Origin: Patescibacteria group bacterium
Lineage (GTDB): Bacteria > Patescibacteriota > Microgenomatia > UBA1406
Assembly (NCBI GenBank): GCA_041665145.1
Contig: JBAYJK010000003.1
Coordinates: forward strand, 5,177 to 69,176
DNA: 64,000 bases
Reading direction: 5' to 3'
Shown here: piece after piece, positions 1 to 64,000 of the stretch
How the letters are laid out: each line of letters opens with the position of its first letter
Position numbering within the stretch: the first letter of the stretch is position 1
The notes under the pieces: generated by a model
What the model saw: the letters and a program-made list of their open reading frames with translations, nothing else
What the model was told of the DNA's origin: nothing
Database searches by the model: none
Translations under genes and position numbers: made by a program

Positions 1-1218
1 CGGATCGGTCGGATCTTCGCGCAGCCATGCCATGTAATGTAGGACTTGTATATACAAATAGATACCTGCGAAAAATAGGGTTATCGTCAGCGTTAAGGCA
101 GTAAGTACCCTTAAAAAATTTCCGACGGTTTTGAATGTGTAATCAATGACGCGACTCATGCCATGAGTTACCAATGAATCAATACTGCGAAGACCGCCTG
201 AAAGTGCATAAACCTTATCACTGATTGTAACAATAGGACTGAACGCTCCGAAAAGACTGGTGAATGTACGTATAGTCACTCCTGCGGTGAGGAATGCGAA
301 TGCCCATACTGCAGATTTCTCCGCTACCCAGCTCATGTGCGCAAACACCAAAAGCGGCGTGGCTGCAAAGAAAAATAATGCAATGCGGAACGAGTACGAG
401 CCGCTCAGCCGGTATGCAGCAGCACACACAAACCACCAAAGCATCGGCAAGGCGATGCTCATATCAGAAGAAGTCCGAATGAGAAATGTTTCAATCCATA
501 TCCACGCTATTATGGGAAGCACCGAAGGTCGGCTCAGCACCCGCAAAGTCTCGGTAAGAGTATTCCTGTCTTCGGTGGACGTTGCATGACGCCCTGCAGC
601 AAGATATAGAATGTACAAAAGTATCGGGATGCTGTATATGAAGAAAATCTTCCACGAGTGCTCCGTCGACGCATAGTACGAAAGCTTTTTGTATATGAAG
701 TTTCTTAATACTTCGCGGTCGGTAAGCAGTTCCTTTTTTGAAAATGAGTAGCGGGTAATAAAAACGGGAGAATTACTGCTCAGCACCATTCGTTGGTTCG
801 GATTTTTTTTGGATTTCAAAGAAATTTCGAACACGTACTTTACGTTTTTTGAATCTTTGATTATCGGCAATCCGAAATCGATGAATGTTTCGGGCATTAG
901 CTGAGGCGCGGTAATGGTGCTGACGGCATATCGAGTGTTGCTACCGAATCTCCTTAAGCTGAAGTGGATACTTCCTTCAAGCGGAATTTTTTGATCGAAT
1001 TTCAGCGAGACAATTCCGAGATTCATTTCGGAAGCAGTAAAAGTTCCCACGATTCTTTGAGGTTTGGTAACAATATCTACGTGTTGGTTTGCGGATAGCA
1101 CAGTAGGGCTGAAGTCAGAATTTAAGAAATATGCCAAGGCAGAAATGCCTGACACCACAACTATCATTAAACCTGCTGCAACCCTAACTAAGCCCGTAAT
1201 GAATATTTTATGCTGCAT
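1..1218 (-). CDS. Partial CDS (first 406 codons, runs off the left edge): membrane protein of unknown function in the glycan/envelope operon
   Basis: Manual minus-strand translation from ATG 1218..1216 (MQHKIFITGLVRVAAGLMIVVVSG...) stays open for 406 codons to position 1. It is absent from the ORF track because no stop lies in the window. It has an N-terminal TM helix, a ~130-aa soluble segment, then several hydrophobic helices. It overlaps the upstream gene's stop by 11 nt. The track ORFs 218..589 are shadows of it. Confidence 0.6.
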   Translation of the reverse strand, partial: MQHKIFITGLVRVAAGLMIVVVSGISALAYFLNSDFSPTVLSANQHVDIVTKPQRIVGTFTASEMNLGIVSLKFDQKIPLEGSIHFSLRRFGSNTRYAVSTITAPQLMPETFIDFGLPIIKDSKNVKYVFEISLKSKKNPNQRMVLSSNSPVFITRYSFSKKELLTDREVLRNFIYKKLSYYASTEHSWKIFFIYSIPILLYILYLAAGRHATSTEDRNTLTETLRVLSRPSVLPIIAWIWIETFLIRTSSDMSIALPMLWWFVCAAAYRLSGSYSFRIALFFFAATPLLVFAHMSWVAEKSAVWAFAFLTAGVTIRTFTSLFGAFSPIVTISDKVYALSGGLRSIDSLVTHGMSRVIDYTFKTVGNFLRVLTALTLTITLFFAGIYLYIQVLHYMAWLREDPTDP

Positions 1219-3313
1219 TACTAGTGCGTGAAATTGATTTAACAACCGATAATAAAGCGATGCCGAGGAGCAATCCGAATGCAGAGAATGTCATAAACAA
1301 ACCGGTATAGTAAAACAGTTGCGGTCGGTAAATCAACGTGTAAGAGCCGGAATCAATCTCCGGTTTGTCGATAACCCACTTATTGGCGTAACCGTACAAC
1401 AGAGAATGTTGTGCGTTAATCGGTTTTTGGAACAGATAGTGCAGTGAAAAAAATTTCAAACCGTCGGACTTGTCTGAATATATTTTCCAGTTGTCATCAT
1501 ACGACTCCAAAAGAGCAACTTCAGCCGTTCTCACGTTTTTGGCTATTTTGAATTTGTATTCGGTAGAACTTACCCTTTCCAAAGGAATGTCATTCGAAAG
1601 AATTTGGGAAGAAAGAAATCGATCCCTTACTTTATAAAGAGTGAGCGGACCGTCTGATGCAATTTTGTCAGCGAGTGTAGCAAGACTGCTCTCGGCTATT
1701 TTGTCGTCTACAAACCGGGAATCAACATCATGGCGAAACAGAATATAGCGAATGTTAAACTCCGACAAATTTTTTGCAATAAGGGAAACGTTGTTCTTTT
1801 CAAGTGAGGTATACAATCGTTTTATTGTCTTAAAATTTCCTTCCTGTCGCGAAGAACCGTACCCCGGCGTTAAGTTAATGGATGAATAGTTAAAAAGTTG
1901 CGCACTCATCCAAGCACCCGAATATCCCCATGTGTAGTAATCAAATGCGGAGGTATTTTTGGGAAGGATCAGTACTCTGCCCTGTTCGGTTTTTTCGTTG
2001 AAGCGCGCTGCCATTTTGTACCAATAATCCGGGATACTGATGATGTTGGTGAAGATTTTCGCGAAAATAAACGGTGATCCGAGGAAAAGAATGAGAACAA
2101 ACCCTGAAAGAGTGATAAATCTGCGCCAAACCGTATTGGAAATCAGACTCACCGACGCTGTGATGAAATATGGCAAAGCAAGAACCAACAGAAAAGGAAA
2201 TTTTATGTCGCTTGCCCGGTAAATACCGAAATACTGGATCTTCTGCAACAAAATTTTATATAAATCGCCGAATGGCGGTGCTGTTCCTTTAGTCAGAAAA
2301 ACTCCCGAAACAAACAGAAGCGAAAAAAATATTGTAACTACAAGTGAATTACTCAATAACGTCGATGCACTTCTCTTTCGGAGAAGTATAAAGAGAAGTG
2401 CGGCATACACAATAAACATAATAATTATGCCCGGATCCCGATACCAGGAAGCATACTCAAAAAAAGGCTTTCCGTACCCGTCCGTTTTATCAAACCAGTA
2501 AAATTCAAAGAGTGTGAGAGCTCCAAGAATAGGTGTCTTTAACAGTGAAGCCGCGGAAAAATTACTTACATACACTACGGCGTTTGCAAACGTTGACTTC
2601 AGTAATTGTGTGAACGGGAGAATCCAGAATGCATTCGAACTCAACAGCACAAATATTAGTGAAAGAACCTTGAGGACATTCTCTCGTTTACGGGTGCTCA
2701 CTATCAGAATCACGGTGATGTAAATTGACATGACAATTAGCACAAGCCCAAAGAGTGCGATATTCAATGATGTGACGCTGAGAATAAAAAAAAGCACGAA
2801 TAGTTTAAAAAGGGTAACTGTCCGAATCCCGGGATCATCAAAAAGGTTTTTCACTTCGAGAAGTATGAACGGTGTCAGCGAAAACATATAGCCGTAGGAA
2901 GGAAACCATTGGAACATCATGACGTAAAACGGGTTGAAAACGTAAAAAAGTGCACCCAGAAGTATGCTGCTCGAAGGCGCTGATCGGATTGATTTCAAAT
3001 AATGATACATACCCAGAAACGGTACGGCAAGAAATGCGCCCAAGAAAGTCTTTTGCACAATGGAAATCGGCAAAAGTGTATGCAGTACATAAACAAGGAA
3101 ATTATTCACTACCGGAGTAAAAAACAAGTTTGAAGACCCGAACCCGAAGTAGGAAAACCATACCGATAATGAATTGATGAATGTATTCTGTGGGGCAATA
3201 CTCGTGTATGTTTCTCCCCCAATAATAAGCTGGTGGTTTCCGAACCAAAAAAAAGGAATAATAAAAAGCACTATAGCAACTAGGTTTTCTGTTTTTAATA
3301 CTTTTTTGAACAT
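1208..3313 (-). CDS. Large polytopic membrane protein, possibly a GT-C-type glycosyltransferase/polymerase
   Basis: 701 aa. There are many hydrophobic helices in the first ~430 aa, then a ~250-aa soluble domain and a terminal TM helix. It is the last large gene of a glycosyltransferase operon. No diagnostic motif was recognised. Confidence 0.45.
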   Translation of the reverse strand: MFKKVLKTENLVAIVLFIIPFFWFGNHQLIIGGETYTSIAPQNTFINSLSVWFSYFGFGSSNLFFTPVVNNFLVYVLHTLLPISIVQKTFLGAFLAVPFLGMYHYLKSIRSAPSSSILLGALFYVFNPFYVMMFQWFPSYGYMFSLTPFILLEVKNLFDDPGIRTVTLFKLFVLFFILSVTSLNIALFGLVLIVMSIYITVILIVSTRKRENVLKVLSLIFVLLSSNAFWILPFTQLLKSTFANAVVYVSNFSAASLLKTPILGALTLFEFYWFDKTDGYGKPFFEYASWYRDPGIIIMFIVYAALLFILLRKRSASTLLSNSLVVTIFFSLLFVSGVFLTKGTAPPFGDLYKILLQKIQYFGIYRASDIKFPFLLVLALPYFITASVSLISNTVWRRFITLSGFVLILFLGSPFIFAKIFTNIISIPDYWYKMAARFNEKTEQGRVLILPKNTSAFDYYTWGYSGAWMSAQLFNYSSINLTPGYGSSRQEGNFKTIKRLYTSLEKNNVSLIAKNLSEFNIRYILFRHDVDSRFVDDKIAESSLATLADKIASDGPLTLYKVRDRFLSSQILSNDIPLERVSSTEYKFKIAKNVRTAEVALLESYDDNWKIYSDKSDGLKFFSLHYLFQKPINAQHSLLYGYANKWVIDKPEIDSGSYTLIYRPQLFYYTGLFMTFSAFGLLLGIALLSVVKSISRTSNAA

Positions 3314-3419
3314 GCTATTTGTACGACAAAATCAATTGATACTGATCGTAAGAGATATGATACAATTTTGTTGGTTTGAAGAATAGGACTAAATTATTAT
3401 TATCAATTTTAGATTTGAT

Positions 3420-4667
3420 ATGTACAAAACCATCAAAGCATGTCGGATTTGCGGAAATAAGAATCTTAAGACGATTATCAATCTCGGCGACCTTACGTTA
3501 ACCGGAGTATTCCCGAAGAATGTGCATGAAGAAATTGAGAGCGGACCCCTTCAGCTTGTCAGATGTGTCGGTGATAAAAAAACAGCATGTGGTTTGGTAC
3601 AACTGAAACACTCCTTTGAACAATCCAAAATGTACGGAGACAATTATGGATATCGTTCAGGATTGAATAGAACGATGGTTGACCACCTGAAAGATATATT
3701 CGTATTGGCAACAAAAGCAGTTACCCTGAAAAATAAAGATCTCATTATAGACATTGGTAGTAACGACGGAACACTTCTTAATAATTACGATCAGAAAAAA
3801 TATACTCTTGCAGGAATTGATCCGACCTCTAAAAAATTTAGAGACTATTACCATAAGGGTATAAATGTTTTTCCTGAATTCTTCTCTGCCGAGCTTGTTG
3901 CTAAGAAGTTTCCCGGCATGAAGGCTAAAATTATTACTTCAATCGCCATGTTCTATGATTTGGAAAATCCCCTTGCCTTTGTTGAGGATATCTATCGAGT
4001 TCTTGATGACAACGGAGTATGGATTTTTGAACAAAGTTATTTTAAATCAATGGTAAAGGTAAATGCTTATGACACTATTTGCCACGAGCATTTGGAATAT
4101 TACACAGTGCGCCAGATAAAGTGGCTGCTGGATCAGGCCGATATGAAAATCATACACGTCGAGCTTAACGACACGAATGGCGGAAGTTTTCTTGTTACCG
4201 CAGCTAAAAAGAAGTCTGGGCTTAAAGAAAATACGACATTGATATCACGCATGTTGAAAGAGGAAACTGCATACGGTCTCAGTTCAGATAAACTGTATGT
4301 CCAGATGAAGGAAAAAATACTGGCACATAAAAAAGAGCTGAAACAGCTTTTGAAGAAGCTGCGTATGGAGGGAAAAACCGTTGTCGGTTGCGGAGCATCG
4401 ACGAAAGGAAATGTAATTCTCCAATATTGCGGACTCACCGCAAAAGATATTCCGATTATCGCGGATGTTAATGAATACAAACATGGTCGTGTCACCCCGG
4501 GTTCAAAGATCCCTATTGCATCCGAAGAAGAAGTACGTAAGCTTCACCCCGATTATATGTTGGTATTGCCCTGGCATTTTAAAGCTAATCTTATCAAACG
4601 TGAGGCATCATATACGCAGTCCGGGGGAAAGCTGATTTTCCCGCTGCCGAAAATTGAAATATTATAA
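3420..4667 (+). CDS. SAM-dependent sugar C-methyltransferase-like protein (N-terminal zinc-ribbon type)
   Basis: 415 aa. It has an N-terminal CRICGN zinc-ribbon start, a SAM-binding DIGSNDG motif, and a C-terminal domain resembling NDP-hexose C-methyltransferases. Confidence 0.75.
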   Translation: MYKTIKACRICGNKNLKTIINLGDLTLTGVFPKNVHEEIESGPLQLVRCVGDKKTACGLVQLKHSFEQSKMYGDNYGYRSGLNRTMVDHLKDIFVLATKAVTLKNKDLIIDIGSNDGTLLNNYDQKKYTLAGIDPTSKKFRDYYHKGINVFPEFFSAELVAKKFPGMKAKIITSIAMFYDLENPLAFVEDIYRVLDDNGVWIFEQSYFKSMVKVNAYDTICHEHLEYYTVRQIKWLLDQADMKIIHVELNDTNGGSFLVTAAKKKSGLKENTTLISRMLKEETAYGLSSDKLYVQMKEKILAHKKELKQLLKKLRMEGKTVVGCGASTKGNVILQYCGLTAKDIPIIADVNEYKHGRVTPGSKIPIASEEEVRKLHPDYMLVLPWHFKANLIKREASYTQSGGKLIFPLPKIEIL

Positions 4668-5176
4668 TGCTGGATTTTATCCGCAAAAGTAAATTGGTCG
4701 GATTTCTTTGGAATGCAGTATTTGATGCGCGGACATTCATAATTCTTAAATGGGTTTTTCGGGTTAAAAAAATCGGACATTCGGTTGTCGTTCATCCCGG
4801 ATTTCTTGTTTTTCATGGAGCCAATAATATTTCGGTAGGCAATAATGTCTGCCTTGCTGATGCATTGTTGAATGCCGGCTACCGGGAAGGATCAATAACT
4901 ATAGATGACTATGTTTTTTTCAGTCCCCGGGTAATGATACATGCACGAGGGCATGATTATGAACGGTTCGGAAAAGCAAGAATGGATTCGATTGTAGAAA
5001 AACCGATTCATATTAAAAAAGGTGCATGGATCGGCGCTGGCAGCATGATACTTGCCGGTGTAACTGTCGGAGAGGACAGTGTTGTTGCCGCAGGATCCGT
5101 GGTCACGAAAAATGTTCCTCCCCGATGTATTGTCGCCGGTGTTCCCGCAATGGTGATAAAAAAATTACATGAGTAA
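4667..5176 (+). CDS. Hexapeptide-repeat (left-handed beta-helix) O-acetyltransferase
   Basis: 169 aa. The tail KKGAWIGAGSMILAGVTVGEDSVVAAGSVVTKNVPPRCIVAGVPA is typical of the maltose/galactoside acetyltransferase family. The start overlaps the upstream stop (TAATG). Confidence 0.8.
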   Translation: MLDFIRKSKLVGFLWNAVFDARTFIILKWVFRVKKIGHSVVVHPGFLVFHGANNISVGNNVCLADALLNAGYREGSITIDDYVFFSPRVMIHARGHDYERFGKARMDSIVEKPIHIKKGAWIGAGSMILAGVTVGEDSVVAAGSVVTKNVPPRCIVAGVPAMVIKKLHE

Positions 5177-6050
5177 ACCGCTTCTTTCTATTTGCATAAC
5201 AACTCTCAATCGTGCGGTGTTTCTCGATGCCTGCCTTGCAAGTATTGTAAAACAACTGACTCCCGCTACTCTACCTCTAGTCGAACTGATTATTTTGGAC
5301 GACAACAGCAAAGATGAAACCGATGCGGTTGTTGCAAAATATACCCGAAAATACCGAAATGTGAGGTATTTCAAAAACCCTGAACGTGTAGGCTTGGCAA
5401 AAGGAATTCACCAGGTATCCTGTTATGCGACGGGTACGTACACATGGTTTTTCTCGGATGATGACGGAATGTCCGGAGATGCGCTGTCGACGGTACTTGA
5501 AGCCATCAAGAAGAAGACTGACGTGATGTATCTTAATATCGATTTATTCACGAAAGATTTTAAAACCCTGATTCAGGCGAATCTTTTACACCTCTCGGGG
5601 AATGTACTCCTACCGGGCAAGCGGGATTTTTTCCGGTTTCTCGGACAGTATTTTCCGGACATGTTTACTATTGATTGGTTTACGACATATCTGTCGAACC
5701 TGATTATCCGTACCAAAGTTATAGCGGGATCAAAACAGGACATAGATGAATATGTCGAACACAAAGACATTGCGTATTTTCCTCAACTGTATTCCATCTT
5801 TCAAAACTCACACGATTTATCTTTTTATATCGTAAAAAATTCCGTAGTACATTTCAGATCGGATAATGCCTCTTATGCAAAAAAAACGAAGTATCAGAAT
5901 TACTCTTTTACCAAACGCATATATACTCATCAATATATCACGTTGATAAAGACTAATTGGCAGTATATGAGTCCCGGATTTCTGCTACTGGCAGCCGAAA
6001 AACTTCTCTTCATGTTTGGGAGGTCAATCTTTGCCTTTTTCGGAATCTAG
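5169..6050 (+). CDS. Family 2 glycosyltransferase
   Basis: 293 aa. LSICITTLNR...ELIILDDNSKDET is the GT-A N-terminal DxD-type signature. Confidence 0.75.
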   Translation: MSKPLLSICITTLNRAVFLDACLASIVKQLTPATLPLVELIILDDNSKDETDAVVAKYTRKYRNVRYFKNPERVGLAKGIHQVSCYATGTYTWFFSDDDGMSGDALSTVLEAIKKKTDVMYLNIDLFTKDFKTLIQANLLHLSGNVLLPGKRDFFRFLGQYFPDMFTIDWFTTYLSNLIIRTKVIAGSKQDIDEYVEHKDIAYFPQLYSIFQNSHDLSFYIVKNSVVHFRSDNASYAKKTKYQNYSFTKRIYTHQYITLIKTNWQYMSPGFLLLAAEKLLFMFGRSIFAFFGI

Positions 6051-7226
6051 GGTTTGTAGGAATTTGTCGACGAGTTTTGCCCGCGTACTCCATGCCCACT
6101 TGTTTTTAAGTTTTGCGACGGTATCCTTCTGGGGCTTGAGTAATCCGAGTCTTTTGTCATTTGTCAACAGATCCACAACCGCGCCCGAAAATTTGTCGAG
6201 GTTATATGGCTCTATTTTCAGGCACCCTTCTTTGTATACATTTTTCAAAGCAGGAAGATCAAACATGACAACCGGCAAGCCTGAACAAAGTGCCTCAGCG
6301 GCAACCATGCCGTTATTGTCGTAAACCGTCGGATGAATGAACAGTCGCGATGCACCGTAGATGTGGAATTTTTCTTTTCCGTTTACATACCCCAACCACG
6401 AGATGTGCTTATCCAAACCCAAAGATGTCGCCCGAGACTTCAGGGAACTTTCAAATGCCTTTTCTCCGTTTCCGATAATGGCCAGCTTTGCCTGCGGGAC
6501 TGTATCGAGAACTTCCCTCCATATAGTAAGAAGTTTGATAATTCCCTTTTGCGGGTGCAGGCGACTACAGAACACTGCGTCGTATATCTTTGTTTGTGTC
6601 TCAGGAGTGTTACTTGTCAGCTCCGTATTCACACCTCCGTAAACGGGTAAAACATACTTTTGCTTTTTAATCGGAAAGCGCTTCAAATCAACATCGTTCG
6701 TGATGAAGCAATAATCGAAACGACTAAAAATAAGCCGAATCATCACTAATTGGTACAGGTAATATACGAGGTATTTTATCGGGGGGAATCCGTATCTTCT
6801 GACAATATTTTCAATGGGGTTCGGGATAAAGAGATACAGGCTTGCGATCCAGCGGAATTTATACTTACTTTTCAGTAAGTAAACCGGAACAACGTCCGGC
6901 CCAAAATCTGAACAGCTATAAAAATAATCACGATCGTTAATTGTGTTATTACTGAAGTACTGTTGGTAAAAGTTCCAAATATATGTGCACTCTTTTATGT
7001 GAGATCCAAAAGAAAATTTAGTAAACGGATAAGGGATTTGAACGATTGATACTTTCGTTAAATCATGAATATTTTTTTTGAAGGTTTCAGGTTCGGTGGT
7101 CAAGATAACAAAATTATATTTGTCGGAAAGCTCGTTGATAATCTCAAGTAATATCTTTGTATTACCTCCCATCGAACCGTCAGGACTCGTGTAGATTGCG
7201 CTTACGTAAAAATTCACTTTATTCAT
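6024..7226 (-). CDS. GT4-type (GT-B fold) glycosyltransferase
   Basis: 400 aa. C-terminal RLHPQKG...GNGE...YDNNGMVAAEALCSGLPVV matches the Glycos_transf_1 E-x7-E region. Confidence 0.8.
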   Translation of the reverse strand: MNKVNFYVSAIYTSPDGSMGGNTKILLEIINELSDKYNFVILTTEPETFKKNIHDLTKVSIVQIPYPFTKFSFGSHIKECTYIWNFYQQYFSNNTINDRDYFYSCSDFGPDVVPVYLLKSKYKFRWIASLYLFIPNPIENIVRRYGFPPIKYLVYYLYQLVMIRLIFSRFDYCFITNDVDLKRFPIKKQKYVLPVYGGVNTELTSNTPETQTKIYDAVFCSRLHPQKGIIKLLTIWREVLDTVPQAKLAIIGNGEKAFESSLKSRATSLGLDKHISWLGYVNGKEKFHIYGASRLFIHPTVYDNNGMVAAEALCSGLPVVMFDLPALKNVYKEGCLKIEPYNLDKFSGAVVDLLTNDKRLGLLKPQKDTVAKLKNKWAWSTRAKLVDKFLQTLDSEKGKD

Positions 7227-8071
7227 GGTCTTCTCAAAACAATAAACAATGCATCACCGTTTTTGAAAACATTTTCGACTAGCGATATGGGGAGGTACAA
7301 AATATACGCGAGCTTAAAAAGCACATTGAGTATTTTCGGATTCCGAATATGCAGTGTGCGCGTCAGGCTGTCGCCGAAATAACCCATGAAATAACTTTTG
7401 GCAGTTATGGTTTCCAGGCCGTGTTTATGTGCGAGCTGTATAATTTTTTTCTCCGAAAGAATGTGCTGATGCGTGTCGTCATAATACCCGCTCCAATTAT
7501 CCTGAAAAACAGCCCGACTGAAGCTTTTTAAGTTAGGGGTAGAAATAACAATTAAGCCGTTTTTTAAAGTAAGCTGTTTGACTTTCTCCATAAATTTATC
7601 GACGTCGGCCACATGTTCTATTACGTGGGATGCGCGTACTACGTCGAACTTTTTGTCTATTTTGATTTTCTCGAAGTTTCCCGGAAACAGACGGACACCG
7701 TTTTTAATTGCGAGAGCTCCCGCGCTTTTGTTTATTTCAACGCCGTACGTTTCCCAGAGTTTTTTGTCGAGCATGGAAAGAAACAGTCCGGTGCTGCAGC
7801 CGATATCCAAAATGGACAGTTTTTTATTCGCAAAAGCATAGGAAAACCCGGGGTTTACGAACGGAGATAGAAGCACGGAAAGGAAATTACGGGTTTTATT
7901 GAAGTATGATGCATATGCTCCGTTCCATGTTCTCCGCAACCATGAGATGAGTTTATGTTCCCTGTCTTCAAAAATAAAGCGCTCGTAAGCTTTATAAAAT
8001 TCGTCACCTCTCATCAGATTGCTCACGATAGTATGGATGTCTTTCTTTTTATCTATTTTAAGAACGGTCAT
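7223..8071 (-). CDS. Class I SAM-dependent methyltransferase
   Basis: 282 aa. It has an ILDIGCSTGLF motif I and a downstream FDVVRASHVIEHV. It overlaps both neighbours in an operon. Confidence 0.75.
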   Translation of the reverse strand: MTVLKIDKKKDIHTIVSNLMRGDEFYKAYERFIFEDREHKLISWLRRTWNGAYASYFNKTRNFLSVLLSPFVNPGFSYAFANKKLSILDIGCSTGLFLSMLDKKLWETYGVEINKSAGALAIKNGVRLFPGNFEKIKIDKKFDVVRASHVIEHVADVDKFMEKVKQLTLKNGLIVISTPNLKSFSRAVFQDNWSGYYDDTHQHILSEKKIIQLAHKHGLETITAKSYFMGYFGDSLTRTLHIRNPKILNVLFKLAYILYLPISLVENVFKNGDALFIVLRRP

Positions 8072-9119
8072 GTATATTTTTCGCTAACTTAATAATTTGT
8101 TGTACCCTGTTGGAATAAGTGTGATACTTTTCTACCCTGTTTTTTCCCCTGTCGGATATTTTTTTTCTCAGCTCCGGACGGTCGATGTAATACTTAATTT
8201 TATCGAACCAGTCGTCTTTTCCCGTCGCAACTATTAATTCTTCGCCTAATTTAAAATATTTTGAAATGCAGGAAACCGAATCGACAATTTCAAATCCCCC
8301 GGCTGCAGGAATCTTAAATGTCCGCTCGTTGCAGTCACCGCCGAAACGTTGTTGATAGTCTTCATGCACATTGATGGAAATTGCGGTCGAGTTATATATT
8401 TTGCGCTCGTCCGAAAGGTGCAGTTTCGGTTTCTGGATATTTCTTAATAACCCGATATTAAAATATTGTCCTGCTTTTTGCAGCAGTCCTTTATATTTAT
8501 CAAGCATTGTCCAATCTTGTCCGTAGAATTTAACGGAGTATTTGTCTTTTAGCGGCATAATGACTTCTTTAAAAAAAGAAGCCTTGCCGGGCAAGTTTGT
8601 TCCCACATAAGCAATGTCGCTCTCAAACCGCTTGTCAAACTCCGGGAAAATAACCGTTGCGTCGCACGCAAGCGGGATGGTCTCGAAATTTTTCCCGGTA
8701 ACTTTGGTAAACCCGTCCATCCTCTCATCTTCCTGTTCGACGGTGTGAAAGAAAATGTCTCCCAATAACCCGGATTGAATCTGTGCAACCTTTCCGGATT
8801 CGTCTTTCAAAGATGGGGCTTCGTTTATTCGCGCTTTAGAAATAGGAGAATTCCAAAAATCGATTTTCGTAAACAGCACCATTCCTTTTTTACGGTACTT
8901 CATGAGAAGTTCAAGATTCAAAAATTTCTGATAGTAAAAATGACTTGATGTCATAAAAATATCCGGCTGTACCCGTTCTAAAAATACCGCAAGTTTTTCA
9001 TCCTGGGTAAACGGGAAAAAACGATGCCCGAGTTTTTCGAAGGCATTTTTATATCCGTTGAAAATTGTTCGGTATGCATAGATAGTTTCGGGCGACGGTA
9101 TATGATATGCGATTTTCAT
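8058..9119 (-). CDS. CgeB-like glycosyltransferase (Glyco_trans_1_2-like C-terminus)
   Basis: 353 aa. The C-terminal NERTFKIPAAGGFEIVD...DRPELRKKISDRG resembles the CgeB/DUF3880 family. Confidence 0.6.
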   Translation of the reverse strand: MKIAYHIPSPETIYAYRTIFNGYKNAFEKLGHRFFPFTQDEKLAVFLERVQPDIFMTSSHFYYQKFLNLELLMKYRKKGMVLFTKIDFWNSPISKARINEAPSLKDESGKVAQIQSGLLGDIFFHTVEQEDERMDGFTKVTGKNFETIPLACDATVIFPEFDKRFESDIAYVGTNLPGKASFFKEVIMPLKDKYSVKFYGQDWTMLDKYKGLLQKAGQYFNIGLLRNIQKPKLHLSDERKIYNSTAISINVHEDYQQRFGGDCNERTFKIPAAGGFEIVDSVSCISKYFKLGEELIVATGKDDWFDKIKYYIDRPELRKKISDRGKNRVEKYHTYSNRVQQIIKLAKNIHDRS

Positions 9120-9937
9120 GACCTAGAAGAATTTCTCAGCAAATTAAATAAAGCAATTTTTACTCTTGGCGGAATAGTATAAATGGAAATCCATTGAACT
9201 ACGTTATAGATCCGATCAAACAAATTCATCGAGTAGCCACCTACCCCATTATTTTTATTGCGGATCTCCAGTGTCGATAACTCAATCTTTTTGAGCCGTT
9301 TAAATGTCGCGGAAGAATTATGTTCTCTATACCGCAAGGTCACAAACGGAAGATTCGCAAATTCATATTTCGTCCCTATTCTGAAAGACATATCGATGTC
9401 TTCTGCCGGCGGGTATGCGGGGTTATATAAACCTACTTTGTCAAAACACTCTTTACGGATCATTGCCGTCGGTTGTGCTACCGGCGAATAACGGAATATT
9501 GTCTTACGCAAACTTTTGTCGTCGGTTGCATACTTACGGATACTTTTGTCGGTGGTACCGTCAAAAAATTGCAGATAGCCCCCGACAATACCCACACTTG
9601 GGTGTGCTTCCATGAAATCGAATTGTTTCCGAATTCTGTCAGGTATGGAAATGTCATCAGCATCTTGCCATGCAATATACTTTCCCTGCGCGAGTTTTAC
9701 CAACGTATTTCGGTTTTCTGCAATATACACATTTTTCTTATTCCGGTACGCACGTATCCGTTTGTCTTTTTTTACGTATTTTTGGATGACGTCCCACGTT
9801 GCATCTGTCGAACAGTCGTCGGAGATAATAAGTTCGAAGTCCCGGAATGACTGGTTGAGAATGCTTTCAATCGCCTCTCCGATATACTTTTCGGCGTTGA
9901 ATGCCGGCATCAGAACTGATACAAGAGGCTCCGTCAT
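9116..9937 (-). CDS. Family 2 glycosyltransferase
   Basis: 273 aa. VSVLMPAFNAEKYIGEAIESILNQSFRDFELIISDDCSTD is the classic GT2 signature. Confidence 0.85.
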   Translation of the reverse strand: MTEPLVSVLMPAFNAEKYIGEAIESILNQSFRDFELIISDDCSTDATWDVIQKYVKKDKRIRAYRNKKNVYIAENRNTLVKLAQGKYIAWQDADDISIPDRIRKQFDFMEAHPSVGIVGGYLQFFDGTTDKSIRKYATDDKSLRKTIFRYSPVAQPTAMIRKECFDKVGLYNPAYPPAEDIDMSFRIGTKYEFANLPFVTLRYREHNSSATFKRLKKIELSTLEIRNKNNGVGGYSMNLFDRIYNVVQWISIYTIPPRVKIALFNLLRNSSRS

Positions 9938-10728
9938 GTTTTGGGAAAAACGACTAAATCCGAAGGTTTTTCCAAACGCTGATGCGATGATTTGTAGTAC
10001 CTGACGATATTTAATCGGTAGAATATTGCAAGCGTATCCTGAAAAATTCCCCTGATCGCGCCGAGTGTTGCTGCTGATGTGACGGAGGCAAGTTGGTAGT
10101 CCATTTTTATGGGAGCTTCATAGATCCGTTTGAACCCCAGGGAATTTGCGACAACCAGCATTTCCAGATCTCCGGCGAATTTTTTTTCAATCAATCTCGG
10201 TAAAACTTTTTCCAGTACATGTTTCTTATAAATCTTTATACCTGCCTGGGTGTCTCGCACGGAAATACCGAACAAAATTTTGACGAACAGGTAATATCCG
10301 TAACTCAGAATTTTTCTCATTACCGAGTAATTGACTAGCGACGCAGGGTGACGTTTGCTTCCTACAATTATATCGGCGTTATACCATTCCATATGCTCCA
10401 TAAGCATGGAGATGCTGCTCGTATCGATTTCATTACCGGCGTCAAGAAACATGACATAATCTCCTTTTGCATCATGCATACCAAGCTGAATGGCGTACGA
10501 CTTTCCTCTGTTGTCGGCGTAAAAAAGACATTTTACTTTATCTATTTTCGCTTCTTTGATTTTTTCGAATGAACCGTCTATTTTGCCGTCGACTACCGCA
10601 ATAATCTCATAATCATAACGGATGGAATCTAGTGCTTCTTTAATGGATTTCAGGTTTGCGGCGATTGTTTTTTCCTGACGGTACACGGGAACAATAAGGG
10701 AAAGAAAATGCGAATTGATTTTGCTCAT
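9934..10728 (-). CDS. Family 2 glycosyltransferase (polyprenyl-phosphate sugar synthase-like)
   Basis: 264 aa. LSLIVPVYRQEKTI...EIIAVVDG...FLDAGNE are GT-A motifs. Confidence 0.8.
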   Translation of the reverse strand: MSKINSHFLSLIVPVYRQEKTIAANLKSIKEALDSIRYDYEIIAVVDGKIDGSFEKIKEAKIDKVKCLFYADNRGKSYAIQLGMHDAKGDYVMFLDAGNEIDTSSISMLMEHMEWYNADIIVGSKRHPASLVNYSVMRKILSYGYYLFVKILFGISVRDTQAGIKIYKKHVLEKVLPRLIEKKFAGDLEMLVVANSLGFKRIYEAPIKMDYQLASVTSAATLGAIRGIFQDTLAIFYRLNIVRYYKSSHQRLEKPSDLVVFPKT

Positions 10729-10807
10729 GCTATTTATTGTAGCAAAATTGACTGAGTAATTTCGTCCACTTCCAATTCTATTTCAAGTAGTGTAATATAC
10801 ACAGAGT

Positions 10808-11785
10808 ATGGTTTTACGAAACACCAAAGAAATCGTCGTCACCGGGTCCATGTCGTGGGACACCATCATGGACTTCCCTTCCCGATTTGTGGACTACCTT
10901 AACCCGGAAAAACTTCACCAGATAAATGTGTCATTTGTCGTCGATAAGTTGGAAAAGCAGATCGGCGGAACGGCAACCAACATTGCATATGCGGCCGCCC
11001 AAACACTTGCCTATTTCCATAAACAAGAAAAATCTGACGGTATAAGCATTAACGTGCTCGGAGGTTTGGGGAAAGATGCGGCCGCCCACCTACGTTTCTT
11101 TAAAAAGCATAAAATAGATACTTCCCGCATCATGATCGACAGGCGGATGTACAGTGCCGCCGGCTCCGTTATTACGGATACGAAAGACAATCAGATTTGG
11201 GGTTTCTATTACGGCGCATCGGTTGCGGCCAAACGGGTTTCTTTAACGGATTTCGTGCCGAAAGAAACGATTATGATTATTTCGGCAAATCATCCCGATG
11301 CCTTTCTTCATTTTCAGGAAGAGTGTATTAAATTCCATATTCCGTATATGTATGATCCCGGCATGGCGTTGTCATGGATAACGGACAAAGATTTGACAGA
11401 GGGTGTTTTAAAGGCAACGTATTTAATAGGAAACGATTACGAAATCGCAATGGTTTTGAAGCGGATAAAGCAAACGGTTTCGTCACTCATGAATGAAGGA
11501 GTAAATATTATTACTACGTTAGGAGACAAAGGGGTGAGATATGAATCGACAACGGAGAAATATGAAATTCCCGCTGTTTCAAACATAGAAGCGGTTGACC
11601 CGACAGGAGCGGGAGACGCCTGGCGCGGAGGGTTTCTTACCGCTCTGACGAATGGAAAACCGGTTAAAGAGGCGCTGATTGTCGGTAACGCGGTTGCAAG
11701 TTTTGCCGTTGAACATTACGGCTGTGTCAATTATCATATAACGGCGAAGGAATTCGAAAAGAGGTCTCAATGTCTGAAGGTCTAA
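10808..11785 (+). CDS. PfkB-family carbohydrate/nucleoside kinase (possible adenosine kinase)
   Basis: 325 aa. It carries the PfkB signature DPTGAGDAWRGGF near the C-terminus. It lies next to ahcY. The last 7 codons and the stop are encoded by repeat R1. Confidence 0.8.
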   Translation: MVLRNTKEIVVTGSMSWDTIMDFPSRFVDYLNPEKLHQINVSFVVDKLEKQIGGTATNIAYAAAQTLAYFHKQEKSDGISINVLGGLGKDAAAHLRFFKKHKIDTSRIMIDRRMYSAAGSVITDTKDNQIWGFYYGASVAAKRVSLTDFVPKETIMIISANHPDAFLHFQEECIKFHIPYMYDPGMALSWITDKDLTEGVLKATYLIGNDYEIAMVLKRIKQTVSSLMNEGVNIITTLGDKGVRYESTTEKYEIPAVSNIEAVDPTGAGDAWRGGFLTALTNGKPVKEALIVGNAVASFAVEHYGCVNYHITAKEFEKRSQCLKV

Positions 11786-11820
11786 ATGTCTGAGAGTCCC
11801 GAGTCGCGGGTCATGGGTCT
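11764..11820. repeat. R1: GTCTRAWT 8-nt phased array (GTCT orientation only)
   Basis: Units are gtctcaat gtctgaag gtctaaat gtctgaga gtcccgag, followed by GC-rich degenerate units. The pfkB stop TAA 11783..11785 lies inside one unit. Confidence 0.85.
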
Positions 11821-11858
11821 AGTTACGCAATGAACTATTATAAATTGCAAAACACAAG

Positions 11859-13124
11859 ATGAAAGAAGCAAAAAAGTTTGATGTTAAGAATATCGGTTTA
11901 GCGGCAGATGGAAAACGTTTGATTGAATGGGCAGAGCGCGATATGCCGGTGCTCCGGATAATTTCCGAGAGATTTATGAAGGTTAAACCCTTTAAGGGTT
12001 TAACCCTTGCCGCATGTCTGCACGTCACGAGTGAAACGGCAAACCTTATGAGAACGTTGAAGGCAGGAGGAGCTAACGTCTACTTGGCTGCGAGCAATCC
12101 CCTTTCCACAAATGATGCCGTTGCGGCTGCCTTGGTGAAAGAATACGGAATTCCGACGTTTGCCATAAAAGGTGAAGATAATAAAACATATTTCAAACAT
12201 CTTAATGCCGTTTTAGACAGCAAACCGAACATGACCATGGATGACGGAGCGGATCTTGTCAGTTTACTTCACACGACACGGAAGGAATTGCTTCCCGGCG
12301 TTGTTGGTTCAAATGAGGAAACGACAACCGGAGTTATTCGGCTCAGAGCGATGGAAAAAGACAACGCGCTCAAAATCCCGGTGCTCGCGGTAAACGATAA
12401 CCTTACGAAACACATGTTCGATAATCAGTACGGTACTGGGCAGTCCACATTAGACGGTGTGATTCGTGCAACAAACGTGTTGCTTGCTGGTAGAAACTTC
12501 GTAGTTGTCGGTTACGGTTGGTGTGGACGTGGCCTGGCCCGACGCGCACAGGGAATGGGCGCGCATGTAATTGTGTGTGAAGTCGATCCGGTAAAAGCGT
12601 TGGAAGCAAATATGGACGGCTACCGAGTTATGCCTCTACTGGACGCCATGGCGGTTGCGGATTTTATCGTCACGGTTACGGGAGACAAGCATGTTATCGA
12701 TGCGGCTCACTTAAAAGCGGCAAAAGACGGTGTGATACTTGCAAACTCCGGACATTTTGATGTCGAGATCAACAAAGTAGCTCTTAAGAAACTGTCTACG
12801 ACTGTACGAGTCGTTCGTCCATTCGTCGAAGAATATACGCTCGGTAAAAAGAAAATATATCTTTTGGCAGAAGGACGTCTTGTAAATCTCGGATCAGCGG
12901 AAGGCCATCCGGCATCCGTTATGGATATGAGCTTCGCAGGCCAGGCACTTGGAGCGGAGTATATGTGGAGCAACCGCGGCAAACTGAAACCGGCGGTTTA
13001 CGCACTCCCTCCGGAAGTTGATGCCCGCATTGCTTCCCTGAAACTGAAGAGTGAAGGTATCAAAATCGATACGCTGACTGCAGAACAGAAGGAATACTTA
13101 AGTTCATGGAAAGAAGGAACGTAG
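11859..13124 (+). CDS. ahcY: Adenosylhomocysteinase
   Basis: 421 aa. Full-length resemblance including the NAD-binding GYGWCGRG and the [11 protein letters not shown] motifs. Confidence 0.95.
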
Positions 13125-13146
13125 GGTTAAGTATAAAGACTAAATG

Positions 13147-13248
13147 AAGTTAGAAAGTTGAAAGCAGAAAGTCTGAAAGTCCGAATGTCTGAATGTCTGA
13201 ATGTCAAATTGTCGACATTAAGACTTTTAGACACTAAGACATTCAGAC
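13147..13248. repeat. R2: palindromic GTCTRAWT/AWTYAGAC element centred on GTCGAC (13211..13216)
   Basis: The left arm is gtctgaaa gtccgaat gtctgaat gtctgaat gtcaaatt. The right arm is attaagac ttttagac actaagac attcagac. It lies between ahcY and pyk. Confidence 0.85.
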
Positions 13249-13272
13249 AGGTGCATTAATGTACTTATAAGT

Positions 13273-13278
13273 TATAAT
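13273..13278 (+). promoter_or_regulatory. -10 box (TATAAT) 6 nt upstream of the pyk ATG; leaderless-type promoter
   Basis: The sequence is gttATAAT...: TATAAT at 13273..13278 and ATG at 13285. There is no room for a Shine-Dalgarno sequence. Confidence 0.5.
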
Positions 13279-13284
13279 ATTCTT

Positions 13285-14718
13285 ATGAATAAATTTACAA
13301 AAATAATCGCAACAATCGGTCCGGCGACTGATGATCCGGAAATGATAGAAAAACTTATCGAAGCAGGTGTTAACATTTTCCGTTATAACTTTAAGCACAA
13401 TACCGTAGAATGGCACAACGAGCGTATCCGCAGAGTGAATGCGGTTTCCAAGAAAATGGGAGTGCATGTGGGAAAACTGATCGATCTTCAGGGACCAGAA
13501 ATTCGTATCAAGATGGCGCAGGATTCCATTACCATTAAAGAAGGTGATGAATTGCTGTTCGATGAATCCATGCTCATAAATAAAGGCCAAGGGTTCTCCA
13601 TTTCGCATCCCAGTATTATTGAGCACATGACGGACGGGCAAAAACTCTTAGCGGATGACGGAAGTTTTACGTTTGTCGTGAAGCGGGAGAAAGGCAAATG
13701 CTACTTGGTAAGCCATTCGGAAGGTGTGTTGAAAAATAACAAGTCCCTCAATATGCCCGGATCTAAGTTCCCTCTTCCTGTTCTTATCGAACGAGATTTT
13801 GACGGTCTCAAACTTGCGCAAATGGGAGAAGTAGATTTTGTGGCCTTGTCGTTTGTCAGGACCAAGGAAGATGTCCTTACCCTTCGAAAAGAAATGAAAA
13901 AACTCGGACTGGTGGCAAAAGTGGTTTCAAAAATAGAAACACAGGTTGCTCTCGACAACTTTGATGAAATTTTGTCGGCGTCTGACGCAATCATGGTTGC
14001 CCGCGGAGACTTGGGTGTTGAAATTCCCATCGAACAGGTACCGTACTATCAGAAAATGATGATCAAACGCTGTTTCCAAAAAGGCGTTTCGGTTATAACC
14101 GCAACACAGATGTTGCAAACCATGATCGATAACCCGTTCCCGACTCGCGCAGAAGTATCTGACGTTGCAAACGCGACATATGATTTTACGGATGCAGTTA
14201 TGCTTTCGGGTGAAACTGCAAGCGGCAAGTACCCTCTGCAGGCGGTAAAGATGATGGCGAAAACCGTTGCGTTCAATGAACAAAAACCGTATGCGGATAC
14301 CCGTTCGCTATACCAATTCGAACTTGGTGATCAGGAGCAGAGACTTTCCGACGCGGCATATAACTTGTATATTCAATCATTGAATGTCGAAAATACCATC
14401 GCCGGGTTTGTGATACTTACCGAAACCGGGAGGACGGCTCAACTGCTTTCCCGCTACCGAGCCAAGGCGCCTATTTTCGCCATTTGTCCCACGAAAAAAG
14501 TAGCCGACACGCTGTCCATCAACTTTGCGGTAACGCCGTTCGTCCGTGACGAAGTCTACTCGAAAGACAAGGAAGTCACGAGTGATGACGTGGTGAAAGT
14601 AATCAGCTACCTGCACAAAAACAAGATTCTCAAAAAAGGGCAGAAAGTTGTGGTTCTCCACGGTGACTACTGGGCGGTTGAAGGCGGAACGAGTACCGTA
14701 AAAATAGTCGAGGTCTAA
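13285..14718 (+). CDS. pyk: Pyruvate kinase
   Basis: 477 aa. TKIIATIGPAT start, MVARGDLGVEIP, and a typical barrel plus C-terminal domain. The stop TAA lies inside the first R3 unit. Confidence 0.95.
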   Translation: MNKFTKIIATIGPATDDPEMIEKLIEAGVNIFRYNFKHNTVEWHNERIRRVNAVSKKMGVHVGKLIDLQGPEIRIKMAQDSITIKEGDELLFDESMLINKGQGFSISHPSIIEHMTDGQKLLADDGSFTFVVKREKGKCYLVSHSEGVLKNNKSLNMPGSKFPLPVLIERDFDGLKLAQMGEVDFVALSFVRTKEDVLTLRKEMKKLGLVAKVVSKIETQVALDNFDEILSASDAIMVARGDLGVEIPIEQVPYYQKMMIKRCFQKGVSVITATQMLQTMIDNPFPTRAEVSDVANATYDFTDAVMLSGETASGKYPLQAVKMMAKTVAFNEQKPYADTRSLYQFELGDQEQRLSDAAYNLYIQSLNVENTIAGFVILTETGRTAQLLSRYRAKAPIFAICPTKKVADTLSINFAVTPFVRDEVYSKDKEVTSDDVVKVISYLHKNKILKKGQKVVVLHGDYWAVEGGTSTVKIVEV

Positions 14719-14808
14719 ATGTCGCGAGTCGCGAGTCTGAATGTCTAAGTGTCTGAATGTCCATTAGTCTGTCAGACAATCAGACGCGTGACGCTCAGAC
14801 GCTTAGAC
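14713..14808. repeat. R3: palindromic GTCTRAWT/AWTYAGAC element
   Basis: The left arm is gtctaaat gtcgcgag tcgcgag tctgaat gtctaagt gtctgaat gtccatta gtct. The right arm is gtcagac aatcagac gcgtgac gctcagac gcttagac. Confidence 0.85.
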
Positions 14809-14811
14809 TGA

Positions 14812-14817
14812 TATAAT
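14812..14817 (+). promoter_or_regulatory. -10 box (TATAAT) 6 nt upstream of the lepA ATG
   Basis: TATAAT at 14812..14817 and ATG at 14824, with no SD. Confidence 0.5.
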
Positions 14818-14823
14818 ACCTTC

Positions 14824-16653
14824 ATGAATGTTTCGAGTATTCGTAATTTTGCCATTATCGCCCATGTTGATCACGGTAAGTCTACTTTGGCTGACCGGCT
14901 TTTGGAATTAACGCATGTCGTTACCCCCGGTAAGCACGATGAACAACTCTTGGATAGAAACCCTATATCACGTGAACGAGGAATAACCATCAAACTGGCA
15001 CCGGTGACGATGAAATACAGAGCACAGTCTAAAAGCCCGCCTGCCGGCGAGGCAGGTCTCAATGTCTCAATGTCCGAAAGTCGACATTTAGACACTCAGA
15101 CATTCAGACCTTCAGATGAGTTTACTCTGAATCTTGTTGATACCCCCGGCCATGTCGATTTTTCGTATGAAGTCGAACGAACCCTGGCGTGTGTAGAGGG
15201 CGTCATTTTACTCGTTGACGCGACCCAGGGGATTCAGGCGCAAACGATTGCACATGCGTACAAAGCACTTGAACAGAACCTGACGATTATTCCCGTTGTG
15301 AACAAAATAGATATGGAAAATGCACAGGTGGATAAAACTATTGCGGAGCTTGTCGAATTCCTGGGAGTGAAACCCGAAGAAGTGTACAAAATCTCGGCCA
15401 AAACCGGCATCGGTGTACAAGAACTTCTTGATGCAGTTATCGAACAAGTACCCCCGCCGTCGGACAGCGAATACCGAAAATCGAACATAGAAACGTTGGA
15501 TCACACCAAGTGTCTGATCTTTGATTCGTACTATGATCCGCACCGCGGAGTTATTGCCTTTGCCCGGGTTTTTAACGGTGAAGTGAAAAAGAATACCAAG
15601 CTGTGGTTACAAGCTACCCAAAAATCTTTTGATGTTATGGAAGTCGGTATTTTTACGCCGGATCTTACGCCTACCGAAACATTGGAAGACGGACAAATCG
15701 GGTACATTGTGACAAACCTGAAAGATATCCATGACGTGCAGGTGGGAGATACTCTCAGCACTATTCAGCGTGATACCATGCTTTCCGGATATCGGAAAGT
15801 AAAACCGATGGTCTACGGTTCCGTGTTTCCGACGGACCCCGACGAATATATCGACTTAAAAAAATCTTTGGAAAAGTTGTATTTAAATGACGCTGCGCTG
15901 ACCTTTGAACCCATTTTCAGCAAGGCGATGGGCGGAGGTTTTCGTATCGGTTTTCTGGGACTACTGCACGCCGACGTTACGCGTGAACGACTTGAACGGG
16001 AATTCGAGCAGAGCTTGGTGCTTACGCCTCCGAAAGTGGAATATGAAAATCATGACGGAACATTTTACGAGCCGTTTGTTTCCGTAACCGTTGTCACTCC
16101 CCAACCCTACATGGGCGGTGTGATGCAGCTTTGCGAAGAATCACGGGCCAGCTATAAACATATGGATAATAAGAACCAGATTATCTTGGTTTATGAAATG
16201 CCTTTGGTGGAACTTATCGGACAGTTCTTCGACCGCTTGAAAAGTATTACGTCGGGGTACGCTTCTCTTGACTGGGAGTTTTTGGAATACCGACCGGTAC
16301 AGGCAGATTACTTGGAAATTCTTTTAAACCTTGAACCGGTGGAAGAGTTTTCCGAGATTGTGGTGCATGAGCGTGCATTCGAACGTGCCCGCGAACTTAC
16401 GAAGAAAATACATGAAATTATTCCCCGACAACAGTACGAAGTGAAAATTCAGGCGCGGTATAAAGGAAAGATTATCGCATCAGAGCGTGTTGCTCCATTT
16501 AGAAAAGATGTTACGGCCAAGCTCTACGGAGGAGACCGCACACGGAAAGACAAGTTGTTGAACAAACAGAAAAAAGGTAAAAAACTCATGAAGAATATCG
16601 GCAAGGTGGAGATTCCAAAAGAAGCATTCATCAAGCTCTTCAAGACGTCCTAA
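14824..16653 (+). CDS. lepA: Elongation factor 4 (LepA) carrying a ~27-aa repeat-derived insertion in the G domain
   Basis: 609 aa. NFAIIAHVDHGKSTL, DTPGHVDF, NKID and the conserved LepA C-terminal domain are present. The segment QSKSPPAGEAGLNVSMSESRHLDTQTFRPSDE has no counterpart in canonical LepA. Confidence 0.95.
   Translation: MNVSSIRNFAIIAHVDHGKSTLADRLLELTHVVTPGKHDEQLLDRNPISRERGITIKLAPVTMKYRAQSKSPPAGEAGLNVSMSESRHLDTQTFRPSDEFTLNLVDTPGHVDFSYEVERTLACVEGVILLVDATQGIQAQTIAHAYKALEQNLTIIPVVNKIDMENAQVDKTIAELVEFLGVKPEEVYKISAKTGIGVQELLDAVIEQVPPPSDSEYRKSNIETLDHTKCLIFDSYYDPHRGVIAFARVFNGEVKKNTKLWLQATQKSFDVMEVGIFTPDLTPTETLEDGQIGYIVTNLKDIHDVQVGDTLSTIQRDTMLSGYRKVKPMVYGSVFPTDPDEYIDLKKSLEKLYLNDAALTFEPIFSKAMGGGFRIGFLGLLHADVTRERLEREFEQSLVLTPPKVEYENHDGTFYEPFVSVTVVTPQPYMGGVMQLCEESRASYKHMDNKNQIILVYEMPLVELIGQFFDRLKSITSGYASLDWEFLEYRPVQADYLEILLNLEPVEEFSEIVVHERAFERARELTKKIHEIIPRQQYEVKIQARYKGKIIASERVAPFRKDVTAKLYGGDRTRKDKLLNKQKKGKKLMKNIGKVEIPKEAFIKLFKTS
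15056..15117. repeat. R4: palindromic GTCT/AGAC element inserted in-frame inside lepA
   Basis: The units are gtctcaat gtctcaat gtccgaaa GTCGAC atttagac actcagac attcagac cttcagat. This is the same architecture and GTCGAC centre as intergenic R2. Confidence 0.85.
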
Positions 16654-16655
16654 TA

Positions 16656-17225
16656 TTATTCCGCAAATAGGTGGTTTAGGAGATTCTCTAGAATAATTGA
16701 ACCCTCGTTATTATCTGCTGTAATCTCAGGATGAAACTGAAAACCGAAGAAATTTCTGCCCTTGATTTCAATTATTTCACATCCATTTGTTGAATCTGCG
16801 AGGCACTTGATTTTAGAATCATTTGGGATCTTTTTTATACTGTACCGATGTTTTTCGTAAACGGTAAAACATGTTTTATCACAAAACAAAGCATGATTCG
16901 TCTTGGTGTTTATGTTGTGCATTCCCTCGATCATACCATCTGACTTTTCAAGTTGAGCACCGTATGCGACACCTAGTATCTGGAAGCCGTAGCATATGCC
17001 AATGATAGGAACATGTGCAGTGGCTACTAAATTTAACTCAGCGGTATTTTTATAGGCACTTATCAGGTGTCCATCGCTCAAGATAATCAATTGAAACTTG
17101 CTGGTGTCAGTTTCACCAAGCTTGGATAAATCGACTGTGGTAATGTCGCACATATTGAAAACATCGGCATACTTGTCTATTGACTCCGACCCATTATCTA
17201 TAAGCAGGCTCTTTATTTTTTTCAT
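16656..17225 (-). CDS. Class I glutamine amidotransferase-like protein
   Basis: 189 aa. It has the GICYGFQ nucleophile-elbow motif and FQFHPE near the C-terminus. Confidence 0.75.
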   Translation of the reverse strand: MKKIKSLLIDNGSESIDKYADVFNMCDITTVDLSKLGETDTSKFQLIILSDGHLISAYKNTAELNLVATAHVPIIGICYGFQILGVAYGAQLEKSDGMIEGMHNINTKTNHALFCDKTCFTVYEKHRYSIKKIPNDSKIKCLADSTNGCEIIEIKGRNFFGFQFHPEITADNNEGSIILENLLNHLFAE

Positions 17226-17313
17226 AATTATTAGGTCAAATATACTTTATCAGTATTTGATTAAAAAGTTGTGCAAAATTCTGATCATAAGACCCTCTGT
17301 TGTATAATATAGG

Positions 17314-18258
17314 ATGTCATCCGTTGATTTTAGAGAGTTCCACAGGCATAAAGCAGAACCGACCGAACGCTATTTTCAGAATCCATATATGTTTTGGAGG
17401 GATTTTCACTATGGCGCAACACGACAACCCTCGCCATTTGTGACAGATGCTCTACCCGCCTCTCTCTCTATGAAAGGTTTGTCTACGGAGCTAAAACAGG
17501 AGATTGCCCGGCTGCATGATCCACAACAGGGAACAACCATACACACGGCGATACTACCGAATTACATGAGAGCGATAACTATTGTAAATACATATGGGTC
17601 ACCATTTGGTAATAGCTTTATTCCCGGTTTACGTCCTAAATCTGATCCGAGGAAGGAACCATGGGAATATGGCTTAACTAAAGCTGATGCATATTACTTT
17701 GCACCACACAATGAATTGCCGCTTGTATCACTTCACGATCTTGCCCGATCCTGCTCAGATGTTCCGATTTCTGTTTACCTGTATGGCGACATGTACCCCC
17801 ACCAGACTTCACAAGCATTGTATTTAGAGGATCCGCAGAAAGGCTGGTATTATGCAGTACTCACGCATGCTCCGCGGAATCTGTCGCACATTCTCTCTGC
17901 ACTTCATGAGATTGGACATGTTGCTCTGGACGCGCAGGACGCGAGCAGATGGGACGAACTTCTCGCGATAGCAGGAATTAGCAATGTAGTGAAGGAGTAC
18001 GACGAAAAATGGGACAGAATAAGTAACTCGAATCTATCGATCCTCGCAAAGCGTGATTCACTCATGAATCTAATGGCTCAGTTTAGACAGTCAGATGCTG
18101 GAATGCGCAAAATGGGTGCGGAAATGATTTATGAATATGAAGTCTGGGGTGCGACTATTCCGCTTCTCGAACAATGCGGAATGCTGGAAGTTTTTAAGGA
18201 TGCACCAAAAACTCTGATCGATTTTATATTTTGGGCAATCAAAACCCGCCTCGGCTAA
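17314..18258 (+). CDS. Hypothetical protein with an HExxH motif (possible zinc metallopeptidase)
   Basis: 314 aa. LHEIGHVALD sits at about residue 200. There is no other recognisable family signature. TATAAT 17303..17308 lies 5 nt upstream of the ATG. Confidence 0.4.
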   Translation: MSSVDFREFHRHKAEPTERYFQNPYMFWRDFHYGATRQPSPFVTDALPASLSMKGLSTELKQEIARLHDPQQGTTIHTAILPNYMRAITIVNTYGSPFGNSFIPGLRPKSDPRKEPWEYGLTKADAYYFAPHNELPLVSLHDLARSCSDVPISVYLYGDMYPHQTSQALYLEDPQKGWYYAVLTHAPRNLSHILSALHEIGHVALDAQDASRWDELLAIAGISNVVKEYDEKWDRISNSNLSILAKRDSLMNLMAQFRQSDAGMRKMGAEMIYEYEVWGATIPLLEQCGMLEVFKDAPKTLIDFIFWAIKTRLG

Positions 18259-18298
18259 ATCTGACTTCCGTTGTCAAATTTCTTGATACAGCAATCCA
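18257..18298 (+). repeat. Shared 3' module copy A (9-bp hairpin plus GATACAGCAATCCA)
   Basis: The hairpin is aaatctgac-ttccgtt-gtcaaattt, followed by cttGATACAGCAATCCA. It starts at the stop codon of 17314..18258. Confidence 0.7.
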
Positions 18299-18344
18299 TA
18301 ACTGACATGTCAGTTAAAACAACACCTTGAGCGTCGAAAGTCTT

Positions 18345-18380
18345 GTCTTACTCCATTTAAACAATTAAATGGAGTAAGAC
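18345..18380. other. Perfect 16-bp stem / 4-nt loop hairpin
   Basis: gtcttactccatttaa-acaa-ttaaatggagtaagac. It is preceded by the 14-nt perfect palindrome actgacatgtcagt at 18301..18314. Confidence 0.8.
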
Positions 18381-18446
18381 ATATAACCAGATAACTTTGA
18401 TTTCACGTGCGATCTTTGAGATATTTTATACAATACATAACAGATT

Positions 18447-19268
18447 ATGTTAGACACAGAACTTGTAACAGAACCACATACCGGACCTGAACAACTGAAA
18501 TTCGAGCCGGATTATCAGGCAAAATCTCTCGAGTTATCCAGCGCGCTTACCGGGTATCAGCAATCAGAATCGATGCAACCCACTGAGTATAAAATCGGTT
18601 TTGGGCCGACATATCATGCGCGGTCATCCGGCGGAATCGACTGTACCGTGCGGGTTGTTTTTTTGAAAGACACACATAATGTTTTGAGATTTTCCTTAAT
18701 TGCTCTCGACCCTTCAGGGACAGAAATCGGGCATAATATTTCCTCGATAGAAGTGGAAAATGGTCGGCAGACTGTGATGGGTGGTGTATATACGGGTGTT
18801 CGCGGAAAAGGAATTTCCACGGTTATCGAGTCGGCTTATGTAGATTTTTTACAACGGTTGGTAAACCAACAAGGTACCCCGATTACCTGGGAAGTAATAA
18901 ATGATAACTATGCACAACTTCAATTACTTAAAGATCTATATTTACAAACTCCTACCGAAAAGTTACGACTGGCTATTGTAGAAAAAGAGGCCGAGCAAGA
19001 ACGATGGCGTGCTCAATTTGCGTTTAACGGGAAATTAGGTGTGGCACCTGATGGTAAGAGAACCTTTTCGCCGCCACGTTCATTACTAGCAGCACTAGGG
19101 AAAAAAGAAAATGTTGAGACGGTTGATTCGATCGCACTTTCCCGAAATTCTCAGGGATTATATCAACCATCCGAAGTGAGGAGAATTAACAGCAAAAATC
19201 AAAAGGAAGTGAGAGAGGCGCATTTGGGTTTTTTATATCGTATGACCGGTTTGGGCACTCCCCACTAG
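18447..19268 (+). CDS. Hypothetical protein, paralogue A (possible GNAT-like fold)
   Basis: 273 aa. It shares FGPTYHA(R/Q)SSGGIDCTVR, SLIA.DPSG, (R)xKGISTV..SA.VDFL.RL and EAEQ(E/D)RW blocks with 21732..22583. RGKGIS resembles the GNAT acetyl-CoA motif. Confidence 0.5.
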   Translation: MLDTELVTEPHTGPEQLKFEPDYQAKSLELSSALTGYQQSESMQPTEYKIGFGPTYHARSSGGIDCTVRVVFLKDTHNVLRFSLIALDPSGTEIGHNISSIEVENGRQTVMGGVYTGVRGKGISTVIESAYVDFLQRLVNQQGTPITWEVINDNYAQLQLLKDLYLQTPTEKLRLAIVEKEAEQERWRAQFAFNGKLGVAPDGKRTFSPPRSLLAALGKKENVETVDSIALSRNSQGLYQPSEVRRINSKNQKEVREAHLGFLYRMTGLGTPH

Positions 19269-19310
19269 AAATTTGACACCGGAAGTCAAATTTCCGGATA
19301 CAGCAATCCA
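19269..19310 (+). repeat. Shared 3' module copy B (9-bp hairpin plus GATACAGCAATCCA)
   Basis: The hairpin is aaatttgac-accggaa-gtcaaattt, followed by ccgGATACAGCAATCCA. The loop is the reverse complement of the copy A loop. It starts right after the stop of 18447..19268. Confidence 0.7.
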
Positions 19311-19330
19311 GAAATAACTAATTGCATTTT

Positions 19331-21112
19331 CTATTTATATCCCTGCGCCTGGATATTGAAGAGTTCCGCGTACAGTCCTTTCTTCTTCATAAGGACTTCG
19401 TGATTTCCTTCTTCGACAATTTTGCCCTCATCCAAAACCAGAATTCGGTCCGCGTTTCGTACGGTTGAGAATCGGTGTGAAATAATAACGACGGTTTTAT
19501 CTTTTTGCAATTGTTGGACGTGTTGAAATATTTCATATTCAGCTTTGGCGTCTATTGCGCTTGTTGGTTCATCTAGAATAAGTATCGGAGCGTTTTTGAA
19601 AAATGCTCGGGCAAGGGCAAGTTTTTGCCACTGCCCGCCCGATAAATCTATGCCGTCCTTAAACATTTTACCCACAACCTGATCAAAGCCGTTCGGAAGA
19701 TTTTTGAGGTACTCCTCTGCCCCGGAATTTTTGATGGCTTCTTTTAAGAGTTCTGAATTCTCGCTGTCTTTCTTGTTTCCAAAAATAACGTTTTCTTTAA
19801 ATGTAAATTGGTACTTAATGAAATCCTGGAAAAGAGCGCCTATTTTTTTGTACCACTTTTCGAGATTAATCTTGCTTATATTCACGCCGTTCACCAAAAT
19901 CTCTCCCTCTGTTACGTCATAGAATCTCAGTAAGAGTTTTATGAGCGTTGTCTTCCCTGCCCCGTTTTCTCCGACCAGTGCAATTTTTTCACCGGAATTA
20001 ATAGTCAGCGAAAAATTCTTCAAAATATACTTCTTGGTGTTCGGATAGCGGAAAGAAATATTTCTGAATTCGATGTGCGGAGGGGCCGGAGTATCGGGTA
20101 TAGTGAGCGCATTTTCCGGCGATTGGATTACTTTCCCCTTCGCCATGAACTCAAAATATTTTTCAACATATTTATTTCTCATGGAGATACTGGAATAAAT
20201 GTCCAACATTCCATGAGAACCGGACATAAGGTTTTGTGTCTGCTGGAAATAGAGGGCAAATTGGCCGATACCGAGCGTACCTGCAAGAACCGCTTTCAGG
20301 TTCATTGTCTGGGTAAAAAGGAAGGCCGCGAGTTCAAAAAAACGGGTCAGAATAACACCGGGTAACCCTGCACCTGACGCTTTTGTAAACTTTTGTATAT
20401 AGGACTTCTGATGCAATTTCATTTTGTTGTACAGTATGTCCCCTGTCTTATAAATAACCACTTCCTTAGATGTTCCATCCTGGGACAACAGGTTCTTGAT
20501 GTATTGTGTTACTCGCACGAGCAAAGAACGTTCTTCCACAAAGTACTTCCACACCTTACTGCGATAGTGATCGAGAGAAAAGAAGGAAGGAATAGTGGCT
20601 ATAAGCATAATGGGAACAAAAATCGGAAAAGCAACGGATACAATTACCGCAGCAGTCAGGAACTTGAATGCAGCATCGATAAACGCGGTTATTCGGGTGA
20701 CATTGACGGTTATTGTTCCCTTCACTCCTTCAATTTGCGACAAAAGATTTTGAAACTCAGGGTCTTCAAAAGTTGCCGGATCAAGCTGTGTTAATTTTTT
20801 AATGATCTGTTTATCCAGATAATTATCCATTCGCGTATCCAGCAAGACCGATTGTGTTTCCAAAAAACTGTCGATAACATTCAGTATCACGGAGGCAATA
20901 ACAAAAACGGTAAGAAGCCCTGTTAAATCGGAAAATGACAGCTGTTGCTGTTTACCCAACACATCCAGTATCCTTGCAAGGACAAGGACGAGTGCGAATG
21001 GATAAATCGTGCTCTGGTAGATAGAACCGATCAAAGACAGGACCGCGTAATAACGGTTAGCGCCCCACGACAGTTGTAAAACTTTCAGGCTATACTTAAG
21101 AGTCTTTTTCAT
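19331..21112 (-). CDS. ABC exporter, fused permease/ATPase (MsbA-like)
   Basis: 593 aa. The N-terminal region has 6 TM helices. The ATPase has Walker A GENGAGKTT, signature LSGGQWQ and Walker B ILILDEPTS. Confidence 0.9.
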   Translation of the reverse strand: MKKTLKYSLKVLQLSWGANRYYAVLSLIGSIYQSTIYPFALVLVLARILDVLGKQQQLSFSDLTGLLTVFVIASVILNVIDSFLETQSVLLDTRMDNYLDKQIIKKLTQLDPATFEDPEFQNLLSQIEGVKGTITVNVTRITAFIDAAFKFLTAAVIVSVAFPIFVPIMLIATIPSFFSLDHYRSKVWKYFVEERSLLVRVTQYIKNLLSQDGTSKEVVIYKTGDILYNKMKLHQKSYIQKFTKASGAGLPGVILTRFFELAAFLFTQTMNLKAVLAGTLGIGQFALYFQQTQNLMSGSHGMLDIYSSISMRNKYVEKYFEFMAKGKVIQSPENALTIPDTPAPPHIEFRNISFRYPNTKKYILKNFSLTINSGEKIALVGENGAGKTTLIKLLLRFYDVTEGEILVNGVNISKINLEKWYKKIGALFQDFIKYQFTFKENVIFGNKKDSENSELLKEAIKNSGAEEYLKNLPNGFDQVVGKMFKDGIDLSGGQWQKLALARAFFKNAPILILDEPTSAIDAKAEYEIFQHVQQLQKDKTVVIISHRFSTVRNADRILVLDEGKIVEEGNHEVLMKKKGLYAELFNIQAQGYK

Positions 21113-21170
21113 GCTGTTGTATTACTATACAACAAATGTGGCTGCCGGTGCGAAGTGTTATAATTTCTTC

Positions 21171-21719
21171 ATGTCCCCGACTACCCAACCTGTTCTTACA
21201 GAAATCCGTGATGCGGATTTTAAAACAGGTTATGTCTCCCCGCTTACGATAAATGATTATGATGTTCGCCGTTGTGCCCGAGGTCCATTAGTGCGTGACG
21301 GAAAGATCGCTCTCTTGTATGTTTCCAAATGGCACTATCACAAACTTCCCGGAGGAGGAATAGAAGATGGAGAAGATATTGCCACAGGTTTTAATCGGGA
21401 AATTTTGGAAGAAACAGGATGTAATTGTGTGGTCCAGAGTGAGGAGGCAAAAACTCCCGTAATTATCGAGTACCGTGACGAATTCAAATTGTGTCAGATA
21501 AACCATCTTATTGCAGCTACGGTTGTTGGAGAACCAAAAAAGGTTGCCTTTACCGGTGATGAAATCGAAGAAGGGTTTCAATTGAAATGGGTTCCAATTG
21601 CGGAAGCAATTCCCCTTTTGGAAAATGACAAACCCACGAACTACGAAGGACTTTTTATACAAAAGCGGGATTTAGCAATCCTGAAATATTTCGCAGATTT
21701 ATTAAACCGATTCAAGTAG
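21171..21719 (+). CDS. NUDIX hydrolase
   Basis: The NUDIX box is GGGIEDGEDIATGFNREILEETG. The start is moved from the track's 21111 to ATG 21171, which lies 6 nt downstream of TATAAT 21159..21164. Confidence 0.85.
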   Translation: MSPTTQPVLTEIRDADFKTGYVSPLTINDYDVRRCARGPLVRDGKIALLYVSKWHYHKLPGGGIEDGEDIATGFNREILEETGCNCVVQSEEAKTPVIIEYRDEFKLCQINHLIAATVVGEPKKVAFTGDEIEEGFQLKWVPIAEAIPLLENDKPTNYEGLFIQKRDLAILKYFADLLNRFK

Positions 21720-21731
21720 TACAATAACTTC

Positions 21732-22583
21732 ATGTTTGAAGTAGACGAAGCAACTCCACAATCGTCAGACGAAAATCTTCAGTTTGGTCCCGATTATGCT
21801 TCAAGTAGGGCAAAACTAGACCAACGGCTTCAGGAATACGAAGCAGCAGCGGCACATTATCCAGGAGAGTACCGCATAGATTTCGGGCCGACGTATCATG
21901 CACAATCATCCGGAGGTATCGACTGCACGGTGCGGGCTATTATGAAAATGCACGGCAATGATGTGGCGCATTATTCACTTATTGCAACTGACCCATCAGG
22001 CGCGGTTATCGGCTATCGGACAGCGACAGTGACGAAAAAGGAACACTACTACGAATCATCAGGATTTGTATTTTCCGGTATTCGCTTAAAAGGTATATCT
22101 ACTGTTGTTGATTCTGCCCATGTTGATTTTCTCCGGAGGCTTTCAACACAATTAGGCAAACCTGTTGAGTGGGCAGTTGATAATAGAAATAATCGTGATT
22201 ATGTTTCTTTTGCCCTTCAAGCCGTACTGAGCCACGACGAGAGTTTGCAACGTGAAGCTGCTGTACGTGAAGCAGAACAAGATCGCTGGCAAACACAGTA
22301 CGGACGGACTGGGCGTTTTGGTATTGAAGGAGAGCGGAGCCGCTTTTTTGAGCCACATGAGAAAACAGATCCCTTCTACCCTACGGAAGAAAATGTGAGT
22401 GCAATTGGTAGAGTGGAACTAAAAAGAACTGAATCGGGAGTTTTTGACCCTGTGCAGGTAGCGCGGCTTAATACATCTCAAAAAGTGGAAACTGCAGATG
22501 GTAATTTCCAATTCTTTTACGGGTTACTTGGGGCAACATACGTACGTCCTCAAGGAAATCCTCCTAGTCTTCGTCGTCCGTAA
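21732..22583 (+). CDS. Hypothetical protein, paralogue B of 18447..19268
   Basis: 283 aa. It is roughly 40% identical by eye to paralogue A across the conserved blocks. TACAAT 21720..21725 lies 6 nt upstream of the ATG. Confidence 0.5.
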   Translation: MFEVDEATPQSSDENLQFGPDYASSRAKLDQRLQEYEAAAAHYPGEYRIDFGPTYHAQSSGGIDCTVRAIMKMHGNDVAHYSLIATDPSGAVIGYRTATVTKKEHYYESSGFVFSGIRLKGISTVVDSAHVDFLRRLSTQLGKPVEWAVDNRNNRDYVSFALQAVLSHDESLQREAAVREAEQDRWQTQYGRTGRFGIEGERSRFFEPHEKTDPFYPTEENVSAIGRVELKRTESGVFDPVQVARLNTSQKVETADGNFQFFYGLLGATYVRPQGNPPSLRRP

Positions 22584-22622
22584 ATACTTGCACTTCGGCT
22601 TTTCGGGACTATAATGTACTCC

Positions 22623-23801
22623 ATGACACAAAAACTTTTTGACGAAAACGCATATCAGGCAGAATTTGAAGCGACTGTCGTTAGTCAAACGCAAACAGAG
22701 CTTGGCTGGGAAGTTGTTTTGGACAAAACGTGTTTCTTCCCCGAAGGCGGTGGACAAGATTCTGATGCAGGAACTTTGAATGGCCAAAAGGTCAAGAAAC
22801 TGGTTAAGACAGATGACGGAGACATAATCCATGTTATGCAAGAAAAAATTGAACAGTCAACCATTATCGGGCAGATAGACTGGAAGAAACGCTTTCGTAA
22901 CATGCAGCAACATTCCGGTCAACACATCCTCTCTGGGGTCCTGCTCAACACATATAAGTTGCAAACGGAATCGGCCAGTTTTACAGAAAAAGAAGGCCAC
23001 ATAACTTTGGAATGGTCAATTCCCGATAACGACTTGGAAAAGGCACTTATCGCGGCAAATGAAATAATATTTGCAAACAAACCCATAATCACGAAATTTA
23101 TATCATTGGATGAAATAGAAAAGTATAATCTTGCGAAGCTTCCTAAAGATAAATTTACGAAAACGGGGAAAATTCGTATCTGGCAGATAGAAGGGTTTTA
23201 TACCATTCCTTGTGGCGGTACGCACTGCAAGTCGACGGGTGAAATCGGAAATATCTTCGTGAAGAGCAATAAAATTCATGGAAATAGGACAGATCTTAAC
23301 TTTACTACGGGTTTCGTAACGCTGGATTATCTGACGGCAACGAAAAAAATTACTTCCGAACTGGCGAAAATGCTGGAAGTTGGTACGGACGGACTTGTTG
23401 ACGCGACGAAGAAAGTTATGGATGACCGGCATGCGTTGAATTTGGCACTGCGTGAAAACCAGGAACAGGTTGCGGCACAAAAAGCAGTGCAGATTTTGCA
23501 AACAGCGACAAAGGGAAAAGTTACGTTTACTGCATTTGTTTACTCGGAAGCAGATAAGGGGACGGTAAAAACAACATTGTATCAGCTTGCAGAAACACCA
23601 AACTCCGTGCATATTGCCCATGGCGCGAATGTTCCCCTAACCGTTGTTAGCTCGAAAGATGTATCTCTAGACACGCTTTCAATACTTACTGAATTAAAAA
23701 CAAAATTCAACGGCAAAGGCGGAGGAAGCAAAACCTATTGGCAAGCGATGATTACGGACCACGAACAATTTGTGAAAGAATTAATGGAAAAATTATCGTA
23801 A
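22623..23801 (+). CDS. alaX: AlaX-L-type alanyl-tRNA editing protein
   Basis: It has HSGQHILS and CGGTHC zinc motifs of the tRNA_SAD editing domain and a C-terminal GKGGGS (DHHA1-like). The start is set at the second ATG (22623), 7 nt after TATAAT 22610..22615. The track start 22614 lies inside that box. Confidence 0.8.
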   Translation: MTQKLFDENAYQAEFEATVVSQTQTELGWEVVLDKTCFFPEGGGQDSDAGTLNGQKVKKLVKTDDGDIIHVMQEKIEQSTIIGQIDWKKRFRNMQQHSGQHILSGVLLNTYKLQTESASFTEKEGHITLEWSIPDNDLEKALIAANEIIFANKPIITKFISLDEIEKYNLAKLPKDKFTKTGKIRIWQIEGFYTIPCGGTHCKSTGEIGNIFVKSNKIHGNRTDLNFTTGFVTLDYLTATKKITSELAKMLEVGTDGLVDATKKVMDDRHALNLALRENQEQVAAQKAVQILQTATKGKVTFTAFVYSEADKGTVKTTLYQLAETPNSVHIAHGANVPLTVVSSKDVSLDTLSILTELKTKFNGKGGGSKTYWQAMITDHEQFVKELMEKLS

Positions 23802-24394
23802 TGAAACGCGTATTTATAATTCATCGCTGGAGCGGAAGCCCGGAAAAAGATTGGCTCCCCTGGCTTGTCCGTTCGATTCAGACCTTGAGACCTTCAGACA
23901 TTCAGACGCATGACTCCTATGAAGTCTTTGTCCCTTCCATGCCCGACCCCGACGTTCCCACTATCGAGAACTGGACCACACATTTAAAACATCTGGTGGG
24001 AAAACTGTTGCCAACGGACGTTTTTATTGGCCACAGTATTGGTTGCCAGACAATTTTGCGGTACTTGGAAAAACTCCCCGCGGGTGAAAAAGCGGACAAA
24101 GTTATTCTGGTTGCACCATTTTTAACCTTAAAAGGTCTCGAGACCGAGGAAGAATTTCGTATTGCTAAACCATGGTTACGTACGCTTATCGACCTGCGCC
24201 GCATACCCGACAAAGCAAATTCCTATACCCTACTCTTTTCGGATAATGATCCGTTTGTTCCCCTGGACGAAAACGTGCAGTTGTTTAAAAAATGGATCAA
24301 TCCGGAAATTCACACACTTCACGACAAAGGTCATTTCACCCAAGATGACGGGATTGTCGAACTTCCTGAGCTCCTGAATTTTCTAAGAATTTGA
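23801..24394 (+). CDS. YdeN/RBBP9-like alpha/beta serine hydrolase with a repeat-derived insertion
   Basis: MKRVFIIHRWSGSPEKDWLPWL start, GHSIG nucleophile elbow, C-terminal DKGHF. The start ATG overlaps the alaX stop (TAATG). The track's 23738 start is an upstream in-frame extension. Confidence 0.7.
   Translation: MKRVFIIHRWSGSPEKDWLPWLVRSIQTLRPSDIQTHDSYEVFVPSMPDPDVPTIENWTTHLKHLVGKLLPTDVFIGHSIGCQTILRYLEKLPAGEKADKVILVAPFLTLKGLETEEEFRIAKPWLRTLIDLRRIPDKANSYTLLFSDNDPFVPLDENVQLFKKWINPEIHTLHDKGHFTQDDGIVELPELLNFLRI
23876..23914. repeat. R5: AGAC-orientation half element in-frame inside the hydrolase gene
   Basis: The units attcagac cttgagac cttcagac attcagac gcatgac encode IQTLRPSDIQTHD. Confidence 0.75.
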
Positions 24395-24430
24395 CAAGCG
24401 TCTAGTAACAAGATACAATTTTCCTACACA

Positions 24431-24497
24431 GACCCAGTTTCCGAATTGTCACCGTATGGTGTGCGTTCGAAGCAATCGCTTCGATAGGAACTGGGTC
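24431..24497. terminator. Nested stem-loop between convergent genes (possible bidirectional terminator or small structured RNA)
   Basis: The outer stem is gacccagtttcc/ggaactgggtc (11 bp, one bulged T). The inner perfect 7-bp hairpin is tcgaagc-aatc-gcttcga (24467..24484). Confidence 0.35.
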
Positions 24498-24500
24498 GAA

Positions 24501-25127
24501 CTATTTAAACACCCAGATATCTTTTTCTTTTGATTTGATAATTTTTCTGTAGATATTCCAATCTTCGGTCATCTTGTCAAAGTATCTGCGAATTGTGCCA
24601 GCTATCATGTCTGCCATTTGTACGAGCACATCTTTAGATGAGTCCCGAAACCTGATGTTCTTCATAACTGTATTGTTGGTGGAGTTCAAATGTTGGCGAA
24701 GATAGGTACTCAGTTGTGTCCGAAACGCCCGCTCACCTCTTCCATCAATGCGAATTTTAGCGTTTCTGATCGTATTATTGTTGTGTTGTAGTATCTGTCG
24801 TAGTGAGAAATTGTAGAAACTTTCTTTGCTTGTTTGTAAATAGGTACTGTAAATCTGTGGTTTGTTAATAACAATAGCTCGAATTTCATATTTGATGTCG
24901 CTAATTGCGTGAAGAAATGCTTCCCGATATGATCTACTACATCCATTAAATTTGAACTCAAATCTGTCTGATTTCTGCAATTTTTGTTTTAAGCGTTTAA
25001 TTCTGATTGCGGCTTCTTCAGCATCTAAATCATTCTTAAAGACTACCAAAGCTATAACAAAATATGGGCTTGATCCCCGTGCAATCTTAAATCCAGGATC
25101 GCCAGATTCATCTATGAAAATAATCAT
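24501..25127 (-). CDS. DUF3800-like protein
   Basis: The N-terminus MIIFIDESGDPGF is typical of DUF3800. The start is set at ATG 25127, 6 nt downstream of TACAAT (reverse complement of 25134..25139). The track's 25178 start would overlap the divergent MazG promoter. Confidence 0.65.
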   Translation of the reverse strand: MIIFIDESGDPGFKIARGSSPYFVIALVVFKNDLDAEEAAIRIKRLKQKLQKSDRFEFKFNGCSRSYREAFLHAISDIKYEIRAIVINKPQIYSTYLQTSKESFYNFSLRQILQHNNNTIRNAKIRIDGRGERAFRTQLSTYLRQHLNSTNNTVMKNIRFRDSSKDVLVQMADMIAGTIRRYFDKMTEDWNIYRKIIKSKEKDIWVFK

Positions 25128-25198
25128 GTGCTGATTGTAACGTATATAAAATAAAGGATAGAAGTGTATAAACACCAAAAGAGGTATAATTTGTTGTC

Positions 25199-25555
25199 AT
25201 GAAGAGCACAGAGTTGGCGGTCCTCACGAAAAAAATTATCGAATTCCGGGACAAACGGAATTGGAAGCAGTTTCACAATCCGAAAGATTTGGCTCTCTCC
25301 CTGGTTTTGGAAGCGGGAGAAGTAATGGAACACTTTCAATGGAAAAGCCCGCAAGAAATCGACGCGTATATCAAAACAAACAAGTCTGATATTGGCGAGG
25401 AGCTTGCAGATGTTCTCTACTGGGTTCTTTTAATGAGCCACGACTTAGACCTGGATATTGTCGAAGCTGTTGAGAAGAAAATGGAAAAAAATGAGAAGCA
25501 CTACCCTGTTGAAAAAGCTAAGGGCTCACATAAGAAATATACGGAAATAAAATAA
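25199..25555 (+). CDS. MazG-like all-alpha nucleoside triphosphate pyrophosphohydrolase
   Basis: 118 aa. FRDKRNWKQFHNPKDLALSLVLEAGEVMEHFQWK...EELADVLYWVLLMSHDLDLD...KNEKHYP matches the small MazG/YpjD-type family. Confidence 0.85.
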   Translation: MKSTELAVLTKKIIEFRDKRNWKQFHNPKDLALSLVLEAGEVMEHFQWKSPQEIDAYIKTNKSDIGEELADVLYWVLLMSHDLDLDIVEAVEKKMEKNEKHYPVEKAKGSHKKYTEIK

Positions 25556-25556
25556 C

Positions 25557-27425
25557 ATGCAACTATATTCGGGTTCTATTACCCAATTTAAAGAGGACAC
25601 AATACAGAACCAGATTGCAATTAAACTTCATAACGAATTTTTTGATTACTTTGGATACAATCCTTCAGAACCTGAGGTAAATTCATGGAGAAACTCTCTG
25701 CGTGCTGTAAAAGATGTGTTTGATGTGGCAGAATTTAACGATCATGGAGTGATTTTAGAATACCAACTACCTCTTTCTTCGAGAAGACTTGATTGTATGA
25801 TCTGTGGCCGAAACAATGAAGGCAAAGATAATGCTGTGATTATCGAGTTAAAGCAATGGGGAAAATGTGAGATCGGTACAAGCGATAAGGTGGTTACGTG
25901 GACCGGTGGTGGAAAACGTGAAGTGTTACATCCGTCAGTTCAGGTTGGGCAGTACAAAACATACTTAGAGCAAAACCAGACTGTTTTTTATGAAGAAGAT
26001 CCTATTTCACTCAGTGCATGTACCTACCTTCACAACTACGTTCTACAAAAAAGCGATTCTATATTATCAACGCAATTTAGTACTTATTTAGAGCAATACC
26101 CTTTATTTAGCAACGATGATGTTAATAACCTAAGTTCGTATTTACAAAACAAGTTAGCAAAAGGTAATGGTATGGCAGTTCTGGACAGAGTCCAAGGGAG
26201 TAAGTATGGACCAAGCAAAAAATTACTTCAACAAATAGCCAAGGTTGTTAAAGAGAATGAGCGATATACACTATTAGATACTCAGCTAATTGCCTTCGAT
26301 AAAGTGATGAATTTGGTCAAACACGGTCTGGCAAAAAAAAAGAAATCGGTTGTGATAGTGAAAGGTGGTCCGGGAACGGGGAAATCTGTTATTGCCATTA
26401 ATTTATTAGCGGAGCTATCTAGATTGGGTTTGAATACCCAGTATGCAACAGGTTCCAAAACTTTCACAGAAACTTTGCGTAAAACCATCGGGCCAGGCGG
26501 TTTTGACCAGGTGAAGTATTTCAATAGTTACACGACTGCTGATGAAAACGCAATTGATGTTCTTGTTGCAGATGAGTCGCACAGAATGAGAGTCAGCAGT
26601 AACGGCAGATTTACACCAAAGTCAAAAAGATCAGATATTCCACAAGTTGAGGAGTTAATTAGAGTTGCAAAAGTACCGGTTTTCTTTGTCGATGAAAGAC
26701 AAAATGTGCGGCCTGGTGAAATAGGCTCGGGAGATTATATTCGAGAGAATGCAGAAAAGCTTGGCTGTTCCGTTTTTGAATATCAGTTAGATATTCAATT
26801 TCGATGCCAAGGGTCTGATAAATTTGTTCAGTGGATAAATAATACGTTAGGGATTTCAAAAACAGCAGAAAAGATCTGGGATGGTGCAAAGAGTGAATTT
26901 GATTTTCAAATTATTAATTCACCTCACGAATTGTATAAGAAGATAAGAGAAAAAGACAGTAACGAAGCCAACTCAGCCCGTTTGGTTGCAGGATTTTGCT
27001 GGCCATGGAGTTTTCCCAACCCTGATGGTACCTTGGTGAAAGACGTTGTTATAGATGATTTTGCTATGAGTTGGGAAGGCAAAGAAGGTAAGGGAAAGCT
27101 CGCTCCCAATGTCCCTCCCGCTTCCCTATGGCCATTTGACCCTTCCGCGATAACACAGATAGGTAGTATTTACACTATTCAAGGTTTTGAATTCGATTAT
27201 GTGGGGGTAATATTTGGTAGAGATTTAATGTACAACTTTGAGAATAACAAATGGGAGGGGCATCCCGAAGATTCCTCAGATTCGGTAGTGAAACGGAGCA
27301 AAGAAAATTTTGTCGACTTAATAAAAAATACTTATCGTGTTTTGTTAAGCAGAGCCCTTAAGGGTTGCTATGTTTATTTTGTAGATAAAGAGACCGAAAA
27401 ATTCTTCAGGTCAAGGATGGAATAA
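25557..27425 (+). CDS. DUF2075-type ATPase/helicase with an N-terminal PD-(D/E)xK nuclease-like domain
   Basis: 622 aa. The nuclease-like motifs are E(ILEYQ)...D(RLDCMI)...ExK(IIELKQW). It has Walker A GGPGTGKS, Walker B VLVADESHRM and C-terminal YTIQGFEFDYVGVIFG / TYRVLLSRALKGCYVY blocks. The start is 1 nt after the MazG stop. Confidence 0.75.
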   Translation: MQLYSGSITQFKEDTIQNQIAIKLHNEFFDYFGYNPSEPEVNSWRNSLRAVKDVFDVAEFNDHGVILEYQLPLSSRRLDCMICGRNNEGKDNAVIIELKQWGKCEIGTSDKVVTWTGGGKREVLHPSVQVGQYKTYLEQNQTVFYEEDPISLSACTYLHNYVLQKSDSILSTQFSTYLEQYPLFSNDDVNNLSSYLQNKLAKGNGMAVLDRVQGSKYGPSKKLLQQIAKVVKENERYTLLDTQLIAFDKVMNLVKHGLAKKKKSVVIVKGGPGTGKSVIAINLLAELSRLGLNTQYATGSKTFTETLRKTIGPGGFDQVKYFNSYTTADENAIDVLVADESHRMRVSSNGRFTPKSKRSDIPQVEELIRVAKVPVFFVDERQNVRPGEIGSGDYIRENAEKLGCSVFEYQLDIQFRCQGSDKFVQWINNTLGISKTAEKIWDGAKSEFDFQIINSPHELYKKIREKDSNEANSARLVAGFCWPWSFPNPDGTLVKDVVIDDFAMSWEGKEGKGKLAPNVPPASLWPFDPSAITQIGSIYTIQGFEFDYVGVIFGRDLMYNFENNKWEGHPEDSSDSVVKRSKENFVDLIKNTYRVLLSRALKGCYVYFVDKETEKFFRSRME

Positions 27426-27666
27426 CGGAATTGCCGGAAATATTGAAATTGGTCTAAGGTGTGAGCGTCACGGATCACAACTTTCCCGGTAAGCCGGTGA
27501 TAGCCTCCTAAGGCACAAAAACACCATAGAAGTCAATTCGCTGCGTTATTCTTGATAAGAACGCTTATAATATTGCCAGACATTTCGTATAATAGTGATG
27601 AGACTGAGTGACGGATTCATCTTTAAAACTTGACGCTGTCCTTAGTTTCGGCATGGACTTATTCTT

Positions 27667-29682
27667 ATGATAGGCAAAGTAATTAATGGCTATAAGGTCG
27701 AATCTTTTATAGGCGCTGGTCAATTTGGCGAAGTATATAAAGCGTCTAAGGATGGGAAAATCTACGCTATCAAATTTATTCGCAAGAACTTTATTTATCC
27801 GGACTATCAAGATAAACGGTTTGAAAGAGAAGTCTCTGCCCTAAAACGAGTTAAGGGTAAATATACAGTCGAGATTTATGAGGATGGAGAACACACAGAA
27901 GGACAGACTCCATACAGAGCTATCGTGATGGAGCTTGTTGAAGGTAAAACGCTAAGGGAGATCAGAAATGGCGACTCTTCTCCGTGGGATATCGATAAAG
28001 CTTTATCGATAATAGTTGAAATTTTACAAGGGCTTAAGACTATTCATGATGCTGGAGTTATTCATCGAGATCTAAAACCTGAAAACATTAAGCTCACAGG
28101 CGATGGAGGTATTAAAATACTCGACTATGGCCTAGCTAGGATAATTGATTATTCTTCAATTACTCAAACCGGCCAGCCGCTTGGCACTTTCTTTTACATG
28201 TCTCCAGAACAAGCAAAAGGTGAAAAGCCAATCAGACCTGGTAGTGATTACTATTCAGTGGGGGTAATGCTCTACGAATTATTAACTGGACAAATTTTGT
28301 TTTATCCATCTACCGATGCCCAGATTATTCATAAAACAATCAATGTCAAACCGCCCTATCCTTCTTCGATCAATCCTTCTATTCCTAACTATATTGAAAA
28401 CGTGATTTTGAAGCTTCTTAACAAGGAGGTGTTCCAGCGATTTAGCTCGATTGACGATATTGTTAAAGCATTAACTCAAAAGCCAGATGAAAGTATTACC
28501 GGGGCAGCAGATAGAGTGGAGTTCTATCCTCGGGTAATACCGAACGACACAACGATTCTTGAAGATTACTTGGGACACGAATCACTTGACGGTGTTGATT
28601 TTCCGACAAACCTTCACTTCTTATATAAGAGGCTGCACTCACTTCTAAGGAGAAATACCGATGTTATGAAATTTTTCGCTGATCCAAGTACAAACAGGTT
28701 GGCGTTTACTAATTTTAGAAAAACAAAAGGACTTCGCGAACTTTCTTATGCTCCTCAAGGATACGATGCTTTGACTCCTGATATATTTGAAGAGGAAAAT
28801 TACTTGAAAGAATTTGTTTCAAAAGTAATTGAGTTTCAGGTTGGCAATGGTTGCAACATTCTAACTGCACCATTTTTCTTTTTTAATAACACTTCTGATG
28901 AGTGGTTCCCAATTAATCTAAAACTTCTTAGAGAATCAATTGATTATGTCAGGACCAAGTATCCTCAATATCAGCTGTCGGGGGCGGTTTGCACCCAGGC
29001 GGAGATCTTGTGCCGTCCAAAAGAGCGAAAGACTATAATTGAAGATTACGGACATTGTAAAACAGATTATTTGCAGTTTTTTGTTGATAAGATTTCCGAA
29101 ACCACTAACGATGCACAGCTTTATAACTTCATACTAACAGCCAAGTCTATCAAAGATTTTTCAGGAACAAAGATAATTGCTTGTCGCGTGCCAACTGTTG
29201 CGTTAGGACTATTAACAGTTGGATTTGACGCTATTACTTCAGGTTTGGGGGTAATCGATAATTTCACGAAAAGCATCATTATTAAGGACGATGAGGGAAG
29301 AATGCCCACAAGGCATTATTTTCCAGAGTTATTGAGCTGCATAATCATAAGTCCCAAAAGTAGAGCTTACCAAGATATTTTGGCGCAAGAAGAAGAAATA
29401 AAAAGAGAGTTTCCCGATATGAACATATCTCTTAGTTGTGACTGTAAAGGGTGCATCCATGATTCACTCACAGACTTTCAACGTCCGAGACGGCATTTTC
29501 TACACGCTATAAAACAGGATGTTCAAGCAATCAATAACCTTGGTTCCGCGGAAAGAAGAAAGTATTTTACTGACAGAATTAATAGAGCTTACCTTCTACA
29601 GCAAAAATTAATCGAGAGAGGTGTGAAATTGAATTCACCAGGTTATCTTCAAACTTGGAAAGAGATACTTCTCAAATTCTGA
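27667..29682 (+). CDS. Ser/Thr protein kinase fused to a C-terminal TGT/DpdA-like (tRNA-guanine transglycosylase fold) domain
   Basis: 671 aa. The kinase motifs are GAGQFGEV, YAIKF, HRDLKPENI, DYG, SPE and DYYSVG. The C-terminal ~360 aa carry FADPSTNRLAF (D339), TVGFDAITSG (D521), and CDCKGC-x13-HFLH (nt 29437..29505), which is a CxCxxC...H zinc motif like that of TGT enzymes. Confidence 0.8.
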   Translation: MIGKVINGYKVESFIGAGQFGEVYKASKDGKIYAIKFIRKNFIYPDYQDKRFEREVSALKRVKGKYTVEIYEDGEHTEGQTPYRAIVMELVEGKTLREIRNGDSSPWDIDKALSIIVEILQGLKTIHDAGVIHRDLKPENIKLTGDGGIKILDYGLARIIDYSSITQTGQPLGTFFYMSPEQAKGEKPIRPGSDYYSVGVMLYELLTGQILFYPSTDAQIIHKTINVKPPYPSSINPSIPNYIENVILKLLNKEVFQRFSSIDDIVKALTQKPDESITGAADRVEFYPRVIPNDTTILEDYLGHESLDGVDFPTNLHFLYKRLHSLLRRNTDVMKFFADPSTNRLAFTNFRKTKGLRELSYAPQGYDALTPDIFEEENYLKEFVSKVIEFQVGNGCNILTAPFFFFNNTSDEWFPINLKLLRESIDYVRTKYPQYQLSGAVCTQAEILCRPKERKTIIEDYGHCKTDYLQFFVDKISETTNDAQLYNFILTAKSIKDFSGTKIIACRVPTVALGLLTVGFDAITSGLGVIDNFTKSIIIKDDEGRMPTRHYFPELLSCIIISPKSRAYQDILAQEEEIKREFPDMNISLSCDCKGCIHDSLTDFQRPRRHFLHAIKQDVQAINNLGSAERRKYFTDRINRAYLLQQKLIERGVKLNSPGYLQTWKEILLKF

Positions 29683-30350
29683 ACAGTTGAACTTTCGTAA
29701 AGGAACAACTCTTTTGCAAATAAGCCTATAACTTCATCGTATATTGATACCAAGCTCTTTTTAAGAGGTTTGTGTTTTATCCAAATTTCGCCATTTTCCT
29801 CGTTAAATAATATTAGGCCAATACCGAATTGAGTGAGGTAGTGTTTATCAACATTCTTTTCGTATCGAGAAAGTATTGCCAAATAACATTCATCTGTATA
29901 GCTTTTATATCTTCTTGCCTGTAATATGCCTTGTTTCCAGTCTCGTAGCTTAACTTCAATAGCTACTAGCTTTTTAATAGGGTTTACAAGGGGAACATCT
30001 GTTTTGTAATAGAACTTACCGTGCTTAGAAATATAATCATCAAATGTCAAAATATTAGCAACATTACTGCCAATATTTTTTCCACCACCTGAAGCTTTGA
30101 CAATATCATTTAGGGTGAAGGCTTTATTTTGAGGGAGGGATAAATAGCTTTTAAGAGCATAGTAGTTATTTAGTGGTTTTCTATCAATTATATTTTGATT
30201 TGTAAGAAAGTTTTTAGCAAAAACTAGGTCAGCAATTCCATATCCACCAGCAAATTCCTGGACAGCTATATCAGTATTAAAATTTCGCTTAAGGCCTGAA
30301 GCTAATAACTTAACCAGTTCTGCTTCAGATTGAATTTTACTGGACATCAT
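29649..30350 (-). CDS. PD-(D/E)xK nuclease-like protein with an inserted (winged-helix-like?) segment
   Basis: 233 aa. The motifs are QEF...GIADLVF...(90 aa)...VAIEVKLRDWKQGILQARRY, i.e. an E/D...ExK...Q..R pattern. The 3' end overlaps the kinase gene by 34 nt (convergent). Confidence 0.45.
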   Translation of the reverse strand: MMSSKIQSEAELVKLLASGLKRNFNTDIAVQEFAGGYGIADLVFAKNFLTNQNIIDRKPLNNYYALKSYLSLPQNKAFTLNDIVKASGGGKNIGSNVANILTFDDYISKHGKFYYKTDVPLVNPIKKLVAIEVKLRDWKQGILQARRYKSYTDECYLAILSRYEKNVDKHYLTQFGIGLILFNEENGEIWIKHKPLKKSLVSIYDEVIGLFAKELFLYESSTVQNLRSISFQV

Positions 30351-30560
30351 ATTAAGAATAGCACAATTCGAGTTACATTAGGCAATATAATACTAAAATA
30401 ATCCTGTAAGAATATCAAGATTCTCACTGTCCGTATTCCAAAAACCTCGTACTTTCTTCGCTGTGTACTCCGGATACTCCAGCTCGCTCACCTAATCAAT
30501 TCATCCAATTGTTTGAGGATAATTTTAATTAATTAACTTCTTTGTTATACTATTTTTAAT

Positions 30561-30953
30561 ATGAAATACTTTTTACCCCTCTTAACCCTTCTCTTTTTCG
30601 TAGTTGCCTTTGCGTTTCCGGTGACGACGCTTGCCTGGTTGCAGACGTATGAGGTTGGGCCGACTCGCGTATATGGATTTTGGCCGGGACTGATGCATGG
30701 GTTTATCGCACCCTTTGCTCTTATCGGACAATTGTTTGACAACACCATTGTGCTGTATTCATCAGTTAATAACGGCTTCTGGTACAACCTTGGATTCTTA
30801 CTCGGGATTTCCTGTATTATCGGCGGTGGTTCAAAAGGCACCTGTATAAAACAGAAAAAAGACGACGATGAAAAAAAGTTTGTGGCATTTCTGAGGACCA
30901 TAGGAATTATTGCCTTTTTATCTGCAATTGTGAATAAATGGGGGAAGAAATAA
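30561..30953 (+). CDS. Small membrane protein, unknown function
   Basis: 130 aa with 3-4 hydrophobic helices. TATACT lies 9 nt upstream of the ATG. It was chosen over the antisense 30545..30901 ORF because of the helix pattern and the promoter. Confidence 0.45.
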   Translation: MKYFLPLLTLLFFVVAFAFPVTTLAWLQTYEVGPTRVYGFWPGLMHGFIAPFALIGQLFDNTIVLYSSVNNGFWYNLGFLLGISCIIGGGSKGTCIKQKKDDDEKKFVAFLRTIGIIAFLSAIVNKWGKK

Positions 30954-30954
30954 C

Positions 30955-31054
30955 GTCGCGAGGCAAAATGTCTGATTGTCTAAAGCTATGCGTCTAATTG
31001 TCTGAGTAATATACGTCTGAGAGTCTCAATGTCTGATTGTCTGAATGTCTCAAT
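30955..31054. repeat. R6: GTCT-orientation array (left arm of a split palindrome around 31060..31422)
   Basis: The units are gtcgcgag...gtctgatt gtctaaag...gtctaatt gtctgagt...gtctgaga gtctcaat gtctgatt gtctgaat gtctcaat. Confidence 0.85.
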
Positions 31055-31059
31055 ACCCC

Positions 31060-31422
31060 TCAATGCGCGAGGTACTTTATGAACCTTGAAAGCTTTACTG
31101 AAATACTGATTAACCGTTTTCTCAACTGATCATATGCTTCCGCATTTATATATGAAAGCTTATGAGCGACCAAAAGCTGGGTTCGTACTTCACCCGCGGA
31201 GCCTTTGGCAATATAAAGAAATCTTTTAAAATCCATATCTGATTCTCTTTCAAATCCTTCGGATATATTGGACGGAATTGAAACTGCTGCCCTCCGTATT
31301 TGATCGGTTAATCCATAATCTTTGTGAAAGGAGGTGTAATTGGTTATTGAGTAAACTTTGCCTACAAGTTCAATAGCCTCTTTCCAGATACTAAGATCCT
31401 CAAAGTAACGAATAGTCGGCAT
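31060..31422 (-). CDS. Four-helix-bundle protein (23S rRNA intervening-sequence protein family)
   Basis: 120 aa. FEDLSIWKEAIEL...DQIRRAAVSIPSNISEGFER...FLYIAKGSAGEVRTQL is the family consensus pattern. Confidence 0.85.
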   Translation of the reverse strand: MPTIRYFEDLSIWKEAIELVGKVYSITNYTSFHKDYGLTDQIRRAAVSIPSNISEGFERESDMDFKRFLYIAKGSAGEVRTQLLVAHKLSYINAEAYDQLRKRLISISVKLSRFIKYLAH

Positions 31423-31473
31423 ATGTTTATCTAAGCAGAATCGTCACAATATACAACGGCTTATAAGCATCAC

Positions 31474-31569
31474 ATATCGACATTTAGACACTTAGACAAT
31501 CAGACAATTAGACTCTTTGACACTCAGACACTTGGACAATCAGACAATCAGACTTTGTGACATTTAGAC
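31474..31569. repeat. R7: twelve perfectly phased AWTYAGAC 8-mers (right arm of the split palindrome)
   Basis: The units are atatcgac atttagac acttagac aatcagac aattagac tctttgac actcagac acttggac aatcagac aatcagac tttgtgac atttagac. Confidence 0.9.
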
Positions 31570-31598
31570 TCTTGAGTAATTTTTGTTACAATGTTCTC

Positions 31599-32429
31599 GT
31601 GCGCAACTTATTTTTTTCTGACCAAGTAAAAAAACTTGCTCCCCTCCTTATTATCCAAGTGGCGTTAGTCGCCGTAGTTATCATGACCGGATTGAATGAG
31701 AAACGGCTCAGTTCGTCTTCCAAGGCATCCGGTGTCGACTGCCCCCCGTACTCCGAGTCCCAGGGCACGTGGTGCGATTACCGGCATACGACGGACGAGA
31801 ACAACCGGGATGCTCCTGTTCTCAATCCGAACTATTTGGATACGTACAACGACTGTTGGGATAAATGCGTGAAGCTCGACACTACTCAGTGCAATGGCGT
31901 GTGTCACTACGGAAGCGCTACCGTGTGTGTGCAAGAAGGTGTTTGGGCAGCAAATGCAACCCAGTGTAGCTATATCTGTAACTGGGCATGTTGTGGAGGA
32001 AAGCCCAAGATTTCCGCCTGTACCGGCGGCCCGGTTGAACCGATAGCAACAAGAGCGCCGCAACAGCCGACAACGCCTCCAGCTCAACCTACCCAGCCTC
32101 CCTATGTGCCGCCGACACAGCCGCCGTATGTTCCTCCCGTTCAGCCGACTACCCCACCGAGAATTACTATAGTCCAGCCTTCCACGCCTCCTCCCACCAG
32201 CATTCCTCAGGGAAACATCGACTTCAAACAGCTTGACCAGTATGCAAATCAGCCCACACAAAGTGTAGCTCCCCAGCAGAATACCGGTGACTTTTTAAGC
32301 GGAACGTCTGATTTTGTAAACGGAGTCGGGTCGCGCATTGCATTTGAGGCGAACCTGAACTCCAAACGCCTGTGGTACCTGCTGCAGGGAATCTGGTATA
32401 CCGTCAGTAAACCCTTCCTCAAACCGTAA
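31599..32429 (+). CDS. Membrane-anchored Cys-rich / Pro-rich secreted protein
   Basis: It has a TM anchor LAPLLIIQVALVAVVIMTGL, a Cys-rich ~100-aa domain, then PTQPPYVPPTQPPYVPPVQP repeats. The start is set at GTG 31599, 6 nt after TACAAT 31587..31592. The track start 31557 lies inside R7. Confidence 0.5.
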   Translation: MRNLFFSDQVKKLAPLLIIQVALVAVVIMTGLNEKRLSSSSKASGVDCPPYSESQGTWCDYRHTTDENNRDAPVLNPNYLDTYNDCWDKCVKLDTTQCNGVCHYGSATVCVQEGVWAANATQCSYICNWACCGGKPKISACTGGPVEPIATRAPQQPTTPPAQPTQPPYVPPTQPPYVPPVQPTTPPRITIVQPSTPPPTSIPQGNIDFKQLDQYANQPTQSVAPQQNTGDFLSGTSDFVNGVGSRIAFEANLNSKRLWYLLQGIWYTVSKPFLKP

Positions 32430-32617
32430 ATTATTTTCACTTATTTCAACCGGGTGCCGAGTTTGGAAATGCCGAGTTTAGATTGTCGTGTCGGGAAATA
32501 GTCCTACTATATATGTTTTAGCAGAAGAACAACACCTCTGCCAATGGCAGACTAATGCCTACTCTGCTAAAAATATGCATCTAATACGTACCTGAATTTG
32601 GTTCAGGCTTATCTTCA

Positions 32618-32626
32618 TGGTATAAT
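32618..32626 (+). promoter_or_regulatory. Extended -10 (TGGTATAAT) 8 nt upstream of the Mur-ligase ATG
   Basis: tggtataat at 32618..32626 and ATG at 32635. Confidence 0.5.
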
Positions 32627-32634
32627 GTATCTCG

Positions 32635-33984
32635 ATGAAAAGTCAAGCATACTTTTGGCTTGCCCGCTACTTTCGGTTCTTTGCAAAACTGGTACTGCTG
32701 CGTTGGCATCCGAAAGTAATCGTGATTACCGGATCCGCCGGAAAAACTACTGCTCTGCAATTAACCTACCAGCTCGTTGTCCAGAAGTACCCTGTTAAGA
32801 AAAGTTATAAGGCAAATAGCGCGATAGGAGTGCCTTTGGACGTACTGGGCTTGCACTTCACCAACTACTCCCTCAAAGAGTGGTTTATTAATATTGTCAA
32901 GACTCCCGTTCGTGCGTTGAAACGTTTAGTTTACCCGTATGTGGAACGCTATTACCTGGTGGAACTGGATGTCGACCGTCCGAATGAAATGGAGTTCTTT
33001 TCTCAGTTTATCACCCCCCATATTATCTTCTGGGTCAGCAGTTATGCGACACATACTCAGAACTTTGAACCCCTGGTGAAACAGGGATTGTACCCGTCTG
33101 TTCAGGAAGCGGTTACCGGTGAATATGCCAAGATTCAGAAAGCTGCCAAAAAGAAAACACTGCTTATCACCAACGGCGACAGCAAACTGATGACGAAAGC
33201 GACCAACAAATACCCGTACAAAAAAATTTCCATCCGCGAATCGAAGGGTACGTACCAGTTTACCGACTGGACCATCTTCCGCAAGCGCACGGAATTTACC
33301 GTTAAACTTGGCAAACGTACGGAAGTAGTAACGGTCCCACACATGGTCCCCAAGAATTTCGGGTACACGTTGGTCGAACTGTTTTTGGTTGCCGAAGCGC
33401 TGGGAATTGACGAACGGATGATTAAGGTTGCCTTGGAGAACTACTCCCCCTTACCCGGAAGAAGTTCCGTATTCAAAGGCGTGAATGATTCAATGCTTAT
33501 CGACTCTACTTATAATTCCAGTTACTATGCGTCGAGCGGGTTGCTGACCATGCTGCAGAATTTTCCGGGCAGACGGAAGATTGCCGTATTGGGTGACATG
33601 CGTGAATTGGGAAAAGAAACCAAATCGGAGCATCGCCGCTTGGCCCAACGGGTTGTCGAGTGCGCGGTAGACCAGGTGGTGTTGGTCGGTCCTCAGACAA
33701 AAGCATACGTCCTTCCCTACCTTCTCGATCACGGATACTCGGACTCAACCGTTCATCACTTTGACAACTCGTACCAAGCCGGACTGTTTATCAAAGAACG
33801 TCTGTCAAAATCGGGAGACGTTATTTTGCTGAAAGCCTCTCAGAATACGTTAATGTTTGAAATAATCGTTGAGATGTTGTTGGCGGACAAGTCGGATGTT
33901 GAAAAACTCTGTCGTCGCGAGTTGATCTGGGAAAAGAAGAGACAGCTTATAAAGAAGAGCTTTTATGATAGTTTGAATAGTTAA
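32635..33984 (+). CDS. Mur ligase family protein (MurF-like)
   Basis: 449 aa. It has the P-loop VITGSAGKTT and a Mur-ligase middle and C-terminal layout (LGDMRELG). Confidence 0.7.
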   Translation: MKSQAYFWLARYFRFFAKLVLLRWHPKVIVITGSAGKTTALQLTYQLVVQKYPVKKSYKANSAIGVPLDVLGLHFTNYSLKEWFINIVKTPVRALKRLVYPYVERYYLVELDVDRPNEMEFFSQFITPHIIFWVSSYATHTQNFEPLVKQGLYPSVQEAVTGEYAKIQKAAKKKTLLITNGDSKLMTKATNKYPYKKISIRESKGTYQFTDWTIFRKRTEFTVKLGKRTEVVTVPHMVPKNFGYTLVELFLVAEALGIDERMIKVALENYSPLPGRSSVFKGVNDSMLIDSTYNSSYYASSGLLTMLQNFPGRRKIAVLGDMRELGKETKSEHRRLAQRVVECAVDQVVLVGPQTKAYVLPYLLDHGYSDSTVHHFDNSYQAGLFIKERLSKSGDVILLKASQNTLMFEIIVEMLLADKSDVEKLCRRELIWEKKRQLIKKSFYDSLNS

Positions 33985-33986
33985 AT

Positions 33987-34100
33987 GTCATGGATCACGA
34001 GTCACACGTCTAATTGTCTCAATGTCTGAATGTCTGAGCGTCACGAGTCGAGAGTCACGCGTCTCAATGTCAGAATGTCTGAAAGTCTAAATGTCTAATT
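33987..34100. repeat. R8: long GTCT-orientation array between convergent genes
   Basis: The units are gtcatgga tcacgag tcacac gtctaatt gtctcaat gtctgaat gtctgagc gtcacgag tcgagag tcacgc gtctcaat gtcagaat gtctgaaa gtctaaat gtctaatt. The last unit supplies the stop of 34095..34505. Confidence 0.85.
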
Positions 34101-34505
34101 TCCCGATGCAGATGCTTCCTGGAGTTTTTCGTTGAAGATTTTTTTCGCTTCTTCGGTTCCCACATAGCAGTTCCCTTTGTCGAATATGAAGGGTACACCC
34201 ACACCTTTGGAGACATCGAACTTACAGACATCTACCGCTTCCTGAAGCAATGCCTGATTTTCTTTGTTCTCATATACTTCCAATTTTTGATAGGACACTT
34301 TTTTATCAATCCCCTGCTCGGTGAGATACTTGCTCAATTCGGTGCAATGCGGACACGTCGTACCATAAAAATAAATCAACGCGTTCTTATCCAGTTTGCC
34401 GGTGTCAGTTGTCGGTGATTTTTGTGAGATAAGGTAGACGATAGACGTTGCCCCGAGTATGAAAACCGAAATCAATATGCCGATAAACAATTTTTTCTTA
34501 TCCAT
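34095..34505 (-). CDS. Membrane-anchored thioredoxin/glutaredoxin-fold protein (CPHC)
   Basis: 136 aa with an N-terminal TM helix and a YFYGTTCPHCTEL active-site motif. Confidence 0.7.
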   Translation of the reverse strand: MDKKKLFIGILISVFILGATSIVYLISQKSPTTDTGKLDKNALIYFYGTTCPHCTELSKYLTEQGIDKKVSYQKLEVYENKENQALLQEAVDVCKFDVSKGVGVPFIFDKGNCYVGTEEAKKIFNEKLQEASASGN

Positions 34506-34510
34506 GGTTT

Positions 34511-35371
34511 TTATTTTACCTGACGGGTATATGCTTCAACAACATTTCTCATGAGGTACAAAAGCATAACGGGACCGGTTCCGTTTACTATCGGCGTATA
34601 ATTCACTCCCTGTGTTTCCAGCTCCGTTTCATCATAATCACCTTTCGTCACGTTATCTTCCCGGCGATATCCGTAGTTAATCACCAGACAACCTGGCTTC
34701 ATGGTTAACTTGTTAAGTATTGGCTGTCCGGTGGTTGCGATAACAATATCGGCCTGCTTGTAAAACATTTCCGGTGTCGGTGTCTGGCTGTGGGTAATCA
34801 CAAGTGCCATTTTGTAGTGCACGAGTGTGTTGGCAATCGGTTGTCCTGTTGTTTCACCTCGTCCGGCAAGTACGACGAACCGTTTTTTGAAGTTCCGTTT
34901 AAAGTATTCCGCGTCTCCCCGTTTTATTTCCCATTTCTTTCCGTCGGTGTACACATATTTCAGTATGGATAGTGTTGTCATTCCGACCGGGCTGATGTAT
35001 GGCGACTTATACTTTTGTCCTTCCACTTCTTTGGCAAGGGGAATAAAGTTGTCCAACGTTTGTGATGTTAATTCCGGTGGCAACGGTCGCTGAATGATAA
35101 CCGCATGATAGTCTTTGCTTGAAGCGACACGTCGTAAATGAGATGCAAAGTCCTGAAACATGGGTGTTTTCGGATAGCTGAAGACCTCGATTTTTATACC
35201 GAGTCGGGCGGCAAGTTTTTTCTTCCGCTCAATAAAAATCTCCGTTAACGGGTCACTGCCCACATAAAATAACGCGACAGTCGGCGGATGGCTCTTTTTG
35301 TAAACCCCCTTTAATTTCTCCCGTACTTTTTGTTCAAGTTCGTGTGCTATGACACTGCAATCTATTTTCAT
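34511..35371 (-). CDS. folD: Methylenetetrahydrofolate dehydrogenase/cyclohydrolase-like (FolD)
   Basis: 286 aa. The layout matches FolD: VGSDP...IIQRPLP...VVLAGRGETTGQPIA...THSQT...TPIVNGTGPVM. It is divergent. Confidence 0.7.
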   Translation of the reverse strand: MKIDCSVIAHELEQKVREKLKGVYKKSHPPTVALFYVGSDPLTEIFIERKKKLAARLGIKIEVFSYPKTPMFQDFASHLRRVASSKDYHAVIIQRPLPPELTSQTLDNFIPLAKEVEGQKYKSPYISPVGMTTLSILKYVYTDGKKWEIKRGDAEYFKRNFKKRFVVLAGRGETTGQPIANTLVHYKMALVITHSQTPTPEMFYKQADIVIATTGQPILNKLTMKPGCLVINYGYRREDNVTKGDYDETELETQGVNYTPIVNGTGPVMLLYLMRNVVEAYTRQVK

Positions 35372-35384
35372 AATCTGTCAGTTG

Positions 35385-37877
35385 TTAAACAACGGCAGCC
35401 GTTGTAATGTGGTCATCTTTTTCCGAGAACCTCATTACAATAACCCCCTGCGTATTCCGTGATAACGACGGAATAGATTGAATGGGAACCTTAACGGTTT
35501 GTCCCATTGCTGATGTCAAAATCAATTCACTGTCTTCCGGTGTCACCAGTTGCGAGAACACGATCGGTCCGGTCTTTGAAGTTACCTTGGCTGCTTTAAT
35601 ACCGACGCCTCCCCTGTTTTGTGCTCTGAATTTGTCGACGTCGACAAGTTTTCCGTGACCTTTTTCGGTGACGATCAAGAGTCTGCTTGATTTGATCTCG
35701 GCTTGCGGAATAACACTCATGGAAGTAACGACCTCTTCACCTTTCAATTTGATTCCGCGTACACCCTGAGCGGAACGTCCGAGCGGCCTGACGATGTGTT
35801 CGTTAAACGTAATCGCTTTACCTCCGATGCTTACAAGAAAGATGAAGTCGTTTTTCTTAATGAGTGCAACATCGATTAATTCGTCTTTTTCCGTTAGTTT
35901 GATGGCAATCAAGCCGCTGGTGCGGATATTGGTATATTCCTCAAGATTTGTTTTCTTCACGGTGCCGTCTTTGGTGACAAAAAATACTGCGACGGTATTT
36001 TTGATTTCGTCGACATTCTTCGGGCTGTAGCTGAAAAATGTACTTACTTTTTCATTTTCCTGCAGATTAATAAGATTGACGACTGCCTTTCCTTTGGATT
36101 GTCGGGAACTTTCGGGAACATCCCATGCACGAATCTGAAGTACGCGTCCCTGGTTCGTGAAGAACAACAGGTTGTCATGCGTGCTGCATGATTCTATTTT
36201 CTTGACGATATCACCTTCATTTGTTTTGATTGCGGAAATTCCCTTCCCTCCGCGTTTTTGCTGTTTGAACGATCCGGGAGGCAATTGCTTTATGTAGCCG
36301 TTGTCCGTTAATACGATGTACGCTTCTTTTTCTTCGATAAGCTCTTCTTCGGTAAACTCACCCGGTCGTGAGCGGACAACTTTTGTTTTCCGCTTGTCAC
36401 CGTATTTTTCTTTTAACTGAATGAGTTCCGTTTTAATGTCATCGAGAATGTAGGTAAGGGACGAAAGCAGCTTTTCCAGTTTTGCAATTAACGCTTTCAA
36501 ACCGGCAAGTTCGTCCAAGATTTTGTCTTTTTCAAGATTCGTCAATTTCTTCAATTGCATGTCCAAAATTGCCTGCGTCTGCACTTCACTGAATTTGAAA
36601 CGGGCAATAAGCTTTGTTTTGGCAACTTCTTCACTTGCTGACTTTTTGATGATCTCGACAATCTCATCGATGTTATCTATCGCAATCAAAAGTCCCTCAA
36701 GTATATGTGCGCGGTCTTGTGCAACTTTCAGGTCAAATCGTGAACGGCGAATAACCACATCGGCACGGTGACGTAAGAAGAGTTCGAGAATGGTCTTCAG
36801 GGAAAGTGTTTGCGGTACTCCGTCGACCAGCGCAACAATATTTACCGGGAAGGTGGTCTGCAATGAGGTCTTCAAAAATAAGTTGTTAAGAATTTTTCGC
36901 GCAACGGCATCTCGCTTCAATTCAATGACAACACGGATACCTTTACGGTCAGACTCATCACGCAAATCGGAAATACCGATAAGCTTTTTCTCTTGTACCA
37001 GTTCGGCAATGCGTGCAACGAGTGTCGCTTTATTTACTTGGTACGGCAACTCGGTGATGATAATCGCTTGTCGTCCTTTGTTATCCATTTCTTCAATTTC
37101 GGCAACGCCGCGCATGATAATGGAATTTCTGCCGGTAAGATATGCTTGTTTAATGTCTTCATGTGAGTAAATAACGCCTCCCGTCGGGAAGTCGGGACCC
37201 TTGACGATCTTCAACAGGTCCTCCACATTAATGCCGAAACCGACGGTTTGTGCCGCTTCGTCTATCGTCAGTTTCTTATCAAACGCACGGGTATCAATCA
37301 TATTGATCAGCGCTTCGGCAAGTTCACCCAAATTGTGTGGAGGAATCTTTGTTGCCATACCGACGGCAATACCTTCCGCACCATTAAGAAGCAGATTCGG
37401 AATGCGTGACGGCAGATAATCCGGTTCCTGTAATGTCCCGTCAAAATTGTCTCTGAATTCGACGGTATTTTTGTGCATGTCAAACAGCAATTCATCACTG
37501 ATTTTTTCTAGTTTTGCTTCCGTGTAACGCATGGCAGCTGCCGAGTCTCCGTCTACGGAACCGAAGTTTCCCTGTCCCTTGATGAGGGTATAACGCATGG
37601 AGAATGTTTGAGCCATACGGACCAATGCTTCGTATACGGACGAGTCGCCGTGCGGATGATACTTACCTAAAACTTCTCCGACAACCTTTGCACATTTGGA
37701 ATAATGACCACCGGAGTCCAAACCCAACTTGTGCATTGCGTAGATAATACGCCTCTGCACAGGCTTTAAGCCGTCTCTGACGTCCGGAAGGGCACGCGAC
37801 ACGATAACGCTCATCGCGTAATCGAGGTACGACCGCTTCATTTCGTCACTGACGTTGGTTTGAATTACTGTTGTCAT
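35385..37877 (-). CDS. gyrA: DNA gyrase subunit A
   Basis: 830 aa. [14 protein letters not shown] and the active-site AAMRYTE are present, with C-terminal beta-pinwheel repeats. Confidence 0.97.
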
Positions 37878-37896
37878 ATTTTTCTTTAATATACTT

Positions 37897-37987
37897 GTCT
37901 AAATGTCTAAATGTCTAAGTGTCTAAGTGTCTAAGTGTCTCGGTATTTCTCAGACCTTAAGACATTCGGACAATTAGACCTTCTGAC
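37897..37987. repeat. R9: palindromic GTCTRAWT/AWTYAGAC element between ppa and gyrA
   Basis: The left arm is gtctaaat x2, gtctaagt x3, gtctcggt. The right arm is (ctc)agac cttaagac attcggac aattagac cttctgac. Confidence 0.9.
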
Positions 37988-37990
37988 GTT

Positions 37991-38506
37991 TTAGGCCTTC
38001 AGTCCCTTTTTAACTTCTGCTATAGCAACTTCTTTGCTCATGAACTTTTCTGTCTTAACCCATTTATTGGGTTCGAGTTCTTTGTAGTGGTCAAAGAAAT
38101 GCTTAATCCGGTCGGTAACTGCTGCGGGCAAATCTTCGATGTTCTCATATACGCCGTACAGCGGATCAACTTTTTTTACGGGAACGGCAATAAGTTTGGT
38201 GTCCACACCTTCTTCGTCCTTCATTTCAAGCATTCCGATAAGTTTGCACTTTATCAATGCTCCGGCCATGACGGGTTCGGATGACAAAACCATAATGTCC
38301 TGTGGGTCGCCGTCTTCACCTTTGGTGTTCGGAACAAATCCGTAGTTAAACGGATACTTCATGGCAGTGTATAAAAACCTGTCCGCCATCATAAATCCGG
38401 TCTCTTCATCAATCTCGTATTTAACCATGCTGTCTTTTTCTATTTCAATAAAAGCCAAGAGCTCTGGGAGCTTTGCCGGGTCAAGTTTAATTTTCTTAAA
38501 ATCCAT
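37991..38506 (-). CDS. ppa: Inorganic pyrophosphatase (family I)
   Basis: 171 aa. It has YPFNYGFVPNT and DGDPQDIMVL motifs. Confidence 0.93.
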   Translation of the reverse strand: MDFKKIKLDPAKLPELLAFIEIEKDSMVKYEIDEETGFMMADRFLYTAMKYPFNYGFVPNTKGEDGDPQDIMVLSSEPVMAGALIKCKLIGMLEMKDEEGVDTKLIAVPVKKVDPLYGVYENIEDLPAAVTDRIKHFFDHYKELEPNKWVKTEKFMSKEVAIAEVKKGLKA

Positions 38507-38531
38507 ACAATTTAAAATTAACTTTTAATTA

Positions 38532-40448
38532 TTAAATGTCCAACGTAGCCATCTTTGCATGTGTCTGGATGAATTTTTTGCGGGGAGGCACTTCCTCACC
38601 CATCAACATGCTGAAAACCTTGTCCGCTTCTTCTGCGTCCGGAACTTGAATCTGCTTTAATACCCTATTTTCCGGATTCATAGTAGTCTCCCACAATTGT
38701 TCCGGGTTCATTTCGCCCAAACCTTTATACCTCTGTAACGTGTAGTTTGGTCCGAAGTCTTTCTTAATAACCGCATCTTTTTCATCATCCGAATATACAT
38801 ACACAAATCTCTTACCCTGTGAAATTTTGTACAACGGCGGTTGGGCAACAAAGATATGCCCTTTTTCGACTATAACCGGCATATGGCGGAAGAAGAACGT
38901 CAAAATGAGTGTCATGATGTGTTCACCGTCAACATCGGCGTCAGTCATGATGACTACTTTGTGATACCGGAGTTTTTCGTAGTTGAACATGTCCGAAATA
39001 CCCGTTCCGAGCGCAACAACCAAGTCGCGAAGCTCTTTAAACTGCATGACTTTGTCGAGATATGACTTTTCGGAGTTCAAAATTTTTCCACGAAGGGGCA
39101 AAATTGCCTGAAATTTACGGTCCCTACCCTGCTTTGCGGAACCTCCTGCTGAGTCTCCCTCGACGATAAAGATTTCGGATTTTGCGGGATCTTTTTCTTT
39201 GCAGTCGGCGAGTTTTCCGGGAAGGGTCGAACCCTCAAGTGCGCTCTTTCTAATAACGGAATCACGAGCCGCTTTTGCAGCCAAGCGCGCCTGTTGTGTC
39301 AGAAGCGCCTTTGCCATAATCTCGCGGGCTTCGGACGGGTGTTCTTCAAAATATCGTTCAAGATGCTCTTTAGTTATCTGCTGCACAATAGTTTGGACTT
39401 CAGCATTCCCCAATTTCTCTTTGGTCTGTCCCTCAAATTGCAGGTTGGTGGACGGCATTTTGATATAGACAATGGCCGTCAGACCGTCGAGCGTATCTTC
39501 ACCGGAGAGATTTTCTTTCTTAATGAAACCCTGTTTGTTTCCGTAGTCGTTCAGTACTTTCGTGAGCGCCATGCGGAATCCGGTTACATGTGTTCCGCCC
39601 TCTTTGGTATTAATGACGTTTACGAATGATAAGACGTTGTCTTTAATGGAATCGTTATACTGCATCGCAATTTCCACTTCCACGTCCCCTTTTGACTCTT
39701 TAAAGTAGATGATGTCATGGAATGCGTGTTTATTGAGATTAAGGTCTTCGACAAGTGAAACAATTCCGCCCTCAAAGAAATAACCTTTTTTGATGTTATT
39801 TATATCGTCATATACATAAAGGAAGACGCTCTTGGTTAAGAAAGCCCGCTCGCGCAACTGTTTCAGAACGCGTTTGGTGTCAAGCGTTATTCCCTGCAAA
39901 AAAATCTCTTTATCGAGCAAGAACGAAATTGCCGTTCCGGTTTCCGAAAATAATCCGAGTTCCGATTTTGCCATTACTTTTACCGGACCGGCAGGAATGC
40001 CACGGTGATATTCCTGTCGATATACTTTATTACCTCTTCTCACTTCAGCAATCATATGGTCGGACAATGCATTGACGACGCTTGAACCGACACCATGAAG
40101 TCCACCGGACACTTTGTATGAACGCGTGTCGAACTTTGCACCTGCATGAAGCTTGGTAAGAATAATTTCCAAAGCGCTCTTTTTGTATGCCGGCATTTCC
40201 TCCGTGGGAATACCACGGCCATTGTCCACGACAGTGAAATAACCGTTCTTTTCAATGCGTACGACTATCTTGGTACAGAACCCGGCAAGTGCTTCATCGA
40301 TACAGTTGTCGATGATTTCATTCAGACAGTGATGGACACCATCGAGGGATGTTGTCCCTATGTACATTGCGGGTCGTTTTCTGACTGGTTCGAGGCCTTC
40401 GAGGACTACAACAGATTGTGCATCATACGTTGTGTTTGTTGAAACCAT
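38532..40448 (-). CDS. gyrB: DNA gyrase subunit B
   Basis: 638 aa. LEGLEPVRKRPAMYIG, the GHKL ATPase, the Toprim EGDSAGGSAKQGRD and PLRGKILN are present. Confidence 0.97.
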   Translation of the reverse strand: MVSTNTTYDAQSVVVLEGLEPVRKRPAMYIGTTSLDGVHHCLNEIIDNCIDEALAGFCTKIVVRIEKNGYFTVVDNGRGIPTEEMPAYKKSALEIILTKLHAGAKFDTRSYKVSGGLHGVGSSVVNALSDHMIAEVRRGNKVYRQEYHRGIPAGPVKVMAKSELGLFSETGTAISFLLDKEIFLQGITLDTKRVLKQLRERAFLTKSVFLYVYDDINNIKKGYFFEGGIVSLVEDLNLNKHAFHDIIYFKESKGDVEVEIAMQYNDSIKDNVLSFVNVINTKEGGTHVTGFRMALTKVLNDYGNKQGFIKKENLSGEDTLDGLTAIVYIKMPSTNLQFEGQTKEKLGNAEVQTIVQQITKEHLERYFEEHPSEAREIMAKALLTQQARLAAKAARDSVIRKSALEGSTLPGKLADCKEKDPAKSEIFIVEGDSAGGSAKQGRDRKFQAILPLRGKILNSEKSYLDKVMQFKELRDLVVALGTGISDMFNYEKLRYHKVVIMTDADVDGEHIMTLILTFFFRHMPVIVEKGHIFVAQPPLYKISQGKRFVYVYSDDEKDAVIKKDFGPNYTLQRYKGLGEMNPEQLWETTMNPENRVLKQIQVPDAEEADKVFSMLMGEEVPPRKKFIQTHAKMATLDI

Positions 40449-40685
40449 AGGGTATCAGTATAGCACGCACACCCCCCTACTTCAACAGAATGTGTGCTTG
40501 ATTTAGCTTAATCTGACAATCTAAATAGAATATATATTATAGGATTATACATATCAAATATGCTTATTAACTTTGTACTATTTTGACAGGATAATCGTTA
40601 ATAACAATGCTAAATAACGATAGTTATAACGATACTGCTTTAAGCATATTTTGGTACCCCATTACTTTTGTGGCGCTATTTTTGG

Positions 40686-40694
40686 TGATATACT
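40686..40694 (+). promoter_or_regulatory. Extended -10 (TGATATACT) 6 nt upstream of the ABC transporter ATG
   Basis: tgatatact at 40686..40694 and ATG at 40701. Confidence 0.45.
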
Positions 40695-40700
40695 ATATAT

Positions 40701-42527
40701 ATGGAACCCACACGAGCAGCAGACAGGCCTGGTTTTAAATGGTTTGATATCATTCGCGCTCTGTGGTTATTTCTTGAGGGCCGAAGAGCAAGCTATGTAT
40801 TTTGGACCGTGGTGCTTTTTGTGGTTTATTTTTACCAGATGGTTCCGGCACTCATTATTGCCCGTATCATTGATTTCTTTTCGAAGTATCACGCCGGTCA
40901 ACCGCTCACCGAGTTCTATATATGGGCTATTGTCTTAGGCTTCGGCACGGGTATCGTCGGAATCATCAGGCTTACCGGCAAAAACAAGCTGGGCGATTTA
41001 CAAACCCACGCACGGTACCTGATGCGCACCACGGGTTTTGAACGCTTAGTCGATTTCTCGGTGAAGTGGCACGATAAAGAGAATACGGGAAACAAAGTGC
41101 AACGGATTCAGCGGGGTGACCAGGCAATGGCTGACATTCAACAACTCATTCAGAGCGATTTGTTTTTGGTTGTAACTTCGTTTATCGGAGTGCTTATCGC
41201 ATTTTTCTATCTTGATTATGTCTTCGTCATTTTCATGGTCATTTACCTCATCGGTTTTTTCGGCATCCAATCGTTTTTCTATAAGAAATTGGTTTTGTTG
41301 CAGAATGAGCGGAACAAACTGAATGAACAGGCAAGCGGTTCTTTTTTTGAGGGAGTCAACAACATTATGACCATCAAAACCCTCGGTGCACAGGATACAT
41401 TTAAAACAAATATTTTCAACCGGGAAGAAAAATCGCGCGATCTGACTATTTTTATGAGGAAGACCGGTATCAATAAATGGAAAGCGTTTCAGGTATTCAA
41501 TGCTATCGGTACGACCATATACATATTATTGGTAGGACGCGGGCTTTTGGCAGGAACCGTAACCATCGGAGCAATATATATCTACGGAGCGTACTTGACC
41601 AAGCTTGTCGATGCCGCCGCAAGCAGTACGGATGTGTTTGATGAGCTGATTGACTATCGTTCGGCGTTTGCGCGCATGATGCCGATATTCTGGGAAACAA
41701 TCCCCAAAACCGACGGGACAGCCCTTTTCCCCGACAACTGGAACAGCATCGTCGTTAACGACGGTGTATTTGCATACCCTGCAAGCGACCCGGAAAAGAA
41801 ACCGACGGCAAAGGGCAGATTTGCTCTCCGTCTCGGAAATTTTGAAATTACCCGCAACTGCCACCTGGGTGTTGTCGGACATTCCGGCAGCGGAAAGTCT
41901 ACTTTGGCTAAAATACTTCTCGGTATATACCAGTTGCGCTCCGGAGAGTTTACTGTTGACGGTTTGCCGTATCAGAACATACGCCATGATGAAGTGACCA
42001 GGGCTATGACCATTGTTCTGCAGGATTCTGAAATGTTTAACCTTTCCTTGAAAGATAATATTACATTGATGAGGTCGGTTACTCCGGAATTGTTTGAAAA
42101 GGCTATCCGGATCAGTCAACTGGCGGAAGTTGTCGCAAAGCTCCCCAACGGTCTTGATACCTTAATCGGCGAAAAAGGATACCGTCTGTCCGGAGGTGAA
42201 CGCCAACGCGTCGGGATTGCGCGGGCAATTTGCAAGAATTCCGGAATTATGGTGCTCGACGAGGCGACGTCTTCTTTGGACAGTAAGACTGAACAATTGA
42301 TTCAGGAAGGCATCGATCATGAGCTGGCGGATAAAACGCTCATTGTCATCGCCCACCGCCTGTCGACACTCAAGAACTCCGACGTGATTTATGTTTTTGA
42401 TCACGGTACGATTATAGAAACCGGTTCCTACTTAGAATTATTAAATAATCCCACTTCACATTTTTACTCGATCTACGAAGCTCAACGTCTCGCTCTTACC
42501 GAGGACAAAAAGCAAAAGGAAGCGTAA
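40701..42527 (+). CDS. ABC exporter, fused permease/ATPase
   Basis: 608 aa. It has a TM domain plus Walker A GHSGSGKST, signature LSGGERQ and Walker B IMVLDEATS. Confidence 0.9.
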   Translation: MEPTRAADRPGFKWFDIIRALWLFLEGRRASYVFWTVVLFVVYFYQMVPALIIARIIDFFSKYHAGQPLTEFYIWAIVLGFGTGIVGIIRLTGKNKLGDLQTHARYLMRTTGFERLVDFSVKWHDKENTGNKVQRIQRGDQAMADIQQLIQSDLFLVVTSFIGVLIAFFYLDYVFVIFMVIYLIGFFGIQSFFYKKLVLLQNERNKLNEQASGSFFEGVNNIMTIKTLGAQDTFKTNIFNREEKSRDLTIFMRKTGINKWKAFQVFNAIGTTIYILLVGRGLLAGTVTIGAIYIYGAYLTKLVDAAASSTDVFDELIDYRSAFARMMPIFWETIPKTDGTALFPDNWNSIVVNDGVFAYPASDPEKKPTAKGRFALRLGNFEITRNCHLGVVGHSGSGKSTLAKILLGIYQLRSGEFTVDGLPYQNIRHDEVTRAMTIVLQDSEMFNLSLKDNITLMRSVTPELFEKAIRISQLAEVVAKLPNGLDTLIGEKGYRLSGGERQRVGIARAICKNSGIMVLDEATSSLDSKTEQLIQEGIDHELADKTLIVIAHRLSTLKNSDVIYVFDHGTIIETGSYLELLNNPTSHFYSIYEAQRLALTEDKKQKEA

Positions 42528-42535
42528 TACTACCC

Positions 42536-43165
42536 ATGTCAGACCTTACTACCATTTATATTGTCAGACACGGCGAGTCGGTGTGGAATGTCATGAAGAT
42601 TCTCCAGGGGCAACGCAATTCTCCGTTAACCCGTCGGGGTAAAGAACAAGCAGTTCATCGAGCTTTAGAGTTGAAAGATATCGAGTTTTCTGCCATCTTT
42701 TCTTCCGACCTCGTGCGCGCGGAGCAAACGGCTCATGTTTTGGCGCTGAAACGGAAAATGGCCATTCAGACAACCAAAGCACTCAGGGAGCGCTATTTTG
42801 CAAAATTCGAAGGACGGCGTCCGGGAGTGGACAAAGAATTACGAAAGTTGTTCAAAGATTATGAGGCGGCATCTCCTACGGATAAATGGATAATGAATCG
42901 TGACGGTATTGAAAGTGATGAAGAAGTGGTAAGTCGGGTAATTACCCTGCTCCGTGAGGTTGCCGTCGCCTACGCGGGTAAAAACGTGCTGATGGTGAGT
43001 CATGGCGGCATGATGCATGTGCTGTTGGTGCATTTGGGATATGGTACCCACGAAGAGCTTCATCCGTGGTCCATAAGCAATCTCGCGTACATTACATTGG
43101 AATCAGACGGCGTTGAATTTACTATCAAAGAAGTACATGGAATAGTCAAAGACAGTACGGTATAA
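42536..43165 (+). CDS. Histidine phosphatase family protein (phosphoglycerate mutase-like)
   Basis: 209 aa. It has the IYIVRHGESVWN catalytic RHG motif and a downstream SHGG. Confidence 0.85.
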   Translation: MSDLTTIYIVRHGESVWNVMKILQGQRNSPLTRRGKEQAVHRALELKDIEFSAIFSSDLVRAEQTAHVLALKRKMAIQTTKALRERYFAKFEGRRPGVDKELRKLFKDYEAASPTDKWIMNRDGIESDEEVVSRVITLLREVAVAYAGKNVLMVSHGGMMHVLLVHLGYGTHEELHPWSISNLAYITLESDGVEFTIKEVHGIVKDSTV

Positions 43166-43178
43166 TGGAAAAGAAGTC

Positions 43179-43415
43179 GCCGCCTTAGCTTAAGCGGTAC
43201 CTGCCCGCAATGCTTCGCATAGCGATGCAGGCGGGGAGCAATCGATTTGAGCCGTTTTGCCGAAGTAGCTCAGGGGTAGAGCAATCGCTTTGTAAGCGAT
43301 GGGTCGTGGGTCCAAATCCCACCTTCGGCTCAAATTAATATGCGATGGGTCGTCGGTTCCCTGCTCGCCATCGCTTCGCTCAGGCGTTAGCGGGCGAGAA
43401 ATCCGACAGGCGGCT
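43179..43415 (+). pseudogene. Split or interrupted tRNA-like gene whose halves bracket tRNA-Thr (status uncertain: pseudogene, att scar or intron-containing tRNA)
   Basis: The 5' half is GCCGCCT-TA-GCTT-AAGCGGTA-[36-nt hairpin 43200..43235]-GAGC-A-ATCGA. The 3' half is GCGAT-GGGTC-GTCGG-TTC-[39-nt hairpin 43360..43398]-AAAT-CCGAC-AGGCGGC-T. The acceptor and T stems are mutually complementary, and the whole is paralogous to the nested tRNA-Thr. Confidence 0.35.
43259..43330 (+). tRNA. tRNA-Thr (anticodon UGU)
   Basis: Hand-folded cloverleaf: GCCGAAG-TA-GCTC-AGGGGTA-GAGC-A-ATCGC-TTTGTAA-GCGAT-GGGTC-GTGGG-TCCAAAT-CCCAC-CTTCGGC-T. The T-loop has C at position 55. CCA is not encoded. Confidence 0.8.
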
Positions 43416-43576
43416 CACTATTCTCGTCGGTTCCCCGATTTGTGTAGCTCATCAATTGTTGGTTGATCAAATTCCATACAGTGCTTCATGCAAAATGGGT
43501 TTCTAAATTCTTAGATTTTTATAATGATACTCTAGGATGTGTTCTGCTATAATCAAAGTATTATGTGGAGTTGTAA

Positions 43577-45604
43577 ATGAAATTACTTAAACTAAGAGTA
43601 AAGAATTACAAGTCAATTATTGACAGCGGCGAATGCAGTCTTGAAAAAGGAGTGACCATTTTTGCCGGCAAGAACGAAGCGGGGAAAACGGCACTGTTAG
43701 AGGCATTGGAAGATTTTAATCTAAATTCAAAAATAAAGATAGCAGCGGTTCCATTATTCAGGAAAAATAAACAGCCTCAGATTACATTAACATTTGCTGC
43801 TAGTGCATCTGAGCTGAACAATGCTCTGAGAGATTTTGGTCTCCCTCAATTTACAACAGAAACAGAAATAATACTAACAAAAATATATCCTGGCAATACA
43901 TATGTCGTGCCTGATGAGACATTTATTAAATTAGGCATAAAAAATACAACTCTTACAGCCGAAGATGAAAAAGTCCTGAATGAGAAGTATAAACTTATAA
44001 AAGCTGAACTCGAACCGTTTTATCCAGCTATACATCAGCTTTTGCCTGAATTGAATCTTGAAAATCCGGAAATTACTAAAGCTAATTTTCAACAATTTAT
44101 TAGTGCGCCAAAAATTGAGATAACTGATGAAGACTCAAAGTTAACTATTAATTCAATGTCTCAGGACTTTGTTGATGTTCTAAGTATTCCAACTTCAGAC
44201 AGGATACGTGAGAAAATTACTGACGCTTTTACAAGAATAATCCCAACTTTCATACTTTTTAATTCCTTTGAAGACGTGTTTCCATCGACTATAACAATTG
44301 AAGAGGCTGCTAATAGTCCGCTGATGAAAGATCTGGATTTAATTAGTAACCTGAATCTTGATATTCTAAAAAACGGCAATCCTTCGGAGAAGATGGAACA
44401 CAAATTGACACTTAATCAAAGAATGCGAGAGGAGTATCAAAAATATTGGACCCAAGATGTAACTAATCTTCAAGTTGATTATGACAGTGGTAAACTCAAT
44501 TTTTTCATAGTAGAAGATGGTAAATACTACCCTCCCGTTGTTAGGAGCAAGGGTAAACAATGGCATTTGGCTTTCTATATTCGTGTTTCAGCTCGTTCAG
44601 CCGAGGATGTTACGAATATTATTCTTATTGATGAGCCCGGTCTGTTTTTACACGCTACTGCGCAGAAAGATATTCTACGAAAGCTTGAAGACTCTGCTAA
44701 AAGATCTCAAGTAATTTTTACTACTCACTCACCCTACCTTATTGAACAAGACAATTTTATTAGAATACGATTAGTCCAGCGAGGTGTTATTCCGAAGATA
44801 ATCGAACAGAGTTCTCTGGAAGGGAAATTTAATGACAACAAAAATACTTACACAAAGTTAATTGAATTCTACGAAGTGAAGAATCATAAAGATGGCGGGA
44901 ATTATTTTAAGCTTAGAGACAAAGAGTTAAATGAAGACGAAGAAAATGCGATAAGGAACATATTAATTCAGCTTGAATACAACATTGGGACCACTATCGA
45001 AGACAAACTCCATAAGGTTTCGGATAAGGAGACACTAACACCAATATTAACGGCTATTGGACTTGAGCTTACTGATGGAATTAATAGCACCGAAAAAGTT
45101 AGAAACGTTGTATGCGAAGGACTATCTGACGTATTTTATCTTCAAGCGTTTAAGAGACTAATAAACAATGCAGATAACAATTTTATATTTGGGGGAGGCT
45201 CTGGCAATATGCCAATTGTTGGCACTATTTTGTCGGGGTGGGGTTGTAAGATTCTATATCTTTACGATAATGACAAGGGTAAAAAGGATGGAGAAAAAAA
45301 CCTTAAGAAAAATTGGTTAATTACAACAGGGCAAATTCTTTCTGTGGTTGAGAAGATTGGAGGAAGTGTTGAGGATGTCTTTGAACAGGTTGACTTTAAG
45401 AAATTTGTTCTTGAAGATGAAAAAACCTTAATCAAGAAAACTAACTCTGAATACATGAAAGTCGAAGGAAAAGACAAAGTTATGCATGCTAAAAATTTTT
45501 ATCGTTTATGTGAAGCAAACAAGGTTGTTATGTCAGCTACTACTATGAAGAGAATTAAAGTTATTTTTGATGAATTTAGTAAGAGATTTAAGGAAGAATT
45601 CTAG
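43577..45604 (+). CDS. OLD-family / PARIS-like ABC-ATPase-Toprim nuclease
   Basis: 675 aa. The start is MKLLKLRVKNYKSI. It has Walker A GKNEAGKT, signature-like RSKGKQW, Walker B IILIDEPGLFLH, H-loop TTHSP, and a C-terminal Toprim-like VVCEGLSD...LYLYDNDKG. GGAG lies 8 nt upstream of the ATG, and TATAAT at 43549..43554. Confidence 0.75.
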   Translation: MKLLKLRVKNYKSIIDSGECSLEKGVTIFAGKNEAGKTALLEALEDFNLNSKIKIAAVPLFRKNKQPQITLTFAASASELNNALRDFGLPQFTTETEIILTKIYPGNTYVVPDETFIKLGIKNTTLTAEDEKVLNEKYKLIKAELEPFYPAIHQLLPELNLENPEITKANFQQFISAPKIEITDEDSKLTINSMSQDFVDVLSIPTSDRIREKITDAFTRIIPTFILFNSFEDVFPSTITIEEAANSPLMKDLDLISNLNLDILKNGNPSEKMEHKLTLNQRMREEYQKYWTQDVTNLQVDYDSGKLNFFIVEDGKYYPPVVRSKGKQWHLAFYIRVSARSAEDVTNIILIDEPGLFLHATAQKDILRKLEDSAKRSQVIFTTHSPYLIEQDNFIRIRLVQRGVIPKIIEQSSLEGKFNDNKNTYTKLIEFYEVKNHKDGGNYFKLRDKELNEDEENAIRNILIQLEYNIGTTIEDKLHKVSDKETLTPILTAIGLELTDGINSTEKVRNVVCEGLSDVFYLQAFKRLINNADNNFIFGGGSGNMPIVGTILSGWGCKILYLYDNDKGKKDGEKNLKKNWLITTGQILSVVEKIGGSVEDVFEQVDFKKFVLEDEKTLIKKTNSEYMKVEGKDKVMHAKNFYRLCEANKVVMSATTMKRIKVIFDEFSKRFKEEF

Positions 45605-45737
45605 GCTGTTAAATTGTATCGCACAAGCATTTTTTGTAGCGTGTTCTCGATAAGTGCTCTGAGCCTTTGTAACTTATTTTCGTAAGCTCTATAGCTGAAA
45701 GTTATAACTAAATATCTTATTAGTTATGGTATTTAGG

Positions 45738-46274
45738 TTATTTCGAATATACCGTTTCGCGTGTTATCGGTTCGGGTCGCAATCCGCCGATGCGCTTAAA
45801 CGGAAATTTCTTTCCTTGAGGTTCAAGAGGTCCCATTTCACTACCCTCAATCCAGTATGCACTGGTTTCATCAGGATGTGCGGCTGGTTGCGTTCCGTAG
45901 CAAATTGCGGAGTTTGGTTGGACATATCTGATCTTACTCGGAGGTTCTGGCAAAATACCATCTGCAGGGCGATGATAGGTAAAAGTAACGAGCATTTTTC
46001 CCTTCATCTTGCCTATACCGTATGAGATTCCAAAAGCTTCGATTAAACACATCGGAATACGTTGGGTCGAGTCATTCTCGTCAAGATAAGCCAGCCACAA
46101 CATGTCTACGAAATCACCCTGCGTTAAGTATGGGGCACGAACGATTCTGAGCGGGATAATGTTTTGCAACAACGTGCCATCGGTCAAACGGAGTGTTTCT
46201 CTCGGCAACTGAACACCCTCTTTCTGCCCGCGCATGTGTTGGACAACCTGACCATATTCTGCAGCCATGGGCAA
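45738..46274 (-). CDS. Hypothetical protein
   Basis: 178 aa. It lies 10 nt downstream of the 635-aa surface protein gene on the same strand. No motif was recognised. Confidence 0.45.
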   Translation of the reverse strand: MPMAAEYGQVVQHMRGQKEGVQLPRETLRLTDGTLLQNIIPLRIVRAPYLTQGDFVDMLWLAYLDENDSTQRIPMCLIEAFGISYGIGKMKGKMLVTFTYHRPADGILPEPPSKIRYVQPNSAICYGTQPAAHPDETSAYWIEGSEMGPLEPQGKKFPFKRIGGLRPEPITRETVYSK

Positions 46275-46284
46275 TTATACCATA

Positions 46285-48192
46285 TTACAGCCTTGCTGCA
46301 GGCTTTTTCAGGAATACCAGCAACCCACCGACTGCTCCGAGCATCAGAACAATAAAGAATGCAAAAAGCGGAAGCAGCGCATTCTGTTGGTTTGCCGCAC
46401 TCACCGATTCCTGTGACGGCATACCCGTTGGGCTGACCGGTGTTTGAGACACGGTACGGGCGAAACTCTGTTTGAGTGCTGTCACCAATTCCGTTTTCGG
46501 TTTATAGGCAGCGGTCAAGACTTGCTCATTGGTGGTTGTGTACATGTTCCGTTTTGTCTCTGCAAAGTACGCCTTGTTCACCCGTGCAAATTCCTGAGGA
46601 GAGAGCGTTACTTTGTTTTCAGGATTAGCAGGATCCGTAAAGCGGAGTACGAACGGAAATGTGGGGATTCTCTTGCCGTTGAAGACAAAGAAACCGTCCG
46701 CATCTGCATTAGTGAATGCATAAGAGGCATTCGCAAGCTTGGGAATAACTATTTCAACAATTGCCCGGGGTATAACTGCGCCGCTTTCACTGACTGCGAA
46801 ACCGGTAACGGATGTCGGCATAAGTGCGACCTCGGTAGCGACAACCGCCTGTTTGGGTGGTATTGTAGCGGTACTGATGAGTGACAGTTTCTCTACTTCC
46901 AGTCCGATGTTACCGTCAAAGCCGTCAGGGAGTACCGATTCGGGAATCGTCAGGATGTATTGTCGGTCTGCGTCTGTCTGCATTTGGGTCTTAACGACTC
47001 CATTGATCAGCGCACGCACTATTGTTTTGGGATGTGAAACCATACCTTTGATGATGTAGTTCGTTTTGTCGTGCATGACATTTTTGGTTTCAATCAGCGC
47101 GTTCGAACCGGTATAATTCGCGTTTTTGGGCATTACCACAACGTCGCGTCTTTCAGGCATCCCGGCTTTTTCAACAATCTCCTCGTCAATCGATGAATAC
47201 AAACGGGTAGTGTCAATATAAATACCGTTCGGGTCGATCACTTTCAACGAACGCACGACCTCTTCCAATGTTGCTGCATCGGTCGGAAACGTAAAATCAT
47301 CTGACTTTGGAGTCAGATAATATGTTCCTGCAGGAATCGCAAAATTAAATGTTCCGTCAGCAACCGTCTTATACGGATTCAGGAACATCGGATTTTGCGG
47401 GTTTACGGTCTGAACCTTGTTGTTTCCTTGCTTGTTGAAAAGAGTTATCTCCATATTCTGAACCGGTTCAAGTGTCTTTGCGTCAATGACGCGTCCGTAC
47501 GGGTCCCATTGCACCGAAACGCAGTTTGTTGCCGCGTCGGGCAGCTGTTGTTGTGGGGTAAATGTCGCCAATTTTAGTGCCAACCCGACAGCGTCAGTTT
47601 GTGCCGTGCCGGAAAGGTTGGTAAGAATCTGCATTCCGAAAAAATTCTGATCCAAAAATTGTGATGTCCAACTCATGACATGCGGAACCGTGAGTGTACC
47701 GTCACCCGCCGGCATGATGGCTGTTTTTGACTGATCCAAAACCTTAAAGTCCATTCCGTAGCCCTGACTTGCAAAGGTCGGAACCGTTGCATCAGGACAT
47801 GTTGATACACCATCTTTATCAACTGCACAGGTAAATTCTCCCTGGTGTTCCCGTAAAATGCTTACCGATTTTGTCGGTTCGAATTTGTATACCTGAGTTC
47901 CGCTGACTTTGTTTTTAAGCATCGCGACATGGGCATAGATGTTGTTATCGGCCGAATTTCTCCATAAATGAAAATAATGTAATAACCCCTCGTCGTTAAA
48001 AAATTCCTCCTGATCATGTGTAAGAAGTAATCCGGCATATTGTGTCATTCGGCTGTCGTGCGGATCGGGTACTACATACGCGTCAAGACAGCTCACTAAG
48101 ACATTTTGGGCAGTGTCAGCAGCATAGATGCGGGAAACCGGTCCGAGCAGAAATGTAATAACGAGAAGAAAGATCACCAGTAATTTCTTCAT
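46285..48192 (-). CDS. Secreted/surface protein with carboxypeptidase-regulatory-like Ig-fold repeats and a C-terminal membrane anchor
   Basis: 635 aa. The signal peptide is MKKLLVIFLLVITFLLGPVSRIYA. Segments like GFAVSESGAVIPRAIVEIV...TNADADGFFVF resemble CarboxypepD_reg. The C-terminus is hydrophobic with a KKPAARL tail. Confidence 0.55.
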   Translation of the reverse strand: MKKLLVIFLLVITFLLGPVSRIYAADTAQNVLVSCLDAYVVPDPHDSRMTQYAGLLLTHDQEEFFNDEGLLHYFHLWRNSADNNIYAHVAMLKNKVSGTQVYKFEPTKSVSILREHQGEFTCAVDKDGVSTCPDATVPTFASQGYGMDFKVLDQSKTAIMPAGDGTLTVPHVMSWTSQFLDQNFFGMQILTNLSGTAQTDAVGLALKLATFTPQQQLPDAATNCVSVQWDPYGRVIDAKTLEPVQNMEITLFNKQGNNKVQTVNPQNPMFLNPYKTVADGTFNFAIPAGTYYLTPKSDDFTFPTDAATLEEVVRSLKVIDPNGIYIDTTRLYSSIDEEIVEKAGMPERRDVVVMPKNANYTGSNALIETKNVMHDKTNYIIKGMVSHPKTIVRALINGVVKTQMQTDADRQYILTIPESVLPDGFDGNIGLEVEKLSLISTATIPPKQAVVATEVALMPTSVTGFAVSESGAVIPRAIVEIVIPKLANASYAFTNADADGFFVFNGKRIPTFPFVLRFTDPANPENKVTLSPQEFARVNKAYFAETKRNMYTTTNEQVLTAAYKPKTELVTALKQSFARTVSQTPVSPTGMPSQESVSAANQQNALLPLFAFFIVLMLGAVGGLLVFLKKPAARL

Positions 48193-48240
48193 AATATATA
48201 TAGAACTAATATGTACTAGTAAAACAATAGCATTTATGAG

Positions 48241-49674
48241 TTATTTGTCAAGAATCAGGCCGGAGATGACAACCCGTGTTCCTTGTGTTTTATTCGGTTC
48301 AACAGATATCCGTAACTGTCGTGCATCACAAATTTCTTTGACAATCGAAAGTCCGAGGCCGAATCCTTCGACTGCGCCGACAGTCGAACCGCGATAAAAT
48401 TCTTCAAACCCATGAGCGAGGGCGTCCGGACTCATACCGGTGCCATTGTCGGAAACGGTCAGTATGCCGCCGGTACCGATTTTGCGCAGTGTTACACTGA
48501 TTTTTGCCGGGGTTGTGCTGTATTTCAATGCGTTCGAGATAAGATTACCAAGTATTATTTTAAGTTCTTCCGTACTCAGTTGTACGGCCGAAACGGCGAA
48601 TTTTGTCACGATACTGGCTTGTTTGGCTTTTATAAGGGTTGAATTCTGTTGCGTAATATACTTCAACACAGTACGGAGATTGGCCGTTGCCTCACGGGAA
48701 AAACCCTTCTTGATAGTAGCTTGAATAAGCAGTGTGTTGACCAGTTCATTCAGGTGGTGCAGGTCAGCTTTTATCAACGGCAACTCGCCCAAACCTTTTC
48801 GATATTGTTTATCCTTCAAATAGCGTGAGGCGATATCGATTGAGGAGATTGCCTGTGTAAGGGGAGTTTTCAGCTCGTGCGAAGCATGTGAAATAAAATT
48901 TTTCTGTTTTTCCACACCCTCCTCCAACCTGTCAAGCATGGCATTCAGCGAATGGGAAAGTTGAACAATTTCGTCATCCTTGGCGCCTTTGATCTCTATC
49001 CGCTTATGTAACGTGTCCGTCTCGATTTTTTGCATGAGTTTGAGTATTCGTCCCAGCGGAGCAAACGCACTGGTTACCGTCATACTGGCAAGTACGAAGC
49101 TGATTATCACACCGGAGGGAATAAAGAACAGCATCAACAGGTAGTTAAGATACAACAGCGAGTTGGTGCTACTCATATCTTTCCCGACCTGCAACACACC
49201 CAAGAAACCGGATTCATTTACGAGCGGTATAAGGATTGTTTCAAACTCCCCTATTTCTGCTTCCCGCTTGGTGATGTAAACGGGCTTCAAGGTTTTGCGG
49301 GCAGTGTTGATCGCCACTATTTCCGACGGCGAGTCTTCGTAGATCTCATCGCGCTCACTGGTCAGAAACGCTCCGTACCGCGCGACAGATTTGAGATTTT
49401 GGTCGTATATGGATGCGGAGAGACTTCGATACCTCAGCGAAGTTCCCAGAGTTTCTTCGTGAACGTTTTTTTTGAGAAATATCGCAGTACCCCGTAACAC
49501 AACATGGTCACGGATCAGGTCGTTACCGCGACTGAGAAGTTCCTGCCGCGTGCTGTCCCGCACTACGAAACCGTACACAAACGAGAATAGGAGCGCTACG
49601 GTCGTTACCGCGAGTGCAATAAAAAACGAAAGTTGAATGGCAAGACGGGTTTTAGTTTTTATCTGAGAGAACAT
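48241..49674 (-). CDS. Sensor histidine kinase
   Basis: 477 aa. It has two TM helices, a HAMP-like linker, the H-box SHASHELKTPL, and an HATPase region (N box, DNGTGM, GFGLGLSIV). Confidence 0.9.
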   Translation of the reverse strand: MFSQIKTKTRLAIQLSFFIALAVTTVALLFSFVYGFVVRDSTRQELLSRGNDLIRDHVVLRGTAIFLKKNVHEETLGTSLRYRSLSASIYDQNLKSVARYGAFLTSERDEIYEDSPSEIVAINTARKTLKPVYITKREAEIGEFETILIPLVNESGFLGVLQVGKDMSSTNSLLYLNYLLMLFFIPSGVIISFVLASMTVTSAFAPLGRILKLMQKIETDTLHKRIEIKGAKDDEIVQLSHSLNAMLDRLEEGVEKQKNFISHASHELKTPLTQAISSIDIASRYLKDKQYRKGLGELPLIKADLHHLNELVNTLLIQATIKKGFSREATANLRTVLKYITQQNSTLIKAKQASIVTKFAVSAVQLSTEELKIILGNLISNALKYSTTPAKISVTLRKIGTGGILTVSDNGTGMSPDALAHGFEEFYRGSTVGAVEGFGLGLSIVKEICDARQLRISVEPNKTQGTRVVISGLILDK

Positions 49675-50329
49675 AGCCGACTCCTTTCACGGTTGTAATG
49701 GGAACGGTGATCCCGTTTTTTCTGAACTTTGTACGCAGGAACGCAACATGCACGTCAACGGTATTTGAAAACGGGTCTGCATTTTCATCCCAGGCATGGG
49801 ACAAGAGTTGATCTCGCGTAAGTGCCTGGTTTTTATGAATTGCCAGATACTCGAGTAAACTGTATTCTTTCTGGGACAGCAAAATCGGTTTGTTTTTCCA
49901 AAATACTGAATGGTTGTTGGTGTCGATGAGCAGATTTCCGACAGCTATGGTCGGGTTACGCACTTCCCGTTCGTTCCGGCGGAGCAACGCACGCACCCGC
50001 GCACACAATTCTTCGGCGTCATACGGTTTTGTCACGTAGTCATCCGCTCCGGCATCTAGACCTTCAACTTTTTGTTCGAGCTGAGTTTTTGCTGTCAGCA
50101 TGAGTATCGGTGTGTGTGATCCGTTTTCTCTGACAGTTGCACAGAAATCACGTCCGTCTCCATCCGGAAGCATCCTGTCCAACAGTATCAGGTCATAGGG
50201 TTCATCAGCCACTTTTTGCCGTGCCTCAGTAAGCGTATGACAAACATCGACGGCATATGTTTCATGCTTCAGAATTGTCTGAAGGTTATCCGCGAGACGT
50301 TTGTTGTCTTCTATGATGAGTATTTTCAT
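49652..50329 (-). CDS. OmpR-family response regulator
   Basis: 225 aa. It has the receiver motifs (DLILLD, LMLTAK) and a winged-helix output domain (TVKGVGY). Confidence 0.93.
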   Translation of the reverse strand: MKILIIEDNKRLADNLQTILKHETYAVDVCHTLTEARQKVADEPYDLILLDRMLPDGDGRDFCATVRENGSHTPILMLTAKTQLEQKVEGLDAGADDYVTKPYDAEELCARVRALLRRNEREVRNPTIAVGNLLIDTNNHSVFWKNKPILLSQKEYSLLEYLAIHKNQALTRDQLLSHAWDENADPFSNTVDVHVAFLRTKFRKNGITVPITTVKGVGYVLSDKN

Positions 50330-50860
50330 TTAAATGCGGTATCGCTGCATTTGCTGAAATATACCGTCACCGTGTTCTCCATTGAAAATGTCAGTCATGT
50401 CAGCCCCGCACGAGAATATATTACCACCTGAGTGATCAAAACGGAATTGGGTTATATCAAACTGCTGACCACGCACGGTAACGATACATCGGTTGTCTAC
50501 AACCGGTTGAGGTGCCGGGGTATCCGCTACGGGGGCCGGAACATCTGCAGCAACGGGAATTTCGGCTATCGGTTGTTGTTCTATCTGCTGAGGCTGAACC
50601 TCCTGCTGCACGGGTTCGGCAGGAACCGTTTCCGTTGAATTTGTCGCCGTTGTTGTTACAGGAGTTGTCGAGCCCATTGAAGAAATCGCTGATTTCAGTA
50701 CGTCAGTTGGAGTGAGGGGAGATTGACTGACTGTTGGCGATGCCAATGCGTTGGTGTTTTTTTGCTTGGTGAGAGTACTTTGCCCAACAACCAGCACGGT
50801 AACTGTCAGGAAATTAAGTAAAACAACCAAAGCGGTGTAGCGGATGATAGAAAGTTTCAT
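50330..50860 (-). CDS. Membrane-anchored protein with a C-terminal cytochrome b5-like (H-S-G-G) domain
   Basis: 176 aa. It has an N-terminal TM helix, a low-complexity linker, and a C-terminal VTVRGQQFDITQFRFDHSGGNIFSCGADMT that resembles the b5 HPGG heme-ligand region. Confidence 0.5.
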   Translation of the reverse strand: MKLSIIRYTALVVLLNFLTVTVLVVGQSTLTKQKNTNALASPTVSQSPLTPTDVLKSAISSMGSTTPVTTTATNSTETVPAEPVQQEVQPQQIEQQPIAEIPVAADVPAPVADTPAPQPVVDNRCIVTVRGQQFDITQFRFDHSGGNIFSCGADMTDIFNGEHGDGIFQQMQRYRI

Positions 50861-52140
50861 CGCAGGGCAAAATCTTCATAACTTATTTTACTTTTGCGTA
50901 CCCCAAGTTGTATGAACTGTTCAGCCAGTGACTGCATCATGGTTTGCGGACCGCATAAGAAAACCATGACGTCTTTGATATTGAAACCGGTTTCTTTTTG
51001 TATCTTTTGTGCTGTGAGTCGCCCGTTCTCTTTGGTGTTGTTCAGAATATAATTCACCGGTTGCCCGGCAAGGTGCGCAAGCGACAGTTCCTGGTCAAAA
51101 ACCGCTTCGTTTTTTGACGAAACACTGTAATAACAATACGTTTTTTTAACTCCGTCAGGCGTTGTCAGCGAACGGACCATACTTACGAGCGGCGCGATGC
51201 CTATTCCGCCTCCTACCAGAATTGATGTTTCTGTTGTCCCGAAGCGCTCACCGAATTGGCCGTGCGGGCCGTAAACGGTGACCTGTTCGCCTTTTTTTAT
51301 ATTCCGTAAGCGGAGGGTGTAATCTCCGTCAATTTTTACCGAAACCCGTAAACATGAATCGTGAATTCCCGAAGAAATGGAAAACGGGTGCGGCTCACGA
51401 CCGATAGCGGGGTTTTTGACGGCAAGAAAAACAAATTGTCCGGGAACAAACTGGAATGATGAATGTGATAATCGAATAGAGATGTTAATAACGTCACCAC
51501 TCCGCTCAACAGCTTCTATTTCCCCGTTCACATGCGGTCCAATAAACCGGTACAGAAATCGGATATACGCGTATGCTGAGAGGGCAAAAAAAAGCAACGC
51601 CAGCATCCATATCCGCAACGGCAGAAAATCGCTGACGTCACTCTCGATGGTGAATACATGCAGCAATCCCAAAAGTACGACTATGCCCACATATTCATGA
51701 GTCCGTTTCCATATATGGTACGGGAGCTTAACAAATAATGTCAATGAAATGAGAATAATAAAAAGCCAGAACGCGGCAATCCCGAACAAGTACGGCAGAT
51801 TGTCAAACGACGGGATAAGGTAAATAAGCGTTACTTGTGCGTTCGGAATTGTTTTTAACATCAGGAAAAGCGGATGGTTAATGAGAAACATAAAAGCAAA
51901 TGCACCGGTAATATGGTGTATCCTATAGACTTTATCCAATCCACCGAAAAGCTTTTCCAACACTTTAAAACGGACAGTCATCAAAAATGAAACAGCCAAA
52001 AGTGTTGTCCCGACAAGTGCGGCAACTTGATTCGCGACTGTTAACGGCGAGACTGACATAAAGTACCGGGGATCTTTCCCAAGAATATAAAGGGCAAGTG
52101 TATTTACTACTCCCAAAATAATAAGTGTTATTCCCAACAT
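50857..52140 (-). CDS. NOX/ferric-reductase-like membrane flavocytochrome (FRD TM domain plus FAD plus NAD(P)H domains)
   Basis: 427 aa. It has two His pairs spaced 13 residues apart in TM helices (HHITGAFAFMFLINH; HEYVGIVVLLGLLH), the FAD motif HPFSISS, the NAD(P)H motif GGGIGIAP, and a C-terminal LCGP. Confidence 0.8.
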   Translation of the reverse strand: MLGITLIILGVVNTLALYILGKDPRYFMSVSPLTVANQVAALVGTTLLAVSFLMTVRFKVLEKLFGGLDKVYRIHHITGAFAFMFLINHPLFLMLKTIPNAQVTLIYLIPSFDNLPYLFGIAAFWLFIILISLTLFVKLPYHIWKRTHEYVGIVVLLGLLHVFTIESDVSDFLPLRIWMLALLFFALSAYAYIRFLYRFIGPHVNGEIEAVERSGDVINISIRLSHSSFQFVPGQFVFLAVKNPAIGREPHPFSISSGIHDSCLRVSVKIDGDYTLRLRNIKKGEQVTVYGPHGQFGERFGTTETSILVGGGIGIAPLVSMVRSLTTPDGVKKTYCYYSVSSKNEAVFDQELSLAHLAGQPVNYILNNTKENGRLTAQKIQKETGFNIKDVMVFLCGPQTMMQSLAEQFIQLGVRKSKISYEDFALR

Positions 52141-52148
52141 GATTGTAT

Positions 52149-52514
52149 TCAGCGTAATATTCCGATGACAGAATATTTCTTTTTTATAATTCCCTCCCCC
52201 GCAATATGTAATTCAAAGGAAGCATCCCGTCCGGCAAGGGAATGGTACGGTCCGTTAATTTCATAGTATTTTCTGCCCTGTGACACGTCGTACACATACC
52301 CGTCAAGAGCAAGATATACGGGTTTGTGGGGATCTGTGCCATTATACTGAAGAAGATCGTTTTTTGTAAATACCGGCAGTTTTACCGAGTTCTTCGCCCG
52401 GGATTCTGCCCTGATTTGGCTATTCTGGAAGGCAAGAAACCCGAGCGTAACTGTAGCAGGAAGTACTATTCCTGCTACAATCACTCCCAACAACGGACGG
52501 AAAAACCTTTTCAT
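52149..52514 (-). CDS. Membrane-anchored cytochrome b5-like heme/steroid-binding (MAPR-like) protein
   Basis: 121 aa. It has an N-terminal TM helix, then FTKNDLLQYNGTDPHKPVYLALDGYVYDVSQGRKYY..GPYHSLAGRDASFEL. Confidence 0.7.
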   Translation of the reverse strand: MKRFFRPLLGVIVAGIVLPATVTLGFLAFQNSQIRAESRAKNSVKLPVFTKNDLLQYNGTDPHKPVYLALDGYVYDVSQGRKYYEINGPYHSLAGRDASFELHIAGEGIIKKKYSVIGILR

Positions 52515-52516
52515 GT

Positions 52517-53035
52517 TCAGTTTTCCGACTTGTGTTCGGGAACTTCTGTGGGCTCAGGTCTTTCAGTCGGATGCACCTCTGTCTTGTGTTCTTCTTTCTC
52601 TTCATTGTCCTCCTTTTTTTCCTCGTGTTCATAGAGCTTCTTCGAATCTTCGGTTTCGCTGTCCTCATCCTCATGTTCTTTCGAAATAGGCGTGAGTCGT
52701 GAAACAGCTGTCGATACCGAAGTCGGGACTGCAATACTCGCTTTTGCAGTTGCAGCCGTTGTTAACGAACTAGGGCTTGTTTTTGCCGGACTTGTCGGTT
52801 GTTTGGTCGGACTCGGTTGTGTGACCGCGACTCTCACTGCTGAACGGACGCTTGTCCCCGCCGCAAGCGTTCCCGTCGGCGTCGGCGTGGCAGATACGGT
52901 TCCTGTCGGCTCAGGTTTGTTGGCTTGTACCTGAGGAAGATTCTTTATTATTTTATAACTTGCTACTCCGCTCGTGCCGATCGATGTCGTGATGAATAGC
53001 AGAAGCAGCAGATTTGATCCCAGTTTTTGCAACAT
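52517..53035 (-). CDS. Membrane-anchored low-complexity protein with a His/Glu/Asp-rich tail
   Basis: The start is set at MLQKLGSN (ATG 53035). The track ORF extends to 53110. It has a TM helix, a Thr/Pro/Ala-rich linker, and a C-terminal HEDEDSETEDS...HEEKKEDNEEKEEHKTEVHPTE. Confidence 0.45.
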   Translation of the reverse strand: MLQKLGSNLLLLLFITTSIGTSGVASYKIIKNLPQVQANKPEPTGTVSATPTPTGTLAAGTSVRSAVRVAVTQPSPTKQPTSPAKTSPSSLTTAATAKASIAVPTSVSTAVSRLTPISKEHEDEDSETEDSKKLYEHEEKKEDNEEKEEHKTEVHPTERPEPTEVPEHKSEN

Positions 53036-53110
53036 GGTTTTATGTATTAAATTTATAACAAGTGAAGTGTAAGAAAGAATCATTAAATGTATATTAAGAA
53101 AACAGGACAC

Positions 53111-54310
53111 TTATTCGAAGAATTTTCTGTCTTTCAGTTTGGCTGGCAGAAACGGCAGATCTTTTTTCGGGCCGACATAGTTATCTGACCACGTATAATC
53201 TTTTGCGTATCCGAGGTTTTTCATCAGCTTTGTGGGAGCGTTTCTGAGGTGAAGAGGTATGGGTTCGTTTGGCAGGTCATACACAGCCTGTTTTGCTTTT
53301 TGCATTGCGTTTGCGACTGCCCGGGACTTCGGTGCACGGGCAAGGTAAATTGCAATGTGAGCGAGTGTCAATTGTGCTTCGGGCATGCCGATTTTATGTA
53401 CTGCCTCAAAGCCGGCATTTGCCTGAATAAGTGCTCCGCGGTCTGCCAAGCCGATATCTTCAGACGCAAAAATAACCATCCGTCGGGCAATGAACTTCGG
53501 ATCCTCACCATTCTCCAGCATGCGCATCAGATAATACAATGTACCGTCGACACTGCTGCCGCGCATGGACTTGATGAATGCACTGATAATATTGTAGTGT
53601 TCATCCGCCTTTTTGTCGTACAGCCCTGCTGACTTGGTTTGAAAAATATCCTGGACGGTTACCTCGGATATTTTCTTTTCTTTATAGGTAGTAACTGCCA
53701 TCTCGAGAGCATTCAACATAATACGTGCATCTCCGCCTGAAAGGCGTATGAGCAATTCTTCAGCTTGTGGGGTTATGGTTTTTTTGTACTTCCCTACTCC
53801 GTTTACCGTATCCGTTAAGGCACGGTTTATCAGACTGGAAAGTTGTAGAGGTTCGAGGGGTTGCAGAACAAATACCTTGCAGCGGGAAAGAAGGGCTGAG
53901 ATTACCTCAAAGGACGGGTTTTCCGTTGTTGCTCCGATAAGCGTGATGAGTCCCCGTTCGACATGCGGAAGCAATACATCTTGCTGCGCTTTATTCCAGC
54001 GATGGATTTCGTCTATAAACAAAATGGTCTTTTTTTGAAACAACTCATTTTCACGGGCTTTGTTTACGATTTCGACAAGATCCGCTTTGCCGCTCGATAC
54101 ACCGGACAGCATATGAAAGTCGGCGTCTGTTGCTTTGGCAATAAGATACGCAAGTGTGGTCTTGCCGCTTCCCGGAGGACCCCAGAACAATAGGGACACG
54201 AGTGTTTTACTTTCGATCATTTTTCGGAGGATTCCCTTTTTTCCGGCAAGATGATCCTGACCCACCAGATCATCAAGCGTTTGCGGTCGCATGCGATATG
54301 CAAGATTCAT
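53111..54310 (-). CDS. rarA: Replication-associated recombination protein A (MgsA/RarA AAA+ ATPase)
   Basis: 399 aa. It has GPPGSGKTT, FIDEIHRWNKAQQD and a conserved MgsA C-terminal domain. Confidence 0.9.
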   Translation of the reverse strand: MNLAYRMRPQTLDDLVGQDHLAGKKGILRKMIESKTLVSLLFWGPPGSGKTTLAYLIAKATDADFHMLSGVSSGKADLVEIVNKARENELFQKKTILFIDEIHRWNKAQQDVLLPHVERGLITLIGATTENPSFEVISALLSRCKVFVLQPLEPLQLSSLINRALTDTVNGVGKYKKTITPQAEELLIRLSGGDARIMLNALEMAVTTYKEKKISEVTVQDIFQTKSAGLYDKKADEHYNIISAFIKSMRGSSVDGTLYYLMRMLENGEDPKFIARRMVIFASEDIGLADRGALIQANAGFEAVHKIGMPEAQLTLAHIAIYLARAPKSRAVANAMQKAKQAVYDLPNEPIPLHLRNAPTKLMKNLGYAKDYTWSDNYVGPKKDLPFLPAKLKDRKFFE

Positions 54311-54354
54311 GGTGAAAACATTTTAGCACTTTTTAAAGTTGCAAGTGAATGATC

Positions 54355-54438
54355 GTTCACCTGTCACATGTCGCGCGTCACGGGTCACGAGTCTAAGAGT
54401 CTGAATGTCTGAATGTCTGAATGTCTAAGTGTCTAGGG
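54355..54438. repeat. R10: GTCT-orientation array between the NUDIX gene and rarA
   Basis: The units are gtcacat gtcgcgc gtcacgg gtcacga gtctaaga gtctgaat x3 gtctaagt gtctaggg. The last unit supplies the NUDIX stop codon (reverse complement of CTA 54433..54435). Confidence 0.9.
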
Positions 54439-54915
54439 CTGCTCAATTGTCAATGAAAGGAGTTTGTTGCCGTATTCGTACTCGGCTGAATAAGACACCG
54501 GAGGTTTGGTTTCGTCAAGCAGTATGGGTAATACCGTTTTTAATTCGGCAAGCAGACTGTCTTTTTGCAATATTTCTTCCTGAGTAAGCCAGACAAATTC
54601 CCCGTCTCCGTTTGGCTTGAGCGTTCCACTATCATAATCGGCAAGTAACAAGTGAAAAAAGAATTCCTCTTTCAAGTCGCCGATGTAGGCATTTCCTATT
54701 GCACGAACACGAAGGTTTTTAACTTTCAAACCGGTTTCTTCCATAACCTCCCTGCGCGCACAAGCGTACAGACCTTCATTAAATTCCAAATGTCCGCCTG
54801 CTGCCATCCATACGTTCGGCATGATCCGTTTTGTGGGGTTGCGGTGCAACATGAGGTATTTATTTCCCTTCTTAATAAAGCACTCGAGGGTAACGGCAAT
54901 ATTGCGGTCTTTCAT
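54433..54915 (-). CDS. NUDIX hydrolase
   Basis: 160 aa. The NUDIX box is GGHLEFNEGLYACARREVMEETG. The ATG lies 4 nt downstream of the tRNA-Pro 3' end. Confidence 0.8.
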   Translation of the reverse strand: MKDRNIAVTLECFIKKGNKYLMLHRNPTKRIMPNVWMAAGGHLEFNEGLYACARREVMEETGLKVKNLRVRAIGNAYIGDLKEEFFFHLLLADYDSGTLKPNGDGEFVWLTQEEILQKDSLLAELKTVLPILLDETKPPVSYSAEYEYGNKLLSLTIEQP

Positions 54916-54919
54916 TATG

Positions 54920-54993
54920 TCGGAGTGGGCGGACTTGAACCGCCGACCTCACGCTCCCAAAGCGTGCGTTCTAGCCATCTGAACTACACTCCG
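54920..54993 (-). tRNA. tRNA-Pro (anticodon UGG)
   Basis: Hand-folded: CGGAGTG-TA-GTTC-AGATGGCTA-GAAC-G-CACGC-TTTGGGA-GCGTG-AGGTC-GGCGG-TTCAAGT-CCGCC-CACTCCG-A. It is 74 nt. Confidence 0.9.
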
Positions 54994-55019
54994 AATGATG
55001 CATTATACTATACTTTTCG

Positions 55020-55763
55020 CTAAGGAAGTGCGTGGAAATTTATTTTTTTGTTTAAAACAGCCTCGCGGTATGGATAAAGGCTTATGTGGTACTTGCGCTC
55101 AAAATAAGTAAAGGTATCCAATATATGTGACTGAAGAGCTGGAAAAAAAGGAAGCGCAACATTTGCCAGGTAATGCGCCGCATTATCGACTTGGGCACTG
55201 ATTTCGTCATGTTCGAGTCTTTGCCGACTCCCGGGATATTGATTTCCCATAGCTGCGTCTTCGATATCGCCAACAATAGTAGACAACGTACCATTAGGTG
55301 TCGCAATCAAAAAATAGACAGAGAATACAAATCTGAAATTGTTCTGTATTGTCAAATCCACTAATTTTCTAAACTCATCAACAAAAACATCGGGGTTTTG
55401 TACCGGTTTATTTCGAGTACTTGTTGTCCACAGGTGTGCAATAGAATCGATGTCAACATTTTCTTCCGTTGAGCCATCGGGCTGTCGTGCAAATTTTAGA
55501 AAATCGGTAGCGGATACAACAAGGTTTTTCCCGCCGTTACTGACGTCATTCATCCTAATTTCGTGTTTATCAAAGTCAGGTTCGTATTTGTCAAAGGTTG
55601 GAATATGTGCAGCTAATAGCGCATTATAAACTGATAAAACAGAACGTACTGCACCGCTAGACCAATGAGAAAGCCGTTTTATGCACTCACCGTCTTTATT
55701 CCGAAATATTGTTCCATCCGCACCTCTGGGCATCACGAGTTCGACTGAGGTTTCGTCAAGCAT
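55020..55763 (-). CDS. Hypothetical protein encoded between tRNA-Leu and tRNA-Pro
   Basis: The start is set at ATG 55763 (MLDETSVELV...). The track's GTG start at 55805 would overlap tRNA-Leu. No family was recognised. Confidence 0.5.
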   Translation of the reverse strand: MLDETSVELVMPRGADGTIFRNKDGECIKRLSHWSSGAVRSVLSVYNALLAAHIPTFDKYEPDFDKHEIRMNDVSNGGKNLVVSATDFLKFARQPDGSTEENVDIDSIAHLWTTSTRNKPVQNPDVFVDEFRKLVDLTIQNNFRFVFSVYFLIATPNGTLSTIVGDIEDAAMGNQYPGSRQRLEHDEISAQVDNAAHYLANVALPFFPALQSHILDTFTYFERKYHISLYPYREAVLNKKINFHALP

Positions 55764-55764
55764 G

Positions 55765-55847
55765 TGCCGGGGGCGGGACTCGGACCCGCACGACCGTGAG
55801 GTCACAGGATTTTAAGTCCTGCGTGTATACCATTTCACCACCCCGGC
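55765..55847 (-). tRNA. tRNA-Leu (anticodon UAA), long variable arm
   Basis: GCCGGGG-TG-GTG-AAATGGTATA-CAC-G-CAGGA-CTTAAAA-TCCTG-TGACCTCACGGTCGT-GCGGG-TCCGAGT-CCCGC-CCCCGGC-A. The T-loop has C55. Confidence 0.85.
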
Positions 55848-55854
55848 AAATTTA

Positions 55855-55939
55855 AGTCGTAAGTTGTAATAAAGCCTAAAGTTACAAGTTGTAATTCCTT
55901 GCAACTTAGTTAGTTACGGCTTTATTACAACTTACGACT
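55855..55939 (-). terminator. 22-bp perfect inverted repeat (41-nt loop) downstream of ruvB
   Basis: agtcgtaagttgtaataaagcc (55855..55876) pairs with ggctttattacaacttacgact (55918..55939). The loop contains a second small hairpin. There is no clear U-tract. Confidence 0.4.
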
Positions 55940-55979
55940 CGCACCTTACGACTTGTCGTATAATTATAACATTCGGAAA

Positions 55980-56954
55980 TCAGTTCTGTGAAGGTTTCAA
56001 TCCCAAATGATCGTAAGCTTTAGGCGATGCTACTCTTCCCTGAGGAGTTCGCTTGATGAATCCTAATTGCAAGAGATATGGTTCCGTATATTCTTCCAGT
56101 GTTTGCCTGTCTTCGGAAAGCGCAGTCGCAAGTGTTTCAACTCCGACGGGCCCGCCTTCAAACTTTTCGATTAGAACTTTCAAATAGCGTTTATCTTCCG
56201 CAAATAGTCCTTCACTGTCCAGTTCCAATATTCCCCACAGTTTTTCGACAAGTATCTTATTAATCTCTTCAAAGGTGTCGGTTTGCAGCAGGTCACGCGC
56301 GCGCTTGAGAATTCTGTTTGCGATGCGGGGAGTTTTGCGTGAACGTTTGGCAATTTCAAACGCGGCATCTTCACTGATCGGCAGTTTCATCAGTTTCGCG
56401 TTGCGCATGACGATATGCGTGATTTCATCGGGAGTATAGTATTCGAGCCGGAGAATCAGTCCGAACCTGTCCCGCAGAGGAGAAGACAGTAATGCGACGC
56501 GCGTGGTCGCTCCGATAACCGTGATTTTGGGAACGGGCAATCGGACGGTTCGTGCCGCAGGACCTTTACCGATGATTATATCCAGGTGATATTCTTCCAA
56601 AACCGGGTACAGTGCTTCCTCAACCGGTTTCGGCATCCGATGAATTTCATCGATAAACAGGATATCACCATTTTTCAAGTTGGTAAGAATCGCGGCAAGA
56701 TCTCCCGAGCGTTCCATAGCAGGGCCCGAAGTGATTTTTATATCGCCGTTCAGTTCGCGTGCAAGTATGTGTGCAAGTGTTGTTTTCCCGATTCCCGGAG
56801 GTCCGTAGAACAATAAATGTTCCGCGCTTTCGTTTCTTTTTTTTGCCGCATCGATAAAGAGTTGTAAACTTTTTTTTGCTTTTTCCTGCCCGAGATAATC
56901 ACCCAGGGTTTTCGGCCGGAGTTGCACATCGATGTTTGTCGACTCGTCTGCCAT
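55980..56954 (-). CDS. ruvB: Holliday junction helicase RuvB
   Basis: 324 aa. It has GPPGIGKTT, FIDEIHR and a typical RuvB C-terminal winged helix. Confidence 0.95.
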   Translation of the reverse strand: MADESTNIDVQLRPKTLGDYLGQEKAKKSLQLFIDAAKKRNESAEHLLFYGPPGIGKTTLAHILARELNGDIKITSGPAMERSGDLAAILTNLKNGDILFIDEIHRMPKPVEEALYPVLEEYHLDIIIGKGPAARTVRLPVPKITVIGATTRVALLSSPLRDRFGLILRLEYYTPDEITHIVMRNAKLMKLPISEDAAFEIAKRSRKTPRIANRILKRARDLLQTDTFEEINKILVEKLWGILELDSEGLFAEDKRYLKVLIEKFEGGPVGVETLATALSEDRQTLEEYTEPYLLQLGFIKRTPQGRVASPKAYDHLGLKPSQN

Positions 56955-56955
56955 G

Positions 56956-57534
56956 CTATTTCTTATTATTTAATAAATGTAACGCCTCAGTAATTTTTTC
57001 TTCGATTGATTTGTCGGGAGAAATCTTGTCCATTACGGTAAACGCTTCCGGACGAGTAAACCCGAGACTGACAAGTGCCTCTATCAGTGTTTTGTCGTCT
57101 TCAGTAAACGTTACTTTCGGAAGTTTGAATTCCACATCGAACTTGGCCGACAACTCCAACAGAATTTTTTGTGCCGTTTTTTTACCGATACCCGGAATGC
57201 CGGCAAAGTACTGATAATCCTGGGCGCGAACGGCAGTCATCAGCTTTTCAAGTTTGTTATACCCGAGTATGGTCATCCCCGACTTGGGACCAATGCCGGA
57301 AATTGCAATGAGCATATGGAAAACCTTCTGTTCCTCTTTGGTAATAAACCCGAATAGCCGCAGCTCGTCTTCCCGGACGTGTGTATAGATATAAAAAACA
57401 ACAGACTGCTCTATTGTCAAATTGTTGGCGTGGCTAGCGGAAACAAGCACGTTGTAGCAAACGCCGTCTGCAGTTTTTACTAAAACACTCGTGCCTTCGA
57501 TTTCGTCCACCGTCCCATAGAGTTTGCCAATCAT
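56956..57534 (-). CDS. ruvA: Holliday junction DNA-binding protein RuvA
   Basis: 192 aa. The start is MIGKLYGTV. It has HhH motifs ISGIGPK / IPGIGKKTAQ. Confidence 0.9.
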   Translation of the reverse strand: MIGKLYGTVDEIEGTSVLVKTADGVCYNVLVSASHANNLTIEQSVVFYIYTHVREDELRLFGFITKEEQKVFHMLIAISGIGPKSGMTILGYNKLEKLMTAVRAQDYQYFAGIPGIGKKTAQKILLELSAKFDVEFKLPKVTFTEDDKTLIEALVSLGFTRPEAFTVMDKISPDKSIEEKITEALHLLNNKK

Positions 57535-57561
57535 GTGCTAAGTATACATAAATCTAGGGTA

Positions 57562-57690
57562 AATTACACAAATGACAAATTCACAAATATACAAATCAAA
57601 TTCAAAATTAAAATGTTCAAAACGTTTTAATTTTTGTGTATTTATTATTTGAATTTGATTTGATGTTTGTTATTTGAATTTTGTGTAATT
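57562..57690. repeat. Long AT-rich imperfect palindrome (~60-nt arms) between ruvC and ruvA
   Basis: The arms begin and end with aattacacaaa/tttgtgtaatt. The perfect 15-bp core is caaatcaaattcaaa (57592..57606) / tttgaatttgatttg (57648..57662). The centre is aaaacgtttt. Confidence 0.75.
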
Positions 57691-58174
57691 ATTTAAGAAG
57701 TTTGTTCGTAGAAAAATACGTTATTCCGCATGCCAGCGCATCCGCCGTATCATCGAGTTTTATTTTTTCGGTCAGACCAAGAAGAACCATGACCATTTTT
57801 TCCACCTGTTGTTTTTGAGCGCTTCCGTAACCGGTTAATGTTTGCTTAATCTGCGAAGGAGTTACGAATGAAACCGTGAGATTACTTTCTGCGGCGGCAA
57901 GCAGCATCGCTCCCTGTGCTTGGCCGACAGTAATTGCGGTTGTCTGATTCGTATTGAAAAAAACCTGCTCAAGAACCATTGCCGTCGGCTTATACTTTTT
58001 TATCGTTTGTGACAAAAAATCATAAATTATTTTCAGGCGTTGTTCGGTCGGGGTTTTGCTTTTCGTTTCAATGCAACCGTAAGTCAACGGAATCATTTTT
58101 GATTTATCGTACTGCATTACCGCATAGCCGGTTCTTCCGATTCCCGGGTCAAGCGCAAGAATTGTTTCTGGCAT
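57689..58174 (-). CDS. ruvC: Holliday junction resolvase RuvC
   Basis: 161 aa. It has the ILALDPGIGRTGYAV catalytic Asp motif and a C-terminal DDTADALA. Confidence 0.9.
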   Translation of the reverse strand: MPETILALDPGIGRTGYAVMQYDKSKMIPLTYGCIETKSKTPTEQRLKIIYDFLSQTIKKYKPTAMVLEQVFFNTNQTTAITVGQAQGAMLLAAAESNLTVSFVTPSQIKQTLTGYGSAQKQQVEKMVMVLLGLTEKIKLDDTADALACGITYFSTNKLLK

Positions 58175-58183
58175 GGCCTATTT

Positions 58184-58471
58184 TTACTTATGGCTTTCTC
58201 TTTTTACGGTAATCGTGCACTCGGTAAGAATTGCCGCGATTGCTCCGACTGCAGCGAGTACGGGTGCGACAACCGCCCCGACAACCCCAATAGTTACGGG
58301 CACTTCCATTACTGTTTTTCCTTCTTTACTTTTTATGATAATCCGACGCACGTTGCCTTCGTCCACGAGTTCTTTCACTTTATCAACCAGTTCCCTACCA
58401 TGCAGCTTAAAGGATTCCACGCGACTCTTTTGTTTCTTTACCATGTGTATTTTTTTAATCGGGCGAAACAA
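58184..58471 (-). CDS. DUF4342-like small protein
   Basis: 95 aa. VKELVDEGNVRRIIIKSKEGKTVMEVPVTIGVVGAVVAPVLAAVGAIAA is typical of DUF4342. It was preferred over the overlapping plus-strand ORFs. Confidence 0.55.
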   Translation of the reverse strand: MFRPIKKIHMVKKQKSRVESFKLHGRELVDKVKELVDEGNVRRIIIKSKEGKTVMEVPVTIGVVGAVVAPVLAAVGAIAAILTECTITVKRESHK

Positions 58472-58516
58472 GTTTCGCCCCTACTATTAACTATCAACCA
58501 TCAACTATAAACTATA

Positions 58517-58747
58517 TTATATCAATCCTACAAATGAAGCGCCAATGACAACTGCAAGGAGTATCGCCAACATATTTACCATGTCGACAATTTTCCAATT
58601 TTTGGTTGACGAGTGAAAATCTATCAGGAAGTAACCCATAACCAGAAGCAGCACTCCGGTGGTAACCCAACTGAAACCGACGAGCCCGGCGCAAAAAAGA
58701 AGTACGAATAAAAACAGGAAGGCTCCCATCATCTCAACATGTTCCAT
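58517..58747 (-). CDS. Small membrane protein (two TM helices)
   Basis: 76 aa and strongly hydrophobic, on the same strand as its neighbours. Confidence 0.4.
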   Translation of the reverse strand: MEHVEMMGAFLFLFVLLFCAGLVGFSWVTTGVLLLVMGYFLIDFHSSTKNWKIVDMVNMLAILLAVVIGASFVGLI

Positions 58748-58762
58748 GGAAAAATTATAACA

Positions 58763-60034
58763 CTACTGCTGTTTGTACACTTCTCTGATTATCGAATACC
58801 ACTGTGAGTATTCAAGTTTGCTGCTGACGCGTCTAACTATCATTGCTAAACGGTTTTTTACTTCATCTGAGGTAATTCCAAAAATTGCAGCAATCTGATC
58901 TATTGACGCACCTTGTTCATATCTGTAATGCGCGATGTCTTGTAACCATGTGGGCAATCTATTTATAATTTCGTGAATTACCCCGGTCGAGATGTTTCGA
59001 AGAGCATCGAGTTCGATGTCCGGATCACCAATCAGCTGCTCGCCGAGAGTTTCAAATTCAACGGTTAATTCTCCGTCATCGTCACGAGTCTGAGTGCTCC
59101 GTACATCGCTCAGCGATATACCCTGATATCTTCCAAGAATACTAATGAGATGCTGGGTTCGTCTAGCCAATATTAAACGATAGCGATAGGCCTTTTTGCC
59201 CGTTGCAGTCCTGAGGCTTTCTGATACAGAAAGAAGTAATTCAACAGTTGGTCGTGCGACCGGCTTAGTCTTTTTCGAGTTCCTGTAGTCAATGAGAAGT
59301 GATGTCATCAGAAATACATCATCACGCGTAAACACCATTCCTACTTCTTGTTTCAATATATGATACGCCCGGAAGTACATGTGCAAGAGATTGAATTCAC
59401 CCGGAGACAAGTCCGCAAACTCCCTGTTACCTTTTATTTTTCCCTGTGCGAAGAGCGGAATCGAAGCTAAGGCGTAGGTATTAAACTGAATCGGTTCTTT
59501 ACTGCCGTTATGGTGAGGATTGTAGTTATATGCGGCTCTCCACAATCCTTCAAGGCAGAAGTGGGCAATGCTCGAGCGTAATTGCGCATCTACTTTGAAT
59601 TCATCGGGAACCCGCGCGTACGCTTGTCCTGCAAGAGGTAAACTAGCAGTCACTAGAGTGTTTACTGTACGATTCATAATGCGGTAGTACGCCTCGACTC
59701 TTCCAAATACTTCCTCACCAACGGTGGCTCGTATTTTCTGCAAATCTACATTTTTCCTTGGAAGTTTATATGCTTTCCATATCTCTTCTAATCGGTCTCG
59801 TACTTTTGCAATTTTTTCTCCAAGCGCAATTTGTTCTTCTGCAGTTACAAGACGGATGGTACGCGCAGTTTCATAGACCGACCTGAACTCGGGTCTGTTG
59901 AGAGAAGATATGTATGGATTCACTTTTCCAGCGTATTTTTCTGGATCAATAAATAGTCTAGGCAGATCAATAACTGCGTCACTAATTGGACGAAACGGCA
60001 GTTGTGGTAGCGCCCGGTGTTCTGCTGAAGCCAT
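58763..60034 (-). CDS. Divergent sigma-70 family RNA polymerase sigma factor
   Basis: 423 aa. The C-terminal region-4-like HTH is YRYEQGASIDQIAAIFGITSDEVKNRL. The N-terminal regions are highly divergent. TATAAT (reverse complement of 60042..60047) lies 7 nt upstream of the ATG. Confidence 0.55.
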   Translation of the reverse strand: MASAEHRALPQLPFRPISDAVIDLPRLFIDPEKYAGKVNPYISSLNRPEFRSVYETARTIRLVTAEEQIALGEKIAKVRDRLEEIWKAYKLPRKNVDLQKIRATVGEEVFGRVEAYYRIMNRTVNTLVTASLPLAGQAYARVPDEFKVDAQLRSSIAHFCLEGLWRAAYNYNPHHNGSKEPIQFNTYALASIPLFAQGKIKGNREFADLSPGEFNLLHMYFRAYHILKQEVGMVFTRDDVFLMTSLLIDYRNSKKTKPVARPTVELLLSVSESLRTATGKKAYRYRLILARRTQHLISILGRYQGISLSDVRSTQTRDDDGELTVEFETLGEQLIGDPDIELDALRNISTGVIHEIINRLPTWLQDIAHYRYEQGASIDQIAAIFGITSDEVKNRLAMIVRRVSSKLEYSQWYSIIREVYKQQ

Positions 60035-60097
60035 GTCCTATATTATACACTATAGCTCTTGACTTGTTTTTTTCTTAAGTATGTGTAGAATATGCGA

Positions 60098-60799
60098 ATG
60101 ATAAAAACCAAAACCTCCAAACCCAAGAAGTCTGTTATGAATAAAGTAGTACGTGAAACGGTTGTTACGGAACCCGTAATGCCAAAGAAGAACATATTTG
60201 CCATGAACCCGCTTCCCAAGCTTTCCCCTTTTACCTATATCGTCGGTGCTGTCGTGGTAGTGGTTTTGGTCGGTGCGTTGTTTTTTAAGAATCTTTTTGT
60301 CGTTGCACTCGTGAATGGCCAACCGGTCAGTCGCATAGCACTTATACAGGAGCTGGAACGGCTCGGCGGTAAGCAGGCGCTTAATTCACTCGTGACTAAA
60401 ACATTGATTGAACAAGAGGCATCAAAGAAAGGTGTGAAGGTAACGGACGTGGAAATAAACAAAGCGGTCACCGATCTGACTGCCAGTCTCAAAAAACAAG
60501 GTCAGGATTTAGACAAATTACTTGTTGCGCAGGGAATGACGAAAGCAACACTGATCGAACAGATGAGAGTACAGAAAGTTGTCGAGAAATTGTTTGATAA
60601 ACAGGCAGTCGTCAGTGATAAAGATGTCACGGACTATCTGGAAAAAAATAAAGAATCACTTCCGGAAGGTCAGGATCCTGCAACGCTCAGAGACTCCGTG
60701 AAGGATCAACTGAAACAACAAAAGCTTTCGGAGGTATTCCAAACCTGGGTACAAGCATCAGAGAAAAACGCCAAGATATCTTATTTCATAAACTTCTGA
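60098..60799 (+). CDS. SurA-N/PrsA-like periplasmic chaperone domain protein
   Basis: It has a TM anchor, then VNGQPVSRIALIQELERLGGKQALNSLVTKTLIEQEA. The start is set at the second ATG (60098), 6 nt after TAGAAT 60086..60091. Confidence 0.55.
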   Translation: MIKTKTSKPKKSVMNKVVRETVVTEPVMPKKNIFAMNPLPKLSPFTYIVGAVVVVVLVGALFFKNLFVVALVNGQPVSRIALIQELERLGGKQALNSLVTKTLIEQEASKKGVKVTDVEINKAVTDLTASLKKQGQDLDKLLVAQGMTKATLIEQMRVQKVVEKLFDKQAVVSDKDVTDYLEKNKESLPEGQDPATLRDSVKDQLKQQKLSEVFQTWVQASEKNAKISYFINF

Positions 60800-60805
60800 A
60801 CAAGT

Positions 60806-61579
60806 TTATAGTTTTTGGTTGATCTCGATGATGTTGCCTTCCGGGTCAGAGATATGAAAGGCTTTTATTCCCCACTCTTTGTATTCGGTTGTTTCCTTGA
60901 GGGGTGCTACATGCTTCTCACGGACGAAAAAGTTGTATGCTTTGTCGATGTCCTCAACGGAAAATACCAAAACATGTGATTGCGGTGAGACGGTACCTGT
61001 TGCCGATAGCTTTAACGATTCAAGCATTGCCCGAGCATCAAAAAGAGATATGAGTGTGTCACCTGTTTTTAATTCGGCATACTGATGTGTCTCGTCTTTA
61101 AAGCCTGCCTCAAATCCCATAATGGAAGTGTAGAACGTCAAACATTCGGCAAACTTAGTAACCAGTAAACGCTCGTGTGTAAATGACATTACCGGACGGG
61201 CAGCCTCTCCGCTCATAATAATGTGATCTGCCGCGCTCCATCCCGGTTCAGAATACACCCTTACCCACGTTTCCGTACCCATGGCGTAGTGGACTTCACC
61301 CGGCCTGATAATATCCACTTCACCTTCTTTCAGTACAGTGCTGCGCCCGTTCTTTACCAGTGTCAACGAGCCTTTGAGTACTTGGTAGATTTCAGCAGTT
61401 TTGTGATGAACGTGTGTTTCCGACTTGTCAATCACCGTAATGGCGATACTGTATTCCGGATGCGCAGATGCGGGTTCTGCTTCACAAAGAATCTCGGTAG
61501 GGTTCTTTTCATTGTTTACTATGATCTTTTTTCCGGGATACTGTTTTTCAAGCTCATTGGTTATTTTTTTTATATTCAT
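60806..61579 (-). CDS. Cupin domain - VOC (glyoxalase/bleomycin-resistance fold) fusion protein
   Basis: 257 aa. The N-terminal cupin region is HVHHKTAEIYQVLKG...GEVHYAM. The C-terminal VOC-like beta-alpha-beta repeats include FHISDPEGNIIEI. Confidence 0.55.
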   Translation of the reverse strand: MNIKKITNELEKQYPGKKIIVNNEKNPTEILCEAEPASAHPEYSIAITVIDKSETHVHHKTAEIYQVLKGSLTLVKNGRSTVLKEGEVDIIRPGEVHYAMGTETWVRVYSEPGWSAADHIIMSGEAARPVMSFTHERLLVTKFAECLTFYTSIMGFEAGFKDETHQYAELKTGDTLISLFDARAMLESLKLSATGTVSPQSHVLVFSVEDIDKAYNFFVREKHVAPLKETTEYKEWGIKAFHISDPEGNIIEINQKL

Positions 61580-62139
61580 GAGTGTATTTTATCATAAAAA
61601 CGCGCCCTGAGCTTTTGTAACTCTGCCGGGTTGTTCTTGATTTGTAACAGTTCATAGGAAAATTGGTTGTATCCGAATTCCTTCGCGGTTACTTTTGCGA
61701 CAAACTCATTAAAGGAGTATTGTCTGATTTCAATATTTTCGCCGGCGTCAAGGTGTGGCTCCTGAATTTTCCTGCAATTTTTGGCAATATAATAGTACAG
61801 TTCCCATTCCATTTTATGGAATGGTTCATGTACCGCAATTAAATCCCACTCTTCGCTGTACAGTCCGGATTCTTCGAGAAGTTCCCGTTTTGCGGCGCTG
61901 AGCGGTTGTTCACCTTCTTCCACTCTTCCTCCCAAGAAGCTGTCGTGCGCGGCAAAATTAGGTTGGCTTTCGAATGAAAGCCATATTTTGTCTCCAACGA
62001 CCGGAATGACTTGCACGGTATCCGGACGCTTGAGCATTTCAAAGGTCGCGGTTGAGCCATCATACATTGTCTGTTCCCACTGATACGTGTGGAAAATTTT
62101 TCCTTTAAAAACAAGTTGAGCTTGTGGTGGTATTTTCAT
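61576..62139 (-). CDS. NUDIX hydrolase (ADP-ribose pyrophosphatase-like)
   Basis: 187 aa. The NUDIX box is GGRVEEGEQPLSAAKRELLEESG. Confidence 0.8.
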   Translation of the reverse strand: MKIPPQAQLVFKGKIFHTYQWEQTMYDGSTATFEMLKRPDTVQVIPVVGDKIWLSFESQPNFAAHDSFLGGRVEEGEQPLSAAKRELLEESGLYSEEWDLIAVHEPFHKMEWELYYYIAKNCRKIQEPHLDAGENIEIRQYSFNEFVAKVTAKEFGYNQFSYELLQIKNNPAELQKLRARFYDKIHS

Positions 62140-62179
62140 GTACCCATTGTACTAAATAGATTTACGGTACACTAGATAC

Positions 62180-62974
62180 ATGAAAAGAGTTATTGCCGGC
62201 ATACTTATACTTGTCGGCACAATTTATTTTTTGTTCGTGTTGCTGGGCAGTTCTGTCAAGAATTTCTTTGATGAAGCAACTGTCGGTACCAATTTTCCGT
62301 CAGACAACACATCACAATCTGACATGAAAGACCCTACTCAAGCACAGAGTGTTATTGTCAACAATTCTGAATTCAGCTATTCATATATTATCTCCGAACC
62401 GTCACGGGTCAGTTTAGTTGAAAACAAATTACACGAGGACAGTCTTGAACTTGCTCAAAAAAATAATTGTACCCAGTTTACGAACGGAGGGTTCTATTCG
62501 ACAAGCATTGTCCCGCTTGGGTTGTTCATCGTTGATGATGTGGAAAAGTACCCCGTACATGAAAGCGAAACATTAAACGGATTCGTCTGGATTAAAATGA
62601 CAGGCGAAACGGGAATAACGCGTGCGCCTCCAAATGGGCGGCTCAGACTTGGTCTGCAAAGCGGACCGATTGTTTTTGAAAATGGGTTGCCTGTTCAGTT
62701 GTCCATTGCAACAGACTCGGATGAGCGCAGAGTGGTTGTCGGAGTAACCGAAGACAATCGGTTGGTTTTAATGACCGTCTATAATGGTCAATCCACCTAT
62801 CTCGGACCCCGGCTCGGTGATCTTCCCGATGTTTTAGCGGAAATATTTAAGAAAGAAGCTCTCTCGATAACCAACGTTTTGAATCTTGATGGCGGTACTG
62901 CATCGGTATTTAATGATACTACCGCATTTCTCGGCGAGTTCAAGACAGTCGGAAGCATTTTTTGTATCCGGTAA
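62180..62974 (+). CDS. Phosphodiester glycosidase family protein (DUF2233-like)
   Basis: 264 aa. It has an N-terminal TM anchor, FTNGGFY, and a C-terminal NLDGGTAS motif. Confidence 0.65.
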   Translation: MKRVIAGILILVGTIYFLFVLLGSSVKNFFDEATVGTNFPSDNTSQSDMKDPTQAQSVIVNNSEFSYSYIISEPSRVSLVENKLHEDSLELAQKNNCTQFTNGGFYSTSIVPLGLFIVDDVEKYPVHESETLNGFVWIKMTGETGITRAPPNGRLRLGLQSGPIVFENGLPVQLSIATDSDERRVVVGVTEDNRLVLMTVYNGQSTYLGPRLGDLPDVLAEIFKKEALSITNVLNLDGGTASVFNDTTAFLGEFKTVGSIFCIR

Positions 62975-63010
62975 AGCTGTTTTTTTACGTGTTCATAATT
63001 TTCCCGCGTG

Positions 63011-63016
63011 TATAAT
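63011..63016 (+). promoter_or_regulatory. -10 box (TATAAT) 6 nt upstream of the MgtE-like ATG
   Basis: TATAAT at 63011..63016 and ATG at 63023. Confidence 0.5.
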
Positions 63017-63022
63017 GAAAGT

Positions 63023-64000
63023 ATGCTGTACTTTTCTGAACTTAACGGGTTGCCTGTTTATACCTCTGACAACGTATGTATCGGAACATTGAAAGATATG
63101 ATTTTCGAACTTGATCAGACTCCCCGCATCAAGAAAATAGTTGTAGAGTACAAACATAAGACCTCCATTATCCATCTCAAGCTTGTACGGATTGCCGAAG
63201 GTAAGATTATCGTTAGTGCTCCCTACGAGAGCGCCGGCTACAGCGAAAACGAATTGTACGTCGGTAGTAATTTGTTGGACAAGCAGATAATTGATCTCGT
63301 CGGTAACAAGATGGTGCGGGTTAATGACGTCGTATTACTGGAAAGTTATAACACCGGCAGTTTTGACCTGTTTCTTATGGGTGTCGATATCGGAGTCCTC
63401 GGCATTATGCGGAGACTTCATCTGGAACGCCCCGTGCAGCAGATCATGTCTCTATTCTCCGTGAAACCTTCTTCACAGTTTCTTTCCTGGGCTGATATTC
63501 AGCCTCTGGAGTTATCAACGGGAGAAGTGAAACTCAAGAAAGTCGAAGGCAAACTGCGGAAAATGCGCCCCGAAGATTTAGCGGATTATCTGGAACGGAC
63601 CAACGAGATGACGGTACATCATGTTTTGAAGATGCTCGGAACTAAACAAGCAACGGATGTCGTTGAAAATCTGGACGTTTCGTACCAGAAAGATTTGTTT
63701 ACCCGCTGGGATTCAAAAGAAGCTTCCGAAATAATTGAGCACATGGATCCTGACGAAGCGGTTGACGTGTTGTCGATGATTCCGAAAGAAAAAGCACAAG
63801 AAGTCATCGGGCTGCTTTCTCTTCCGGTAAAAAAGAAGCTGCAACACTTGATACGGCTTTCGGTAACTCCCATCGGTGGTCTCGTTACCAACGACTTTAT
63901 AACCGCGGACTCACACGCAACCTCACGTGACGTGATAAACAAAATCAGGAAAGAGTCCATGCAGTTTTCGTGCCTGAATACCGTATACGTTTTAAACGAG
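63023..64000 (+). CDS. Partial CDS (326 codons, runs off the right edge): PRC-barrel plus MgtE N-terminal domain protein (magnesium transporter MgtE-like)
   Basis: Manual translation gives MLYFSELNGLPVYTSDNVCIGTLKDMIF... then EDLADYLE...MDPDEAVDVLSMIPKEKAQEVIGLL, which is the MgtE_N pattern. It stays open to position 64000 and is not in the ORF track. The antisense ORF 63619..63960 is a shadow. Confidence 0.7.
   Translation, partial: MLYFSELNGLPVYTSDNVCIGTLKDMIFELDQTPRIKKIVVEYKHKTSIIHLKLVRIAEGKIIVSAPYESAGYSENELYVGSNLLDKQIIDLVGNKMVRVNDVVLLESYNTGSFDLFLMGVDIGVLGIMRRLHLERPVQQIMSLFSVKPSSQFLSWADIQPLELSTGEVKLKKVEGKLRKMRPEDLADYLERTNEMTVHHVLKMLGTKQATDVVENLDVSYQKDLFTRWDSKEASEIIEHMDPDEAVDVLSMIPKEKAQEVIGLLSLPVKKKLQHLIRLSVTPIGGLVTNDFITADSHATSRDVINKIRKESMQFSCLNTVYVLNE

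Follow-up and report, generated by a model that had tools for sequence, protein, structure and literature searches.

Tandem 8-nt repeat arrays in a Patescibacteria contig as candidate stem-forming arms of an intervening-sequence-type element family with a PF05635 gene

What kind of element distributes tandem GTCTRAWT units over many separate loci of a single contig, often directly at the ends of genes, and is it their pairing or the unit itself that is conserved? The 64,000-nt stretch analyzed here, hereafter the window, belongs to a Microgenomates-like Patescibacteria MAG and holds ten such array loci, all of them present where the initial annotation placed them or off by a few bases (Table 1), and four more family loci lie in ~18 kb of the same contig flanking it, giving 14 in total. 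The window has 15 period-8 runs of at least three GTC/GAC, where 50 dinucleotide shuffles give 0.34 on average and 2 at most, and GTCTNANTGTCTNANT has 25 matches in the window versus 0 in 100 shuffles. Unit chains built allowing steps of 7 or 8 comprise 67 eight-nt and 15 seven-nt steps, which together with the terminal units amount to ~95 units, close to the 80-90 counted previously by hand. The eight-nt logo reads GTC-T-R-A-W-T, its G, T and C being imposed by the detection method, with T4 in 57/67, R at position 5, A6 in 66/67, W or G at position 7 and T8 in 49/67; the GC-rich GTCRCGAG-like variants noted at the array flanks are indeed present but constitute a distinct 7-nt unit, GTC-R-C-G-N. 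The 8-nt blocks often contain 4-6 units, and distant arms have in common both multi-unit blocks and the order of 7-mer and 8-mer blocks; the first 19 nt of R10 from GTCACGA, for example, are identical to an arm at +67824, outside the window. Several independent assemblies contain the same contig and proteins, and the arrays are thus not an assembly artefact.

Table 1. Array loci of the window and the gene enclosed by R6 and R7
Feature	Position	Strand	Description
R1	11764..11824	+	solo GTCT-sense arm: four 8-nt units, three 7-nt GC-rich units (GTCCCGA GTCGCGG GTCATGG), then GTCTAGTT
R2	13147..13253	.	gene-less palindrome, AdoHcy hydrolase / pyruvate kinase interval
R3	14713..14813	.	gene-less palindrome, pyruvate kinase / lepA interval; 7-nt GTCGCGA units near base
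R4	15027..15117	.	palindrome within lepA (14824-16653), in frame, stop-free
R5	23876..23919	-	solo arm (AGAC-sense on + strand) within serine hydrolase gene 23801-24394
R6	30955..31054	+	cassette left arm: GTCGCGA first, then 8-nt units, two short interruptions
PF05635/TIGR02436 gene	31060..31422	-	120 aa, between R6 and R7
R7	31474..31574	-	cassette right arm, 12 units, AGAC-sense on + strand
R8	33987..34100	+	two direct module copies, between convergent genes
R9	37897..37992	.	gene-less palindrome, gyrA / inorganic pyrophosphatase interval (both genes minus strand); loop 9-13 nt
R10	54355..54438	+	solo arm: four 7-nt units (GTCACAT GTCGCGC GTCACGG GTCACGA), then six 8-nt units

Eleven of the 14 loci are intergenic, and most lie 0-8 nt from an upstream stop codon or contain one, in agreement with the earlier remark that copies start near stops. 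In four cases the flanking stop is situated inside an array unit: the third unit of R1 contains the TAA (11783-11785) of the upstream PfkB-family gene, the first unit of R3 that of the pyruvate kinase gene (14716-14718), and the last units of R8, which starts 3 nt past a Mur-ligase stop, and of R10 contain the stops of a minus-strand gene (34095-34097) and of the minus-strand NUDIX gene (54433-54435), respectively. Direct reading of the sequence shows that three units of a GTCT-sense arm suffice to place a TGA or TAA in each of the three frames. The right arm of R3 also provides GTGACG-18-TATAAT immediately upstream of lepA.

The initial annotation had overlooked that R4 and R5 are located within coding sequences and that three copies are translated in frame and stop-free, in lepA, the serine hydrolase and a GT2 glycosyltransferase. 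R4 encodes ~30 extra residues (QSKSPPAGEAGLNVSMSESRHLDTQTFRPSD) in a lepA loop between 'MKY' and 'LNLVDTPGH'; its left arm has a nested 21-nt GC hairpin and units (GTCTCAAT) in which TGA and TAA are avoided. The residues encoded by R5, ..SIQTLRPSDIQT.., separate two conserved segments of the PF06821 domain. Many relatives are missing the lepA loop insert, which points to a lineage-specific gain, and in three that carry one (L122, L123 and L124) it is made of short-period repeat units, those of L123 matching arrays elsewhere in that locus.

R2, R3, R4 and R9 are confirmed as head-to-head palindromes, with predicted RNA folds at z of -5.5 (dG -34.8), -3.8, -2.9 and -6.5, respectively, the two strands of R9 giving -6.5 and -5.3; the GTCGAC center described as frequent is found in R2 and R4 only. 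As in R2, where the GTCT arm is on the left and the AGAC arm on the right, all six gene-less palindromes (four in the window and two just outside) share the polarity of the cassette described below. Solo arms, on the other hand, have less structure than their shuffles (z +1 to +3). Pairing between palindrome arms is imperfect, as proposed, but the earlier estimate of 5-6 of 8 positions per unit was too low: ~80% of positions pair including G-U, roughly 6.4 of 8. At the variable positions of 13 unit pairs from the palindromes 62% pair, versus 59 +/- 4% with unit partners shuffled (P = 0.32); the lack of arm-to-arm covariation at these positions argues that something besides pairing constrains the unit, and the GTC, T4, A6 register is indeed conserved far more than pairing, as had been claimed. 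No array has an Rfam match, no stem is followed by a U-tract or T-tract, the terminator scan of 11000-16000 (R1-R4) returned nothing at any array, and the units are without spacers, all of which upholds the original exclusion of REP/BIME, CRISPR and intrinsic terminators.

The description of the remaining loci as single arms is correct for R1, R5 and R10, whereas in each R8 module 4-5 8-nt units come after three 7-nt GC-rich ones, and R6 and R7, far from being independent, form the two inverted arms of a single composite element (30955-31574) around a previously overlooked gene. Its product matches PF05635/TIGR02436 ("four helix bundle") over its full length (E 1.3e-38), the 23S rRNA intervening-sequence protein family (S23p; Avd-like), and its closest solved structure is the five-chain 2GSC (E 5.5e-23). 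In a fold of the 631-nt cassette R7 pairs with R6 in both the MFE and the centroid structure (dG -182, z -5.0), flank complementarity is higher for this gene than for any other of the 58 in the window, and the cassette arms are built from the same unit family as the dispersed copies. The cassette is located between protein genes, with R7 in a divergent promoter region, and the called genes of ~82 kb include no transposase, reverse transcriptase or recombinase.

Comparison with relatives speaks both to the inheritance of the cassette and to the turnover of its arms. The intervening-sequence protein of an orthologous cassette (L215) is 63% identical to that of the window, with neighbors at 61-66%, and in a second comparison the protein reaches 76% where SufB has 78%; the gene thus seems to be inherited vertically, as a resident under purifying selection, and its tracking of the neighboring genes argues against a freely mobile cassette. 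In the orthologous locus the cassette is inverted, a shorter array occupies the R8 position, and both arms have switched to a different 7-nt unit. Such joint switching with maintained complementarity implies that the stem matters, at least for the gene-carrying copy, so that the earlier argument against a simple hairpin, justified as far as register outweighs pairing, does not extend to whole-arm complementarity. Unit number and composition differ between loci and between relatives, whose orthologous intergenic regions can be without arrays and only 27-30 nt long. Judged from these sequences, each related genome combines this architecture with a unit sequence of its own, a property that escaped the initial annotation.

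The association of PF05635 genes with inverted arrays extends to other phyla. Among loci selected by protein (plasmid tblastn and exact-protein look-ups), inverted 7-8-nt arrays flank PF05635 genes of Nostoc, Anabaena, Picosynechococcus, Stanieria, Leptolyngbya, Riemerella and two Bacteroidota, and are also present in Gemmatirosa, the latter with a score at background. Nine of the 16 protein-selected loci score at least 29, where 400 background genes have a 99th percentile of 24 and a maximum of 30 (Mann-Whitney p = 8e-4 for the first 13 loci). When loci are instead picked by the repeat alone the layout recurs in 5 of them. A PF05635 ORF abuts the array in 4/120 loci selected with GTCTNANT x3, with an inverted partner arm wherever the far side is on the contig; 115 of these 120 array-selected loci in other phyla have no PF05635 gene within 8 kb, and 0.9 Mb of lepA-selected loci yielded no array-abutting PF05635 ORF. 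In a Crocinitomicaceae MAG, a cassette (L084) and a gene-less palindrome (L101) share their polarity, opposite to that in the window, and the arms of another locus (L222) are made of ACAGATT, the same unit as the Coxiella heptamer. Arm length runs from 3 units to at least 23; proteins beside GTCT-type units share only 16-46% identity among themselves, while the window's protein is 45% identical to one beside GGGAAAA units. On the Anabaena plasmid pANA02 the cassette unit is found only at the cassette, and dispersal of gene-less arrays is therefore not a general property.

In light of these observations we lean, at slightly better than even chances, toward the arrays being stem-forming arms of an intervening-sequence-type element family together with miniature gene-less derivatives. 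The complete copy would be the cassette, with inverted GTCTRAWT/GTCRCGN arms around the PF05635 gene in an S23p-intervening-sequence layout, and the remaining palindromes and solo arms would be gene-less descendants of its arms. New copies would arise at the DNA level and their arms change through slippage, recombination and gene conversion, with unit number and type turning over as the arms stay complementary; copies would then persist in intergenic DNA, at ORF 3' ends, where the GTCT-sense arm provides stops whatever the frame, and, as open and translated insertions, in protein loops that tolerate them. Transcription of both arms would give a long imperfect double-stranded RNA stem, by analogy with rRNA intervening sequences a possible substrate of RNase III with a role in transcript processing or insulation, and the PF05635 protein may act on its own repeat arms. 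The absence of transposase, reverse transcriptase and recombinase genes and the many array-selected loci with no nearby PF05635 gene count against this reading. So do the solo arms R1, R5, R8 and R10, which cannot form a stem and yet retain the motif.

That retention in unstructured arms is one reason to consider the arrays as phased binding sites for an oligomeric protein, with hairpin potential a by-product of head-to-head placement, a reading we regard as possible but doubtful and one that overlaps with, rather than contradicts, the intervening-sequence interpretation. The candidate binder would be the PF05635 protein itself: since its solved relatives are homopentameric rings (five chains in 2GSC and a homopentameric toroid in Xanthomonas S23p; PMC4990558), it could bind about five tandem units, with the single-stranded RNA or DNA running around the ring much as GAG repeats do on TRAP. 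The near-invariance of GTC, T4 and A6 next to random pairing partners at the variable positions, the prevalence of blocks of 4-6 units, the link of PF05635 to arrays across phyla, its housekeeping-like conservation and the RNA binding of its homolog Avd all point the same way. A Nostoc study also postulates a protein that would bind GAC(C/T)AAT heptamer arrays (bioRxiv 10.1101/2022.06.06.494920). Unit sequence, however, does not follow protein phylogeny at long range, arm length is variable, and a single gene in ~82 kb would have to serve ~14 loci.

We consider it improbable that the arrays are host punctuation of gene ends, that is, terminators or REP/BIME-like hairpins stabilizing 3' ends, with three-frame stops in addition: their placement at upstream stops, the stop content of the GTCT-sense arm and the stability of the palindromes (z -3 to -6.5) would fit, yet U-tracts and, in the scanned R1-R4 region, terminator-like signals are missing, solo arms do not fold, R7 occupies a divergent promoter region, three of the copies are within ORFs and relatives manage the orthologous intervals array-free. 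Neutral, minisatellite-like slippage, independent at each site and unrelated to PF05635, is disfavored and in our estimate very improbable, as the variation in unit number and composition and the strain-dependent heptamer number in Coxiella (PMC4990558) are outweighed by one degenerate motif with position-specific conservation at 14 loci, constant palindrome polarity (6/6), shared block order and multi-unit blocks, the PF05635 association across phyla and the excess of period-8 runs over shuffled sequence. Guide-RNA arrays, CRISPR-like or resembling the TIGR-Tas arrays of phages and parasitic bacteria, have a single point in their favor, the tandem arrays with poorly conserved repeats reported for the latter (PMC12045711). 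We rejected them on anatomy and give them next to no weight, given the 7-8-nt period without spacers, the palindromic arrays, the copies within ORFs and the absence of any Cas or Nop-domain (Tas) protein among the called genes of ~82 kb.

Several known repeat systems share parts of this architecture. REP/BIME and Correia (NEMIS) elements are intergenic hairpin repeats transcribed into mRNAs. REPs depend on RAYT transposases, whereas Correia elements, which have 26-bp terminal inverted repeats and TA duplications, offer a functional analogy in that their hairpins are cut by RNase III and thereby affect mRNA stability; both are fixed in length and sequence, unlike the variable-length unit arrays of the window, which has no RAYT gene. 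The Rickettsia palindromic elements (RPE) of Ogata et al. 2000 are reportedly dispersed palindromic repeats found in frame in coding genes and translated as extra loops, as the lepA, serine hydrolase and glycosyltransferase copies are, but are said to have a defined sequence of 100-150 bp with no short tandem substructure, and we know of no gene associated with them. The short tandemly repeated repetitive (STRR) heptamer arrays of cyanobacteria, reportedly described by Mazel et al. in 1990, resemble the window family as dispersed intergenic tandem 7-nt units with a genome-specific consensus. A GAC core is found in some of them, for instance GAC(C/T)AAT, eight copies of which lie upstream of recO in Nostoc 7120 (bioRxiv 10.1101/2022.06.06.494920), and PF05635 genes of Nostocales plasmids are flanked by such arrays. 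They nevertheless belong to another phylum, the main period in the window is 8, and neither constant head-to-head palindromes nor a PF05635 link is known to be part of the STRR description.

Other parallels involve the PF05635 protein family. Avd binds RNA jointly with its reverse transcriptase. It belongs to a four-helix-bundle family homologous to PF05635 and forms pentamers (PMC10053308; cf. the PDB match 2GSC), but the ~40 kb to either side contain neither a reverse transcriptase nor a template or variable repeat. Intervening sequences of 23S rRNA that encode S23p/PF05635 proteins are known from Coxiella burnetii, Leptospira and Brucella, and the family includes a Xanthomonas-type protein. 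The Coxiella element has an RNase III-cut 28-bp terminal stem, with 2-3 tandem GACAGAT heptamers, variable in number between strains, in its 5' stem region (PMC4990558). The window cassette fits this catalogued layout, in which terminal inverted repeats flank a PF05635 gene and pair into a long stem, and in architecture the family thus corresponds to a known type. It differs in lying between protein genes rather than in an rRNA gene (in other phyla, inside operons), in having arms of ~100 nt with 9-12 units instead of a 28-bp stem, and in the dispersal of these arms as gene-less palindromes, solo arms and in-frame copies within proteins.

Two of the ten phased-repeat loci in the window (R1 to R10, see table), R6 and R7, had been described in the initial annotation as single arms; they are instead inverted arms, in GTCT and AGAC sense respectively, which together enclose one gene. 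Its product is a full-length PF05635/TIGR02436 protein of 120 aa (23S rRNA intervening-sequence protein, S23p, four helix bundle, Avd-like), which matches PF05635 over profile positions 1-105 of 106 (E 1.3e-38) and TIGR02436 with E 2.4e-37, and whose closest solved structure, 2GSC, has five chains. The two arms are predicted to form an enclosing stem: R6 and R7 pair with each other when the complete 631-nt cassette is folded, in the centroid as well as the MFE structure (dG -182 kcal/mol, z = -5.0), and by flank complementarity, a score comparing the 120 nt upstream of a gene with the 120 nt downstream, the PF05635 gene ranks 1st of 58 window genes with a value of 45. This is the only copy with an ORF. 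PADLOC and PHROGs searches with the protein gave no matches, no close viral relative of it was found, and a PF05635 ORF is present in 0/24 viral contigs carrying arrays of at least four GTCT units.

All ten loci belong to one family of units. Units of the described type were confirmed at every locus, and Tandem Repeats Finder independently calls period-8 arrays at 10/10. Three or more GTC or GAC triplets follow one another at exact period 8 in 15 runs in the window, vs. 0.34 such runs on average and 2 at most in dinucleotide shuffles, and doublets of GTCTNANT (two consecutive units) occur 25 times vs. 0 in 100 shuffles. With steps of 7 or 8 nt permitted, 67 unit steps are of 8 nt and 15 of 7 nt; the 8-nt logo reads GTC-T(57/67)-R-A(66/67)-W-T, where T4 and A6 are independent of the detection criterion. 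The GC-rich variants said to flank the arrays do exist but constitute a separate 7-nt unit, GTC-R-C-G-N, found mostly as one block at the arm's outer end, and the order of 7-mers outside and 8-mers inside is common across loci. Neither the length nor the sequence of an arm is fixed, the arms being unit arrays of variable length, and some blocks are shared: GTCACGA-GTCTAAGA-GTCT by R10 and an arm beyond the window's right end, and GTCTGAGC-GTCACGC-GTCTGA by R3 and an arm before its left end. The ~18 kb of contig flanking the window holds four further family loci, which brings the overall density to ~1 locus per 6 kb.

Positions of features in the window, its flanks (negative or beyond 64,000) and comparison loci
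Feature	Source	Position	Description
R1	window	11764-11820	single array
R2	window	13147-13248	gene-less palindrome, hairpin z = -5.5
R3	window	14713-14808	gene-less palindrome, hairpin z = -3.8
Promoter-like site	window	14788-14817	R3 right arm, just before lepA
Mini-hairpin	window	15035-15055	21 nt, GC-rich, GCCCGCCTGCCGGCGAGGCAG
R4	window	15056-15117	gene-less palindrome within lepA, hairpin z = -2.9
R5	window	23876-23914	single array within serine hydrolase gene
DUF3800-IX RNA (RF02968)	window	24431-24501 (+)	63 bits vs gathering score 36.8
DUF3800 gene	window	24501-25178 (minus)	adjoins the RNA
Cassette	window	30955-31574	R6 arm, PF05635 gene, R7 arm
R6	window	30955-31054	GTCT-sense arm
PF05635 gene	window	31060-31422 (minus)	
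R7	window	31474-31569	AGAC-sense arm
R8	window	33987-34100	single array
R9	window	37897-37987	gene-less palindrome, hairpin z = -6.5
R10	window	54355-54438	single array
ruvA	window	56956-57534 (minus)	
AT-rich palindrome	window	57555-57690	centre near 57617
ruvC	window	57689-58174 (minus)	
Arm	flank	-389	block shared with R3
Arm	flank	+67824	block shared with R10
Palindrome	flank	about -1900	
Palindrome	flank	about -5770	within GT2 gene
Inverted cassette	L215	1221-1840	7-nt units
AT-rich arrays	L123	6070-6232	
75-nt module region	L216	10374-10530	
75-nt module region	L221	10374-10680	two extra copies
9-nt tandem array	L220 (Anabaena sp. 90 pANA02)	10137-10176	TTCATCCTG x4.4
Array beside PF05635 gene	pANA02	44699-45003	~300 nt, GGTGACA type; gene stand-alone

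The mini-hairpin is nested within the lepA insert, in its left arm, between an GTCTAAAA unit and the next GTCT units, and R6 contains two similar short interruptions, GCTATGC and AATATAC; all three may have entered the arrays secondarily. A second, AT-rich phased palindromic family with units of ~7-8 nt (ACAAAT.. / ..ATTTGT) lies between ruvA and ruvC, has a predicted hairpin (z = -6.9 on the + strand, -6.6 on the - strand) and resembles the AT-rich arrays of a relative, L123.

The description of R2, R3, R4 and R9 as head-to-head palindromes stands, with significant hairpins predicted for all four; solo arms fold less than shuffled sequence (z +1 to +3). In 6/6 gene-less palindromes, four in the window and two outside, the GTCT arm comes first and the AGAC arm second, in concordance with the cassette. 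Opposed arms can pair at ~80% of positions, G-U counted, and at the variable positions 4, 5, 7 and 8 pairing reaches 62% vs. 59 +/- 4% with shuffled partners (P = 0.32, 13 unit pairs). Because this is no better than with shuffled partners, the view that register is conserved over pairing is borne out: motif and register are kept, and compensatory arm-to-arm change is not seen among these 13 unit pairs. On the GTCT-sense strand TGA or TAA occurs in all three frames inside three units, and stop codons of flanking ORFs consequently fall inside array units at R1, R3 and the right ends of R8 and R10. Array starts also lie close to stop codons, as had been noted, in that 5/6 intergenic solo arms begin, in GTCT sense, 0-8 nt past the upstream stop. 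At R3 a -35-like GTGACG in the right arm precedes a TG-extended TATAAT by 18 nt and forms with it the top promoter-like site in 11-16 kb (10/12 matches), and the start of several genes within ~10 nt of a -10-like box suggests very short leaders. Supply of -35-like boxes by the arrays (TTAGACA vs. TTGACA) fits only R3 and possibly R7, and since R6 and R8 lie in convergent regions it cannot be a general role.

Three copies reside inside protein-coding genes. R4 is in frame in lepA and lengthens the turn that joins 'MKY' to 'LNLVDTPGH' by ~30 residues, its left arm using stop-free GTCTCAAT units; R5 sits in a serine hydrolase gene whose PF06821 match (residues 5-195) spans both sides of the insert; and a GT2 glycosyltransferase gene just beyond the window holds a full palindrome. 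The AGAC-sense arm is translated as ..(S)DIQT(L/F)RPSD.. in 3/3 host proteins. Among the 60 closest LepA homologs roughly half lack an insert in this loop and the remainder carry inserts of unrelated sequence, which in the three relatives examined as DNA consist of short-period repeat units: AGTCCGA/AGTCGAA x7 with period 7 in L124, an AATAACC / AAATTCC ... TTGGAGC palindrome in L123, whose units also appear in further arrays of the locus, and CGAAT-type 8-mers in L122. Copies within one genome have a unit in common, both in the window and in L123. Comparison of orthologous spacers likewise separates presence from absence, the PK-lepA spacer of L122 and L124 being 27-30 nt long with no array; given such array-free spacers and varied inserts in relatives, the arrays are lineage-specific gains.

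The closest homolog of the PF05635 protein (63% identity) sits at the orthologous locus of a related Patescibacteria genome, L215, where the neighboring hypothetical protein and Mur ligase are 61% and 66% identical to their window counterparts and the downstream promoter, TTGTTACAATGTTCTCGTG, is identical; this marks the gene as a long-standing resident, inherited vertically, with a rate of evolution like that of its neighbors. The L215 cassette is inverted relative to this conserved promoter, and both its arms are made of 7-nt ATCACGS / SCGTGAT units, not 8-nt GTCT ones. Judging from these two sequences, the unit has been replaced while arm complementarity was kept, and the inversion would be the expected product of recombination between inverted arms. 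An array at the R8 position, after the Mur ligase stop, is also present in L215, with 5 units vs. at least 13 in the window. Two Bacteroidota genomes with a PF05635 gene between sufB and sufC show 76% identity in its product and 78% in SufB, and two near-identical strains (L216 and L221) are told apart by a 75-nt module immediately downstream of the PF05635 gene, of which one strain has two more copies than the other. The cassette unit of Anabaena plasmid pANA02 is found nowhere on that plasmid but at the cassette, so wide gene-less dispersal is typical of some genomes, the present one included, and not of all; the same plasmid carries a 9-nt tandem array between a bona fide DGR avd gene and its reverse transcriptase. 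Cassette L084 and gene-less palindrome L101, both from one Crocinitomicaceae MAG, run AGAC then GTCT, opposite to the window, and this agreement mirrors the cassette-palindrome concordance seen there.

The association of gene and arms extends well beyond the window. A pattern scan of genome contigs returned mostly generic 8-mer repeats from many phyla, without a clean taxonomic signal; in loci picked by repeat pattern alone (~0.84 Mb), a local profile search found five PF05635 ORFs, four of which directly adjoin the array, and the inverted partner arm is present wherever the far side lies on the contig. ORF, abutting array and inverted partner occur together in Saprospiraceae (L021), Geomesophilobacter (L057) and Crocinitomicaceae (L084); in Bacteroidetes L005 the ORF abuts the array and the far side lies beyond the locus end, and in Crocinitomicaceae L107 the gene has its own flanking arms ~3.4 kb from the array that selected the locus. 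The lepA-selected loci (0.9 Mb) contain no PF05635 ORF.

Selection by protein covered 16 loci, 10 with plasmid-borne homologs (tblastn) and 6 contigs from exact-protein look-up. Inverted arrays, each lineage with its own 7-8-nt unit, are visible on both sides of the PF05635 gene in Nostoc (GGGAAAA), Riemerella (AAGGTTYA), Picosynechococcus (GGAGATAA), Anabaena sp. 90 (GGTGACA, ~40 units on one side), Stanieria (GGCAGAA), Gemmatirosa (GGGCAGGA), Leptolyngbya and two Bacteroidota (ACAGATT; AAGTCNNN); the AAAAGCY arrays of Pseudanabaena are direct, not inverted, and flanking arrays are weak in Calothrix and Nostoc 7120. As a strict tandem-array detector missed irregular arrays of the GGGAAAA type, it was replaced by the flank-complementarity score and a background distribution: 9/16 loci score at least 29, compared to a 99th percentile of 24 and a maximum of 30 for 400 background genes (Mann-Whitney p = 8e-4, first 13 loci only). 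In other phyla PF05635 genes also appear as intruders within otherwise unbroken operons (cas6-[ ]-cas4, cas10-[ ]-cmr3, sufB-[ ]-sufC, ispF-[ ]-cysE; loci L206, L209, L210, L216, L221, L222 and L223). A legend entry of a large clustering screen lists '23S rRNA IVP' among CRISPR-linked genes (PMC10910872), and PF05635 genes lodged in cas operons may explain that entry. Separately, gene-less palindromes of the form (AGAC-type 8-mer)n ... (GTCT-type 8-mer)n, with centres of 15-100 nt, occur in several other phyla (L012, L078, L029 (Caldilineales/Caldilineaceae), L044, L108 (Verrucomicrobiota), L026, L059, L118); their polarity is opposite to the window's, and their 8-kb loci contain no PF05635 gene.

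The host's nearest LepA relatives, Roizmanbacteria and other Microgenomates, are at most 65-67% identical, and a lepA-based scan of metagenome contigs found no strain-level relative (best match, 62%). Window proteins recur in several independent assemblies, so the arrays are no assembly artefact. The called genes over ~82 kb include no transposase, reverse transcriptase, cas or RAYT gene. Rfam annotates three tRNAs and one DUF3800-IX RNA in the window and nothing else, with no match to any array at gathering thresholds.

On the best-supported reading of these data, the arrays are stem arms, belonging either to an intervening-sequence-type cassette or to its gene-less derivatives. The gene-less copies would descend from cassette arms, the transcribed stems may be processed by RNase III, by analogy with rRNA intervening sequences, and the PF05635 protein may act on the repeats. 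The main rival sees the phased units as putative binding sites for an oligomeric protein, most plausibly a pentameric PF05635 ring; it accounts for motif conservation without covariation and for the persistence of solo arms. Unit type, however, shows no clear relation to protein phylogeny at long range: in a pairwise identity matrix units are common only to close pairs (79% and 72% identity), and no long-range clustering of proteins by GTCT-type unit was found. We regard binding more as a complement to the cassette reading than as a true alternative. Terminator or punctuation elements, products of neutral slippage, and CRISPR or TIGR arrays are disfavored readings.

More broadly, PF05635 proteins and inverted phased 7-8-nt arrays could be one widespread, unrecognised nucleic-acid-protein module, a proposal that we consider rather unlikely. 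Each pentameric ring would recognise, in a TRAP-like manner, the phased units in the arms beside its own gene and so control processing of the stem or, alternatively, its recombination, its copying by fold-back or its spread. The module would show itself as 23S rRNA intervening sequences, as cyanobacterial short tandemly repeated repetitive (STRR) arrays, as cas/suf-operon cassettes and as the dispersed and in-protein Patescibacteria arrays. If true, a protein family without an assigned function since the 1990s would gain its first, and orphan short-period arrays would have a source. The window brings three long-standing puzzles into one frame: the origin of 23S rRNA intervening sequences, the nature of dispersed short tandem arrays such as STRRs, and the role of the stand-alone 'four helix bundle / S23p / Avd-like' proteins, which are very common. 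Here a conserved PF05635 gene lies between inverted phased-repeat arms, and these arms are also scattered over a tiny Patescibacteria genome, even into the essential translation factor LepA. A causal link would explain PF05635 genes in cas and suf operons, their CRISPR-associated scoring in large screens, and the odd low-complexity inserts in conserved Patescibacteria proteins. The repeat system is real and unusual, and it opens the function of an orphan protein family, known for 30 years, to direct test.

Comparison with known elements upholds the earlier statement that the arrays match neither REP/BIME, CRISPR nor rho-independent terminators, on the grounds of arm anatomy, missing spacers and missing T-tract. 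REP/BIME are imperfect palindromes of ~20-40 nt with a fixed consensus and a RAYT (IS200/IS605-like) transposase; here the arms are variable-length unit arrays, and no RAYT-type Pfam family is found among the called genes over ~82 kb. CRISPR and TIGR arrays combine repeats, unique spacers and Cas or Tas genes, whereas the present units are contiguous with a period of 7-8 nt and no spacers, and cas and Nop-domain genes are absent from the called genes. An intrinsic terminator is a GC-rich stem followed by a U-tract; no terminator-like call falls at R1-R4 (scan of 11000-16000), and no stem, those of R2, R3 and R9 included, has a T-run after it. MITEs have a defined length, terminal inverted repeats, target-site duplications and a transposase-encoding parent; the arrays are of unfixed length and sequence, no transposase lies nearby, and the element ends have no defined position from which target-site duplications could be read. 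Diversity-generating retroelements pair Avd with a reverse transcriptase and template/variable repeats, and the called genes over ~82 kb include no RVT-family gene. In the literature searched, which mostly excludes subscription journals, we found neither a description of such arrays in Patescibacteria nor any general account of inverted short tandem arrays on both sides of PF05635 genes.

The dispersed arrays bear some resemblance to STRRs, which are dispersed, intergenic tandem arrays of a 7-nt unit in (heterocystous) cyanobacteria; the window arrays are dispersed and tandem, but their period is mainly 8 with a 7-nt minority, three copies lie in coding sequence, and the host is a Patescibacteria MAG. 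Rickettsia palindromic elements insert in frame into protein-coding genes, as seen here in lepA, serine hydrolase and GT2, a likeness of behavior only, in an unrelated host. The 23S rRNA intervening sequence of Coxiella encodes S23p, is closed by a terminal stem of 28 bp that RNase III cleaves, and contains two or three tandem GACAGAT heptamers, their number strain-dependent, with cleavage at the first repeat (PMC4990558). With such S23p-type elements copy 30955-31574, alone among the copies, shares the PF05635/TIGR02436 gene, and R6 and R7 provide the terminal inverted-repeat stem around it in the predicted fold; it differs in lying between protein-coding genes, not in a 23S rRNA helix, the window having no rRNA genes. 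The complete copy is hence not filed as a member of the intervening sequences, but it is IVS-like in architecture.

Follow-up and report, generated by a model that had tools for sequence, protein, structure and literature searches.

The stretch of DNA analysed here (the window; 64 kb out of a roughly 919-kb genome) carries a lepA (EF4) gene at 14824..16653 on the forward strand, which codes for 609 aa. The assignment is backed by a 100% identical protein (P0001), invariant columns, matches to solved LepAs, and intact G1-G5 motifs, and the residues and bases quoted in the original prediction were all verified. Homologues are 60-71% identical over the full ORF length, and the invariant G-domain residues are all kept. 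In the beta2-beta3 turn of the G domain lies an in-frame insert of about 96 nt (15024..15119, forward strand). Arrays of the same short unit are found elsewhere in the window, among them a palindromic one directly upstream, in the intergenic region that lepA shares with the pyruvate kinase gene (14707..14808). The stop codon of the pyruvate kinase gene lies in this array, as does lepA's -35-like hexamer.

The in-frame insert in LepA

The insert amounts to 32 codons beyond the shortest relatives and 27-28 beyond solved LepAs. In the window LepA, RERGITI and DTPGH are 49 aa apart; the mode is 17 aa (39 of the 120 best homologues), and 21 aa is found in 20 more. Of the 120 closest homologues, 66 lack the insert (loop of at most 24 aa; the nearest of these is P0003) and 54 have a long loop, in which the inserts are unrelated in sequence, so that no homologous, non-repeat peptide common to the relatives is seen. 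When the window protein is aligned with Aquifex LepA (2ywe), its residues 4-69 and 98-215 are matched and residues 70-97 are not, which, together with the homologue loop lengths, confirms the predicted extra stretch. The canonical turn, which had been put at about five residues, is indeed short, but measures 2 aa or 6 aa in the nearest relatives. In an AlphaFold2 model (pTM 0.78), strands are formed by residues 60-66 and 99-106, and residues 67-98 are coil with a pLDDT of about 47-53. The coil and the alignment with solved LepAs bear out the proposed location in a turn at the protein surface, close to the switch regions, and the insert is most likely to form a hydrophilic, disordered surface loop adjoining these regions, as judged from the model.

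An identical LepA protein is present in two NCBI MAG records (MFA6004879.1 and MFA6421364.1) and in JGI, ENA, and Logan, and an independent 480-kb contig is identical to the window over 21,830 nt. Assemblers can be misled by repeats, but since an independent assembly is identical, the insert is no assembly artefact. A pseudogene is contradicted by the intact ORF and by the homology and invariant residues that run throughout it, and the probability of either explanation is negligible.

The insert is built from four octamers and four inverted counterparts (4+4; GTCTRANT / ANYAGAC), which meet at a GTCGAC centre (15080-15085) and make up an imperfect palindrome, with a 21-nt GC hairpin nested in it. 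On the forward strand it comprises the outermost left octamer GTCTAAAA (15027..15034), the GC-rich mini-hairpin GCCCGCCTGCCGGCGAGGCAG (15035..15055), which encodes PPAGEAG, the left (GTC) arm GTCTCAAT GTCTCAAT GTCCGAAA GTC (15056..15082), and the right (GAC) arm GAC ATTTAGAC ACTCAGAC ATTCAGAC CTTCAGAT (15083..15117). The outermost octamer pairs with CTTCAGAT at 15110-15117 and gives the outer helix of the fold, while the palindrome proper has arms of 29 nt each (15054-15082 and 15083-15111), which are 79% complementary and have no spacer. The RNA fold has an energy of -35.1 kcal/mol (z = -4.0), and none of 200 shuffles was as stable. A palindrome with the same GTCGAC centre as an intergenic copy (R2) had been predicted; the centre holds, and is also found in the array at 13171..13248, but the extent was drawn too short, as the further left unit GTCTAAAA had been missed. 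Because this unit is set off by the 21-nt GC hairpin, the element consists of 4+4 octamers (70 nt) plus 21 nt. The core of the mini-hairpin (CCTGCCGGCGAGGCAGG, 15040-15056) occurs just once in the window even when up to 3 mismatches are allowed, which leaves part of the insert unexplained by the repeat family. No Rfam family matches the insert site. An intrinsic terminator at the hairpin was rejected because there is no T-run 3' of it, and a terminator-like site was not reported there either.

In 60 other units of the family, positions 4-6 read TRA in 72% and TCA in 8% of cases, and of 48 frames read through the intergenic arrays, only 3 lack stops. In the sense arm in lepA, these positions read TCA, TCA, and CGA. 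The proposal that these variants keep the ORF open is partly upheld: the variants are there, but only the second TCA is in frame, and the other two would be no stops anyway. The copy is stop-free only in the frame in use, in agreement with the prediction that the extra LepA codons are encoded, in frame, by the palindromic repeat of the genome itself. As far as can be read from the DNA, the insert would survive because its length keeps the frame and its single in-frame unit reads TCA and not TGA or TAA. It is most likely translated and not removed; the ribosome would read through it, giving a disordered loop at the tip of the hairpin and leaving the GTPase core untouched. The predicted tryptic peptides of this region include SPPAGEAGLNVSMSESR and HLDTQTFRPSDEFTLNLVDTPGHVDFSYEVER.

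The repeat family in the window

The repeat unit has the 8-nt consensus GTCT[G/A]A[A/G/T]T, arranged in tandem and then inverted. With at most 1 mismatch, GTCTNANTGTCT occurs 65 times against 3.35 expected, a number attained in none of 100 shuffles, and the 12-mers of the lepA insert have 35 further occurrences in the window, where controls average 2.6. Octamer arrays are present at ten loci in the 64-kb window, eight of them intergenic. The copies vary in the number and order of their units and in length (39 to about 100 nt); they contain 8-nt and some 7-nt units, and their ends are not fixed. Four copies are palindromic, namely, the one in lepA, the upstream array at 14707-14808, an intergenic array with the GTCGAC centre at 13171-13248, and an intergenic array in the spacer between gyrA and a pyrophosphatase gene (37897-37987). 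In addition, one pair of arms brackets a gene. One-armed arrays are located at 11764..11820 (8-nt then 7-nt units, including the PfkB stop codon), at 33987..34100 (8-nt and 7-nt units, intergenic, with convergent genes on either side), and at 54365..54440 (7-nt then 8-nt units, intergenic, abutting a NUDIX stop codon).

The arms of the lepA copy share 25 of 27 bases with five other arrays; the best full-length match to its palindrome is the array at 13171-13248 (49 of 62). A unique donor array was sought and not found, as the five arrays are equally good. Inspection of the flanks revealed no target-site duplication at any copy, and no transposase is encoded by the ten array-adjoining ORFs of the window that were scanned with Pfam. 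Single GTCTRAAT units are not enriched outside the arrays (4 observed, 5.2 expected). The unit core GTCTGAA is identical to part of the Neisseria uptake sequence, but the idea of a DNA uptake sequence was dropped because of this lack of enrichment.

A second coding copy, in GAC orientation only, is situated in frame at 23876..23914 (forward strand) within a YdeN-type serine hydrolase gene (23801..24394), where it encodes IQTLRPSDIQTHD. It corresponds to a 9-aa gap in the alignment with 1uxo and is absent in 38 of 40 aligned homologues. Both coding copies yield a common motif (LepA, QTFRPSD; hydrolase, QTLRPSD). In the closest relative, the hydrolase site holds 7-nt GACCCGN units as opposed to the 8-nt units in the window, which shows turnover at a fixed site.

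The gene that is bracketed by a pair of arms belongs to PF05635 (23S rRNA intervening-sequence protein, S23p; 31060..31422, reverse strand; Pfam E = 1.3e-38). The left (GTC) arm lies at 30955..31054 and the right (GAC) arm, with 12 units, at 31479..31569; the two are 83% complementary over 40 nt. It was considered whether this cassette splits a gene, which was rejected: the ORFs on either side (30561..30953 and 31557..32429) seem to encode small proteins of their own, either membrane-bound or secreted, and the cassette is therefore taken to be intergenic. Inverted arrays of 7-8-nt units also bracket three further PF05635 genes, as well as 8 of the 13 distinct PF05635 genes on IMG/VR contigs. 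A scan of metagenomes for three GTCTNANT units yielded, among the matches listed, heterogeneous microsatellites with a GC content of 26% to 70%, many of them apparently eukaryotic, for which reason these matches were rejected as a measure of the spread of the family. Two loci of the metagenome scan carry PF05635 genes adjoining arrays. No description of such repeats in Patescibacteria was found in the literature.

The same sites in related genomes

Between the pyruvate kinase gene and lepA, the window has a spacer of 105 nt, compared to 27, 13, 5, and 30 nt in the relatives L081, L083, L084, and L210, respectively, and between gyrA and the pyrophosphatase gene it has one of 113 nt, compared to 2-20 nt in L081, L084, and L208. 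Since the syntenic spacers of the relatives are only 2-30 nt, gain of the arrays in the lineage of the window is supported by these comparisons. The prediction that the family is or was mobile is sustained in so far as it concerns this gain, with mobility as such being read from presence and absence.

Patescibacteria (CPR) carry unrelated inserts at the beta2-beta3 turn of LepA, and 18 of the 29 inspected are 7-8-nt tandem arrays and/or palindromes. As DNA, 15 of the 29 have a period-7/8 autocorrelation of at least 0.5, versus none of 174 lepA control segments, and 11 of the 29 fold with z <= -2.5, versus 7 of the 174 controls. In L084, L085, and L209, the inserts have 31, 43, and 18 12-mer matches, respectively, with the repeats in their own flanks, where controls have about 2. 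The nearest insert-bearing relative, P0004 (L081), has no GTC arrays and no match between insert and flanks, and homology to the window insert is not evident. As a control for distant CPR, LepA relatives with at most 48% identity were taken from a genome-contig collection that lacks the window's own genome; a long loop was found in 19 of these 78 homologues (24%), compared to 45% of the close ones. On the tree, LepAs with and without an insert are intermingled. One clade has an insert in all of its nine members, and a conserved LNPKS tail is seen in one clade. The beta2-beta3 turn is unusually permissive, unusually insertion-prone, or both. As many as about 36 extra residues are tolerated there in natural proteins, which makes the turn useful as an insertion-tolerant site and as a strain marker.

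Origin of the insert and relation to known repeat systems

The lepA insert is likely to be a tolerated, translated, ORF-less copy of the dispersed short-unit repeat family of this genome. A repeat copy would have reached the DNA of the beta2-beta3 hairpin tip by a DNA-level event, with insertion and the copying of another array (by template switching or gene conversion) as candidates, and slippage could afterwards have changed its number of units. The insert would most likely be a tolerated selfish or neutral passenger and not a needed part of LepA. On the other side of this account, the copying mechanism was not seen (no duplication, fixed ends, transposase, or unique donor), the nested GC hairpin is single-copy in the window, and the recurrent occupancy of the loop in CPR and the conserved LNPKS tail leave room for a selected role. 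It is unlikely that the array instead grew in place, by polymerase slippage from a chance seed and hairpin-driven inverted duplication, with nothing having moved. The variable number and order of units, the lack of fixed ends and target-site duplications, and the 7-nt versus 8-nt units at the hydrolase site would agree with such growth, and slippage is credited for arrays of 5-11-nt units, heptamers above all, in other bacteria (Mrazek 2007, cited after PMC4679880). However, one unit consensus is shared by ten separate loci and the same GTCGAC centre by two copies, the syntenic spacers of relatives are too short to hold precursors, and lone units are not enriched, so that seeds are not common.

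A function for which the loop in the protein, or the hairpin in mRNA or DNA (e.g., as a site of RNase III cleavage or of pausing, or as an array that binds a protein), has been selected because it aids the expression or action of LepA in CPR is suggested by the frequent occupancy of the turn in both close and distant CPR homologues, the insert-bearing clade of nine, the stability of the hairpin, and the position of intergenic arrays at gene boundaries, one of which supplies the -35-like hexamer. Such a role is nevertheless quite improbable, given that insert sequences are unrelated between lineages and interleave with insert-free LepAs, that the loop is modelled with low confidence, and that the site has neither an Rfam match nor a T-run after the hairpin. 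Removal of the insert before or during translation, by splicing, as an intein, or by translational bypass, would leave a mature LepA that lacks it. Ribosomes bypass palindromic inserts in yeast mitochondrial genes, and this speaks for removal in principle. A further point in its favour is that RNase III cuts PF05635-type intervening sequences out of rRNA (PMC4990558), but this enzyme cleaves without ligation, so that excision would destroy the lepA mRNA. Moreover, removal would need neither a length that is a multiple of three nor a stop-free frame confined to the one in use; 96 nt is too short for a group I/II intron or an intein, and an Rfam match is lacking, all of which renders removal highly improbable.

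Read as a tolerated repeat copy, the insert resembles the Rickettsia palindromic elements (RPEs) in outcome, as had been suggested, but not in family membership. In architecture, it comes nearer to short-unit tandem arrays and to S23p-type intervening sequences. Both repeats are palindromic, have many copies in a small genome, and include in-frame, fold-compatible copies in unrelated housekeeping genes (here, lepA and the serine hydrolase gene). RPEs (Ogata et al. 2000, reviewed in PMC10969869) are discrete, measure about 100-150 bp, and fall into families that each have a consensus sequence; they are located in frame in housekeeping genes and translated there as additional peptide. This sets the window repeat apart, as it is a variable 8-nt array without fixed ends and comes from another phylum, so that kinship in sequence is not expected. 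Palindromic repeats that colonise housekeeping genes in frame were hitherto a Rickettsia speciality; the phenomenon would hereby be extended to ultra-small CPR genomes, in a different architecture of tandem octamers and not of a discrete element. MITEs share with the window repeat a small size, non-coding nature, inverted-repeat ends, many copies, and occasional in-frame gene fusions (PMC10969869), but have a target-site duplication, defined ends, and a transposase-bearing parent, whereas the window repeat has no duplication or fixed length and its only ORF-bearing copy encodes a four-helix-bundle protein. REP/REPIN sequences, which are moved by RAYT transposases (PMC3116915), are GC-rich hairpins of 20-40 bp that occur in inverted pairs, whereas the window units are AT-rich octamers with a GC hairpin found once, and no RAYT was seen in the window. 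The inserts at the LepA loop of L084 and L087 look REPIN-like, with two inverted GC-rich hairpins and GTCAT...ATGAC ends, and a Y1 transposase gene lies 10 kb away from the insert in L087.

Units of 7-8 nt, as in the window, and a mostly intergenic location are characteristic of the TAACTGA heptamers of Beggiatoaceae and cyanobacteria (PMC4679880), of long simple sequence repeats, and of cyanobacterial STRR heptamers. The TAACTGA-type repeats and the window arrays both present stops in all frames in forward orientation and overlap upstream stop codons (those of the pyruvate kinase and PfkB genes here), and both are tolerated within ORFs at peripheral positions in reverse orientation, which is that of the hydrolase copy. 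TAACTGA-type arrays are, however, direct repeats, with one indirect case reported, whereas the window arrays are mostly palindromic and one is located in the core G domain of LepA. To our knowledge, the origin of dispersed short-unit arrays is unexplained in several phyla.

S23p-type intervening sequences of 23S rRNA are known from Leptospira and Coxiella; in that of Coxiella, an S23p ORF is accompanied by an inverted stem at the termini and by GACAGAT heptamers in tandem (PMC4990558). The long stem formed by complementary ends is found in the lepA copy and the PF05635 cassette, and the tandem 7-8-nt units with a GAC core are found in the window arrays. The PF05635 ORF in the loop is absent from the lepA copy and present only at 30955-31569; furthermore, S23p-type intervening sequences sit in helix 25 or 45 of 23S rRNA, whereas the lepA copy is in an mRNA and the window contains no rRNA. 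ORF-less stem-loop intervening sequences exist in rRNA. We know of no enzymatic activity of PF05635 proteins and of no demonstration of the mobility of S23p-type intervening sequences, which has been guessed at since 1990. Because the PF05635 gene in the window is bracketed by arms of the same units, in the classical architecture of 23S intervening sequences, the copy in lepA may represent a miniature form of these elements, for which the chances are about even; the link draws on one cassette in the window plus architecture elsewhere. It provides a testable connection between dispersed short-unit arrays and S23p-type intervening sequences. More tentatively, the lepA insert could be an ORF-less S23p element, and such elements a broad, largely unrecognised class of mobile palindromic short-unit sequences, a joint reading that is possible but doubtful. 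If true, the S23p class would enter both 23S rRNA and conserved protein genes at recurrent surface-loop sites, with units that turn over by lineage. Candidate host sites are the beta2-beta3 turn of LepA in CPR, one PglX / type IIG site, and the junction before the fingers domain of DNA polymerase III alpha.

Insert in the LepA G domain

The lepA (EF4) gene (14824..16653, + strand) encodes a protein of 609 aa that is identical to an NCBI entry annotated as translation elongation factor 4 (Patescibacteria group bacterium), and Roizmanbacteria/Microgenomates LepAs follow as the next best homologues, with 65-67% identity. Its switch-I motif RERGITI is separated from the G3 motif DTPGH by 49 residues, vs. 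17 residues in 39 and 21 in 20 of the 120 best homologues (≤24 residues in 66 and 26-53 in 54). The solved LepAs of Aquifex (2ywe), Thermus (4w2e), and E. coli (3cb4) align to residues 4-69 and 98-215 and offer no partner for residues 70-97. Because of these loop lengths and unpartnered residues, the original prediction of repeat DNA inserted in frame in LepA is upheld: the insert is real and cleanly supported, and spans ~96 nt (15024-15119). The exact protein is also found as NCBI MFA6004879.1 and MFA6421364.1 and in JGI, ENA, and Logan, and an assembly artefact, which the prediction had considered, is countered by an independent contig from ENA (479,716 bp) that is identical to window positions 4824-26653, arrays included.

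All invariant G-domain residues of the LepA family are kept. Since an AlphaFold2 model based on 98 homologues (pTM 0.78, mean pLDDT 82.8) places residues 67-98 as a coil (pLDDT ~47-53) between β2 (residues 60-66) and β3 (residues 99-106), the insert is predicted to lengthen the turn of the interswitch hairpin. The length of the corresponding hairpin tip varies among EF-G proteins, and E. coli can do without lepA under standard conditions; for both reasons the insert, which is probably a passenger, would be tolerated more easily.

An extended -10 element, TGATATAAT (14809-14817), ends 6 nt 5' of the lepA start codon (ATG), so that the mRNA may be leaderless; in the upstream array, a -35-like GTGACG falls within the right arm (region 14788-14824). 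A similar TATAAT is found right before the ATG of the pyruvate kinase gene at 13285.

Repeat family and its coding copies

With ≤1 mismatch, GTCTNANTGTCT occurs 65 times in the window vs. 3.35 expected from shuffles, and these matches group into ten loci, namely, 11764-11820, 13171-13248, 14707-14808, the lepA copy, 23876-23914 (in a serine hydrolase gene), 30955-31054 and 31479-31569 (opposite arms beside a PF05635 gene), 33987-34100, 37897-37987, and 54365-54440. Eight of the ten are intergenic. The unit consensus is GTCT[G/A]A[A/G/T]T (60 units, lepA excluded), and short runs of 7-nt GTCRCGN units occur at the edges of some arrays. Four copies are palindromic, i.e., a GTC arm is followed by a GAC arm, and the remaining ones are one-armed, two of which, in opposed orientations, enclose one gene. 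Several arrays hold or abut the stop codons of upstream genes (pyruvate kinase, PfkB, and NUDIX). Such stop-codon sites are 14716-14718, 11783-11785, 54433-54435, and, for an adjacent glutaredoxin-like gene, 34095-34097. A second palindromic array family, with AT-rich 8-nt ACAAAT-type units, lies at 57561-57690 between two minus-strand genes; thus, more than one unit type coexists in this genome.

The lepA copy is laid out as 4+4 octamers about GTCGAC plus a nested hairpin: the outermost left octamer, GTCTAAAA (15027-15034), is followed by a GC-rich hairpin of 21 nt (15035-15055, peptide PPAGEAG) and by the palindrome core (15056-15117), GTCTCAAT GTCTCAAT GTCCGAAA GTC / GAC ATTTAGAC ACTCAGAC ATTCAGAC CTTCAGAT. 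The arms are 79% complementary across 29 nt, and the copy folds at -35.1 kcal/mol as RNA (z = -4.0; as DNA, z = -3.9). Because five arrays match its arms equally, at 25/27 bases, comparison of the arms and of the whole palindrome (49/62 matched by 13171-13248) with the other window arrays yielded no donor unique to the lepA copy. The nested hairpin occurs only once in the window. LPAGRQAQ in the LepA inserts of the homologues P0051 and P0116, and IPAEAGIQ in those of P0027-P0030, may reflect similar GC-rich palindromes in the same loop of other lineages.

TGA or TAA stands at positions 4-6 in 72% of the 60 units outside lepA, and only 3 of the 48 frames of the eight intergenic arrays are free of stops. 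The one open frame of the lepA copy is the frame in use. GTC-orientation units put TGA or TAA into all three frames inside 24 nt. At these stop positions the sense arm of the lepA copy does carry TCA, TCA, and CGA as first read, with the correction that only the second TCA is in frame; the right-arm TAG is out of frame, as had also been stated. The insert is presumably translated.

A second coding copy lies in a YdeN-type serine hydrolase gene (23801..24394; PF06821), where GAC-orientation units (23876-23914) encode IQTLRPSDIQTHD in frame. Opposite this segment, B. subtilis YdeN (1uxo) shows a gap of 9 aa, and the segment is missing in 38 of the 40 homologues that were aligned. The hydrolase and LepA inserts have the peptide motif Q-T-[FL]-R-P-S-D in common because 24 nt of octamers pass through all three frames. 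At the repeat site, the closest hydrolase relative (P0122, 68% identity) carries six additional residues, which stem from the heptamers GACCCGT, GACCCGA, and GACCCGC (contig L230, 5050-5080), and its spacers contain no GTCT arrays; the unit at one and the same site thus differs in a sister lineage. A DUF3800-IX RNA (Rfam RF02968, 63 bits; 24431-24501) adjoins the nearby DUF3800 gene (24501..25178, - strand), after which come MazG-like and SLFN-g3 helicase genes.

Gain of arrays and recurrence at the LepA turn

The gene orders PfkB, AdoHcyase, pyruvate kinase, lepA and gyrA, pyrophosphatase, gyrB are preserved in Roizmanbacteria contigs. The pyruvate kinase-lepA spacer measures 105 nt in the window vs. 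27, 13, 5, and 30 nt in the relatives' contigs L081, L083, L084, and L210, and the gyrA-pyrophosphatase spacer 113 nt vs. 2, 20, and 3 nt in L081, L084, and L208. Since these spacers are short and no GTC arrays occur in L081 to L083, the arrays were gained, or much expanded, in the window's lineage. The homologue P0003 is without the LepA insert, and that of the sister P0005 differs, consisting of four AAATYCG heptamers. Just upstream of lepA, L087 carries two heptamer arrays that form a palindromic pair, AAACCCT...TTAGGGT (9815-9949); short-period palindromic arrays are therefore common in Roizmanbacteria spacers.

In many lineages the LepA turn is filled by unrelated sequences. In L085, the insert is a palindrome of ATTAACGA / GTTAACCC octamers that also occurs in five spacers of that genome (43 shared 12-mers vs. 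2.5 in controls), and in L084 it resembles a REPIN, with two paired GC hairpins and GTCAT...ATGAC ends, and recurs elsewhere in the locus, including PfkB (31 shared 12-mers vs. 1.8). The L084 region 876-1560 holds the repeat within PfkB coding sequence, and this PfkB has 408 aa vs. 325-367 aa elsewhere. The L087 insert has inverted ends, GTCATCTCGA / TCGAGATGAC, and those of L208, L209, and L210 are heptamer arrays. A Y1 transposase gene (PF01797; 20564-21223) lies 10 kb from lepA in L087. Loops of 25-45 aa were found in 19 of 78 more distant CPR LepAs, all 19 on contigs labelled as CPR lineages or unclassified bacteria. Period-7/8 autocorrelation reaches ≥0.5 in 15 of 29 distinct inserts vs. 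0 of 174 control lepA segments, and fold z is ≤ -2.5 in 11 of 29 vs. 7 of 174. The relatives do not share a homologous non-repeat peptide, the other alternative considered at first, as their inserts are unrelated and over half of the 120 homologues have short turns. In a rough neighbour-joining tree with the loop left out, LepAs with and without insert interleave many times, and in one nine-member clade every member has an insert, with unrelated sequences. This pattern is compatible both with repeated insertions at a single site and with a single old insertion that has since turned over rapidly and often been lost.

The lepA insert probably arrived by copying. Growth of the arrays in place by slippage would account for variable unit numbers and for unit turnover at the hydrolase site; however, ten loci with one consensus are not easily explained in this way, and single units away from arrays, the expected seeds, show no excess in the window (4 observed vs. 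5.2 expected), which makes slippage rather improbable. Recurrence at the LepA turn could also speak for a selected role of the loop or hairpin, but insert sequences that are unrelated and often absent leave this with a small chance. The frame constraint and the insert size make it unlikely that the insert is removed ahead of translation, and no Rfam family matched at the insert.

Known repeat systems and PF05635 cassettes

There are precedents for surface loops that tolerate in-frame repeat DNA. The Rickettsia palindromic elements (PMC10969869) are alike in outcome, whereas the window repeat has no discrete consensus element; TAACTGA heptamer repeats (PMC4679880), reverse copies of which are found inside ORFs, are alike in unit structure and stop-codon behaviour, whereas the window repeat is not direct-repeat only. 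S23p-type intervening sequences share the stem architecture and the PF05635 association, but the lepA copy has no ORF and lies outside rRNA. Since defining features of each are lacking, the lepA repeat belongs to no single one of these three families, and a literature search brought up no account of repeats of this kind in Patescibacteria. The finding extends to a clade-wide hotspot at the LepA turn and to a possible link with intervening-sequence elements.

The window contains a gene for PF05635 (S23p, 23S rRNA intervening-sequence protein; 31060..31422, - strand, E = 1.3e-38), enclosed by the arms 30955-31054 and 31479-31569, which are 83% complementary over 40 nt and consist of GTCTRANT units. 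This cassette (30955-31569) has the architecture of an S23p-type rRNA intervening sequence but is intergenic, no rRNA being present in the window. The Coxiella intervening sequence, which is excised by RNase III, contains an S23p ORF and tandem GACAGAT heptamers in variable number and has a terminal stem of 28 bp (PMC4990558). As architecture and units are shared within one window, the palindromic arrays, including the lepA copy, look like ORF-less relatives of PF05635 cassettes.

A tblastn search of the collected loci gave three more PF05635 genes, each between inverted arrays of 8-nt units that differ in sequence from those of the window: L138 1-631 (GACAGTGA x16 / GTCTCACT x4), L189 740-1230 (GACACTGA), and L068 21000-21460, between atpA and atpG. 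In IMG/VR contigs, inverted flanking arms with 7-8-nt periodicity accompany 8 of 13 distinct PF05635 loci. A PglX / type IIG methyltransferase gene is interrupted by the cassette in L222 (also L221 and L213), the flanks matching PglX profile positions 892-968 and 972-1080, and in L223 the cassette lies in a DNA polymerase III alpha gene, between the PF07733 end and the PF17657 start. In the IMG/VR loci L215, L222, L223, and L225, as in L138, L189, and L068, all of them unrelated contigs, PF05635 stands between inverted 7-8-nt arrays whose unit sequence is locus-specific.

Follow-up and report, generated by a model that had tools for sequence, protein, structure and literature searches.

Four-helix-bundle proteins of the PF05635 family are, to our knowledge, very numerous and have no assigned function outside diversity-generating retroelements (DGRs), and the only context of their genes that we know to have been studied besides DGRs is the rRNA intervening sequence (IVS). 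The DGR-related protein bAvd is a basic pentamer of the four-helix-bundle fold and binds nucleic acid; we know of no DGR in which the avd gene has inverted tandem arrays at both sides.

Rickettsia palindromic elements (RPE) are palindromic repeats located in frame in protein genes at permissive surface loops. REP sequences and REPINs with their RAYT genes were reportedly described by Nunvar in 2010 and by Bertels and Rainey in 2011, and the heptanucleotide arrays of cyanobacteria (STRR) are said to have been described by Mazel in 1990. STRR resemble the arrays examined here in being intergenic, lineage-specific and composed of 7-nt tandem units. We are aware of no reported link between STRR and PF05635 genes.

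One published PF05635 setting is the 23S IVS of Coxiella, in which an S23p ORF of this family lies in a loop whose stem consists of terminal inverted repeats and is cut by RNase III, and in which three to four tandem GACAGAT heptamers, variable in copy number between strains, lie upstream of the ORF in the 5' arm (PMC4990558). In Xanthomonas the homologue assembles into a pentameric toroid (PMC4990558). Other genes of the family are interleaved in cas operons (PMC3936711), are found in 16S and 23S rRNA insertions of CPR bacteria (bioRxiv 10.1101/2024.02.27.582315) or lie between gmk and nadD in Flavobacterium columnare (PMC5524665), and Avd of DGRs is listed under PF05635 (PMC10053308). Terminal inverted repeats made of tandem subrepeats are known from the Drosophila foldback elements FB and Galileo (PMC3688188).

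A four-helix-bundle gene between inverted arrays

The locus described here belongs to a stretch of 64,000 nucleotides from a Patescibacteria group (CPR) bacterium placed near Roizmanbacteria, which was analysed as a whole and is referred to as the window. Its features are the following.

30955..31054, plus strand: left arm, built of GTC-core units that fall into three phase blocks; located 3' of the minus-strand gene
31060..31422, minus strand: four-helix-bundle protein gene (PF05635 / TIGR02436), 120 aa, from an ORF call and profile matches
31423..31477, minus strand: spacer from the start codon to the right arm, 55 nt, partly conserved in alignment with the relative L085
31478..31573, plus strand: right arm, twelve NNNNAGAC-type 8-mers in perfect 8-nt phase; located 5' of the minus-strand gene
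31563..31592, plus strand: promoter-like site of the downstream Cys-rich gene, a TG-extended TACAAT with its first hexamer inside the last right-arm unit

A first-pass annotation of this DNA had assigned the 363-nt minus-strand gene to the four-helix-bundle family of 23S rRNA IVSs, and profile searches bear this out. The product matches PF05635 (Pfam) at E=1.3e-38, with 131.9 bits against a cut-off of 33.8 and residues 8-112 aligned to positions 1-105 of a profile of 106, that is, over the full domain; TIGR02436 ("four helix bundle protein") is matched at E=2.4e-37 (127.5 bits, cut-off 24) and the solved structure 2gsc (XCC0516) at E=5.5e-23 (PDB). Five chains are present in the PDB entries 2gsc and 2rld, both of four-helix-bundle homologues, and the predicted pI of the window protein is 9.3. 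PF05635 is the sole Pfam match of the gene, which differs in this from the Y1 (IS200/IS605-like) transposase genes of REPIN/RAYT systems. Avd shares a homologous fold with the product, but no reverse transcriptase (RVT) domain and no template/variable repeat pair of DGR type occur within 10 kb, where the repeats are 8-mer arrays only; recombinase, transposase and invertase genes are likewise absent from the genes called within 10 kb on either side.

The same annotation described a left GTCT array of about 100 nt, which is present at 30955-31054 although it is interrupted twice rather than continuous, its three phase blocks comprising units at 30970/30978, at 30992/31000 and five perfectly phased ones at 31015-31050. 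Nine of its units are exact GTCT and an outer one is GTCG; the outermost element is the 7-mer GTCGCGA, followed by GTCTNNNN 8-mers. The right arm was described correctly: it is made of twelve perfectly phased AGAC-orientation 8-mers, eight exact and four with one mismatch (CGAC, TGAC, GGAC, TGAC), and starts ...ATATCGAC. The gene does not sit exactly in the centre, as had been claimed, the gap from the stop codon to the left arm being 5 nt and that from the start codon to the right arm 55 nt. For the pattern GTCTN4GTCTN4GTCT, shuffles lead one to expect 0.01 occurrences; the window has 24.

Complementarity between the arms amounts to 72-83% in many registers (best, 40 nt at 83%), and their alignment gives 75 Watson-Crick pairs over ~99 columns. 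A fold prediction of the region, proposed as a check on the IVS-like topology, was run on 30950-31580; the two arms pair in the fold of each strand (-182.2 kcal/mol at z -5.0 for one, -174.3 kcal/mol at z -4.7 for the other). The minimum free energy folds of both strands thus place the ORF in the loop of a stem-loop closed by complementary termini, like the PF05635 ORF (S23p/IVP) of the 23S rRNA IVSs of Coxiella burnetii, Leptospira, Brucella and Xanthomonas. Folded singly, the arms have less structure than their shuffles (z between +1.0 and +3.0), the left arm scoring z +1.0 and the right arm, on the plus strand, folding worse than all 200 shuffles (z +3.0). In these models each arm is unstructured alone and can pair only with its partner arm.

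Several features set the cassette apart from rRNA IVSs. It lies outside any rRNA gene: the 64-kb window contains no rRNA, its Rfam matches being three tRNAs and a DUF3800-IX RNA only, and the neighbouring genes are protein-coding. Its arms of ~100 nt compare with a stem of 28 bp in the rRNA IVS and are built from a genome-dispersed repeat family, and cutting by RNase III is known from the Coxiella precedent only.

The 55-nt spacer, partly conserved between the window and L085 (TCGAWAT..TGATGYTTATA..GTTG..TGCTTARAT..TATG), may serve the four-helix-bundle gene as an extended -10 promoter or as its 5' UTR. A scan of the window and L085, arms included, predicted no canonical sigma-70 promoter for the gene and the conserved TGnTTATA motif alone is present; for this reason we infer, rather than report, a promoter role of the spacer. 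On the other side of the right arm, the element is bounded by the motif TTTGYTACAAT, which is conserved in L085 and in a second relative, L086.

Arms accompany the gene across the family

The window protein was compared with the loci of its closest homologues (80 loci, 43-56% identity, one genome per GTDB species), of which 78 were analysed for arrays; they belong to Bacteroidota, Chloroflexota, Nitrospirota, Ignavibacteria, Zixibacteria, Saccharibacteria and others. The family is larger than this sample, one homologue search having returned 2,360 proteins at E <=1e-20. According to Tandem Repeats Finder, 72 of the 78 loci have an array of period 7-9 within 350 nt of the gene and 40 have one on both sides. 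Array density is 2.31/kb near the gene and 0.157/kb elsewhere in the loci, or, counting intergenic DNA only, 7.56/kb against 0.62/kb (~12-fold). When the two 200-nt flanks were aligned as inverted repeats, a local score of >=30 was reached in 70% of 77 loci, compared with 0.4% of 561 random 350-nt intervals from the same loci.

Treating the 78 loci as independent samples was abandoned since many of them are syntenic; they were collapsed to 42 synteny groups, taken as independent contexts, and the statistics were recomputed per group. An array lies beside the gene in 42/42 groups and on both sides in 30/42, the inverted-repeat score is >=30 in 34/41, and the inverted score exceeds the direct one in 32 groups against 8 (Wilcoxon p=0.002). 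The gene-between-inverted-arrays layout is therefore a family-wide property of PF05635 genes, with a repeat unit that is specific to each lineage, and a functional link between gene and arms, raised in the first-pass annotation, gains support. The expectation that other four-helix-bundle genes would have GTCT/AGAC arms held for the arms but not for the unit: window-type arrays are absent from all 80 homologue loci, where the 7-9-nt units are instead GAAGGCGC, GGGCTAA, GTTGGCAG, TTCCAAA, GTTCAAAC, GGAGATA, TGGTTTC and others, so that the conserved feature is the architecture and not the sequence. Inverted tandem-repeat arms as a family-wide trait outside rRNA were not found described in open-access full text (a search outside which most subscription journals fall), and the architecture appears to be undescribed so far.

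Because the layout recurs in 42 independent settings across many phyla, the gene seems to form a single conserved unit with its arms, and chance is a poor account of their association. The opposite reading, in which the two arrays are independent, or are terminators of the neighbouring genes, and flank this gene by chance, is extremely improbable. It could appeal to the one-orientation arrays that occur alone in the genome (34008-34096, 54364-54434 and 11764-11822), but array enrichment is 12- to 15-fold across the family, the L085 orthologue has had its two arms exchanged together (see below), and a consensus scan of 30400-32000 detected no terminator-like sites. As each arm is under-structured when folded alone, the two arrays do not represent two independent terminators. 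The outcome that would have spoken against a gene-arm link, namely that other four-helix-bundle genes are never flanked and the two arrays behave as independent terminators, is contradicted by the flanking arrays of those other genes and by the z of +1 to +3 of the lone arms.

None of the 27 homologue loci scanned for rRNA genes (out of 78) contains one. Cassettes are placed inside operons, the two largest groups being sufB-[4HB]-sufC-sufD in Bacteroidota and tkt-rpiB-[4HB]-tal/pgi in Chloroflexota (4HB, the four-helix-bundle gene). The upstream neighbour is co-oriented with the gene in 38/40 groups against a baseline of 80% (p=0.008) and both neighbours are in 30/38 (p=0.08); read-through transcripts from a co-oriented upstream neighbour would contain both arms. 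The window gene is antisense to both neighbours, an arrangement seen in only 2/42 groups, and consequently its own mRNA need not include both arms.

Arms are polar in composition, with G>C in 70% of 5' arms and C>G in 81% of 3' arms, a polarity that holds on either strand because the structure is palindromic. Mismatches between arms carry no strand-specific G:U signature (127 sense, 151 antisense, 331 other); with no G:U excess on the sense strand, the complementarity could stem from a generating mechanism at the DNA level and not from selection on an RNA stem. Short tandem repeats of variable copy number, which in the Coxiella IVS are the heptamers of the 5' arm, have their counterpart in the 7-9-nt arrays of four-helix-bundle loci: 8-mers in the window, 7-mers in L085, and arrays that differ by whole-unit indels between the near-identical loci L031 and L043.

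Two apparent patterns were set aside. Arms seemed to travel with the gene across phyla, but the pairs concerned (L031/L043, L025/L078, L048/L066) are mislabelled syntenic close relatives with flanks of 74-97% DNA identity, and a correlation between protein identity and arm unit was discarded as it is confounded by host relatedness. A correspondence of five units per arm with the pentamer was dropped, the distribution of unit counts being dominated by the detection threshold.

The dispersed repeat family of the window

At least eight further sites in the 64-kb window carry the repeat family of the arms, a GTC-core 7/8-mer family dispersed in this genome. The sites are listed below; gene-less palindromes are given without strand.

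11764..11822, plus strand: one-orientation GTCT array, then GTCNCGN 7-mers
13147..13249: gene-less palindrome of GTCT units, a GTCGAC centre and AGAC units; fold -37.9 kcal/mol, z -6.8
14721..14808: gene-less palindrome with outer GTCGCGA 7-mers; fold z -3.3
15027..15125, plus strand: palindromic element in frame in lepA, adding 33 codons
23880..23907, plus strand: four AGAC 8-mers in frame inside a serine-hydrolase ORF
34008..34096, plus strand: one-orientation GTCT array, two 8-mer blocks split by GTCNCGN 7-mers, after a Mur-ligase gene
37897..37987: gene-less palindrome with an 11-nt loop; fold z -4.9
54364..54434, plus strand: one-orientation composite array, 7-mers GTCACAT/GTCGCGC/GTCACGG/GTCACGA, then six GTCT 8-mers

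The arrays are composite, GC-rich 7-mers (GTCNCGN) abutting AT-rich 8-mers (GTCTNAWT). Unlike the lone arms of the four-helix-bundle locus, the intact palindromes of the window fold at z -3.3 to -6.8, and two of the gene-less ones have a GTCGAC centre. No degenerate remnants of a four-helix-bundle gene were found beside the gene-less palindromes; weak matches at 28508-28639 are probably due to chance. The lepA insert is missing from LepA of the relative L083; it resembles RPEs in being an in-frame palindromic insert, but the two have no sequence relationship, RPEs being neither octamer arrays nor tied to a four-helix-bundle gene. The serine-hydrolase orthologue of the relative L082 has a 7-mer array at the same codon position, and L085 also has an array at the position matching window 34008..34096. 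In the survey, distant arrays share the unit of the local four-helix-bundle arms in 26% of cases within a locus and in 4% across loci (p=5e-6), so the derivation of the window's arms from a dispersed local family is not unique.

These observations allow for a trans-acting partner similar to RAYT/REPIN, that is, a four-helix-bundle protein that binds or maintains 7-9-nt arrays across the genome, with the gene-bearing copy as master and with gene-less palindromes, half arrays, rRNA IVSs and in-frame inserts as non-autonomous derivatives that survive at permissive sites. As in REPIN/RAYT systems, a single-copy gene is flanked by an inverted repeat that is also scattered as intergenic palindromes and belongs to a lineage-specific family. 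We regard this explanation as rather unlikely. Apart from the shared unit family, the within-locus match of distant arrays and the in-frame elements in lepA and the hydrolase, it draws on the inward-facing G-rich strand of both arms, on the pentameric toroids formed by homologues (PMC4990558; five chains in 2gsc and 2rld) together with nucleic acid binding by Avd, and on an array density of 0.23-0.45/kb in the window and L085, compared with 0-0.1/kb in fragments of relatives with no four-helix-bundle gene in view, a contrast that rests on small genome fragments. It has to contend with several facts: neither recombinase nor reverse transcriptase nor transposase genes occur in the 10 kb to each side; the many genomes, such as those with the Bacteroidota suf-operon copies, that have arms but few dispersed arrays; the mislabelling behind the apparent cross-phylum sharing of arms; and the lack of a clear target-site duplication between filled (window, L085) and empty (L086) sites, although their junctions are too diverged for a firm comparison. 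The systems also differ in that the window gene encodes a 120-aa helical bundle, and not a Y1 transposase, and in that its repeats are tandem 7-9-nt arrays instead of single hairpins of 20-40 nt. We know of no catalytic activity for a 120-aa helical bundle and, unlike for RAYT, of no mobilisation activity for repeats linked to four-helix-bundle genes. Foldback transposons and MITEs offer a further parallel, with long inverted arms of short tandem repeats, an optional coding centre and gene-less palindromic copies, but FB and Galileo are eukaryotic and depend on a transposase, and none occurs within 10 kb of the gene on either side.

In its most general form, which we consider tentative and on balance improbable, the idea is that PF05635 proteins are dedicated partners of a widespread and unrecognised class of 7-9-nt tandem-repeat foldback elements. 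If this were true, the pentameric toroid would bind periodic ssRNA or ssDNA units flanking its own gene, the same arrays would spread or persist elsewhere as gene-less palindromes, and rRNA IVSs, intra-operonic cassettes (sufB-4HB-sufC) and in-frame LepA inserts would be one element type, in a partnership analogous to RAYT/REPIN that does without a transposase.

Orthologous sites in relatives

Relatives were located through the neighbouring Mur-ligase-like and Cys-rich genes; the Cys-rich protein has only five homologues among 5.8 billion sequences, and a metagenome scan with this protein as query returned no loci. In L085, whose Mur ligase is 66% identical, a 120-aa PF05635 gene lies directly upstream of the conserved TTTGTTACAATGTTCTCGTG promoter region. 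Its product is 63% identical to the window protein, the next best match in the database of 5.8 billion sequences reaching <=60%. In L085 the arms consist of ATCNNNN/NNNNGAT 7-mers with a mutual complementarity of 73-77%, and in alignments of the window with L085 the gene matches on the minus strand and the flanks on the plus strand, showing that the cassette is flipped. L086 has an empty site: the orthologue of a 130-aa membrane protein stops 30 nt short of the Cys-rich gene, and arms and gene are missing together, which answers a comparison with gene-less orthologous loci that had been proposed. L082 and L087 have different neighbours and no arms. None of the four relatives available has an intact GTCT/AGAC palindrome without a gene at this site. 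The highest Mur-ligase identity is that between L086 and L082 (74%); both the window and L085 fall outside this pair.

The alignments show the cassette as orthologous to the L085 copy, inverted relative to its flanks and with both arms replaced in concert. The most parsimonious history would start from an ancestor that had the cassette, followed by a single inversion, a joint turnover of the two arms and a single loss of the unit as a whole; this history and the orthology of window and L085 rest on best-match identities and shared position, not on phylogeny.

The first-pass annotation had suggested that a palindrome of the genome's repeat family was there first and received the gene cassette in its middle. 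The comparison with relatives disfavours this origin, which now appears quite unlikely. Intact gene-less palindromes do exist, two of them with the GTCGAC centre, and the right arm begins CGAC like their right halves; but the TCGA at the inner end of that arm is part of the leader conserved with L085, which reads ATCGAAAT, and the inner end of the left arm (GTCTCAAT ACCCC TCA) has no GTCG half-site. Moreover, the orthologous L085 cassette has different, 7-mer arms at the same site, the empty site of L086 has no palindrome, and arms accompany the gene in 42 independent contexts, often where dispersed palindromes are rare.

The flip of the gene between window and L085, together with arms that form long inverted repeats, would also be compatible with reversible DNA inversion through the arms, by which the orientation and expression of the gene would be switched as in phase variation. 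This is very unlikely: orientation is kept in every other syntenic pair among the 78 loci, no invertase gene occurs within 10 kb on either side, and a single flip since the divergence of lineages with ~66% protein identity is a rare event and does not amount to a switch.

A proposed IVS-type cassette outside rRNA

The reading that we prefer, with somewhat better than even confidence and by analogy with rRNA IVSs, is that the locus is a complete IVS-type cassette outside rRNA, composed of a PF05635 gene, a short conserved leader and complementary arrays, whose transcripts would be folded and processed by RNase III. According to the fold models, transcription through the region on either strand would allow the arms to close an imperfect duplex of ~90-100 bp with the ORF in its loop. 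RNase III would cut this stem, as it does in 23S rRNA IVSs, and the cut would separate the cassette RNA from neighbouring transcripts, thereby insulating it, and define the ends of the four-helix-bundle RNA. The protein, which is basic and forms pentamers, probably binds the periodic units when single-stranded, and the inversion between window and L085 may have arisen by recombination between the arms.

The survey indicates that IVS anatomy, an ORF in a loop closed by 7-9-nt arrays, is the normal context of PF05635 genes outside rRNA, in housekeeping operons as well as in a CPR genome. What was an rRNA curiosity would become a general element type that can be tested in cultivable bacteria, and that may account for the enigmatic short tandem arrays of particular lineages and for assemblies that break at such loci.

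Considered as a candidate substrate of RNase III, the duplex of the window is imperfect, with ~76% of its positions paired.

Repeat Arrays within Coding Sequences

Members of the GTCT/AGAC repeat family of the window also occur inside two protein-coding genes, in frame with the host ORF:

23880-23907, AGAC 8-mer array, in frame within a serine hydrolase ORF
15027-15125, palindromic GTCT/AGAC element, in-frame insertion in lepA (14824-16653, plus strand)

The serine hydrolase orthologue of the relative L082 carries a 7-mer array (GACCCGN, 5050-5080) at the codon position that is occupied by AGAC 8-mers in the window. This conserved coding site has thus undergone a switch of array type. The lepA element contributes 33 residues (RAQSKSPPAGEAGLNVSMSESRHLDTQTFRPSD) directly N-terminal to the DTPGH motif, and these residues are missing from the LepA protein of the relative L083; as an in-frame palindrome it resembles the Rickettsia palindromic elements. 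The lepA coding sequence of L083, a more distant relative, holds a 7-mer tandem array of its own (AAGATCC, 4.3 copies, 8549-8578), at a different position from the insert of the window.

Array Size and Unit Type between Genes

The array located 3' of the Mur-ligase gene (34008-34096), whose final unit overlaps the convergent gene's stop codon, is found at the same place in L085 (4177-4221), the relative with an orthologous four-helix-bundle (4HB) cassette, whereas only one or two units are present at this site in L082 (about 9640; GTCTATTT) and in L086, a relative with an empty cassette site (about 2423; CGCTTAAA, twice). Such size differences at a single site suggest in-place expansion and contraction of the array.

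GC-rich 7-mers (GTCGCGA, GTCACGA, GTCACGG and similar) adjoin AT-rich GTCT 8-mers in the window and resemble the arms of the cassette in L085, which are of the ATCACGG type. In the window, such 7-mers lie at:

11796-11822
14721-14734
34036-34060
54364-54390

Surroundings of the 4HB Cassette

The region directly upstream of the cassette may represent a defence-type island and includes:

24431-24501, plus strand, Rfam DUF3800-IX RNA (63 bits), adjoining the DUF3800 gene
24501-25178, minus strand, DUF3800 gene
25199-27425, MazG-like gene and Schlafen-group-3-like helicase, after the DUF3800 gene
27667-29682, Ser/Thr kinase whose long C-terminal region is uncharacterised
29649-30350, unannotated 233-aa ORF

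On the antisense strand of the kinase gene (28508-28639, minus), several 4HB homologues match weakly by tblastn (best E=0.007 over 38 aa), probably by chance.

On the other side, the promoter-like site of the downstream Cys-rich gene (TG-extended TACAAT, 31563-31592) takes its -35-like hexamer from the final unit of the right arm. The GTG start codon of this gene (31599) is only 6 nt past the -10 element, and its mRNA may therefore be leaderless or nearly so.

4HB Cassettes and Arrays in Other Genomes

Across families, cassettes of this type reside stably in housekeeping operons: they are flanked by sufB and sufC in 16 Bacteroidota loci (e.g., L005, 4491-8479), and by rpiB and a tal/pgi fusion gene in eight Chloroflexota loci (e.g., L041, 3268-9268). 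The locus L031 contains a partial second copy of the 4HB 3' end and arm (2168-2662), which is flanked by arrays and shares 90% identity with positions 6197-6425 of locus L043; decayed cassettes may thus account for some gene-less arrays. Among the protein database matches, many contigs with close 4HB homologues are just 0.6-1.5 kb long, which is consistent with assembly breaks at the flanking repeat arrays.
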